Counted from the stretch's first letter, positions 1 through 64,000 are shown. The stretch is DNA of 64,000 nt from Macrostomum lignano (GCA_002269645.1 NIVC01000200.1:248001-312000), one strand, 5' to 3'. Notes: generated from the letters alone by a model not told the origin. Translations and numbers: made by a program.

Positions 1-1090
1 GGTCATATGGGGTATGGTCATAGTCTGCTTGTTAGGGTCATATGCGAAATGGTCAGTCTGTTTGGGTCGTATGGGGTATGGTCATAGTCTGCTTGTTAGG
101 GTCATATGCGAAATGGTCAGTCTGTTTGGGTCGTATGGGGTATGGTCATAGTCTGCTTGTTAGGGTCATATGCGAAATGGTCAGTCTGTTTGGGTCGTAT
201 GGATACTGGTCATAGTCTGCTTGTTAGGATCATATGCGAAATGGTCATTATCTGTTTGGGTCATATGGATAATGGTCATAGTCTGCTTGTTAGGGTCATA
301 TGGAGTATGGTCATAGTCTGCTTGTTAGGGTCATATGGAGTATGGTCATAGTCTGCTTGTTAGGGTCATATGCGAAATGGTCAGTCTGTTTGGGTCGTAT
401 GGATACTGGTCATAGTCTGCTTGTTAGGATCATATGCGAAATGGTCAGTCTGTTAGGGTCATATGGAGACTGGTCATAGTCTGCTTGTTAGGGTCATATG
501 CGAAATGGTCAGTCTGTTAGGGTCATATGGAGACTGGTCATAGTCTGCTTGTTAGGGTCATATGCGAAATGGTCAGTCTGTTAGGGTCATATGGAGACTG
601 GTCATAGTCTGCTTGTTAGGGTCATATGCGAAATGGTCAGTCTGTTAGGGTCATATGGAGACTGGTCATAGTCTGCTTGTTAGGGTCATATGCGAAATGG
701 TCAGTCTGTTAGGGTCATATGGAGACTGGTCATAGTCTGCTTGTTAGGGTCATATGCGAAATGGTCAGTCTGTTTGGGTCATATGGAGACTGGTCATAGT
801 CTGCTTGTTAGGGTCATATGCAAAATGGTCAGTCTGTTAGGGTCATATGGAGACTGGTCATAGTCTGCTTGTTAGGGTCATATGCAAAATGGTCAGTCTG
901 TTAGGGTCATATGGAGACTGGTCATAGTCTGCTTGTTAGGGTCATATGCGAAATGGTCAGTCTGTTAGGGTCATATGGAGACTGGTCATAGTCTGCTTGT
1001 TAGGGTCATATGGATAATGGTCATAGTCTGCTTGTTAGGGTCATATGCGAAATGGTCATAATCTGCTTGTTAGTGTCATATGGGTGATGG
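1..1090. repeat. Minisatellite, ~64-bp higher-order unit built from GGTCA-containing subunits
   Basis: Unit ggtcatagtctgcttgttagggtcatatgcgaaatggtcagtctgttagggtcatatggagact repeated with variants; runs off the window start. Confidence 0.95.
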
Positions 1091-1877
1091 TCATAGTCAG
1101 TACGGTCGGTCATATTGTTAATGGTCATAATTATTATGCGCCATTTAGACTAAAGTCTTAGTTTTACCCTAAAAGTTATATGCTTCTGGTCAGGATCTTT
1201 GGTGTCATGTGGTAAATAGTCATAATGATTGTGATCATATTGTTTGTTTGATTAGACAGTCTTGAGTCACTGTAGTTGATGCCTAATAAAACAGTGGTTG
1301 AATGAAATTTACAATCAATTGTTATCCTATGGTCATTAGTTAGAAGAATTCCGAAGCCCTGAGGTCGTCATAAAATTTATACCAGTCTAAAAAAGAAGCA
1401 GATCCAACGTAATGATATTTTTCGAATAGTTAAATCATATCCTGCAGTGCTTTTTCTATGTATTCATCAGATTAATTCGCAATAAACTTCTCCGTATATT
1501 CCTTCAGGTGTGTTGCCTTTTTGCTTGCTTGCAACAAAAGCAGTACGAGCGGGTTTGATAGGCAATTTTTTCCTGTTGCTGCTTTTGCGTGTTGCACAAG
1601 CAGTTTTGCGCAGCTTACTCTGGCTTGAATGTCTTGGAAATATGGGCTTTCTGCTCAATGATAGACTTGATTCAGTGTTTCTTTGCAGAAGACTGATTAA
1701 TAGAGGCAGGTATAAAATTGCATTTAACTTTTTTGCAGCTTCCTCTATTCGAGTAAATATAATTAGTCTTCTTGAGGCGGAAAATTTTAATTAAATTTTT
1801 TTGCCCAGCAGATTGTGAGAGAAGGGTCTCGGGGAAAAATTGTGTGATTTTGAGTGATTAAGACACATGGACAGACA

Positions 1878-3265
1878 CTAAAACAGACCGGCAGACACTA
1901 AAATAGACAGGCAGACACTAGAACAGACAGGCAGACACTAGAACAGACAGGCAGACACTAGAACAGGCAGGCAGACACTAAAGCAGACAGGCAGACACTA
2001 AAGCAGACAGGCAGACACTAAAACAGACAGGCAGACACTAAAGCAGACAGGCAGACAATAAGCAGACAGGCAGACACTAGAACAGACAGGCAGACAATAA
2101 AGCAGACAGGCAGACACTAAAGCAGACAGGCAGACACTAAAGCAGACAGGCAGACACTAAAGCAGACAGGCAGACACTAAAGCAGACAGGCAGACACTAG
2201 AACAGACAGCAGACACTAGAACAGGCAGGCAGACACTAGAACAGACAGGCAGACAATAAAGCAGACAGGCAGACACTAGAACAGACAGCAGACAATAAAA
2301 CAGACAGGCAGACACTAGAACAGACAGCAGACAATAAAACAGACAGGCAGACACTAGAACAGACAGCAGACACTAGAACAGGCAGGCAGACACTAGAACA
2401 GACAGGCAGACAATAAAGCAGACAGGCAGACACTAAAGCAGACAGGCAGACACTAAAACAGACAGGCAGACACTAGAACAGACAGGCAGACACTAAAACA
2501 GACAGGCAGACAATAAAACAGACAGGCAGACACTAGAACAGACAGCAGACATTAAAGCAGACAGGCAGACACTAGAACAGACAGGCAGACACTAAAGCAG
2601 ACAGGCAGACACTAAAGCAGACAGGCAGACACTAAAGCAGACAGGCAGACACTAAAGCAGACAGGCAGACACTAGAACAGACAGCAGACACTAGAACAGG
2701 CAGGCAGACACTAGAACAGACAGGCAGACAATAAAGCAGACAGGCAGACACTAGAACAGACAGCAGACAATAAAACAGACAGGCAGACACTAGAACAGAC
2801 AGCAGACAATAAAACAGACAGCAGACACTAGAACAGGCAGGCAGACACTAGAACAGACAGGCAGACAATAAAGCAGACAGGCAGACACTAAAGCAGACAG
2901 GCAGACACTAAAACAGACAGGCAGACACTAGAACAGACAGGCAGACACTAAAACAGACAGGCAGACAATAAAACAGACAGGCAGACACTAGAACAGACAG
3001 CAGACATTAAAGCAGACAGGCAGACACTAGAACAGACAGGCAGACACTAAAGCAGACAGGCAGACACTAAAGCAGACAGGCAGACACTAAAGCAGACAGG
3101 CAGACACTAAAGCAGACAGGCAGACACTAGAACAGACAGCAGACAATAAACCAGACAGGCAGACAATAAAGCAGACAGACAGACACTAAAATAGACAGGC
3201 AGACACTAGAACAGACAGGCAGACTCTAAAGCAGACAGGCAGACACTAGAACAGGCAGGCAGACA
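1878..3265. repeat. Minisatellite, ~20-bp unit
   Basis: gcagacacta(a/g)a(g/a)cagacag in tandem; source of the spurious ORFs at 2157-2433. Confidence 0.95.
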
Positions 3266-3612
3266 GATAGCAAGCGAGTTTACAAGCAGACGGTTAAGAA
3301 ATGATCAAACAGAATTCCTTATTTCCAAAATTCTGTCCAGCCGGTCGAAGATTTTATTGGGACTTGGAGCAGTGTTAAAGCACTAAGCTAACTGGGACCC
3401 TACGGGAGGTGCTAACGCAGAATGCAGTTTGTGTACGCATCGTTATTAATCTTTGCAGAGTGTCTGAACAGATTCGTTTCCACCTTGTATCTTATATTGT
3501 CAGAAGATGAAACACTACTTATATTACTGTTTAATTTATTCAGTGAGTAGTCTGTTCAGACTGAACATACATAATATACTATTAAAATCAATATCTTATC
3601 TGTCCCAAACAG

Positions 3613-5668
3613 TGCGGCAGTAAAAACATTCGCTTCGTAGTGATGAACAACCTGCTGCCCTCTACTATACGGCTAACGGAGAAGTACGACCTGAAAGGCT
3701 CCACTTATAAGCGCCAGGCAAGCAATGCCGAGCGAGAGAAATCTTCACCTACGTTTAAAGATTTGGATTTTAAGTGAGCAAGATTATTATTTATAATATT
3801 CAATATGAAACTGTATCCTAAAGACAGTTCTTCTGTTTGAGCTCTCCATGGGCCATATATTAGAGCACTCCATCCATTTGAGCACTCCATCCATTTGAGC
3901 AGTCCATCCATTTGAGCAGTCCATCCATTTGAGCAGTCCATCCATTTGAGCAGTCCATCCATTTGAGCACTCCATCCATTTGAGCACTCCATCCATTTGA
4001 GCACTCCATCCATTTGAGCAGTCCATCCATTTGAGCAGTCCATCCATTTGAGCAGTCCATCCATTTGAGCAGTCCATCCATTTGAGCAGTCCATCCATTT
4101 GAGCACTCCATCCATTTGAGCACTCCATCCATTTGAGCACTCCATCCATTTGAGCAGTCCATCCATTTGAGCAGTCCATCCATTTGAGCACTCCATCCAT
4201 TTAAGCACTCCATCCATTTGAGCACTCCATCTACGAGCTATTTGAGCACTCCATACATTAGAGTAGCTCGTACTCCATACATTTAAGCACTCCATTCCCT
4301 AAGTCTCATCCGCATTGTCCGCAGAGCACTACACGAGACGGGCCTGTCGCTTGAGGCAGACATCTACACCAGCCTAATCGAATGCATTAGTCGAGACTGT
4401 CTGGTACTTGAATCGTTTCGCATTATGGACTACTCGCTACTGTTGGGTATTTATAATTTAGATCAGACTCTTCGAGAAAGGGTGAGCTATTGATTTGAGT
4501 TATGACTTATGATTTAAAACCTCTCCCATCTTTTTAGCTTTTATGAGATTTCCCATCAATTTACTTTGGGATTTCCAATGAAAAAACCCCAGGATTTTCC
4601 CAATAAACTACGTGAGATTTCCGTATAAACCCGTGTAGAAGTCAGAGCGAGTGAATCCTTGGAAGTAGCGAGTACTTAGCGGGAAAACCACCGATGAAAT
4701 CAACTTTTTTTACACGGTAGCGCGTTTTTGCCAATTTTGTGACTCGCTACCAAAAAAACGCGCTGGCTCACGGTCAAATACGCGGTGGTTTTCACGGTGA
4801 GAGCTCTCTCGCTGCTTGACTCGGTGGACAACTCGCTAGCCGCTTCACTCACTCGCTCATTCTCTCGCTACTGTTACTCGCTCATTCTCTCGCTCATTCT
4901 CACGCTCATTCTCTCGCTACTGTTACTCGCTCATTCTCTCGCTACTGTTACTCGCTCATTCTCTCGCTCATTCTCTCGCTACTGTTACTCGCTCATTCTC
5001 TCGCTCATTCTCACGCTCATTCTCTCGCTACTGTTACTCGCTCATTCTCTCGCTACTGTTACTCGCTCATTCTCTCGCTACTGTTACTCGCTCATTCTCT
5101 CGCTCATTCTCTCGCTACTGTTACTCGCTCATTCTCTCGCTACTGTTACTCGCTCATTCTCTCGCTACTGTTACTCGCTCATTCTCTCGCTCATTCTCTC
5201 GCTACTGTTACTCGCTCATTCTCTCGCTACTGTTACTCGCTCATTCTCTCGCTACTGTTACTCGCTCATTCTCTCGCTCATTCTCTCGCTACTGTTACTC
5301 GCTCATTCTCTCGCTACTGTTACTCGCTCATTCTCTCGCTACTGTTACTCGCTCATTCTCTCGCTACTGTTACTCGCTCATTCTCTCGCTACTGTTACTC
5401 GCTCATTCTCTCGCTACTGTTACTCGCTCATTCTCTCGCTACTGTTACTCGCTCATTCTCTCGCTACTGTTACTCGCTCATTCTCTCGCTACTGTTACTC
5501 GCTCATTCTCTCGCTACTGTTACTCGCTCATTCTCTCGCTACTGTTACTCGCTCATTCTCTCGCTTGTTGTCTTGCTTGTTGTCTCGCTAATTCTGTCGG
5601 TGTACAAATAATATATTATATATATTATAATAAATATATAATAATTAATAATATAATAATATAATATA

Positions 5669-5704
<36 letters not shown>

Positions 5705-8700
5705 TATTCGAGCAACAAGCTCGAAGACCAGTCGAAGTCAAACGGTAAGTCACGCGGAGGCCGATCAGTTACTGCGGCCGTTGTCCGCGGCGACGGCAAC
5801 GTGGGCTAGACGGTCGGTGCCGGTACCAATTTTTCGGCTTCCGTTATATGGAGAAAGAGCAAGACAGCAATTATAACTCTCTTAAAACAAAAACTTATAA
5901 CTCTTTACTTTCTAGCTACTTTAGAAGAATGCATAACTGCGTAGTAGTTTTTGGTTTCGGTAGTTTGCTATAGTTTTAGTTTTCGAGTAAATGTAAAGTA
6001 GTTTTAGTTTTTTTGGCCAAAAAAGTTTTGGCAACTGGTCAACTATGAAAAAACAGTAACTGCAAAAAACAACTGAACATGTTACAATCCTTCAATGTAG
6101 TCTCCCCCTCTCTCAATGCACTTTTGGTGCCGCCGAATCCATGCTTCGAATGCGCCATGGTACTCAGAAGCAGGTATGGCCTTCAGTTCTGAATTGATGC
6201 ACTTAGCCAGGTCCTGGCATCGGTGAAAATTCCGTCCTGCCAGCCGTTCAGTCAGCTTGGCGAGCACCCAGAAGTCGCAGGGAGCCAAGTCAGGACTGTA
6301 GGGTGGGTGGCGGATGTCTTGATGTTGTTGGCTGCCAGAAAGTTGGTCGTCAGGGCCGCTGTGTGACTGGACGCATTGTCATGGTGCAGGTGAACTCGCC
6401 CAGCTTGAAGCCGTGAGGGCTGAGTTGCGTGAAGTGACGCCATGACTTGTGGCAGAACCGTACCGGAGTAGAAGCTGGCGTTCACATTCTGTCCATTAGG
6501 CACCATGATGACGGCCACGGGCCCAGATGTGCTGATGAAGATGACGAACATCTCCTTCCGGGACCGAAAGCTGGACCGCAGGACAGTCGGCCTCGCGTCT
6601 CCAGAGCCCACCCAGGCCTTGTTCTTCATCTTCTGGGGCACTTGAAAGTAAAAGAACCATTTCTCATCACCTGTAGCGACGTCGGAAAGCCTCTGGCAGC
6701 CTCCTGGACCGAAGTTGCGCAGGAATTCCTGGCTGCACCGCACCCTCTCCCTCTTCTGCTCTTCTGTCAGGAGGTGGGGCACCCAGTGGGCGGTGACCTT
6801 GCGGAGGCCCAGGTGGCTGTGCAGGATGGTGTGCGCACTGCCATCGGAAATACCGACAGTCTCGCTAATCACAGCGACGGTAATGTTTGGATCCTCGTCC
6901 ACCAGAGCCCTGACAGCAGCGATGTTGGCTTCGGTCACAGCTGTGCTGGGTCGTCCAGACCGGGGGTCGTCGTTCAAGGAGGCCCGTCTGGCGTTGATGG
7001 ACTCTATCCACCTGGCGACCGTGCGGTAGGAAGGGGCTTGGTCCCCGACTACCTGGACCAGGTCTGCATGGATTTTGACCGCGCTTTCTCCGAGTCGTGA
7101 GCGCATGAAAACGTAGAATCGCCACTGGTCTGGTTGCACTGGCTCCATTTTTGGCAGAGTCTAAAACACCACCTTGCGTTGGCCACGCGCAAGTATAACA
7201 CATTCGAGGGAAAAAAAGTCATACTCTATGGTTAAAACCAATGTCTGCGATTTCGTAAAAAAAATTCAACGCTTTGTGATATGTACTTTTGGAGATATTA
7301 GGTCAGTTGCCAAAACTTTTTGAATGCCCCTCGTAGTATACGTTCTGGTGCTTTGCTTTTCTTTACTATTTTCTTTACTTAAGCATTTTTTTCGTACAAA
7401 TCCTTACAAGGCGCCCCATAAATGTCATCTTTATGAATTTACCGTACAAAGCCGTACAAGAAGGCGCCGTATAATGTCATCTTCATGAATATCAGTACTA
7501 TTTCCAGCTTTAAGCCATAAATATACTGTACCGTTTGAACCAATTTAATATACACAAGTAATTAATTGGTGTGCATACTTCATATGAAAAATCGAGCGCC
7601 GTTTTGAGCGCGAAACTGCGGCATCCGGTGAGCTAAGCCACTGCATTTCTATTGTATAAGCGCGTCAAGTCTAGAGATGGGAAATGAGCGAGAGAATGAG
7701 CGAGTAACAGTAGCGAGAGAATGAGCGAGTAACAGTAGCGAGAGAATGAGCGAGAGACAATAGCGAGAGAATGAGCGAGAGACAATAGCGAGAGAATGAG
7801 CGTGAGAATTTTTACAAAAAAATGCTTTTAGCGAGTCCGCACCGTGCGAAAATGAGCGAGTGCAGGGACATAAACTCGGTGTATTTTGCACGCTCTTTGA
7901 ATTTTTTTTGAGCGCGTTAACTCGCTCTAACTTTTACACGGGAAATAACCACGGGGTTTTCCTCTAAACAACCCCGGGATTTGTCAATAAAATACCCAGT
8001 ATTTCCCAAAAAATACCCCGGAATTTCCCAATAAACTACCTTGAGATTTCCCAAAAATAACCAAGATTTCCTAATAAACTACCCTAAGATTTCCCTATAA
8101 ACATCTCTGGGATTTCCCAATAAGCTACCCTGGGATTTCCCAATAAGCTACCCTGGGATTTCCCAATAAGCTACCCTGGGATTTCCCAATAAGCTACCCT
8201 GGGATTTCCCAATAAAGTATTCCGGGATTTCCCTATAAACAAACGCGGGATTTTCCAATAAACTACCCCGGGATTTCCCTACCTTAAGATTTTCCACTTT
8301 CACCAATAGTGATGTACTTTAAAATGGGTCGCCAAATCATCAACAGGAGCGTCAGCGACCCGCCAGCTCCGTTGGCGCCGCTGCAGCAGTTGGCGTCGCA
8401 GGCGGCGCGCCGTCAACTTCCGGCGCAGGCGCAGCAACATCCGCATCGGCGCTGACCGCCTCTGCAGCGGCCGCCTCCGCCAGCTTCGATGAATCCGATG
8501 GCAATCAGCAGCAGCAGCGACGCGCTGGTCGCGGCGGCAGCGTTGAAGGCCTTCAACGAGGCTGGAGTCTAAAGAAGATTTCCGTGTTCAATACGCCGAT
8601 TGAGTCAATCAATGCTGAGAACACGGCGCCCATCGATTTGCACTCTGACGAGATGGACATTACTCCGTGAGGCATTGTTCATTATGAAGGGATTTTTAAT

Positions 8701-11610
8701 TATGATGGGATTTTTTATTGTGATGGGATTTTTCATTGTGATGGGATTTTTCATTGTGATGGGATTTTTCATTGTGATGGGATTTTTCATTATGATGGGA
8801 TTTCTCATTGCGATGGGATTTTTCATTATGATGGGATCTTAGTCTGATGGGATTTTCCATTATAATGGGATTTTTCATTATGATGGGATTTCTCATGATG
8901 GGATTTCTCATTATGATGGGAATTTTCATTATGTTGGGAATTTTCATTATGATGGGATTTTAGTGTGATGGGATTTTCTATTATAATGGGATTTTTAATT
9001 ATGATGGGATTTTTCATTGTGAATGGATTTTTCATTATGATGGGATTTTAGTCTGATGGGATTTTCCATTATGATGGGATTTCTCATTATGATGGAATAT
9101 TAGTGTGATGCGATTTTCCATTGTGATGGGATTTTACCGGACTGTTGATGATCCTCAGTTGGGTATATTTTCATGTCTCATATGGGATTATCACTTTGTA
9201 AAAATAGTTTTATCGCTATTGCTTTCAGAGTTGGCGGCATTCCAGCTAGAAACGCCAAAGGCGAGCGCCTATTCCTATACATGGGCATCATTGACATTCT
9301 GCAGAATTATCGCCTATTTAAGAAGATGGAACATGCCATGAAGAGTATCATTACTGACGGGGTAAGTTATAAAATTGCAATAATACAGGTTACTGATTTT
9401 ATGGCGGCATACATTAAAGGGTTGTTATTGGCGGCACAGATCAAAAGTTGTTATGGGCGGCATAGATCAGAGTTTTTATTGGCGGCATAGATCCAAGAGT
9501 TTTTATTGGCGGCATAGATCAAAAAGTTTGTATTAGCGACATAGATCAAAGGTTGTTATTTGCGGCACAGATAAGTGTTGTTGTGGGCGGCATAGATCAC
9601 GGAGTTGTTATTGGCGGCATGGATCAAAGGGTTGTTATCGCAACAGTTCAAATGGTATTGGCGGCAAGGCTATTGTTATTAGTGGCAAATTTCAAATGGT
9701 TTTTTGGCGGCTGTTAACCGTTAACCGTAAAAAAGACTGTTTCGTCAATATGGTTATGTTTCTATAGTTTATTCTACAATAACTTTATCCAGGACACAGT
9801 GAGCGTGCACAACCCTAGATTCTACTCTGAAAGATTTCAACTGTATCTGAAGAATGAGGTCTTCAAAAAGGTTGAAAGCTGTAAGTACTTCGATGCAATC
9901 AAGTATTTTTTTACAAAATTTACTAACAAATTTGATTTTCAATTTTCTGTTTTTTGTTAGTTCATCAGAATAGTAAATGTTAAATTGTCGAGCTAATTGC
10001 AATTGAATCTTGTTGAGTTGTTTGAATGTAAATTAAAGTGCTAAAATTGGCACCATTTTTTGCCAAGAGTTTACCGTTAGTGTACGTGACTTTGATGTAA
10101 GTCTTGTAACTACAAGATTTTTATTTAACTAATATGGCCTAAAGGTATATTATAAAATAGTAATGAATCACTAAATACTTTTGTGCCAATCAGAGTTGTT
10201 ATTAAAACATCTTTGTTTCCAAATTGCACCACCTCAATGCTAATAAGCCTCCCAGATCCTCAGTTGCTGGGCCAGCCTCCCAGATCCTCAGTTGCTGGGC
10301 CAGCCTCCCAGATCCTCAGTTGCAGGGCCAGCCTCCCAGATCCTCAGTTGCTGGGCCAGCCTCCCAGATCCTCAGTTGCTGGGCCAGCCTCCCAGATCCT
10401 CAGTTGCTGGGCCAGCCTCCCAGATCCTCAGTTGCTGGGCCAGCCTCTCAGATCCTCAGTTGCTGGGCCACTAGCCTCCCAGATCGTCAGTTGCTGGGCC
10501 ATCAGCCTCCCAGATCGTCAGTTGCTGGGTTAGCCTCCCAAATCCTCAGTTGCTGGGCCAGTCTGCCAGATCCTCAGTTGCTGGGCCATCAGCCTCCCAG
10601 ATCCTCAGTTGCTGGGCCAGCCTCCCAGATCCTCAGTTGCTGGGCCATCAGCCTCCCAGATCCTCAGTTGCTGGGCCAGCCTCCCAGATCCTCAGTTGCT
10701 GGGCCAGCCTCCCAGATCCTCAGTTGCTGGGCCAGCCTCCCAGATCCTCAGTTGCTGGGCCAGCCTCCCAGATCCTCAGTTGCTGGGCCAGCCTCCCATA
10801 TCCTCAGTTGCTGGGCCAGTCTGCCAGATTCTCAGTTACTGGGCTACCAACCACTCAGGCGTCTATAATAAAAATAAAAACAAAAAATTAATACACTAAA
10901 ATGTATATCGTTAATAGTTACCAAAGTTCCAAACAACATCTTGTGCCATTCTCTTGTTGGATCCTGCCACACTTTTTCACATTGTTTCATAATTGTCATC
11001 TGACTGAAATCGTTTAGATCAATAGTGTTTATTATTATTAATTTTGTAATTCAATTCCAAGTGGACGAGCCGCACATGCTTGGACCAAATGCGCTCCGAT
11101 TCCGGCGTATCGTTAATCTCGGTAATAAAAATATTCATCCCGAGAGTGTGTTTGTCTTTAGTAGCATCATGATATAAAGTTAGTTAGTAAACCTTTAGTT
11201 TTACACCATCAATATAGTTTATATTTCAATTATGGATTATCAGTGGCACGCGGCATAATAATCATATAATATTGTTCATAAATCTTTCACTATTCTTTTT
11301 AGTCGCTATTATTTATTGTTTTTTCACTTTGAGTTTTTTTATTCCTTGACTTTCTTCTAGCACTACTACTGTTAGTACTATTATTGAACACTCTTAACTA
11401 ATATATCTAAGGTTCCATGCCTATTTAAGCCTAATTTGTGGCACTTTTAAATATAGGATGCTGGTTGTCCGATCATCAGTTAGCGCCTCTTTTTGTTAGT
11501 AAACAGTGAGAGTGTTTGGTATCACACTCACAAATGGTTGAGGTACTTTTCACTGATTTTTAGAGAATAAATTATCTAAAAAAGCGAGACAGAAAGACAG
11601 ACAGACAGAA

Positions 11611-11649
<39 letters not shown>

Positions 11650-14600
11650 AAACCTGTATTGTTTTTATTAGAACTAAATTGTTTTCCCAATGTACAGGGG
11701 TATTAAATTTTGTTATATGTTTCGTAGAAATATTTGCATCGGATATTTCGTAAGTTCATTCCAGTAACTGTTGTGTCAGATAGTTTCCTAAATTTTTGGT
11801 TGTTGGGCTAATTTAGCTGCACTTTATTATTGTCTTCGTGTAAGTAATTTATTGAAGAAATAGTATACTACTACCTTAAACTACTATGCGGGCGCAAGTA
11901 GAATATTCGAACATTGCCGCCTTTTTTTAAAGAGAAATAAAAATGTTAATATTGCCCTATTTTTCAAATTAACATAAACAGCCTCAGCCGCGATTGGTAA
12001 GATTTTGATTAATACTTTTTTAGTACAAAATTAATGTTTAATTGAATTACCGCTGTGCGTGTAACTACGTAGAGTCTATCTTCTCTAAAAATATTCTAAT
12101 AGTTAAAATTTGACTTATATATTTATACTACTGAATTAGATTTGCTTTAGTGAGTAGTGCGTTAGCTTTTTTTCCGACGGCTTACTATAAATATTACCTA
12201 TATATGTCAAGGAAATATTATAGAGAAATAATCGCAGTTTTTCTTGGCCTATTAAATATCGCTTTACCTGTTTATTACAAAATGGCTGTAATTATACTCG
12301 TAATTAACAAATTTTCTAGAAATTTTTTTACTGCCACTACTGCTAGTTAATTACTTGTTCAAATAAGATAAGATATGTTTTATTGCTGGCGGCTGTGTTC
12401 ACTCATGTGTATACCTGCAATTATTTAATTGTTAATTCACATATATCTCACTTATTTGATATCTGCTCAACTGAGCGCAATTATAAAGGCAACACTGATA
12501 TAATTATCATATTATTTTTACAATCGCCCTCGCCCAGCTATGAAATCGGCGCCCAGCAGGCGACGTGCGGCAACGCGCGGTCGATCATCCACTATCGACG
12601 ATTCTGGTTGTTTAAGCGGCAGCGATGGGCTCCGGCCTGCCAGCATGATGGCTACCGTGGCCATCTCTGATGGACTGGATGGTGAGGACTGCTGATTGTC
12701 TGTGTCCAGTTCTCCTGTGTCTGACTCTCTGTGTCTGACTCTCTCTGTGTCTGACTCTCTGTGTCTGACTCTCTGTGCTTGACTCTCTGTGTTTGACTCT
12801 CTGTGTCTGACTCTCTGTGTCTGACTCTCTGTGCTTGACTCTCTGTGTTTGACTCTCTGTGTCTGACTCTCTGTGTCTGACTCTCTGTGCTTGACTCTCT
12901 GTGTCTGACTCTCTGTGCTTGACTCTCTGTGTTTGACTCTCTGTGTCTGACTCTCTCTGTGTCTGACTCTCTCTGTGTCTGACTCTCTCTGCGTCTGACT
13001 CTCTCTGTGTCTGACTCTCTCTGCGTCTGACTCTCTCTGCGTCTGACTCTCTCTGTGTCTGACTCTCTGTGTCTGACTCTCTCTGTGTCTGACTCTCTCT
13101 GTGTCCAGTTCTCCTGTGTCTGACTCTTTTCTGTGTCCAATTTTCCTGCGTCTGACTCTCTGTGTCTGACTCTTTTCTGTGTCCAATTTTCCTGCGTCTG
13201 ACTCTCTCTGTGTCTGACTCTCTCTGTGTCTGACTCTCTCTGCGTCTGACTCTCTCTGTGTCTGACTCTCTGTGTCTGACTCTCTCTGCGTCTGACTCTC
13301 TCTGTGTCTGACTCTCTCTGTGTCTGACTCTCTCTGCGTCTGACTCTCTGTGTCTGACTCTCTCTGTGTCTGACTCTCTCTGTGTCTGACTCTCTGTGTC
13401 TGACTATCTCTGTGTCCAGTTCTCCTGTGTCTGACTCTCTGTGTCTGACTATCTCTGTGTCCAGTTCTCCTGTGTCTGACTCTTTTCTGTGTCCAATTTT
13501 CCCGCGTCTGACTCTCTGTGGCAGACTCTTTTCTGTGTCCAATTTTCCCGCGTCTGACTCTCTGTGGCAGACTCTTTTCTGTGTCCAGTTCTCCTGTGCC
13601 TGACTCTCTCTGTGTCCAGTTTTCCTGTGTCTGACTCTCTCTGTGTCTGAATCGTATGTCTCTTTCATACTAGTTCATTCTTTCTCCAGTTCTCCCTTCA
13701 TTCTATCCCTTTGTCTCCATATTTTCCCCCTGTCTCCCTTCATTCTATCCCCCTGTCTCCCTTCATTCTATCCCCCTGTCTCCCTTCATTCTATCCCTCT
13801 ATCTCCATTCTATAGTTTCTCATCTTCCTTCTCCCATCGCAACAGACAGCGGCGGTTCCGCCCTCTCGACAGTCGCCGCCGCCGCACTGCCGCAGTCACA
13901 GCCAGCCGGTGCCATCGACGATCGCGACTCGACCCTGTGGGACTCTGCGACGCCAAGACTGTTGATCAAGTCTGGCAGCCACGGGAACGGTGAGTTACTG
14001 GGCTGTTTGCCGCCGTGCTTCATGTTTTGCTGCCCCTAATCTCTGCTATTTTCTAGCTGGCGTTTTTATGTCATTTTTAACACTGGCTTTAATTTTAGTG
14101 TGCGACCCTTGCACACCCTGTCCCTTCTCTCCCGTCTCCCTTCTCTCCTGTCTCCCTTCTCTCCCGTCTCCCTTCTCTCCTGTCTCCCTTCTCTCCCGTC
14201 TCCCTTCTCTCCTGTCTCCCTTCTCATGTCCCCCTTCTCTCCTGTCTCCCTTCTCATGTCCCCCTTCTCTCCTGTCTCCCTTCTCTCCTGTCTCCCTTCT
14301 CTCCTGTCTCCCTTCTCTCCCGTCTCCTTTCTCTCCTGTCTCCCTTCTCTCCTGTCTCCCTTCTCTCCCGTCTCCTTTCTCTCCTGTCTCCCTTCTCTCC
14401 TGTCTCCCTTCTCTCCTGTCTCCCTTCTCTCCCGTCTCCTTTCTCTCCTGTCTCCCTTCTCATGTCCCCCTTCTCTCCTGTCTCCCTTCTCATGTCCCCC
14501 TTCTCTCCTGTCTCCCTTCTCTCCTGTCTCCCTTCTCTCCTGTCTCCCTTCTCTCCTGTCTCCCTTCTCTCCCGTCTCCCTTCTCTCCCGTCTCCTTTCT

Positions 14601-17600
14601 CTCCTGTCTCCCTTCTCATGTCCCCCTTCTCTCCTGTCTCCCTTCTCTCCTGTCTCCCTTCTCTCCCGTCTCCCTTCTCTCCCGTCTCTCTTCTCTCCTG
14701 TCTCCCTTCTCTCCTGTCTCCCTTCTCTCCTGTCTCCCTTCTCTCCTGTCTCCCTTCTCTCCTGTCTCCCTTCTCTCCTGTCTCCCTTCTCTCCTGTCTC
14801 CCTTCTCTCCTGTCTCCCTTCTCTCCCGTCTCCCTTCTCTCCTGTCTCCCTTCTCTCCCGTCTCCCTTCTCTCCCGTCTCCCTTCTCTCCTGTCTCCCTT
14901 CTCTCCTGTCTCCCTTCTCTCCTGTCTCCCTTCTCTCCTGTCTCCCTTCTCTCCTGTCTCCCTTCTCTCATGTCTCCCTTCTCTCCTGTCTCCCTTCTCT
15001 CCTGTCTCCCTTCTCTCCTGTCTCCCTTCTCTCCTGTCTCCCTTCTCTCCTGTCTCCCTTCTCTCCCGTCTCCCTTCTCTCCTGTCTCCCTTCTCCTGTC
15101 TCCCTTCTCCTGTCTCCCTTCTCTCCTGTCTCCCTTCTCTCCTGTCTCCCTTCTCTCCCGTCTCCCTTCTCTCCTGTCTCCCTTCTCTCCTGTCTCCCTT
15201 CTCATGCCCCCCTTCTCTCCTGTCTCCCTTCTCTCCTGTCTCCCTTCTCTTCTGTCTCCCTTCTCTCCTGTCTCCCTTCTCTCCCGTCTCCCTTCTCTCC
15301 CGTCTCCCTTCTCTCCTGTCTCCCTTCTCTCCTGTCTCCCTTCTCATGCCCCCCTTCTCTCCTGTCTCCCTTCTCTCCTGTCTCCCTTCTCTCCTGTCTC
15401 CCTTCTCTCCTGTCTCCCTTCTCATGTCTCCCTTCTCTCCTGTCTCCCTTCTTATGTCCCCCTTCTCTCCTGTCTCCCTTCTCTCCCGTCTCCCTTCTCT
15501 CCTGTCTCCCTTCTCTCCTGTCTCCCTTCTCATGCCCCCCTTCTCTCCTGTCTCCCTTCTCTCCTGTCTCCCTTCTCTTCTGTCTCCCTTCTCTCCTGTC
15601 TCCCTTCTCTCCCGTCTCCCTTCTCTCCCGTCTCCCTTCTCTCCTGTCTCCCTTCTCTCCTGTCTCCCTTCTCATGCCCCCCTTCTCTCCTGTCTCCCTT
15701 CTCTCCTGTCTCCCTTCTCTCCTGTCTCCCTTCTCATGTCTCCCTTCTCTCCTGTCTCCCTTCTTATGTCCCCCTTCTCTCCTGTCTCTCTTCTCTCCTG
15801 TCTCCCTTCTCTCCTGTCTCCCTTCTCTCCTGTCTCCCTTCTCTCCTGTCTCCCTTCTCTCCTGTCTCCCTTCTCTCCTGTCTCCCTTCTCTCCCGTCTC
15901 CCTTCTCTCCTGTCTCCCTTCTCTCCCGTCTCCCTTCTCTCCCGTCTCCCTTCTCTCCCGTCTCTCTTCTTTCCTGTCTTCCTTCTCATGTCTCCCTTCT
16001 CTCCTGTCTCCCTTCTCTCCCGTCTCCCTTCTCTCCCGTCTCCCTTCTCTCCCGTCTCCCTTCTCTCCACTGCTCCACTTCTTCGTCTGACGTCATTTTT
16101 ATTATCTATTAACAAATTATAGATCCAACATTCATTTTTAAAACTCTGTAGATTCCCACAGTTTTTTTTAATTGTTTTTCTTATTTTCATTCGTCTGTGT
16201 TGCCTAAATATTATCTTGTCTGATTTAATTACAATTTACTTTTTGATTAATATATTTAGGTCAGCTATAGAAGTTAATGCTTACTATGCCGCATGCAACA
16301 TTATTCTACTAAAATTCCAGCATTAGTAGTAGTAAAAGTAGTAGTGGTATGATTTTAGCGTATTCATAAACTTACTAACTAACTTTACATGTAATTATAA
16401 CATGGTATAGAAATTTTATTGTAGCTACTCAAAATACTAAAGTTAATCTTATATTGTAGTAGTACTACTAATAAGGTAGTACGCTGTTGAATGTATACTT
16501 AATAACTTCATATACCCTCCTATCTGCACGAAATAATGCACAAAAATATTTTCAAATTTAATTGGACATTATTAGGTAAAATCTAGCTTTTAGTCTAGTT
16601 TAGGGTGTTATCATTAGGCCACGCCAATAGTTTATTCATTTTTTGTTGTCATTATCGCATTTGCGGTACTGAAAGTGTGTATTTGCATATTTTTTCTTTA
16701 ATACTATAATCAACAGTGGTTGGAATTGGAGCTGGAGCATCTGGAATACACACGGTAAAAGTTGTTGACAAACGATGTTATTTTATATTCACGAAAGACT
16801 CTTAGTAAACTTGTAATTTCAAGTTTTAATCAGAGGACTGACCTTTCCTTCAGCCATTGGTCGGGACAACCACCCCGCCACATCCTTCATTATTATTGGT
16901 CGGGACACCCACCCGCCCTATCCTACATTCTTATTAGTCAGGAAACCCACCCCGCCCATCCTTCATTCTTATTGGTCGAGACACCAACCCGCCCATCCTT
17001 CATGCTTATCGATAAGGCCACCCACCCCGCCCATCCTTCATTCTTATTGGTCGAGACACCAACCCGCCCATCCTTCATGCTTATCGATAAGGCCACCCAC
17101 CCCGCCCATCCTTCATTCTTATTGGTCAGGACACCCACCCCGCCCATCCTTCATTCTTATTGGTCAGGACACCCACCCCGCTTATCCTTCATTCCCATTG
17201 GTCGGGACACCCACCCCGCCCCATCCTTCATTCTTATTGGTCATGACACCCACCCCGCTCATCCTTCATTGTTATTAGTCAGAAAACCCACCCTGCCCCA
17301 TATTTCATTCCTATTGGTCGAGACACCGACCCGTCCATCCTTGATTCTTATTGGTCGGGCATCCACCACATAATAAGGTAGTTGAATGAAAACACAAGAA
17401 TAATTTTTTACGGTTTCTTTTGTATTTGACTTTGGGTATCAAGGTGTCAGATTAGTTAAAGCAGTTGGAGTGCTTTAAACGATTTTTTAATTGTCCATTA
17501 AAGGCTTTGTCTACAATGTAATCAATTAATCACAAACGATTTGCACTTTCACATACTTACTTTGTCTATACTGGCTTGCTGCTAAAATGCTTATCTAATC

Positions 17601-18542
17601 TGATTAATTAATTAATCCCGCTTATCTTTTCTTATTTTCTACTTTTTGATCACAGTACAATGAGTCATTTTGCACGAATTAAATCTAAAATCAATTCTAA
17701 ATTTGTAGTAGAAATTTAACTATCATTAGTTCGGTGCAGTGCCTATAGATATAGTGAACTTTTCAGCTAACTATCTGCTGCTTAATGATGTTTTTGTATC
17801 ACTAGAAGCATTTTTTCAACTTTTGTACGTAGTTGATGACTGTTAAAGATTTGTGATGGCCAAAATCAGTGCTTACTTCACGCATAGCCAGTCCTCATCC
17901 ACCACCCCAACCAACGTACACATCTCGCCTTGCCAGTCCTCATCCACCACCCCAACCAACGTACACATCTCGCCTTGCCAGTCCTCATCCACCACCCCAA
18001 CCAACGTACACATCTCGCCTTGCCAGTCCTCATCCACCACCCCAACCAACGTACACATCTCGCCTTGCCAGTCCTCATCCACCACCCCAACCAACGTACA
18101 CATCTCGCCTTGCCAGTCCTCACCCACCACCTCAAACCAAGGTACACATCTCGCCTTGCCAGTCCTCACCCACCACCTCAAACCAACGTACACATCTCGC
18201 CTTGCCAGTCCTCACCCACCACCTCAAACCAACGTACACATCTCGCCTTGCCAGTCCTCATCCACCACCTCAAACCAACGTACACATCTCGCCTTGCCAG
18301 ACCTCACCCACCACCCCAAACCAGTGCTACACTTCCGCATACCCAGCCCTCACCCACCGCTAATCTATATAGTAAAGAACTATGTTTTTCGAGTTCGATT
18401 TGTACTTTTGTCGTCTTTTAAAAAGTATAAAAGCATTATTTATAACATTAAAGTCCAATTTTCTACCATTTTTTTTATTTCAGACCTACCTCTAACTCGG
18501 ACAACTGCTGACGCTACTAAAGTAGATCATTCCGAAGACTGA
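3613..18542 (+). CDS. PIP5K1: Type I phosphatidylinositol-4-phosphate 5-kinase, 3' portion (5' exons probably upstream of the window)
   Basis: Phase-consistent GT-AG exons: 3613-3773 ([32 protein letters not shown]), 4325-4481 ([23 protein letters not shown]), 8347-8666 (variable insert), 9229-9361 ([34 protein letters not shown]), 9793-9880 ([15 protein letters not shown]), 12538-12681, 13846-13989, probable terminal exon 18484-18542. The DLKGS, MDYSL and IIDILQ motifs are PIP5K hallmarks. The last three exons rest on splice sites and phase only. Confidence 0.93.
3865..4295. repeat. Intronic minisatellite, 17-bp unit
   Basis: catccatttgagca(g/c)tc in tandem between PIP5K exons. Confidence 0.95.
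4850..5565. repeat. Expanded subterminal tandem repeat of the TIR element
   Basis: ctcgctcattctctcgctactgtta units; source of spurious ORF 4785-5591. Confidence 0.9.
6020..7333 (-). mobile_element. Mariner (DD34D) transposon, defective, nested in the TIR element
   Basis: 5' TIR CGAGGGGCATTCAAAAAGTTTTGGCAACTG ends at 7333 followed by TA. The other TIR is present only as AAAAAGTTTTGGCAACTG at 6020-6037. A transposase lies between them. Confidence 0.92.
6082..7148 (-). pseudogene. Mariner transposase with one frameshift
   Basis: HTH region, WVPH motif, [14 protein letters not shown]. After a 1-nt frameshift near 6315 it continues [27 protein letters not shown]-to-D spacing is 34 once corrected. 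Confidence 0.9.
7975..8280. repeat. ~22-bp degenerate minisatellite (target of the TIR insertion)
   Basis: gggatttcccaataagctaccct units; related units lie at 4540-4629 on the other side of the element. Confidence 0.85.
8680..9135. repeat. Intronic minisatellite, ~18-bp unit
   Basis: gggatttttcatt(g/a)tgat in tandem, starting just after the 8666 donor. Confidence 0.9.
9395..9670. repeat. Degenerate ~26-bp minisatellite
   Basis: ttattggcggcatagatcaaa.. units in a PIP5K intron. Confidence 0.8.
10244..10845. repeat. Minisatellite, 28-bp unit
   Basis: gcctcccagatcctcagttgctgggcca in tandem. Confidence 0.95.
12700..13645. repeat. Minisatellite, 14-16-bp unit
   Basis: ctctgtgtctgact variants filling the intron between exons 12538-12681 and 13846-13989. 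Confidence 0.95.
14120..16065. repeat. Pyrimidine-rich minisatellite, 16-bp unit (~2 kb)
   Basis: ctcctgtctcccttct in tandem; source of the 300-710 aa spurious ORFs. Confidence 0.97.
16850..17370. repeat. Minisatellite, ~38-bp unit
   Basis: ccaccccgcccatccttcattcttattggtc.. units. Confidence 0.9.
17887..18350. repeat. Minisatellite, 45-bp unit
   Basis: gccagtcctcatccaccaccccaaccaacgtacacatctcgcctt in tandem. Confidence 0.95.
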
Positions 18543-19699
18543 AAACATTTCAGCTATACTACTGCTACTGTTTTAGCTTCTAGTAGTCAGCCAGACGAAT
18601 ACAACTTATAGCAATTAAAGTAAAACTTAAAGTAAACGGCAGTGCTAATAAAATAACTGTCATATAGTTATTTATTTTTAACTGCGATACTTCATCTGGT
18701 CCAGATTGTGTTTTTTATATATAACTTGTATAAGCCTACCTATACAAGTTATGTGACTGTTGCACACCTCTAATGCATAATACGCATCCAATACTACTCT
18801 TGGCATATATATAGTTAAACACACACACACTGTTTTTGTTTGTTCTTTCTCGTTTATCATTTGTGTTTATCCAAGCACGTCTGTTTCCTTTTCCAATCGC
18901 TTTGGGAGTCTTGCAAGCTTTTTGTGTGTTTTGGTGTCTTACTGTCTGCACTCTGTTGTGTTGTTAATCTTTTATAAATTATTTTCAACCCTGATTATTT
19001 GTCATTTGTTTGGTGTCAGTCTGTGATAACTCTCTATCATTTATGTTTGTTTAATTATTACTAATTTATTACAACATGGCATATCAGTTAGCTTAGCAAC
19101 TTGTAAAGACTTTTATAAATATTATTTCCCAGTTTTAAATTTGCAACTTTATTGCTTACAAAATCGGATCACTGTTAGATTATAGAAGCTTAGTTTTAAT
19201 AAAAAAAAAACGTTTGTTAGTAGCTTAGTGAAACTTTTAATTTTCGTTATTACTCTACTGTAAGTAGTTGGTCCTCGGTAAAATTTGCAACAATAACTGC
19301 TGATCGTTGGATGTTTAGGTTTTTTATTATTTTATCTTTTAGTAGTATAATCTAGTAAAATCAGTGTTTGGTTTTATGTTGTAGCTGTCCTGCGCTTAAA
19401 TAAATTATTGAAGTATATCTATTCCAAGAAATCAAGGCGTACTATGTATTTCTTAGGGCATGTAAATTCATTTTTATACGAAACTGTTTACTTGATACAG
19501 GTTATTACATATAGAAATAATTATTAATGTAGCCATATCCGCCTATTACAAAATGTTATATGAAATTTCGCATCAAAATTATTAATAGACAATTTGCAAT
19601 CAGTTTCAGCAAGTTGCAATTTTATTCTTTCACCGAAATCCATGCAAAAGAAATGTTGCTTCTGTTTCGGTCATTTCTTGTCAGTTTGAGTCATAAAAC

Positions 19700-20565
19700 G
19701 TCATGAGTTCTGGTCATAAAACAAAATGAACTTCGGTCATAAACCAACATGAACTTTGATTACAAACCAACATGAACTTCGGTCATAAACCAACATGAAC
19801 TTCGGTCATAAACCAACATGAACTTCGGTCATAAACCAACATGAACTTCGGTCATAAACCAACATAAACTTCGGTCATAAAACAGCATTAATTTCGGTCA
19901 TAAGAAAGCATGAATTCTGGTCATAAACCAACATGAACATCGGTCATAAAACAGCATGAACTTCGGTCATAAACCAACATAAACTTCGGTCATAAAACAG
20001 CATGGATTTCGGTCATAAGAAAGCATGAATTTCGGTCACAATACAGCATGAATTCTGGTCATAAACCAACATGAACATCGGTCATAAAACAGCACGAACT
20101 TCGGTCATAAACCAACATGAATTCCGATCATAAACCAACATAAATTCCGGTCATAAACCAACATGAATTTTGATCATAAACCAACATGAATTCCGATCAT
20201 AAACCAACATAAATTCCGGTCATAAACCAACATGAACTTCGGTCATAAACCAACATGAACTTCGGTCATAAACCAACATGAACTCCGGTCATAAACCAAC
20301 ATGAATTTTGATCATAAACCAACATGAATTCCGATCATAAACCAACATAAATTCCGGTCATAAACCAACATTAATTCTGGTCATAAACCAACATGAATTT
20401 TGATCATAAACCAACATGAATTCCGGTCATAAACCAACATAAATTCCGGTCATAAACCAACATGAATTTTGATCATAAACCAACATGAATTCCGATCATA
20501 AACCAACATGAATTTTGATTATAAAGGACATGAATACCGATCATATACCAACATGAATTTCGGTC
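19700..20565. repeat. Minisatellite, 23-24-bp unit
   Basis: ggtcataaaccaacatgaacttc variants, intergenic. Confidence 0.93.
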
Positions 20566-21284
20566 ATATTGTAAAAGAGCAAGAAATCACGGTAGTTCAT
20601 GATTGAGAAATATGAGCTTTTGTCATAAGGCAGCTTAAATTTTGGTCATAAATAAGCTATTATCTAGGTAATATGAAATATTTAGTTAATGTTTTTATAT
20701 TGAAGTGAGGGTGATAATCGCTGACAAAGTTAAAAATTACAATGTTAAGCTTATTTGACATGATAACATGTGCAAAGTATCAAACGTGTCTTCTCTAAGT
20801 TAAAGCCTGTGCCATCCGGAAGTGCTTTTTACAATAGATACAAATGTACAGATAAATGCTCGTTATGCTTGTATAGTTAGGTAATTAACGGGACTATAGA
20901 AAGCCCAAACGAAGTTGCATGTTGGCCGTGTAGTAGGACATCCTTGACTTGTCTCTATCTATCTGTGTCTGCCTGTCCTGTCCTGTCTGTCTTCTTGCGG
21001 ATTCGATTAATTCATGAGGCACTCTGCGAGGTCTTCTTCGCTTTATTTGATCTGCAGTAATTGCATCAGCTCAATTGCCAGATAAAATTATCAAGTCGTG
21101 CGATCGGTTACGCTGTTGCTGCGTGTAAGTTGATTTTCGGTCTTGAAGGCTGTTAACTCTCTTGAAAGTTGGACTCTCCTGTGTCCACTCAAGCATGGCA
21201 CTGCGCTGAGCACAAACAAAAAGTGCATCGGATACTTTGCGCGTGTTGCTTTAAGTTTTATCGTTTTTGGTATTGGTCTTGTGG

Positions 21285-21565
21285 TCTCTTGGTGGGCGCC
21301 CCTGTCTCTTGGTTGGCGCCCCTGTCTCTTGGTTGGCGCCCCTGTCTCTTGGTTGGCGCCCCTGTCTCTTGGTTGGCGCCCCTGTCTCTTGGTGGGCGCC
21401 CCTGTCTCTTGGTGGGCGCCCCTGTCTCTTGGTTGGCGCCCCTGTCTCTTGGTGGGCGCCCCTGTCTCTTGGTGGGCGCCCCTGTCTCTTGGTTGCCCCC
21501 TGTCTCTTGCTGCCCCCCCTGTCTCTTGGTTAGCGCCAATGTCTCTTGGTGGGCGCCCCTTGTCT
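21285..21565. repeat. Minisatellite, 20-bp unit
   Basis: cctgtctcttggt(t/g)ggcgcc in tandem. Confidence 0.95.
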
Positions 21566-21699
21566 CTTGATTATATACATCGAGCTTAGAGAAGACAATT
21601 TTAGAGTTAGACAGACAGCCCTGTCATGAGTAAAACACTCCAGCCTAGAACTAAGAGTTCGGACTTTAAAACACTTCAGAGTGGAAGAAGAAACTTCAA

Positions 21700-22145
21700 T
21701 AGGAGAAGACACTCCAATTTCAAAAAGAAGACACCCCAATTCAAGACACAGCAAATTCCGAGAAGACCCCCGATTAGTAAAGAAGACACAACAATCGGTG
21801 TAGAAGACACCCCAATTTGTGAAGAAGAAACACCAATTGGTGAAGAAGACACCCCAATTGGTGAAGAAGACACCCCAATTGGTGAAGAAGACACCCCAAT
21901 TGGTGAAGAAGACACCTCAATTGGTGAAGAAGACACCCCAATTGGTGAAGAAGACACCCCAATTGGTGAAGAAGACACCCCAATTGGTGAAGAAGACACC
22001 CCAATTGGTGAAGAAGACACCCCAATTGGTGAAGAAGACACCCCAATTGGTGAAGAAGACACCCCAATTGGTGAAGAAGACACCCCAATTGGTGAAGAAG
22101 ACACCCCAATTGGTGAAGAAGACACCCAATTCAAGAAGACACCCC
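21700..22145. repeat. Minisatellite, 21-bp unit
   Basis: gaagaagacaccccaattggt in tandem. Confidence 0.95.
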
Positions 22146-22410
22146 AAGTTGACTTCTCCAGCTCAACCAGATCCAGAGATTAAAGTGCATACCGGATCAG
22201 TAAGCTGTCACTATAGATGGCAACATGCAGACGTACAGGCATTAGGCAAAAGTTCTCCAGCTCAGTAGAATATTATTGGTTGAGAGTCGCCACCCCAATT
22301 GACTCAAAGACTTACTGTATAAATTATGTACTGAGTTCGCCTAATGAATGGCGTCATTGCAATGTAAAGTTGAAAATCGCTATAGCAATTCAGTACAATT
22401 GTGTTTCCTT

Positions 22411-37489
<15,079 letters not shown>

Positions 37490-38142
37490 AGCGTCAGTCA
37501 GGATGTGCAGATTCCGACATCTGCATCACGGAGTACCTCGCAGCAGCCTGACTGATTTTGGGGCTTTGATGAGTTCGTCTAATAGTTTGGCCAGCATACT
37601 CTATTCACACTACTGATCATCGCTTATCTAATAGTAGCATCATGCGCCTTTGTAAGCAGCGATTTTTAATTCATACTCAGTTAACAACATCAAATATACA
37701 AGTATAAAAACTACATAATATACCACGAGAAGTCTTTGTAAAACAACTGTTTCTGACTGGTAAACCTACAGTCTGCCTTTAGTTTCCAAGGTCCAGTAAG
37801 GTTTAAAAAGTTTAAATAATTGTCAACGTATCAATAGTAATCAATGAATGCTGAAAGATAAGAATTTTTTAGATTTTAGGCTACGCATTTGATTCTTCTT
37901 ATCTTGGTTTCTACATCGTAGGAAAAAACCATTGCCACTGGGGCCTTGGGTAGCGGCTGCAGATAAGGCACGCGCCCAATGCTTCTGTGTTGGTTGCCAT
38001 GGCAACAGTAAAACAAAATTTGTGTTGCAAATACCAGCCTATATAATAGCTGCTAAGAGCTGCCTGTCTGAGCACTGAAATAGTGTATAGCAAAACTGAC
38101 TGCATTTGACTGGTGAGTCAGCTCCTCAGAGAAAATCCAACA

Positions 38143-39795
38143 ATGAGCCGCAAAAGCTCCAGCGACAGCTCGAGTTCGGACGCGCCTCCCGCTACCCCAA
38201 TTTCTCTCTGCCTCATCTGCGACCAAGCTGCAGTCGGTGTGGCTCCGTTCTCCCGCTGCCACATGTGCAGTCAACACCTCAGTGTCGATGTGGCCAATCT
38301 ATTCAAGCTCAAGGAGGAGGTCGATGAGATGCTGCGTGCCTACTCACAAGAGTCACAAGACTCACAAGAGTCTCAAGGCGCAGCAGGTGCAGCTGGCCGT
38401 GCAGCGGTGCTGCGACACCGACAAGACGCGGAGTCGCTGCGTCGTCTCGCTCTCGACATCCAACAGCAGCTGCAAGAGGTCAATCACAAATTCGATTTGG
38501 TACAGCAACACATCGACTCGTTTCGTAGCAGGGTGACGGGCCAGCTCTCAGGTGTGCTTGAGGCAGTGCGTGTGTGCGAGCGGGACCTCGAGGACGTCTC
38601 CAGCTACAAGCAGGAGGTGGCCACGGCGGAGGCTGCAGGCGACATGGCGGAGCTGCTTCGCCTGGTCCAGTCCATGCACGAATCGCTTGGAGACTTGGAG
38701 GCCGACTTTGAGAGGTCAGAGCGCCTGCTCAGAGACCAGAGCGACAATGAGGAGCTGCAGCTGCGGCTTCTGGGCCAGCTCGAGCGGCTGGTCGGCATTT
38801 GTGCGGGACGCAGCGAAGATCAGGGTGACTGGTTGAGAGACGCTTCGGTGACCGCGACATCCGAGGAGATTGATGCTGCTAAGAAAAAGAGAATGTTGGA
38901 GCCGATGGTCTTCAGTCACGCGGTGAAGCTGGATGGCAATGTTGAGTGGCTGGTTGTGTGCAGCGACACCAGCGGATTCGTTGGTGACCGCTCAGGCCTT
39001 GTGGTTACAGCCGACTCAGCGGGAGACGACAGCAAGGCTCTGCCTCAGCCCTGCATTATTGCCTCGTTATATTCGAATAGAGACTGCCTACTGGTGCTGT
39101 CTGTGGACGGCTCACAAAAGCTGCGGTGCCACTGCGACATCGACTGGAATGAAAGCATCTGTGGCCTTCACTGCGACCGTCAGCTACTGTTCATTGCTCA
39201 GCCTGACGCAGTGACAGTGACGGACCTGAGCGGTCGCAAGGTGCGTCGAGTCCGCCCTCACATCAAGGGCTTCGGTGACATCTGGGGAATCGGCGGCAAC
39301 ACAGCCTCCGTGTTTGTGTCCAGTGGAAACAAAATTGCTGCATTCAGCAAAGCGACTTGGCAGATGGAGACGGTCATCACGCTGTCTCAGCTTCCTCATG
39401 CTAATCTGGGCAACCTGGCGACTCACGACAACTGCATTCTGGTGACAGACAGGGTGCAAAATAAGGTGCACAGAGTGCGCATCGACACCCAGCAGCTGGT
39501 CGCCTCCTTTCCGACTCAGCGTTCAGGCCTCCAAAAGTTTGCTTATCCAATTGATGTGGCCGTCGACAGCAGAGGCCGCCTGTTCGTGAGTGAATGGTTG
39601 GGTCACTCAGTGCGAGCGGTGGCTGCAGACGACGGGTCGCTGCTGTGGACTCTGGGGACTCCGGGCGAGAGAGGCAGCGGAGACGGCAGATTCGTCTGTC
39701 CACGAGGTCTGGCGGTGGTGACGGGAGGTCCGCACGAGCAGCTGGTGGTGGCTTACAGAGGCAACAGGAGACTGCAGGTGTTCAGTGCATCCTAA
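38143..39795 (+). CDS. Zn-finger/coiled-coil/NHL-repeat protein (RING-less TRIM-NHL-like), copy 1, intact, 550 aa
   Basis: Single-exon ORF; CxxC-x12-CxxCxxH N-terminus, heptad-rich coiled coil, NHL blades (FAYPIDVAVDSRGRLFVSE, GSGDGRFVCPRGLAV, VAYRGNRRLQVF). The in-frame ATG at 38143 matches the paralogues. Confidence 0.9.
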   Translation: MSRKSSSDSSSSDAPPATPISLCLICDQAAVGVAPFSRCHMCSQHLSVDVANLFKLKEEVDEMLRAYSQESQDSQESQGAAGAAGRAAVLRHRQDAESLRRLALDIQQQLQEVNHKFDLVQQHIDSFRSRVTGQLSGVLEAVRVCERDLEDVSSYKQEVATAEAAGDMAELLRLVQSMHESLGDLEADFERSERLLRDQSDNEELQLRLLGQLERLVGICAGRSEDQGDWLRDASVTATSEEIDAAKKKRMLEPMVFSHAVKLDGNVEWLVVCSDTSGFVGDRSGLVVTADSAGDDSKALPQPCIIASLYSNRDCLLVLSVDGSQKLRCHCDIDWNESICGLHCDRQLLFIAQPDAVTVTDLSGRKVRRVRPHIKGFGDIWGIGGNTASVFVSSGNKIAAFSKATWQMETVITLSQLPHANLGNLATHDNCILVTDRVQNKVHRVRIDTQQLVASFPTQRSGLQKFAYPIDVAVDSRGRLFVSEWLGHSVRAVAADDGSLLWTLGTPGERGSGDGRFVCPRGLAVVTGGPHEQLVVAYRGNRRLQVFSAS

Positions 39796-41072
39796 AATTA
39801 TTCACAGGCCAAATAAATAATCGATTTTTGGGGTTTCTGGAGTGATTGATTTATTGGAGACTGGGTATTTTTGATTGTGTTTTTTGAAACAAATTTAAAC
39901 TTGGATAACTTTTTTGTCGAATAAGTGTTTATTATGTCCATTATATTCAGAATAAATATTTATTGAATAGAAGCACATTTACCATTACGTATGTACTAAT
40001 AAAAATAAACGTTGGCCCTCAACACTTCTCTCATGGTCTTTATTTTTCTTGAAGTTTCAGCAGCAGAAATTCGTACCTGATTGTTGAATTGAATTTCAGC
40101 AAAAATGGCATGCAGCTTGCTTAAATTCTCCTCACTCGCTGCAGACTCAGCGCTCGCTTCTGTTTTGCATTTTCCTCAATGGTTTCCTGCTTTGCCTTTT
40201 ATAGCATGGCATAGGTAGCTTTAGCCATGGTAATAAATATTTGACTAGCTTTCAACCTGAGACTGCAGCAGTAGGCGTTCTACCCGTCTGGCTCCTGCTA
40301 CGAGACCGGCTTTCCAGCTTCTGTTTTGTGGTGAGGGTGTGAGGCTTTTGTATTTTTCACGCAACCACCCTGGGCGGCTTGTCTCGTACGATAAATAGAC
40401 GAACGCGAATACAACTTTTACTGTGCTGTTTATTCTGTAGGCTCTTGGGCTGAGCTCTTCTATATAGAATACTGCAGTGCTGGCTTCTTTCTTGACTTTG
40501 TCTTATGAGGGAATGTCACATGGTTTAACAGTGAATAGGTTTTACATGAAAAAGTTCCACAGTGAATGGGGATCTGAGCAGTTAATATAATGATGGAGAT
40601 GGACACCTAAGCAAGATGTCGGTTTTGACCCTCGCACGGAGGTCAAGGGTGAGTCGAACACGGGCCAGTTGTGAGAAATGGATTAAAATCAGCTACGGCA
40701 TGACACGCGAACAACGGGCGGCCTTGACCTGTCCTTGACCGGCGTCGCCAAACCAGCAAATGACGTCACCTGCTTAGCAGCGCTGTGATTGGCTAGAAAA
40801 ATGTGGAGGGGTTGGGAAACAAGTCACGTGATTATTGATGGGAATAGGTTACGGAGATCGGGGTAAACAATGCTGATCTAAAGGTCAGGGTGGGGTGGGT
40901 GTACGTGATGAGTGATTGATGATTCATCGGGAAAAGGGGCTTGGGATCCCTGAGTTGGGACCATGCAGGGTCGCGTCTACAATTTGGGGCTCTTTAACAT
41001 TGAAAATGAATGAGTGGCTGCCAAAACCGCTGCTGCATCAGAAGCTGAGGGACTTTAACTGACTTCATGCGG

Positions 41073-41375
41073 TATAGCGACTGTGGCATGATTGCCAATC
41101 ACACATGCTGCATAGCGACTGTGGCATGATTGCCAATCACACATGCTGCATAGCGACTGTGGCATGATTGCCAATCACACATGCTGCATAGCGACTGTGG
41201 CATGATTGCCAATCACACATGCTGCATAGCGACTGTGGCATGATTGCCAATCACACATGCTGCATAGCGACTGCGGCATGATTGCCAATCAGACATGCTG
41301 CATAGCGACTGCGGCGTGATTGCCAATCACACATGCTGCATAGCGACTGCGGCGTGATTGCCAATAAGACATGAC
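41073..41375. repeat. Minisatellite, 38-bp unit
   Basis: gcatagcgactgtggcatgattgccaatcacacatgct, about 7-8 copies. Confidence 0.95.
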
Positions 41376-42293
41376 AGCAGCTGATTGATCGAATCGAGGA
41401 AGTAGAGGCGAAGTCAGAATTTTTCATTTGGTTGGGATGCCAGATTTTGTCTGTTAAGAGCTGGATTGGTACAAAACAATATACATAAAAATATATCGCC
41501 AGTGCATTTAGTGTGTTCGCTAGAAATGAGATTTTTTTCCACTAAATTTGTCTGCCGTGAGTTGGCTGCAGAAGAAGACCTTCAAACCTTCGAACATTGC
41601 GGCGTCACGTCTTCCACCGCATCCTGGGCGATCCTGCGAGCACTTTAAAGCATTGAAACACCGTTTCTCCTGAGCATGCTAAATGCACTGGCGATACGGC
41701 AGATCTACGTTTCTACAGCGGGCTTAATCGGCTTGGCTGTCGCTCATGCTGCATCAGAGTGCAGCTTCCTCTCCCATTCCAGTGCAGACTTAAAGCCGGC
41801 GGGACATACAGCAGAACAGCGATACAGTGCAGTCAGTAGCAGAGCCAGTGTACAGCCCTACCGCAATATGAATGGAAAGTACTGAACAGGGCGGCTCTCT
41901 GCCCGCTGAGTACAGCAAACTGGAGATAAAGAATCTGCGATGCTCAATGCCTGCACAGGGCAGACAGACTGGGAGAGAGGAGCTGCATTGTCATTGCGAC
42001 AGGCTGCTCAGCTCCCCACTATGACCACCTCAGCAGCTTTGGCTGATTTGAATTTTGAATCATTATAAAAACACATTTTCTCTAAAATAATCAATAAAAA
42101 CAAAATTCAACCTCGTCTGACAGCTTTTACTCTACGTAATTTAATTTAATATTAACATCAAGTTGACATCAAAACAGCTGCGCAACCGTTTCCTTGGAAG
42201 AGGGCACCGATTGAAGCAGATCTGACTGTGTTTCGCTTTGTGGAAACTCTGCATTGAAAAGAATTTTCTAAATAGAAAACTCCCTGACAAACA

Positions 42294-43957
42294 ATGAGTC
42301 TTGGAGACTCCAGCGACAGCTCGAGTTCGGACGCGCCTCCCGCTTCCCCAACTCCTCTCTGCATCATCTGCGACCAAGCTGCAGTCGGTGTGGCTCCGTT
42401 CTCCCGCTGCCACATGTGCAGTCAACACCTCAGTGTCGATGTGGCCAATCTATTCAAGCTCAAGGAGGAGGTCGACGAGCTGCTGCGTGCCTACTCACAA
42501 GAGTCACAAGAGTCACAAGACTCACAATGCGCAGCAGATGCAGCTGGTCGTGCAGCGCTGCTGCGACACCGACAAGACGCTGAGTCGCTGCGTCGTCTCG
42601 CTCTCGACATCCAACAGCAGCTGCAAGAGGTCAATCACAAATTCGATTTGGTACAGCAACACATCGACTCGTTTCGTAGCAGGGTGACGGGCCAGCTCTC
42701 AGGTGTGCTTGAGGCAGTGCGTGTGTGCGAGCGGGACCTCGAGGACGTCTCCAGCTACAAGCAGGAGGTGGCCACGGCGGAGGCTGCAGGCGACATGGCG
42801 GAGCTGCTTCGCCTGGTCCAGTACATGCACGAATCGCTTGGAGACTTGGAGGCCGACTTTGAGAGGTCAGAGCGCCTGCTCAGAGACCAGAGCGACAATG
42901 AGGAGCTGCAGCTGCGGCTTCTGGGCCAGCTCGAGCGGCTGGTCGGCATTTGTGCGGGACGCAGCGAAGATCAGGGTGACTGGTTGAGAGACGCTTCGGT
43001 GACCGCGACATCCGAGGAGATTGATGCTGCTAAGAAAAAGAGAATGTTGGAGCCGATGATCTTCAGTCATGAGGTGAAGCTGGATGACCGTATTGCATGG
43101 CTGGCTGTGTGCAGCGACACCAGCCGATTCGTTGGTGACCGCTCAGGCCGTGTGGTTCCCGCCGATACTGAAGGAGACGGCAGTGAGGCTCTGCCTCAGC
43201 CATGCGTCATTGCATCATTCCTTAGGAATAAAGACCACCTACTGGTGCTGTCTGTGTGCTGTCTGTGGACGGCTCACAGAAGCTGCGGTGCCACTGCGAC
43301 ATCGACTGGGAGAAGGTCATCCGTGGCCTTCACTGCGACCGTCAGCTGCTGTTCATTGCTCAGCCTGGCGCAGTTACAGTGACGGACCTGAGCGGTCGCA
43401 CGGTGCGTCGAGTCCGCCCACACATCGAGAGCTTCAGTGACATCAGGGGAATCGGCGGCAACACAGCCTCCGTGTTTGTGTCCAGTGGAAACAAAATTGC
43501 TGCATTCAGCAAAGCGACTTGGCAGATGGAGACGGTCATCACGCTGTCTCAGCTTCCTCGTGCTGATCTGGGCAACCTGGCGACTCTCGACAACTGCATT
43601 CTGGTGACAGACTTGGAGAATGATCAGGTGCACAGAGTGCGCATCGACACCCAGCAGCTGGTCGCCTCCTTTCCGACTCAGCGTTCCGGCCTCCAACAGT
43701 TTGTTTGGCCATATGATGTGGCCGTCAACAGCAGAGGCCGCCTGTTCGTGAGTGAATGGTTGGGTCACTCAGTGCGAGCGGTGGCTGCAGACGACGAGTC
43801 GCTGTTGTTGACTCTGGGGACTCCGGGCAAGAGCGGCAGCGGAGACGGCAGATTCCAGTATCCACTGGGTCTGGCGGTGGTGACGGGAGGTCCGCGCGAG
43901 CAGCTGGTGGTGGCTGACAGAAACAACAGGAGATTGCAGGTGTTCAGTCCACCCTAA
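42294..43957 (+). pseudogene. Zn-finger/coiled-coil/NHL protein, copy 2, frameshifted
   Basis: Collinear with copy 1. An 11-bp tandem duplication gtgctgtctgt (43245-43255 / 43256-43266) shifts the frame; the NHL blades continue intact in ORF 43256-43957. Confidence 0.85.
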
Positions 43958-44204
43958 TTTTGTTCACAGGCGGATTAATAATCGAACTTTGCGGCTTCTG
44001 GAGTGATTGATTTATTGGAGGCCGGGTTTTTTGTCGAATTTCTCTTATTATGGAATTTAATATGTTAAGACCTTTTTGTACATGTACTTATACATGTATT
44101 AAGTAATTATAACAAAATTACGTTGGCGCTAAACAATTCTCTCATTGTGTGTCGTTTTCCGACTGACTGTCTCCTATTCTAGCATTAAGCAGCATCAGCG
44201 TCCT

Positions 44205-44370
44205 TGTCTCTCATCAGCTCCATCAACACCCAGTCTCTCTCATCAGCTCCATCAACACCCAGTCTCTCATCAGCACCATCAACACCCAGTCTCTCATCAG
44301 CTCCATCAACACCCAGTCTCTCATCAGCTCCATCAACACCCAGTCTCTCATCAGCTCCATCAACACAGTC
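44205..44370. repeat. 27-bp minisatellite downstream of GLO1 (related array at 50515-50805)
   Basis: ctcatcagctccatcaacacccagtct units in both copies of the duplicated segment. Confidence 0.9.
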
Positions 44371-44768
44371 TCCATCTGCCCCGAATTCATCCCCATTGAG
44401 TTCAGAGTCAAAACCAAGTAGAGAAAACAATTTTTACATTTATGATTGACAATATTTGAGTAATCAGATTTACTAGTAAAATATTTCTGAGTGGGATAAA
44501 GCGGATTTATTTTGATTATTCGAAATTCAGATTAAAGTTCGCCTCTGTCAGCAACAACTTGAAGGTGAATTGCAGAAAGGCAGGTATAAAATGATCAGTT
44601 TTAAGGCAAAGACAGTCACTGATTTGGTGCAGTGCGGTACATCAGAATTCGCTAACAGCTGAGGGCGCAAAGGGCGGTGCAGCACAGAAGAGCAGAGAGG
44701 AGGACTGACGGCTGCAGTCACTGCCGCTGTGGGCTGTCAAATTTATGAGCTGCAGCTGAGCATCCTTG

Positions 44769-45709
44769 TCAGTCCACCTTGGCGATCTCCACCATCCTGC
44801 CGGCATTGAGGATTTCAATCCAGTAGCCGTCAGGGTCCAGAATGAAGGCGAGGCCCTTCATCTTGCCGTCGTCCGGCTTCTTGGCGAACTTCACGCCGAG
44901 TCGCTCGAAACGCCTGCAGGCCTCGGCGACATCCGGGACGCTGATGCCGATGTGGCCGAAGCCGCGGGGGTCCGAGTTGCCGTTGTGGTAGGCCTGGCAA
45001 TGGGATTAGTGTGGGATGGCAATGGGATTAGTGTGGGATGGCAATGGGACTGGTGTGGGACGGCAATGGGATTGGTGTGGGATGGCAATGGGATTGGTGT
45101 GGGATGGCAATGGGATTGGGACATTGGGACTCAGCAGTCCAGACACTGGGACTCAGCAGTCCAGACAATGGGACTCAGCAGACCAGACACTGGGACTCAG
45201 CAGTCCAGACACTGGGATTCAGCAGTCCAGACACTGGGATTCAGCAGTCCAGACACTGGGACTCAGCAGTCCAGACACTGGGACTCAGCAGTCCAGACAC
45301 TGGGACTCAGCAGTCCAGACACTGGGACTCAGCAGTCCAGACATTGGGACTCAGCAGTCCAGACACTGGGATTCAGCAGTCCATGAACACACACCTGGTC
45401 AGGGTCAGACTCTGTCCCATAGTTGTGCGTCAGCTCCACAGTCCCCGGCAGCCTGAACAGGTAGGCGATGCGCTCCGTGTCGCCCTTAGGAATGCTGGCC
45501 TCCTCAGCGTAGCCCATGAAGTACAGCGAGAACGCCATGCTGGGGAAGTCGAACTTGCCGAGCAGCCGCATCCCCAGCACTGAGGAATAAAAGTCCAGCG
45601 ACCGGCGAGGGTCCTTGACTCGCAGCATCGTCTGCTGCATGATGAAGCCGCTGGTCTCGGGCGGTGGCGGCTTGCACAGAGCGGCGAGCTCAGATTTTGA
45701 TAGGGCCAT
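44769..45709 (-). CDS. GLO1: Lactoylglutathione lyase (glyoxalase I), 179 aa, two coding exons
   Basis: Exon 45395-45709 ([42 protein letters not shown]) and exon 44769-44993 ([31 protein letters not shown]). Phase-0 GT-AG intron; metal-ligand Q/E/H/E motifs present. Confidence 0.95.
44995..45385. repeat. GLO1 intron made of two abutting 22-bp minisatellites
   Basis: gggattggtgtgggatggcaat (44995-45120), then gggactcagcagtccagacact (45125-45385). Confidence 0.93.
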
Positions 45710-45779
45710 GATTGATTGACAGGTGACAGCTGGTTGCCAGGTGGGGGATTGGGGTTGGGATTGGAGTGCTGAATGTGAC

Positions 45780-46110
45780 TGATTGGCATCTGAATATGGC
45801 ACTGACTGACACTTGAATATGGCACTGATTGACACCTGAATATGACAATGATTGACACCTGAATATGGCACTGATTGACACCTGAATATGGCACTGACTG
45901 ACACCTGAATATGGCACTGATTGACACCTGAATATGGCACTGATTGACACCTGAATATTGCACTGACTGACACCTGAATATGGCACTGATTGACACCTGA
46001 ATATGGCACTGATTGACACCTGAATATGGCACTGATTGACACCTGAATATGGCACTGATTGACACCTGAATATGGCACTGATTGACACCTGAATATAGCA
46101 CTGACTGACA
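45780..46110. repeat. Minisatellite, 23-bp unit
   Basis: tgattgacacctgaatatggcac in tandem upstream of the GLO1 ATG. Confidence 0.95.
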
Positions 46111-47033
46111 CTAATTATGCTAACAATTATCAAATAAATTGAACACTCAAGGCTTCAGTTTCGCAGTCGCACTGAAGCAAGGAAAATCTTCCCCCAAGCT
46201 GCAGTTGCTGCCCAGATGCAGCCACAGCTCGCATGCCAATTTGTATTCAGACTCACCGGCACTGCAGCAATGCGATGGCCGATTGGCTATAATTGACAGG
46301 CAACAGAAATCATGCACTGGTATTGCTCAGCTTTTGACAGAATGCATGAAAATTACAGTAAGGAAAACGCTACTGACTACTAACAGTGGTAGGGAAGTGA
46401 CACACCAGCTTAGAAACCTACCGCAAATTAAAGTACATTCGGAGACTAAATGATGAGAACAATATCAATATGAAAACTTAAACTAATGCAAAGGGACTGG
46501 GGTATTCAACAACAGACATGCATATTGAGAACAACTGAAGGTCAATTATTCAAGCCTCTTAGTTGAAAAGTTGCTACTGTTAGTAACAAAACAGTAGCAA
46601 AGTACATAATGTACTTATAGATGATAACTTTGACTGACTTACAAAAATCATAACAGCATTTGTGGCTGATGGGTTAAGCTGCAGATACAGGAGGATGTGC
46701 TTGAAATATTTAATGACTGTTAATGAGCTGTTAAAATGCACTGAATCTTTATTAAGCATTCGGGACTGAGTGACATGAATATTAGGGTTTCTGAGGCTAA
46801 GATTAGTCTATCAGATGATCCACAATCTGGTCACACATCTATCAGATTATCCTCAATCTGGTCACAGATCTATCAGATGATCCACAATCTGGTCACAGAT
46901 CTATCAGATGATCCTCAATCTGGTCATAGATCTATCAGATTATCCACAATCTGGTCACACATCTATCAGATGATCTACCAGCCAATATCCAACAGAAACT
47001 GGGCCACAGCAGTCCCCACTGCACCCCACAAGA

Positions 47034-48508
47034 TCACCAGTTTTCGTGACCGCCGCTGCCGCCACCGCGCGGAAAGCCGCCGTACCGAGCGAGTCTGGGG
47101 TCCGCGCCGCTGGGCTGGCGGGACTGCGGCTGAGGCTGCGGCTGCTGCTGGGCTGGCAAAGTGGGCAGCGGAGGCAGAGACGGACCGCCGCCACCTCCGG
47201 CACCTCCCGCACCTGCGCCACTTCCGCCACCCCCGCTGCCGCCGAAGAGCGAGTCGAGAGCCTTCTGAATCTGGCCAATATTTGGCTGGGGAGGCTGCTG
47301 CTTGGACTGATGAGGCTGAGGCTGCTGGCCAGCCGCACCAGCCGCTGCCGGATTCAATAAGCTGAGAATTTTTGCCTGCAAGTCGGCTTGCTGCTGCAGA
47401 ATGCTGGCTGCTGCGGCTGCTGGGGCTGCCGGCTGCTTCTGCTGCTCTGGCGTTCTCTGAGGCGCCTGATGGTGGGGCTGATGAGGATGCTGAGGCTGCT
47501 GAGGATGCTGAGGATGCTGGCTTTGATGAGGCGGAATATTGGGATTGGAACGATTATGCTGCAGCATCGTTATTGGATGAAGCTGAGCCGGCTGGTGCTG
47601 ATGTTGCTGGTGCTCATGATGCTGTGGTGGATTCTGAGGAAGCTGGCCAATGGACTGGTTTGACGCAAAGGAAACTGGAGCACCCGATTGATGATGGCTG
47701 GAGTCTGGAATGTAATGTTGGAAAGCGGATTTGAGACCATGCTCAAGGGGATGGTGGATTTGAGATTACTTTCAAGGATGGCGAATTTGATTTGCGAAGT
47801 TCAAAAACTTTCACAGGCAGCTCATTACCCTTCGTGAGCAGCCCATGTCGGTGAGCTAAGCACCCAACTTACAGCTCTTATCCTTCACGGAGCCGGCAGA
47901 AGCCCCCGCCAGCCGCTCCCGCCTGGCCGCAATGAACTCGGCCAGCTCGTCCAGCTCCCGGCCGCTGAGCATCCGATGATCGGCCAGCAGGTGCAGCAGG
48001 TGCATCAGAGAGAAGCCGGAGGCGGCAGCTCGCGAAGGTCGCGAAGCACCGTCTCGAAATGACGGCCCAGCATGGACTGGGCGTCGTCTATGGGCATGTT
48101 GCGGTGCTCTGCGGGGGGTGGCGAGTCTTCGAGATGGCAGCTAAATGTCGGGACTCTCTGGCTCTTCCCGCAGTCTGTCTGTCTCTTCCCGCTGTCTACC
48201 TGTCTCTTTTTCTTTTATCTACCTGTCTCTTTTACTCTTTATCTTCTAATTCTCTCTTTACGTCTCAATTGGACTACTACTAGTAACACCCATCTCTAGA
48301 CTCACCAAAGGGCTGCTGGCCATAGAAGATTCTAACAGTACACGATTGGTGCATCTCATTCTGCCGATTCAACAGCACAGCGTAGAGCACGCCAGTCCTG
48401 GCCAGATCCTCCATAGCCAACGGCATTAGCGATTCGTGTTTGAGCACGATTAGATTAGTGCTCAGGGAGAGCCGGTTTAACCGGCGTTCGACACTTTCAG
48501 CATAGGGC
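47034..48508 (-). pseudogene. NCOA5: NCOA5 (nuclear receptor coactivator 5)-like gene, 3' exons, with an apparent frameshift
   Basis: Exon 48306-48508 (YAESVERRL..EDLARTGVLYAVLLNRQNEMHQSCTVRIFYG), exon 47873-48108 (EHRNMPIDDAQ.. / LLADHRMLSGRELDELAEFIAARRERL; frame break near 48030), exon 47034-47704 (Q/P-rich, DLQAKILSLLN, IQKALDSL). The motifs match NCOA5 as I recall it. No upstream coding exon was found. The frameshift could be a sequencing error. Confidence 0.7.
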
Positions 48509-49099
48509 CTGCTGCGTGGTGTTGAATGAAAACTTTCTTAGCATTTGCATGTATTAAATTAGTTTCATGGATCAGCTGGAGGGGATAGACTAGCTCAAAA
48601 GTCACGCGTCCAGCTGGGAGAAGCTGTAGACCAGTGGTCTGGCGCGGCGCTCTGATGTTTCACCGGCCCAGGCTCGATTCCAAGAGCAGTCACATTAATT
48701 CGGGGCTAAATTAGAATCTCGAATCGGTCCTGCTCGTGCAATTAACGCGTTTGAGGGCCAACCCTAAGGAACAGTGAAGTGTACATGCCTAACGATCAAT
48801 ACAGTTAGGGCTGCTGTGCACTCCTGAGAGTGTGTGCCTGTGCTTATGACTGCGTTCGCCTCCACGCGCTCGCTTGTGTGCCTCCTACTCAGGGGAGTCA
48901 GCGGCGTTAGCAGTCGTACTTAAAACTAAACAGACTGCCGATATGTATCGTAATATATTTATAGAATCTACTTATATAGAGCTACTTGATAATCGTATAA
49001 CTTATTCAAAATCGACACCTAATACGTTCGTAATACGGTGTTCCAAAAGTAAAAGGGGCCCCATAGTAGCTTCTAAACTTAAAAATTATATACACGCAC

Positions 49100-49560
49100 A
49101 TGTATATGGGCCAAGCCAGACCAGACCGCAGGCTGCACACACAGAAACGGAATGAGAAGCGCAGAGACTGCAGAGCTCAGCTGAGTGCAGCAGGAGTTGC
49201 CAGCCGGACCAACTCGGTCTCCGATGCACATTTCCAACATCGAATAGCTCGAAATTCGAATTTCGCACCGCTGCACAGACAAACAAAGTTAAATTAATAA
49301 TTATCTGCAATCGAAAACTCACCCAGAACAGGTACCAGTGTGTGCTCAGTAATTTCTCAGACTGAGCATTCTTGCAGCTGCAGAGATGCAATTCTGTGAC
49401 CTGGGATACTGGCACCGATTCAAAGTGTGTGGCACACTGGCTTTTGCAGAGCTCAGCACCCTTGCACTGGCAGCAGAGGATACTCAGCCCAGAATTCCTT
49501 GACCAGCACTGAGCTCCCTGACTCGAAATCTGACTGCATTTCGCATTTGACAGGTGAGTT
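49100..49560 (+). promoter_or_regulatory. Putative promoter/5'UTR exon block of NHL copy 3, duplicated at 62170-62620
   Basis: Near-identical blocks precede copies 3 and 5. Each ends in ttgacag|GTGAGT and is followed by a tttcag acceptor ~20 nt before the ATG. Confidence 0.55.
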
Positions 49561-49746
49561 GATTTGGAATGAGGCTGGAAATGTCTTGAAATCTGGTTTG
49601 CTGATCCCGGTGTGCATTGAGCACTTCTGCCTTCTGCTCCCTCTGTTCTCACTCTCTTTTCCATCCCTTCTCCCTCTGTTCTCCATCTTTAACCCTTTTG
49701 AGTTTAAACTTTATCTTCATTTCAGCTCCTCACCGACAATACCACA

Positions 49747-50269
49747 ATGAGCCGCAGAAGCTCCAGCGAAAGCTCGAGTTCGGACGCGCCTCCCGCTACC
49801 CCTACTCCTCTCTGCATCATCTGCGACCAAGCTTCCGTCGGTGTGGCTCCGTTCTCCCGCTGCCAGATGTGCAGTCAACACCTCAGTGTCGATGTGGCCA
49901 ATCTATTCAAGCTCAAGGAGGAGGTCGAAGAGCTGCTGCGTGTCTACTCACAAGAGTCACAAGAGCCACAAGAGTCACAAGAGTCACAAGGCGCAGCAGG
50001 TGCAGCTGGCCGTGCAGCGCTGCTGCGACACCGACAAGACGCTGAGTCGCTGCGTCGTCTCGCTCTCGACATCCAACAGCAGCTGCAAGAGGTCAATCAC
50101 AAATTCGATTTGGTACAGCAACACATCGACTCGTTTCGTAGCAGGGTGACGGGCCAGCTCTCAGGTGTGCTTGAGGCAGTGCGTGTGTGCGAGCGGGACC
50201 TCGAGGACGTCTCCAGCTACAAGCAGGAGGTGGCCACAGCGGAGGCTGCAGGCGACATGGCGGAGCTGC
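49747..50269 (+). pseudogene. Zn-finger/coiled-coil/NHL protein, copy 3, truncated by an internal deletion
   Basis: Collinear with copy 1 up to ..GDMAEL (50269), then fused to tcagcgctcgcttctgtgttgcattttc, which lies ~300 bp downstream of the stop in copies 1 and 4. The whole NHL domain is lost. Confidence 0.88.
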
Positions 50270-51204
50270 CTCAGCGCTCGCTTCTGTGTTGCATTTTCTA
50301 CAGTGGGTCATTTTTTGTGCTTTATATACGAGCACATTGGCACAGGTATTTTAACTTGATATTGAAATTGATGGAAAGTAGAAATTGGTTGCACAACTGA
50401 GTGTGCATACGGAAATAAATTTTCATGTACAAATTAGGATAGGGATCTGGGATGGGATCATGGGGATCTATGATAGGGGATCTAGCACTGGCACCGGCAT
50501 AACCGTCATTAATGATCCCATCAACACCCAGTCTCTCTCCTTAGCTCCATCAACACCCAATCTCCATCAGCTCCATCAACACTCAGTCTCTCTCCTTAGC
50601 TCCATCAACACCCAATCTCCATCAGCTCCATCAACACCCAGTCTCTCTCCTTAGCTCCGTCAACACCCAGTCTCTCATCAGCTCCATCAACACCCGTCTC
50701 TCATCAGCTCCATCAACACCCAGTGTCTCTAATCAGCTCCATCAACACCCGTCTCTCATCAGCTCCATCAACACCCAGTCTCTCATCAGCTCCATCAACA
50801 CAGTCTCCATCTGCCCAGAATTAATCCCCATTGAGTTCAAAGTCAAAACTGAGTTGTGAAAACAAGTTTTACATTTTTGATTGACAATATTTGAGTAATC
50901 AGATTTACTAGTAAAATATTTCTGAGTGGGATAAAGCGGATTTATTTTGATTATTCGGAATTCAGATTAAAGTTCGCCTCTGTCAGCAACAACTTGAAGG
51001 TGAACTGCAGAAAGGCAGGTATAAAATGATCAGTTTTAAGGCAAAGACAGTCACTGATTTGGTGCAGTGTGGTACATCAGAGTTCGCTAGCAGGTGAGGG
51101 CGCAAAGGGCGGTGCAGCACAGAAGAGCAGAGAGGAGGACTGACGGCTGCAGTCAGTGCCGCTGTGGGCTGTCAAATTTATGAGCTGCAGCTGAGCGGTC
51201 CTTG

Positions 51205-51429
51205 TCAGTCCCCCTTGGCGATCTCCACCATCCTGCCGGCATTGAGGATTTCAATCCAGTAGCCGTCAGGGTCCAGAATGGAGGCGAGGCCCTTCATCTT
51301 GCCGTCGTCCGGCTTCTTGGCGAACTTCACGCCGAGTCGGTCGAAACGCCTGCAGGCCTCGGCGACATCCGGGACGCTGATGCCGATGTGGCCGAAGCCG
51401 CGGGGGTCCGAGTTGCCGTTGTGGTAGGC
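51205..51429 (-). pseudogene. GLO1: Orphan duplicate of GLO1 exon 2
   Basis: Nearly identical to 44769-44993 (E>D, F>S in [11 protein letters not shown]>G), with duplicated 3' flank. No exon 1 upstream; the sequence after 51950 is unrelated. Confidence 0.85.
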
Positions 51430-51947
51430 CTGGCAATGGGATTGGTGTGGGATGGCAATGTTATTGGTGTGGGATGGCAATGGGATTGGTGAGAGATGGC
51501 AATGGGACTGGTGTGGGATGGCAATGGGACTGGTGTGGGATGGCAATGGGAATAGAGTGGGATGGCAATGGGACTGGTGTGGGATGGCAATGGGATTGGT
51601 GTGGGATACAATGGGATTGGTGTGGGATGGCAATGGGACTGGTGTGGGATGGCAATGGGATTGGTGTGGGATGGCAATGGGATTGGTGTGGGATGGCAAT
51701 GGGACTGGTGTGGGATGGCAATGGGACTGGTGTGGGATGGCAATGGGATTGGTGTGGGATGGCAATGGGATGGTGTGGGATGGCAATGGGATTGGTGTGG
51801 GATGGCAATGGGATTCGTGTGGGATGGCAATGGGATGGTGTGGGATGGCAATGGGATTGGTTTGGGATGGCAATGGGAATAGAGTGGGATGGCAATGGGA
51901 TTGGTGTGGGATACAATGGGATTCGTGTGGGATGGCAATGGGATTCA
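51430..51947. repeat. 22-bp minisatellite, expanded relative to 44995-45120
   Basis: gggattggtgtgggatggcaat in tandem, abutting the orphan exon acceptor. Confidence 0.95.
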
Positions 51948-52239
51948 GCAATCGAAAGGTGTTTACAGTTTACCACTTCACTTTTTCTACTGTTCTGATG
52001 GCGAATTCTGAAGCTAACTTCCGATGGCTTTTCCATCACCTCGGCTGGGCGATTTCAATATTTTTGAAATTTTGCCGCATCGTTCGGCTGCAGAGCGGGT
52101 GAATATTCGAGTGCTGTTACCTGATACTTCTAGGTCGAAGCTCGAACTTTAGAGTTGTATTTGTGTATGATTGATATCTTTCCGCTGATGATGCTGCAGA
52201 CTCTGTGTTGCATGTGAATGCACCTGTGGTACTCCGGCG

Positions 52240-52900
52240 CATCAGCCGGTGCTGCTTCCGGCAGGTTTTAAATGCCGACTTTGCATTTCTTTTGCCTCAA
52301 CGTGCAGTACGGAGTGAACCCCGTGCCACGATAGACACCACTGCCGTAGGCGAGAAGTGATGGAGCCTTCAGCTTCTGCCAACTCTGGCGGCATTTTATC
52401 TAATTTTAGTGTTGTGTTAAAGCTTTCTGTTTGGCCCTCTGCCATTGGATGATGGGCCATTGTTCGGCATTTTTACAGCCATCAGCTGACAGAGCTGCTT
52501 CACCAGCAGAGACTCATTGTTGTTGTCATTTTGACAATCCAGTTGGCGAAAAAACGAGCCAGCCTTAATTTCCACGGCAACTGGCCTCTTTGTTAACGAG
52601 TCTTGAATAGTCAGAATGAATCTGGATCCATTCCTCGATCGCAGCAATGGTCCAAGGATATTCCACATGATTCGCTGGAACGGAGCTTCTGGCACAATTG
52701 GGTGCAGCGGAGCTCGATATACCTGGCCTGGTTTTGACAGTGCAAATGCAGACAGCTCCTGCAGTACCCTTCTATCTTCCTTGAAATTCCAGGCCACCAA
52801 AACCTGGCCTTCACCTTCTCCTGGGTCTTTTTGATCAGTAGGTGACCACCTGCGACTCCTTCATGCAGCCCACTGAAGACCTGAAACAAGCTCAATGGCA
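52240..52900 (-). mobile_element. Degenerate Ty3/gypsy integrase remnant
   Basis: Frameshifted segments GGHLLIKKTQEKVKARFWWPGISRKIEGYCRSC (HHCC region), RAPLHPIVPEAPFQRIMWNILGPL..SRFILTIQDSLTK, HHPMAEGQTESFNTTL (cf. YHPQTNGQTERFNRTL). Confidence 0.8.
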
Positions 52901-53374
52901 AGACAGTTTTCGGAATCTCAGACCCTGGACCTTGAAAGATCAGAACCTGCTCAGCTGACGCTGCGGTCACAGACTACTCTCTTCCCAGGACTTCACTTGC
53001 AGTAGGGTTGACCCATTGACAGGATCTGTCAATAAATTATTTATGACCTTCAGCTGTGACTTTGAGATGACCGTGTCTCTTCCTTCTGTAGCACAATTTC
53101 AAATATCGCATTGACGCCACTGCTGTGCTGAGCCGTTGCGCAACTCGTCAAGTCAATCAGACAAAGAGTCCGCATTGCCGTGGTTTCTGCGTGGTTTCAA
53201 TGACCGAGCTTGATGTTCTATTAGAAAGTCAGTTCTGCAGTGCCTCTAGCCATCGAGCACATTGACACTCAACATCACGGATGCTTGCGAGCCACTACAG
53301 GGCTTTTTGATCAGATTGCTAAGATTTTGCAATATTTTTTCTCAGAAATGGAAGGAAGATGGGATAGCGAACGG

Positions 53375-54240
53375 TGAGGGGATCTGGGATGGGGATGTGG
53401 GATGGGGATGTTGGATGGGGATGTGGGATGGGGATGTGGGATGGGGATGTGGGATGGGGATGTGGGATGGGGATGTGGGATGGGGATGTGGGATGGGGAT
53501 CTGGGATGGGGATGTGGGATGGGGATGTGGGATGGGGATGTGGGATGGGGATGTGGGATGGGGATGTGGGATGGGGATGTGGGATGGGGATCTGGGATGG
53601 GGATGTGGGATGGGAATTTGGGATGGGGATGTGGGATGGGGATGTGGGATGGGGATGTGGGATGGGGATGTTGGATGGGGATGTGGGATGGGGATGTGGG
53701 ATGGGGATGTGGGATGGGGATGTGGGATGGGGATGTGGGATGGGGATGTGGGATGGGGATCTGGGATGGGGATGTGGGATGGGGATGTGGGATGGGGATG
53801 TGGGATGGGGATGTGGGATGGGGATGTGGGATGGGGATGTGGGATGGGGATCTGGGATGGGGATGTGGGATGGGAATTTGGGATGGGGATGTGGGATGGG
53901 GATGTGGGATGGGGATGTGGGATGGGGATGTGGAATGGGAATGTGGGATGGGGATGTGGGATGGGGATGTGGGATGGGGATGTGGGATGGGGATGTGGGA
54001 TGGGGATCTGGGATGGGGATGTGGGATGGGGATGTTGGATGGGGATGTGGGATGGGGATGTGGGATGGGGATCTGGGATAAGGATCTGGGATGGGGATTT
54101 GGGATGGGGATCTGGGATGGAAATTTGGGATGGGGATGTGGTATGGGGATTTGGGATGGAGATGTGAGATGGGATCTGAGATGGGAAACTCGGATGGTGA
54201 TCTGGGATGGGATCTCGGAGGGGATCTGGAATGGGATCTG
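53375..54240. repeat. G-rich 13-bp minisatellite
   Basis: gggatggggatgt in tandem, ~860 bp. Confidence 0.97.
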
Positions 54241-55105
54241 GATCAAGAAATATTTCATTTTCAGTTGTGAAAAAGTTCTCACGACGAGCGAGTGGACTCC
54301 CCGAGATCAGCAGCAGTCAGTCTGGGATTCCGGAATTGCAAGGACCACTGGAATATCTAGTCTTGTAGTCCTTGGCACCTAGACGCGGCGGCAGTTGCAG
54401 GTGCTGGAGTGCAGCTCCTCCCAGCAGTCGGTGGCTGCCCTGGCGGTCTGATGCAGAGGTCAGCCGGGTGAGGCCCGCCTGGGACGCTGTGGCCGCAGGT
54501 CGCGGAAAGGTCAAGCCGGAGCTCCACGTTCGCCGCGGTGTTCGTCTGTTTCGGGAGCGGCGGCGGGTGGCGTTCGCGACCGTCTGTCAGAGTCTGCCTG
54601 AAGGATTGCACTGACGTCCAGGTTGCCTTCAGTGTCTCAGCATTGGCTCTAGGAGGACCGCGGCTCTCTCCACAGCAATGTACCCCATCGGAGGGAGGCT
54701 GACGGCTGCAAGCAATTCCAATGTCCTGCTCGGTAGGATGCAGCTCGAGATGCGGGCACAGCTGGTTTGCGGCTGTTCGGTGAGAAGTCGAGTGCTCGGG
54801 CACAGACGCTGCTGGCGATGCACTTCTACTCCACTTCTACCTTCCACTCCTCGCACCAGGTTGGAGGGTTCTGCCGCAGGCTTCCAGGCATCTACCCGAG
54901 GCGCTTTGATGATCAACCAGGTCGTTGATGCAGATAAGCCACAGGCAACGGGGCGATGACTGAGCCAATCCCAAATCTCCAATCCGAATCCTCAATCCCC
55001 AACCCCAAATCCTTAATATACAACCCTAAACCCTAAATCCCCAATCCCCAATCCCAATCCCCAATCCAGAATCCCCAACCCCAAATCCCCAATCCCAAGC
55101 CGCAC

Positions 55106-55591
55106 CTTATCAGAGTTGCTCCTCATCACGGCCCCGATGCCGCTGTAGGGCCAAATCTTGGTGCTCAAAAAGAAGGCCTGAGTCGAGCCCGAGGCGATGG
55201 TGCCAAACAGCATGCCGCTGGTCTTGTGGGCTCCCAGCAGGTCCGGCCAGCTCTCGATGGGTGTCCGCAGCAGCTCAACGGTCAGGGAGGCGGCCAGGAT
55301 GGCGGTGTAGTCAGCGATCATGATCAGGGTGAAGAACCACCACACGCTGGTTACCAGGCGGGCACCTGAGCTGCGGGGCGAGATGTCCACACTCTGGTTG
55401 ACGATGGAGGCAAGCGCGAACCACAGTGAGTTGAACAGCGAGAAGTCTCTGCGCCTCTTCCGCAGAAGCAGAAGACTGCAGGCCTGCAGCTGCTCGGAGT
55501 CTGTGATGCGCCACTCAACAGGGCTGAGTCTGGCGCATAGGTGCAGACCGGCAATCACCCCCGCGCCGCATGTGAGCATGTAGGGCCACAC
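55106..55591 (-). CDS. Ionotropic glutamate receptor-family exon (M1-M2-M3-S2 start)
   Basis: Phase 0-0 exon: [91 protein letters not shown]. Other exons could not be assigned, so it may be a fragment. Confidence 0.8.
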
Positions 55592-55945
55592 CTGTGCTCA
55601 GTTGGGGTCAGGGATGGGGCAGCTCATGTGAGCATGTAGGGCCACACCTGTGCTCAGTTGGGGTCAGGGATGGGGCAGCTCATGTGAGCATGTAGGGCCA
55701 CACCTGTGCTCAGTTGGGGTCAGGGATGGGGCAGCAAATGTGAGCATGTAGGGCCACACCTGTGCTCAGTTCAGGGATGGGGCAGCTCATGTGAGCATGT
55801 AGGGCCACACCTGTGCTCAGTTGGGGTCAGGGATGGGGCAGCTCATGTGAGCATGTAGGGCCACACCTGTGCTCAGTTCAGGGATGGGGCAGCTCATGTG
55901 AAAATGAAGGGCCGCACCTGTGCTCAGTTGGGGTCAGGGATGGGA
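55570..55945 (-). repeat. 51/56-bp tandem repeat of the iGluR intron-exon junction
   Basis: Each unit is ccctgaccccaactgagcacAG|GTGTGGCCCTACATGCTCACA (minus strand); copies begin at 55591, 55647, 55703, 55759, 55810, 55866, 55917. Confidence 0.92.
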
Positions 55946-56419
55946 GAAATACCACAAACGAGGAGTGGCGCAGGTGAGGCAGGCTGAGCAGTCAAGTGAT
56001 AAGAAGGTCCGGAGTTCGATCCAACTCAGCTCACAGAGCATGATTGATTGGGTTGCGCAGAGCCAAAACTGCGAGTTTGAGCTCAAATTTATGATAAGCA
56101 GCTGCACACAGATTTGAATCTGTGTGAAATCGAATCACCTTTATCTGTGTACCGTGTGGCTTCGCTTGCTCGCATGGCAACTGCTGATAGCGCCGCTGCT
56201 GGGCTCAGATATGAATTATAACAGCAACTGTGGCTCTGTTGAGACCCCTCTTTAGAGATTGCAGCAGCCCAGCGCTTCACCCTGACTTTGAGCGATTGCA
56301 GAAGGTGAGCTGGTTATTAACATCTGAACTTTAGTTCTCGTTTATTCATTAATCTCTCCATTGCTGTGTGAGTGGTGTGATTGCAGGACATTCTTGGTTG
56401 ATGTTTCCCTCATGGGCCT

Positions 56420-56680
56420 TGTCTCCCACCTGACCTGAGTCTCCACCTGACCTGAGTCTCCACCTGACCTGAGTCTCCCACCTGACCTGAGTCTCCCACC
56501 TGACCTGAGTCTCCCACCTGACCTGAGTCTCCCATCTGACCTGAGTCTCCCACCTGATCTGAGTCTCCCACCTGACCTGAGTCTCCCACCTGACCTGAGT
56601 CTCCCACCTGACCTGAGTCTCCCACCTGACCTGAGTCTCCCACCTGACCTGAGTCTCCCACCTGACCTGAGTATCCCATC
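56420..56680. repeat. Minisatellite, 18-bp unit, just upstream of NHL copy 4
   Basis: cccacctgacctgagtct in tandem. Confidence 0.95.
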
Positions 56681-56708
56681 CTGTCAGAAATTCAGATCGC
56701 TACACAAG

Positions 56709-58367
56709 ATGAGCCTCAAGAACTCCAGCGACAGCTCGAGTTCGGACGCGCCTCCCGCTACCCCAACTCCTCTCTGCATCATCTGCGACCAAGCTGCAGT
56801 CGGTGTGGCTCCGTTCTCCCGCTGCCACATGTGCAGTCAACACCTCAATGTCGATGTGGCCAATCTATTCAAGCTCAAGGAGGAGGTCGACGAGCTGCTG
56901 CGTGCCTACTCGCAAGAGTTTCAAGAGTCACAGGAGTCACAAGAGTCACAAGGCGCAGCAGGTGCAGCTGGCCGTGCAGCGCTGCTGCGACACCGAAAAG
57001 ACGCTGAGTCGCTGCGTCGTCTCGCTCTCGACATCCAACAGCAGCTGCAAGAGGTCAATCACAAATTCGATTTGGTACAGCAACACATCGACTCGTTTCG
57101 TAGCAGGGTGACGGGCCAGCTCTCAGGTGTGCTTGAGTCAGTCCGTGTGTGCGAGCGGGACCTCGAGGACGTCTCCAGCTACAAGAAGGAGGTGGCCACG
57201 GCGGAGGCTGCAGGCGACATGGCGGAGCTGCTTCGCCTGGTCCAGTCCATGCACGAATCGCTTGGAGACTTGGAGGCCGACTTTGAGAGGTCAGAGCGCC
57301 TGCTCAGAGACCAGAGCGACAATGAGGAGGTGCAGGTGCGGCTTCTGGGCCAGCTCGAGCGGCTGGTCGGCATTTGTGCGGGACGCAGTGAAGAGGACAA
57401 CTGGTCGAGAGACGCTGCGGTCACTGCGACATCCGAGGAGATAGACGCTACTGAGAGAGAGAGAATGTTGGAGCCGATGGTCTTCAGTCACAAGGTGAAG
57501 CTGGATGGCCTTGTTGCATTGCTGGCTGTGTGCAGCGACACCAGCGGATTCGTTGGTGACCGCTCAGGCCGTGTGGTTCCCGCAGACTCAGCGCGAGACG
57601 GAAGCAAGGCTCTGCCTCAGCCCTGCATCCTGGTAACATTTCTTATCAACAGAGACCCCCTACTGGTGCTGTCTGTGGACGGCTCACAGAAGCTGCGGTG
57701 CCACTGCGACACCGACCGGAAAAAGTACATCTGTGGCCTTCATTGCGACCGTCAGCTGCTGTGCATTGCTCAGTCTGACGCAGTGACAGTGACGGACCTG
57801 AGCGGTCGCGCGGTGCATGAAATCCGCCCACACATCGAGGGCTTCGGTGACATCTGTGGAATCGGCGGCAACGCAGCCTCCGTGTTTGTGTCCAGTGGAA
57901 ACAAAATTGCTGCATTCAGCAAAGCGACTTGGCAGATGGAGACGGTAATCACGCTGTCTTTGCTTCCTCGTGCTCGACTGGGTCATCTGACGACTCACGC
58001 CAACTTCATTCTAGTGATAGACTTTCAGCACAATCAGGTGCACAGAGTGCGCATCGACACCCAGCAGCTGGTCGCCTCCTTCCCGACTCAGCGTTCCGGC
58101 CTCCAACAGTTTGCTGGTCCAGCAGATGTGGCCGTCGATAGCAGAGGCTGCCTGTTCGTGAGTGACAACCATGGTCACTCAGTGCAAGCGGTGGCTGCAG
58201 ACGATGGGTCGCTGCTGTGGACTCTGGGGACTCCGGATGAGAGCGGCAGAGAAGACGGCAGATTCTGGCATCCATTGGGTCTGGCGGTGGTGAAGGGAGG
58301 TCCGCGCGAGCAGCTGGTGGTGGCTGACAATGGCAACAGCAGACTGCAGGTGTTCAGTGCACCCTAG
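56709..58367 (+). CDS. Zn-finger/coiled-coil/NHL protein, copy 4, intact, 552 aa
   Basis: Single-exon ORF collinear with copy 1; NHL blades FAGPADVAVDSRGCLFVSD, DGRFWHPLGLAV, VADNGNSRLQVF. Confidence 0.9.
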   Translation: MSLKNSSDSSSSDAPPATPTPLCIICDQAAVGVAPFSRCHMCSQHLNVDVANLFKLKEEVDELLRAYSQEFQESQESQESQGAAGAAGRAALLRHRKDAESLRRLALDIQQQLQEVNHKFDLVQQHIDSFRSRVTGQLSGVLESVRVCERDLEDVSSYKKEVATAEAAGDMAELLRLVQSMHESLGDLEADFERSERLLRDQSDNEEVQVRLLGQLERLVGICAGRSEEDNWSRDAAVTATSEEIDATERERMLEPMVFSHKVKLDGLVALLAVCSDTSGFVGDRSGRVVPADSARDGSKALPQPCILVTFLINRDPLLVLSVDGSQKLRCHCDTDRKKYICGLHCDRQLLCIAQSDAVTVTDLSGRAVHEIRPHIEGFGDICGIGGNAASVFVSSGNKIAAFSKATWQMETVITLSLLPRARLGHLTTHANFILVIDFQHNQVHRVRIDTQQLVASFPTQRSGLQQFAGPADVAVDSRGCLFVSDNHGHSVQAVAADDGSLLWTLGTPDESGREDGRFWHPLGLAVVKGGPREQLVVADNGNSRLQVFSAP

Positions 58368-59049
58368 TTTTATTCACAGGCCGAATACGCTCGTAATAAT
58401 CGAACTGTGCAATTTTTAACATGTGATGACCTTCTTTGTCTGATAACTCGTGATTTATTATTATGTCCTATATAATCAGAAGTAATATTTATTTATTCGA
58501 TAAAGCTCATTAAACATTATGCATGTTTACGTTGGCCCTCAACACTTCTCTCATTGTTTATATTTTTCTAGAAGTTTCAGCAACAGAAATTAAGACTTGA
58601 CATTTGAATTGAATTTCATCAAAAATGGCTTGCAGTTTGCTTAAATTCTCCTTACTCACTGCACACTCAGCGCTCGCTTCTGTGTTGCATTTTCCTCAAT
58701 GAAAAATACCTCAGTGACTGGGTTTGATTCAAAGGAGAGAGGGGAGATCACGAAGATCTGAGCCTTTCAGATGATGGGATGGTCGATTCTAGAGGGAGCT
58801 CAATTCCCAAGCAAGACGCATGGAGGTAAAGGATGAGTCGAACCCGGACCAGGTTGGGAAAAATCGGGAAAATCGGGTGCGGCGTGACACGTGATCAACG
58901 CGCTGCCGTGACCTGTCTGTGACCGGCGTCTCCAAGCTAGCCAATGACGCCACCTGCCTAGCAGCGCTGTGATTGGCTGGAACAATTTTCACGTGACAAT
59001 TCATGTGAACAGCTTATTGAGAAATTGGTTTTTGACTTACTGGACTTAG

Positions 59050-59570
59050 CCACAGGGCTGTCCCTACAAGCGTATGGGGACACAGCGGGAAGGCGCGGAC
59101 TCCCATTCCGCTTATCCTTGAACGGCCGACGCGTCGCTATGAACGAAGGATTGCGCCGCCCACGGAGGTCCCCCAGTGTCGCCAGCAGCCATGTGGCTCT
59201 CTGAAAAGCAGCCCTGCGGGTGGCCCGGGGGTAGCGCATGAGCTGATTAAGGTTTTCCGGTTTGCACTCTTCAGTAATAGATGTGTGTGGCCCGAGGTAA
59301 GTGAGTCTGGCTCGCATGAAGGCGGGACAGATGCTGACGAAATGTTCAGCTGTTTCGTCACCTGAGTTGCAGAAACTGCAGATGGCGTTGGTGGCGTTGC
59401 CCTGCAGGTACTGGTGCGAGGGTCATGGTGGCAGCCCGGATCTCTCTTTGCGAGAGGCGCAAAGGAGCTTCCCTAGATGATGAGAGGGCTGAGGGACAGA
59501 GCCTCTGGATTGCCTGCAGATAGTGCAGTTCGCCCAAGTTGAGTGGTGCTGAGTCCTGATCCACGCTTAG
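59050..59570 (-). mobile_element. 3' fragment of a non-LTR retrotransposon (C-terminal CCHC region, I/Loa/R1-like)
   Basis: Minus-strand translation HQYLQGNATNAICSFCNSGDETAEHFVSICPAFMRARLTYLG (CxxC..ETxEH..CP..R..LG), preceded in another frame by LRLSQREIR. The boundaries are approximate. Confidence 0.6.
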
Positions 59571-60274
59571 ATCGAGGTAAAAAAATCTGATGCAGAATAA
59601 ATAACGGAGGCTGCAGGTGGGCGAAAAAAGAAGTAAGGTAGGTTTAAGTTTAAGTGATTCATTGATTCATTTCAGTAGTAATTAGCCCCTGTTCATTAGC
59701 CGTTAGTCAAAATTCATGAGTTCCTAGTCACAATTGATGAGTCATTAGTCATAGTTCATTAGTCACAGTTTATTAGTAATAAGTCACGGTTCATTAGTCA
59801 TTAGTGCCAAGGTGTCGACAAGCCAGCGGGAGCCGTGGCTGAGGATCACGGCGGTGGGCTCTCAATTCTTAGAATCTGTCTCAGTACGAGTATTATCCCT
59901 ACTCTCGCCTCTCCCCCACTGATTGCAAGCGCTTCGAACACCCCTGGAGATCAGAAAGCTTTGCGATCCCCCAGTCACTTTCAACTCTATTTTCCCCGGA
60001 GATCTGAGCTTGCCGTGCGATCTCCGCAGAGGGTCTGAGCTGGGTTGCAGTCTCTGGCCTGTTTTGAGTATTGATATTGATTTTATTAGCTGAAGTTTGC
60101 TTCTGCATCTCTCTGGGAGTCATTTTTGATTAAATAAACACAAGAAATTCATGTTTCAGAAAGTAGATTTTTTTAGAAGCCGTGAAAGCGGAGTTTAATT
60201 TTCCAATGCAAACAACATGCTCAAGTAGATGTGGTTGAAGTTGATGCTCAAGTTGCCTGTCCTTTTCTGTAATT

Positions 60275-60570
60275 CACTGCTTGTCATTTCCTGTAATTCA
60301 CTGCTTGTCCATTTCTGTAATTCACTGCTTGTCCATTTCTGTAATTCACTGCTTGTCCATTTCTGTAATTCACTGCTTGTCCATTTCTGTAATTCACTGC
60401 TTGTCCATTTCTGTAATTCACTGCTTGTCCATTTCTGTAATTCACTGCTTGTCCATTTCTGTAATTCACTGCTTGTCCATTTCTGTAATTCACTGCTTGT
60501 CCATTTCTGTAATTCACTGCTTGTCCATTTCTGTAATTCACTGCTTGTCCATTTCTGTAATCCACTGCTT
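60275..60570. repeat. Minisatellite, 24-bp unit
   Basis: gtccatttctgtaattcactgctt, about 12 copies. Confidence 0.96.
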
Positions 60571-61094
60571 TCTAGGAATGTCAATTGGATGAAGCTCTTC
60601 TTGACGAGACGAGGCTCGTTTACTGACCACCTTACACCTTGAGCACAATGAGGTGACCGTCTCTACAATATGCGTCACAAAAACATCGCTACAATAGCTG
60701 GTTGTAAAAGCCGTCGTTCTTTTTAGCCCAAGGTGACTCGATTCAATTTGCATCCCCTCCAATATGCGGTTCACATCCTCCTCCGACTGAGTCACCTTTC
60801 GAACTTTCTCTGATCGTCAATAACGAGCAGATAACGAGATTGTCTGATAGCGAGCTGAGATCGCAAAGTGAAACTTACTTTTGTTCTTTTCCATCTTAGG
60901 GGCCGGGGTTCGCAGTTTTTTAAATGTGACTCTTGTTCTCAAGGGTCCTGCAGGGATGCTTCGGTCACCTCACAGTAGCTCGGTGCTCACCTGAAGTTCG
61001 TCAGAGTCCTCGAGTCCTCGTCGCCTCTGTCGTTAAGAGCGCCATGTCGAGATTGAAAATCTGACACAACAGTTTTACGATAGACTACGTTCTC

Positions 61095-61790
61095 TTGATA
61101 GTGTTCACAGTGACTATAGTGAGTCTTGATAGTGTTCACAGTGACTATGGTGAGTCTGGATAGTGTTCACAGTGACTATGGTGAGTCTGGATAGTGTTCA
61201 CAGTGACTATGGTGAGTCTGGATAGTGTTCACAGTGACTATGGTGAGTCTGGATAGTGTTCACAGTGACTATAGTGAGTCTTGATAGTGTTCACAGTGAC
61301 TATAGTGAGTCTTGATAGTGTTCACAGTGACTATAGTGAGTCCTGATAGTGTTCACAGTGACTATAGTGAGTCCTGATAGTGTTCACAGTGACTATAGTG
61401 AGTCTTGATAGTGTTCACAGTGACTATGGTGAGTCTGGATAGTGTTCACAGTGACTATGGTGAGTCTGGATAGTGTTCACAGTGACTATGGTGAGTCTGG
61501 ATAGTGTTCACAGTGACTATGGTGAGTCTGGATAGTGTTCACAGTGACTATAGTGAGTCTTGATAGTGTTCACAGTGACTATAGTGAGTCTTGATAGTGT
61601 TCACAGTGACTATAGTGAGTCTTGATAGTGTTCACAGTGACTATAGTGAGTCCTGATAGTGTTCACAGTGACTATAGTGAGTCTTGATAGTGCTCACAGT
61701 ATCTAGTGAGTCTTAGTGTTCACACTGACTACTGTGAGTCTTGATAGTGTTCACTGTCACTATTGTGAGTCTTGATAGTGTTCACAGTGA
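61095..61790. repeat. Minisatellite, 31-bp unit
   Basis: gatagtgttcacagtgactat(a/g)gtgagtct(t/g), about 22 copies. Confidence 0.96.
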
Positions 61791-62736
61791 CCACAACTCA
61801 GTCGTTTGCACTGCACCCCCGTCACTGACCTACAGCTGTTCACTGGCTCCACCAGAGCCCAGATTCGAGCTCAGGACACTGGATTAGAAACGCTAGCTTC
61901 CAGGGCTGTGCTCACTCTAGCAATTCCAAATCACTCAATGTTACACCTGCACAGAACTCACTCTTGCGCACATCTCTCCTAAGCACATCTCTCCTGAGCA
62001 CATCTCTCCTAAGCACAGCTCTCCTGAGCACATCTCTCCTGAGCACATCTCTCCTAAGCACAGCTCTCAGCCCTCATCGCCTTCTCTCTCCCCACTCATT
62101 TCTCAGCCAGCAGTCTCCATTGTTACTGCAGGCCGCTCTGCACACGCGAGCTTCATCGCACAGCTGCTGGCAAAGTACACCAGACCGCAGGCTGCACACA
62201 CAGAAACGGAATGAGAGGCGCAGAGACTGCAGAGCTAAGCTGAGTGCAGCAGGAGTTGCCAGCCAGACCAACTCGGTCTCCGATGCACATTTCCAACATC
62301 GAATAGCTCGAAATTCGAATTTCGCACCGCTGCACAGACAAACAAAGTTAAATTAATAATTATCTGCAATCGAAAACTCACCCAGAACAGGTACCAGTGT
62401 GTGCTCAGTAATTTCTCAGACTGAGCATTCTTGCAGCTGCAGAGATGCAATTCTGTGACCTGCGATACTGGCACCGATTCAAAGTGTGTGGCACACTGGC
62501 TTTTGCAGAGCTCAGCACCCTTGCACTGGCAGCAGAGGATACTCAGCCCAGAATTCCTTGATCGGCACTGAACTCTCTGACTCGAAATCTGACTGCATTT
62601 CGCATTTGACAGGTGAGTCGGTTTCTGTTCTCCCCCTGTTCTCCTCTGTTCTCCCTCTATTCCGACTCTTCTCCCTCTTCTTACCCTAAGGCGTTTCAAC
62701 TTTTTCTGATTTCAGCTCTTCAAAGGCAATCCAACA

Positions 62737-64000
62737 ATGAGCCGCAAAAGCACCAGCGACAGCTCGAGTTCGGAAGCGCCTCCCGCTACCCCAACTCCTC
62801 TCTGCATCATCTGCGACCAAGCTGCAGTCGGTGTGGCTCCGTTCTCCCTCTCCCACATGTGCAGTCAGCACCTCAGTGTCGATGTGGCCAATCTATTCAA
62901 GCTCAAGGAGGAGGTCGATGAGCTGCTGCGTGCCTACTCACAAGAGTCGCAAGAGTCGCAAGGCGCAGCAGGTGCAGCTGGCCGTGCAGCGCTGCTGCGA
63001 CACCGACAAGACGCTGAGTCGCTGCGTCGTCTCGCTCTCGACATCCAACAGCAGCTGCAAGACGTCAATCACAAATTCGATTTGGTACAGCAACACATCG
63101 ACTCGTTTCGTAGCAGGGTGACGGGCCAGCTCTCAGGTGTGCTTGAGTCAGTCCGTGTGTGCGAGCGGGACCTCGAGGACGTCTCCAGCTACAAGCAGGA
63201 GGTGGCCACGGCCGAGGCTGCAGGCGACATGGCGGAGCTGCTTCGCCTGGTCCAGTCCATGCACGAATCGCTTGGAGACTTGGAGGCCGACTTTGAGAGG
63301 TCAGAGCGCCTGCTCAGAGACCAGCGCGACAATGAGGAGCTGCAGCTGCGGCTTCTGGGCCAGCTCGAGCGGCTGGTCGGCATTTGTGCGGGACGCAGTG
63401 AAGAGGGCGACTGGTCGAGAGACGCTGCGGTGACTGCGACATCCGAGGAGATAGACAGAGATATAGCTGCTCAGAGAGAGAGACTTTTGGAGCCGATGGT
63501 CTTCAGTCACGATGTGAAGCTGGATGACGATCCTGCATTGCTGGCTGTGTGCAGCGACACCAGCGGATTCGTTGGTAACCTCTCAGGCCGTGTGGTTCCC
63601 GCCGACTCAGCGGGAGACTGCAGCAAAACTCTGCCTCAACCCTGCATCATTGCATCATTCTATCTGAACAGAGACCACCTACTGCTGCTGTCTGTGAACG
63701 GCTCACAGAAGCTGCGGTGCCACTGCGACATCGACTGGAAGCAGTGCATCCGTGGCCTTCACTGCGACCGTCAACTGCTGTTTATTGCTCAGGATGACGC
63801 AGTGACAGTGACGGACCTGAGCGGTCGCAAGGTGCGTCGAGTCCGCCCACACATCGAGGGCTTCGGTGCCATCAGTGGAATCGGCGGCAACGCAGCCTCC
63901 GTGTTTGTGTCTAGTGGAAACAAAATTGCTGCATTCAGCAAAGCGACTTGGCAGATTGAGACGGTCATCACGCTGTCTCAGCTTCCTAATGCTAATCTGC
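62737..64000 (+). CDS. Zn-finger/coiled-coil/NHL protein, copy 5, open to the window end
   Basis: ATG at 62737 (MSRKSTSDSSSSEAPP..). I translated it without a stop to 64000 (..TLSQLPNANL). It is absent from the ORF track, presumably because no stop falls inside the window. Confidence 0.88.
   Translation, partial: MSRKSTSDSSSSEAPPATPTPLCIICDQAAVGVAPFSLSHMCSQHLSVDVANLFKLKEEVDELLRAYSQESQESQGAAGAAGRAALLRHRQDAESLRRLALDIQQQLQDVNHKFDLVQQHIDSFRSRVTGQLSGVLESVRVCERDLEDVSSYKQEVATAEAAGDMAELLRLVQSMHESLGDLEADFERSERLLRDQRDNEELQLRLLGQLERLVGICAGRSEEGDWSRDAAVTATSEEIDRDIAAQRERLLEPMVFSHDVKLDDDPALLAVCSDTSGFVGNLSGRVVPADSAGDCSKTLPQPCIIASFYLNRDHLLLLSVNGSQKLRCHCDIDWKQCIRGLHCDRQLLFIAQDDAVTVTDLSGRKVRRVRPHIEGFGAISGIGGNAASVFVSSGNKIAAFSKATWQIETVITLSQLPNANL

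What the first reader, a model, noticed from the sequence alone, without database searches (positions are those of the whole stretch)
38143..64000. Cluster of TRIM-NHL-like genes with conserved stalks and hypervariable loops across the propeller blades: candidate diversified recognition system
The five paralogues are nearly identical across the Zn-finger and coiled coil (only a handful of substitutions in ~230 aa). In the NHL domain they differ by whole-codon replacements set in near-identical flanks. Copies 1/2/4/5: DGNVEW/DDRIAW/DGLVAL/DDDPAL; SLYSN/SFLRN/TFLIN/SFYLN; WNESICG/WEKVIRG/RKKYICG/WKQCIRG; DIWG/DIRG/DICG/AISG; PHANLGN/PRADLGN/PRARLGH/PNANL. Copies 1/2/4: DRVQNK/DLENDQ/DFQHNQ; FAYPID/FVWPYD/FAGPAD; FVCPRG/FQYPLG/FWHPLG; YRGN/DRNN/DNGN. 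DNA example: GCT TAT CCA ATT / GTT TGG CCA TAT / GCT GGT CCA GCA. These positions are the loops before strand a and between strands b and c. In Brat and LIN-41 these loops form the top, ligand/RNA-binding face (established). The pattern matches diversifying selection on one binding surface, as in immune receptors or restriction factors. A variable intracellular pathogen- or RNA-recognition repertoire is an inference.
Basis: partly seen in the sequence, partly recalled or inferred. Interest (0 to 1): 0.88.

Follow-up and report, generated by a model that had tools for sequence, protein, structure and literature searches.

The report
Hypervariable NHL-propeller gene cluster in flatworm
A flatworm (Macrostomum lignano) carries a tandem cluster of near-identical intracellular proteins whose beta-propeller loops, at the positions where TRIM71 contacts RNA, are under very strong diversifying selection, which makes them a candidate variable recognition repertoire of unknown target.

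Summary
The window is Macrostomum lignano contig NIVC01000200.1. It carries intronless paralogues of a roughly 550-aa protein: a short Zn motif, a helical stalk and an NHL-like propeller.

- **Copies:** 1 and 4 are intact and copy 5 runs off the window but is intact. Copy 2 is a pseudogene with an 11-bp duplication. Copy 3 is an N-terminal fragment.
- **Cluster size:** it continues past the window, and I recovered nine intact paralogues with DNA.
- **Selection:** my own codon site models on the propeller give M0 ω=1.03. M1a/M2a LRT is 264 and M7/M8 LRT is 279, with about 11% of codons at ω≈10. This is stable on alternative, star and segment-specific trees.
- **Location:** 18 of 28 selected sites lie in d–a or b–c loops, including positions aligned to TRIM71 R796 and R751. 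Six lie in other loops of blades 1–2.
- **Stalk:** the Zn motif and coiled coil have no selected sites.
- **Gene conversion:** flanks of three copies are about 99–100% identical while their propellers differ by 8–10%, synonymous sites included, and a PHI-type test is significant. Conversion homogenises everything except the selected surface.
- **Hypermutation:** pseudogene and homeologue controls show no ongoing hypermutation.

No RING or Pfam B-box is detectable, and the blade count (6 or 7) is unresolved. Ligand and biological role are untested. I found no literature on the family.

The parts
38143..39795 (+). Copy 1 (c1): intact intronless gene, 550 aa. Ser/Asp-rich N-terminus, CX2CX15CX2H motif, helical stalk, NHL-like propeller.
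   Evidence: ORF and translation. tblastn reference copy. 100% match to a protein cluster on M. lignano contig NIVC01000200.1.
38209..38277 (+). Zn-binding-type motif of c1 (C23, C26, C42, H45, plus non-conserved C39/H40).
   Evidence: CX2(4)CX15CX2H is kept in 10 of 11 aligned distant M. lignano subfamilies (H replaced by Y in P0092, one sequence lacks this region). c5 and c7 have lost C39. No Pfam B-box or RING hit even at E<=10. UniRef labels relatives 'B box-type domain-containing'.
38269..38817 (+). Helical stalk (residues 43-225), a presumed coiled coil. Nearly invariant between paralogues.
   Evidence: AlphaFold2 DSSP helices 43-73, 84-165, 168-198 and 203-225, at low pLDDT. No selected sites between alignment columns 6 and 78 or 80 and 250. 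Third-position diversity at invariant codons is 0.022, against 0.066 in the propeller.
38908..39792 (+). NHL-like beta-propeller of c1 (residues 256-550). It carries 28 codons with posterior >0.9 for omega>1: residues 266, 268, 294, 296, 297, 310, 311, 313, 337, 338, 340, 354, 366, 381, 419, 421, 435, 437, 438, 468, 470, 485, 486, 518, 519, 539, 540, 542.
   Evidence: pLDDT about 90. Foldseek top hits are Thin, TRIM71 and TRIM2/3 NHL domains, TM 0.77-0.80. phmmer against PDB gives E=5.6e-19. Pfam NHL scores 17.8 bits for c1 and 34.9 bits for c4. Site models are, and the mapping.
38122..38129 (+). Pyrimidine-rich CAG acceptor-like site 13 nt upstream of the c1 ATG. Similar sites lie 11-22 nt upstream in most paralogues.
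   Evidence: Direct reading of aligned upstream sequences. Reading it as a cis- or trans-splice acceptor is inference.
39812..39817 (+). AATAAA polyadenylation-like signal 17 nt after the c1 stop codon, conserved in position in the other copies.
39796..42293 (+). 3' flank of c1, shared with c5 and c7 at 98.4-98.5% overall. Positions 40133-41294 show 0-1 mismatches per 150 nt. It belongs to a roughly 11-kb higher-order repeat unit.
   Evidence: The same flank is only about 80% identical next to paralogues of other clusters.
42294..43957 (+). Copy 2 (c2): pseudogene with an 11-bp tandem duplication (about 43245-43255) causing a frameshift. It still carries its own set of loop residues.
   Evidence: Its duplicate c6, outside the window, differs by only 4 substitutions and 1 indel in the CDS.
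49783..50268 (+). Copy 3 (c3): N-terminal fragment (aa 13-171) with no propeller.
   Evidence: tblastn.
56709..58367 (+). Copy 4 (c4): intact gene, 552 aa.
62737..64000 (+). Copy 5 (c5): cut by the window end, intact 549 aa in the extended locus. Its Zn motif has RC->LS.
   Evidence: L003 30444-32093; L003 coordinate + 32293 = window coordinate.

Best explanation
This is a young, Macrostomum-specific tandem family of cytoplasmic proteins. Each has a short CCCH zinc motif, a long helical stalk that probably dimerises, and a C-terminal NHL-like beta-propeller.

**Shown.** The family evolves by two processes acting together. Frequent duplication and gene conversion keep the flanks, the 5' end and the stalk almost identical. 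Strong diversifying selection keeps replacing residues at about 28 codons, most of them in the blade-connecting (d-a) and b-c loops of the propeller. One selected site (Y468) is homologous to TRIM71 R796, an RNA-groove contact, and the 4-state position R521 aligns with R751. The result is a germline-encoded set of propellers that share a scaffold and differ in one main binding surface. The variable positions are rich in Trp, Tyr and Arg.

**Inferred.** Each paralogue binds a different ligand, RNA or protein, through that surface. All of them feed into the same downstream partner through the invariant stalk. Because the coiled coils are nearly identical, paralogues could heterodimerise and so multiply the number of combinations. 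The most likely selective agent is a fast-evolving antagonist such as a virus, transposon or other parasite. That would make this an NHL-based counterpart of TRIM5/finTRIM or of the fungal HET-E/D WD40 receptors.
For: **Organism and copies**
- Identity of the contig and copy positions.
- Nine intact paralogues share a star-like tree.

**Selection on the propeller**
- M0 omega is 1.03.
- M2a puts 11.2% of sites at omega 10.4, LRT 264.
- LRT is 277 on the N-half tree and 350 on a star tree.
- M7/M8 LRT is 279.
- Four 75-77-codon segments (columns 271-572), each on its own tree, give LRT 47-85.
- At the 30 most variable propeller columns (4 or more residue states), pairwise differences are 0.55, 0.52 and 0.35 at codon positions 1, 2 and 3. 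Third positions of invariant codons differ by only 0.066.

**Location of the sites**
- 18 of 28 sites lie in d-a or b-c loops, odds ratio 4.8, p=1.4e-4.
- Y468 aligns with TRIM71 R796 (by repeat, R608), and R521, which is not among the 28 sites, with R751. PMC6719626 reports R608 and R796 in contact with the RNA hairpin; R751A abolishes reporter repression there.
- The variable positions are enriched for W (5x), Y (15x) and R (2.4x).
- The same positions are the least conserved in the wider superfamily.

**Concerted evolution**
- c1, c5 and c7 have flanks with 0-1 mismatches per 150 nt, against 8-26 per 150 nt in the propeller.
- The PHI-type test gives p<0.001 for the whole CDS and 0.004 for the propeller.
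- Nearest neighbours change from one alignment window to the next, and 34 of 75 c5/c7 differences have both alleles present in other copies.

**Genes look functional**
- ORFs are intact, about 53% of propeller codons have omega 0.16, and acceptor-like and poly(A) signals are conserved.
Against: - No expression, ligand or phenotype data were available, so the conflict or immune role is pure inference.
- The propeller is roughly neutral in net charge (-4 to +3 in eight copies, +11 in P10f). RNA-binding NHL domains have a strongly basic top surface, so RNA binding is not favoured over protein binding.
- Six selected sites (294-297, 310-313) lie in c-d or a-b loops of blades 1-2, and one (366) starts a d strand. 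The surface is therefore not strictly one face.
- I had no model coordinates. Face assignment rests on strand order and motif homology.
- The codon models are my own implementation. They assume one tree per segment and a constant synonymous rate. Recombination and the roughly 2-fold local rise in synonymous diversity inflate omega somewhat.
- The paralogue sample is incomplete.
Confidence: 0.6

Rival explanations
1. The evolutionary pattern is the same but the biology differs. The propellers diversify because of conflict within the species or through partitioning of endogenous targets. Examples are sperm or reproductive proteins under sexual conflict in this outcrossing hermaphrodite, or RNA-binding repressors that have divided up endogenous mRNA targets in germline or stem cells. 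No pathogen is involved.
For: TRIM-NHL proteins are classically germline and stem-cell RNA regulators (PMC5908797, PMC6719626, PMC9070667). The selected positions coincide with TRIM71 RNA-contact positions. Nothing in my data distinguishes the source of selection. That reproductive genes often show omega>1 is general knowledge and was not tested here.
Against: Subfunctionalised regulators of endogenous targets normally settle under purifying selection. They do not sustain omega near 10 with up to 8 residues at one site among 9 copies. There is no signal peptide-like hydrophobic N-terminus, as secreted seminal proteins would need (read directly from the sequence). The propeller lacks the strongly basic charge of RNA-binding NHLs.
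Confidence: 0.25
2. A targeted mutational mechanism, such as programmed hypermutation or templated micro-conversion aimed at the loop codons, generates the variability. Selection on ordinary mutations is not the cause.
For: Propeller synonymous diversity is three times that of the stalk, and it is about 2-fold higher again at and next to the hypervariable codons. Variable codons often differ at 2-3 nucleotides. Patches are shared in a mosaic fashion between paralogues, including the 48%-identical neighbour in L002. Pseudogene copies that could act as donors sit inside the cluster.
Against: The pseudogene pair c2/c6 lies in 99.4%-identical units and shows only 4 substitutions in 1.66 kb of CDS, no more than its flanks. 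The homeologous P10f pair shows 2 substitutions in 1222 bp of CDS against 11 in 2873 bp of flank. So the loops are not changing faster than neutral DNA on that timescale. Elevated divergence continues about 300 bp into the 3' UTR, which fits older haplotype blocks rather than codon targeting. Non-synonymous change exceeds synonymous change about 10-fold at the sites, and a mutational process alone does not give that.
Confidence: 0.07
3. Relaxed constraint or decay: redundant young duplicates are drifting towards pseudogenes, and surface loops simply tolerate change.
For: Three or four of the eight copies in the extended cluster are already pseudogenes or fragments. Whole-domain omega is about 1.
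Against: M1a already allows a neutral class and is rejected with LRT 264-350. The intact copies keep 53% of propeller codons at omega 0.16 and have uninterrupted ORFs. The changes concentrate at the same structural positions in every blade.
Confidence: 0.03
4. Assembly artefact: collapsed or chimeric consensus of a repetitive PacBio assembly creates false mosaics.
For: The region is highly repetitive. One GenBank gene model (P0003) is a chimera of two copies.
Against: Differences respect codon structure and blade periodicity, and ORFs stay open. An independent homeologous contig reproduces the P10f propeller with one amino-acid change. Older-assembly proteins (P0007-P0009) show further distinct loop sets.
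Confidence: 0.02

Closest known systems
TRIM-NHL proteins (TRIM71/LIN-41, TRIM2/3, TRIM32/Thin, Brat, Mei-P26, NHL-2)
   Same: The C-terminal propeller is their closest sequence and structure match. The order is zinc motif, long helical stalk, propeller. The first strand closes the last blade, as described for LIN41 (PMC5908797). The FxxPxG and b-c loop positions that vary here are those lining the TRIM71 RNA groove (PMC6719626, PMC9634614).
   Different: There is no RING and no detectable B-box or filamin domain. Only the last 2-3 repeats match the NHL profile. DSSP shows 27 strands, which fit seven blade-like units rather than six. The propeller is not strongly basic. TRIM-NHL genes are conserved, low-copy developmental regulators, not hypervariable tandem arrays.
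Fungal HET-E/HET-D/NWD (HNWD) NLRs with hypervariable WD40 propellers
   Same: The recognition module is a beta-propeller. Positive diversifying selection acts on a few positions per repeat that map to the interaction surface. This is combined with concerted evolution and sequence exchange within and between family members (PMC4986451).
   Different: In fungi the exchanged units are the highly similar WD repeats inside one gene, attached to NACHT/HET effector domains. Here the blades of one protein are dissimilar, whole paralogues are homogenised, and the N-terminal part is a Zn motif plus coiled coil. This is an animal, not a fungus.
TRIM5alpha / fish finTRIM and other multigene TRIMs with a positively selected B30.2 domain
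   Same: A conserved coiled-coil scaffold carries a C-terminal ligand-binding domain whose surface loops are under positive selection. These are lineage-specific tandem expansions (PMC3137616 for fish TRIMs; TRIM5 from general knowledge).
   Different: The variable domain there is B30.2/SPRY, not an NHL propeller. Those proteins retain RING and B-box and act as E3 ligases. An antiviral function is demonstrated for TRIM5alpha, and nothing has been demonstrated here.
Plant NB-LRR resistance-gene clusters
   Same: Tandem clusters, birth and death with pseudogenes, gene conversion between paralogues, and hypervariable solvent-exposed residues on an otherwise conserved repeat scaffold (general knowledge; mentioned in PMC4986451).
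   Different: An LRR solenoid with an NB-ARC switch, against a propeller with a coiled coil. The two are not homologous.

Membership tests
TRIM-NHL | N-terminal RING finger (absent in some members such as Brat) | tested here: not met
   No RING-type Pfam hit at E<=1 for c1 or c4. Only 22 residues precede the single CX2CX15CX2H motif.
TRIM-NHL | One or two B-box zinc fingers | tested here: inconclusive
   Pfam zf-B_box gives no hit even at E<=10 on full-length proteins or isolated N-termini of four subfamilies. UniRef nevertheless names several relatives 'B box-type domain-containing protein'. Only four ligands (CCCH) are conserved in the superfamily, fewer than a B-box needs.
TRIM-NHL | Coiled coil between the zinc fingers and the C-terminal domain | tested here: inconclusive
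   AlphaFold2 predicts about 180 helical residues (43-225), but at pLDDT 40-65. Dimerisation was not testable.
TRIM-NHL | C-terminal NHL-repeat beta-propeller | tested here: met
   Pfam NHL scores 34.9 bits for c4 (cut-off 20) and 17.8 bits for c1. phmmer against the PDB gives Thin 5.6e-19 and TRIM71 2e-15. The nine best Foldseek hits are all TRIM-NHL propellers, TM 0.75-0.80 on NHL-only chains (0.57 on the longer filamin-NHL LIN41 chains).
TRIM-NHL | Six four-stranded blades | tested here: inconclusive
   DSSP of the model gives 27 strands whose loop lengths and a/b/c sequence motifs fit seven units. Units 1 and 2 are short and lack a clear d strand. The rmsd of 3.1-3.7 A to six-bladed NHLs fits either count. 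No coordinates were available.
TRIM-NHL | Basic top surface that binds RNA | not testable with these tools
   Net charge of the propeller is -4 to +3 in eight copies and +11 in P10f. Variable positions are net positive in 8 of 9 copies. There are no electrostatics or binding data.
Diversified recognition families (TRIM5/finTRIM-type, fungal HNWD-type) | Lineage-specific multi-copy, clustered paralogues | tested here: met
   Eight copies lie in 49 kb here. Further clusters lie on the same contig and on NIVC01001900 and NIVC01000303. All full-length relatives carrying an organism name are M. lignano; the two unnamed ones sit on short JGI metagenome contigs.
Diversified recognition families (TRIM5/finTRIM-type, fungal HNWD-type) | omega>1 at a discrete subset of codons of the binding domain | tested here: met
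   M1a/M2a LRT 264-350, M7/M8 LRT 279, about 11% of codons at omega near 10.
Diversified recognition families (TRIM5/finTRIM-type, fungal HNWD-type) | Selected sites map to the ligand-binding surface | tested here: met
   18 of 28 are in d-a or b-c loops (p=1.4e-4) and 3 more are adjacent. One selected site (Y468) aligns with the TRIM71 RNA-contact Arg R796; R521, aligned with R751, has 4 residue states but is not among the 28 (PMC6719626). Six sites in blades 1-2 are exceptions.
Diversified recognition families (TRIM5/finTRIM-type, fungal HNWD-type) | Concerted evolution or gene conversion of the non-selected parts | tested here: met
   Flanks and stalk are about 99-100% identical, against 90% in the propeller, for c1/c5/c7. 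The PHI-type test is significant. The nearest-neighbour pattern is a mosaic.
Diversified recognition families (TRIM5/finTRIM-type, fungal HNWD-type) | Demonstrated role in non-self or pathogen recognition | not testable with these tools
   No expression or functional data, and no paper on the family.

The most novel reading that the evidence does not exclude
Macrostomum has a germline-encoded intracellular receptor repertoire built on NHL-like propellers. This would be the first case where the NHL fold, known otherwise from conserved developmental RNA regulators, serves as the variable module of an innate recognition system. Near-identical coiled-coil stalks let paralogues pair freely, giving combinatorial pairs of hypervariable propellers that recognise fast-evolving viral, transposon or parasite RNAs or proteins. 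Gene conversion from neighbouring genes and pseudogenes shuffles loop 'cassettes'.
Probability: 0.3. Interest if true: 0.85.

Novelty: new variant of a known kind. Interest (0 to 1): 0.66.

Why it matters
Flatworm innate immunity and genome defence are poorly known. Few diversified recognition families have been described in invertebrates (for example FREPs, Dscam and Sp185/333).

Here a well-understood RNA- and protein-binding scaffold shows one of the strongest site-specific selection signals one can expect. Up to 8 residues occur at one position among 9 copies, inside otherwise identical genes. The selected positions are homologous to TRIM71 RNA contacts.

Macrostomum lignano supports RNAi and transgenesis, so the idea is directly testable. 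The cluster is also a clean natural example of gene conversion and diversifying selection acting on adjacent parts of the same genes, with built-in pseudogene and homeologue controls.

If the ligands turn out to be endogenous or reproductive, it would instead reveal an unusual mode of rapid target turnover in the TRIM-NHL world.

Tried and rejected
1. **Recent duplication followed only by point mutation and selection.** Rejected. Synonymous divergence in the c5/c7 propeller is 0.089, against well under 1% divergence (0-1 mismatches per 150 nt from 40133 on) in their flanks. The propeller segments are therefore older than, or imported into, homogenised surroundings.

2. **Ongoing hypermutation.** Disfavoured by the c2/c6 pseudogene pair and the contig-303 homeologues.

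3. **Relaxed constraint.** Rejected by M1a versus M2a.

4. **Recombination as the cause of a false signal.** Tested with the N-half tree, a star tree and four segment-specific trees. The signal persists in all of them.

5. **B-box or RING detection with Pfam.** Nothing found on full-length proteins or on isolated N-termini of several subfamilies.

6. **Do other M. lignano subfamilies show the same hypervariability within their 90% clusters?** No. Those members are near-identical homeologues with few, scattered differences.

7. **Deciding 6 versus 7 blades and top versus bottom face directly.** Not possible, because the structure tool returns no coordinates. I used strand order, loop lengths and motif homology instead.

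8. **Literature searches.** Macrostomum combined with NHL, TRIM or propeller, and TRIM-NHL combined with positive selection, found nothing on this family.

9. **N-terminal half site test.** The apparent selected sites are only residues 4-5 and the indel-rich, alignment-uncertain linker before the propeller. None lies in the Zn motif or coiled coil.

Full report
**1. What is there**

The window is part of Macrostomum lignano contig NIVC01000200.1, record positions 248001-312000. Protein hits are all named BOX15_Mlig..., and the locus coordinates agree.

tblastn with the first ORF finds five plus-strand, intronless copies:
- c1, 38143-39795, intact, 550 aa.
- c2, 42294-43957, frameshifted.
- c3, 49783-50268, containing only residues 13-171.
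- c4, 56709-58367, intact, 552 aa.
- c5, from 62737, cut by the window end.

Fetching the surrounding DNA (L003 = window 32294-86562) shows the following:
- c5 is intact at 549 aa.
- The cluster continues with c6 (a duplicate of the c2 pseudogene), c7 (intact) and c8 (broken).
- The c2/c6 frameshift is an 11-bp tandem duplication. It is a real mutation, not a homopolymer error.
- Further intact paralogues lie in a second cluster 120-160 kb upstream on the same contig (P5, P6, P10f and a 48%-identical copy) and on NIVC01001900 (P2, P4).
- NIVC01000303 is a homeologous copy of the upstream cluster, 97.5-98.6% identical.

**2. The protein**

- **Domains found.** Pfam finds only NHL repeats, at 34.9 bits for c4 and 17.8 bits for c1. 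It finds no RING or B-box, even at E<=10 on isolated N-termini.
- **Zinc motif.** A CX2(4)CX15CX2H motif is conserved in all but one aligned subfamily of a larger superfamily known only from M. lignano and a few metagenome contigs, whose members are 27-57% identical and 500-580 aa long. The extra Cys39/His40 is not conserved and is lost in c5 and c7.
- **Predicted structure.** AlphaFold2 predicts about 180 helical residues (43-225) at low confidence. Residues 256-550 form a confident propeller with pLDDT about 90.
- **Closest structures.** The nearest solved structures are the NHL domains of Thin, TRIM71 and TRIM2/3, with TM 0.77-0.80. Sequence alone also finds them, at E=5.6e-19.
- **Blade closure.** The first strand (256-262) closes the last blade, as in LIN41 (PMC5908797).
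- **Blade count.** DSSP gives 27 strands. Their connection lengths and a/b/c motifs fit seven blade-like units, the first two short. Canonical NHL domains have six (PMC9634614). Without coordinates I leave this open.
- **Localisation.** There is no hydrophobic N-terminus, so the protein is presumably intracellular (direct reading).
- **Transcript signals.** A pyrimidine-CAG acceptor-like site lies 11-22 nt upstream of the ATG in most copies. An AATAAA-like signal lies about 17 nt after the stop. Both suggest real, processed transcripts, but this is inference.

**3. Is the variability more than chance?**

I aligned the nine intact genes by codon (572 columns).

- **Pairwise rates.** Nei-Gojobori rates are dN 0.039 and dS 0.059 in the N-terminal half. 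In the propeller they are dN 0.119 and dS 0.136.
- **Most variable columns.** Thirty propeller columns carry 4-8 residue states. Their pairwise differences are 0.55, 0.52 and 0.35 at codon positions 1, 2 and 3. Third positions of invariant propeller codons differ by 0.066.
- **Site models.** I wrote a Goldman-Yang site-model likelihood.
  - On the propeller, M0 gives omega 1.03.
  - M1a gives lnL -3643.0.
  - M2a gives lnL -3511.0, with 11.2% of codons at omega 10.4 and 53% at omega 0.16.
  - The LRT is 264, p about 5e-58.
  - M7/M8 gives LRT 279, with 11.3% of codons at omega 10.1.
- **Robustness to tree choice.**
  - The LRT is 277 on the N-half tree and 350 on a star tree.
  - It is 47-85 in each of four 75-77-codon segments (columns 271-572) fitted on their own trees.
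- **Synonymous-rate correction.** Synonymous differences between copies sharing a residue are about 2-fold higher at hypervariable codons (0.149 against 0.069). A conservative omega is therefore still about 5.
- **N-terminal part.** The only candidate sites are residues 4-5 and the indel-rich linker. None lies in the Zn motif or stalk.

**4. Where the sites are**

Twenty-eight codons have posterior >0.9. They were mapped to c1 residues and secondary structure.

- 18 lie in d-a (blade-connecting) or b-c loops, against 72 of 265 background positions. The odds ratio is 4.8 and p=1.4e-4.
- 3 more lie within two residues of such loops.
- In the canonical repeats they fall at positions P-2, P-1 and P+1 of FxxPxG, and in the D/E-x-x-N/G-x turn after strand b.
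- In the phmmer alignment to mouse/human TRIM71, c1 Y468 pairs with the Arg of 'FLRPQG', and by repeat with the Arg of 'LCRPWG'. The two Arg are 188 residues apart, as R608 and R796 are.
- c1 R521 pairs with the Arg of 'DSPRG', which is R751 by the same numbering; R521 has four residue states but is not among the 28 sites, and its repeat-equivalent I470 is.
[quoted passage not shown] PMC9634614 places these arginines on the top surface beside the central channel.
- There are exceptions. These would lie on the rim or the opposite face.
- Variable positions are enriched in Trp (5x), Tyr (15x), Arg (2.4x), Lys and Cys. They are net positive in 8 of 9 copies.
- The whole propeller is about neutral in charge.
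- The same positions are the least conserved across the superfamily, with a majority fraction of 0.26 against 0.51 (p=6e-10).

**5. How the pattern arose**

The cluster consists of roughly 11-kb higher-order units. These are U1 38118-49116, U2 62712-73687 and U3 74879-86020 in extended coordinates.

- **Propeller against flanks.**
  - For c1, c5 and c7 the 3' flank from 40133 to 41294 has 0-1 mismatches per 150 nt.
  - The c5/c7 upstream region is identical.
  - The stalk has 0-8 mismatches per 150 nt.
  - The linker and propeller have 8-26 per 150 nt, falling to 2-7 over the first 300 nt of 3' UTR.
- **Synonymous sites.**
  - They share this contrast, with c5/c7 propeller dS at 0.089.
  - The propeller is therefore not simply a recent duplicate that mutated fast. 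Its segments have deeper ancestry than the homogenised surroundings.
- **Evidence of exchange between copies.**
  - A PHI-type incompatibility test is significant, at p<0.001 for the whole CDS and 0.004 for the propeller.
  - The nearest paralogue changes every 25 codons.
  - 34 of 75 c5/c7 propeller differences have both alleles present in other copies.
- **Control 1, pseudogenes.**
  - The c2/c6 pair sits in units that are 99.4% identical.
  - It has only 4 substitutions and 1 indel in 1.66 kb of CDS, like its flanks.
- **Control 2, homeologues.**
  - The P10f pair has 2 substitutions in 1222 bp of CDS against 11 in 2873 bp of flank.
  - The P6 pair shows one small cluster at codons 374-401 that looks like a conversion tract.
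  - Members of other subfamilies within 90% clusters are near-identical.

The loops are thus stable on the homeologue timescale. The variability is germline-encoded between paralogues. It is maintained and renewed by selection, while conversion homogenises everything else.

**6. Interpretation**

*Shown:* a lineage-specific tandem family, a conserved scaffold, and omega far above 1 at loop positions homologous to a known NHL ligand site. Concerted evolution acts elsewhere, and pseudogenes show birth and death of copies.

*Inferred:* each propeller binds a different ligand, and the invariant stalk links all copies to one downstream function and may allow hetero-dimers. The driver would be a fast-evolving antagonist.

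*Rivals I cannot exclude:* a reproductive or endogenous-target role (0.25). A targeted mutational mechanism is unlikely (0.07). Neutral decay and assembly artefact are essentially excluded.

**7. Comparison and novelty**

- **By homology.** The propeller belongs with the TRIM-NHL proteins. The protein nevertheless fails or leaves open several family criteria, namely the RING, the B-box and possibly the blade number.
- **By mode of evolution.** It works like the fungal HET-E/D WD40 propellers, which combine positive selection on the interaction surface with concerted evolution (PMC4986451). It also resembles TRIM5/finTRIM B30.2 domains (PMC3137616) and plant R-gene clusters.
- **Literature.** I found no paper on this family, nor on hypervariable NHL domains.
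- **Rating.** I rate it a new variant of a known kind.

Noticed in passing
window 1-37000 (also 41066-41373, 45120-46111, 50518-51945, 53378-54235, 55569-55944, 60254-61791): The sequence upstream of the cluster and between copies consists largely of dozens of unrelated minisatellite arrays (periods 8-64 bp, up to 130 copies). Many are strongly strand-skewed, which explains the extreme GC and AT skews in the composition profile.
   Followed up: partly
window 44769-44894 (-), with further copies at L003 37118-38010 and 50037-51545: A glyoxalase-I-like gene (last exon '...[17 protein letters not shown]...') is carried inside each higher-order repeat unit, so it has been co-duplicated with the propeller genes.
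   Followed up: partly
window 56421-56683: An 18-bp tandem array (14.7 copies) runs to within about 25 nt of the c4 start codon. It reads through in frame as (PPDLSL)n. c4 therefore has a different upstream region from c1, c5 and c7.
   Followed up: no
window 38340-38400 and the equivalent region in other copies (alignment columns 69-82): The number of 9-bp SQE/SQD repeats in the N-terminal region varies from copy to copy (0 to about 5 units). It is an SQ-rich microsatellite inside the coding sequence.
   Followed up: no
c5 (window about 62845-62850) and c7 (L003): Two intact paralogues have Arg-Cys replaced by Leu-Ser inside the zinc motif. Across the superfamily only C23, C26, C42 and H45 are conserved, so the motif is a single CCCH site rather than a B-box.
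   Followed up: yes
L003 10001-44269 (window 42294 onward): The GenBank gene model behind protein P0003 is a chimera. It joins the N-terminus of the c2 pseudogene to the propeller of c5 across other copies, so public annotation of this cluster is unreliable.
   Followed up: partly
L006 (NIVC01000303.1) 6925-11149 and 17547-19206: On the homeologous contig the P10f orthologue is split by a roughly 2.6-kb insertion, and the P6 orthologue carries a 2-bp deletion. Different copies are being lost on the two homeologues.
   Followed up: partly
proteins P0014 and P0026 (JGI metagenome contigs of about 2 kb): Environmental metagenome contigs encode propellers 42-45% identical to this family. Related genes therefore exist in uncharacterised organisms, presumably other flatworms.
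   Followed up: no
L002 12616-14226: A 48%-identical family member sits between two members of the young subfamily and shares some loop motifs with its neighbours (for example NRPWG and FAWP). This hints at exchange between subfamilies.
   Followed up: no
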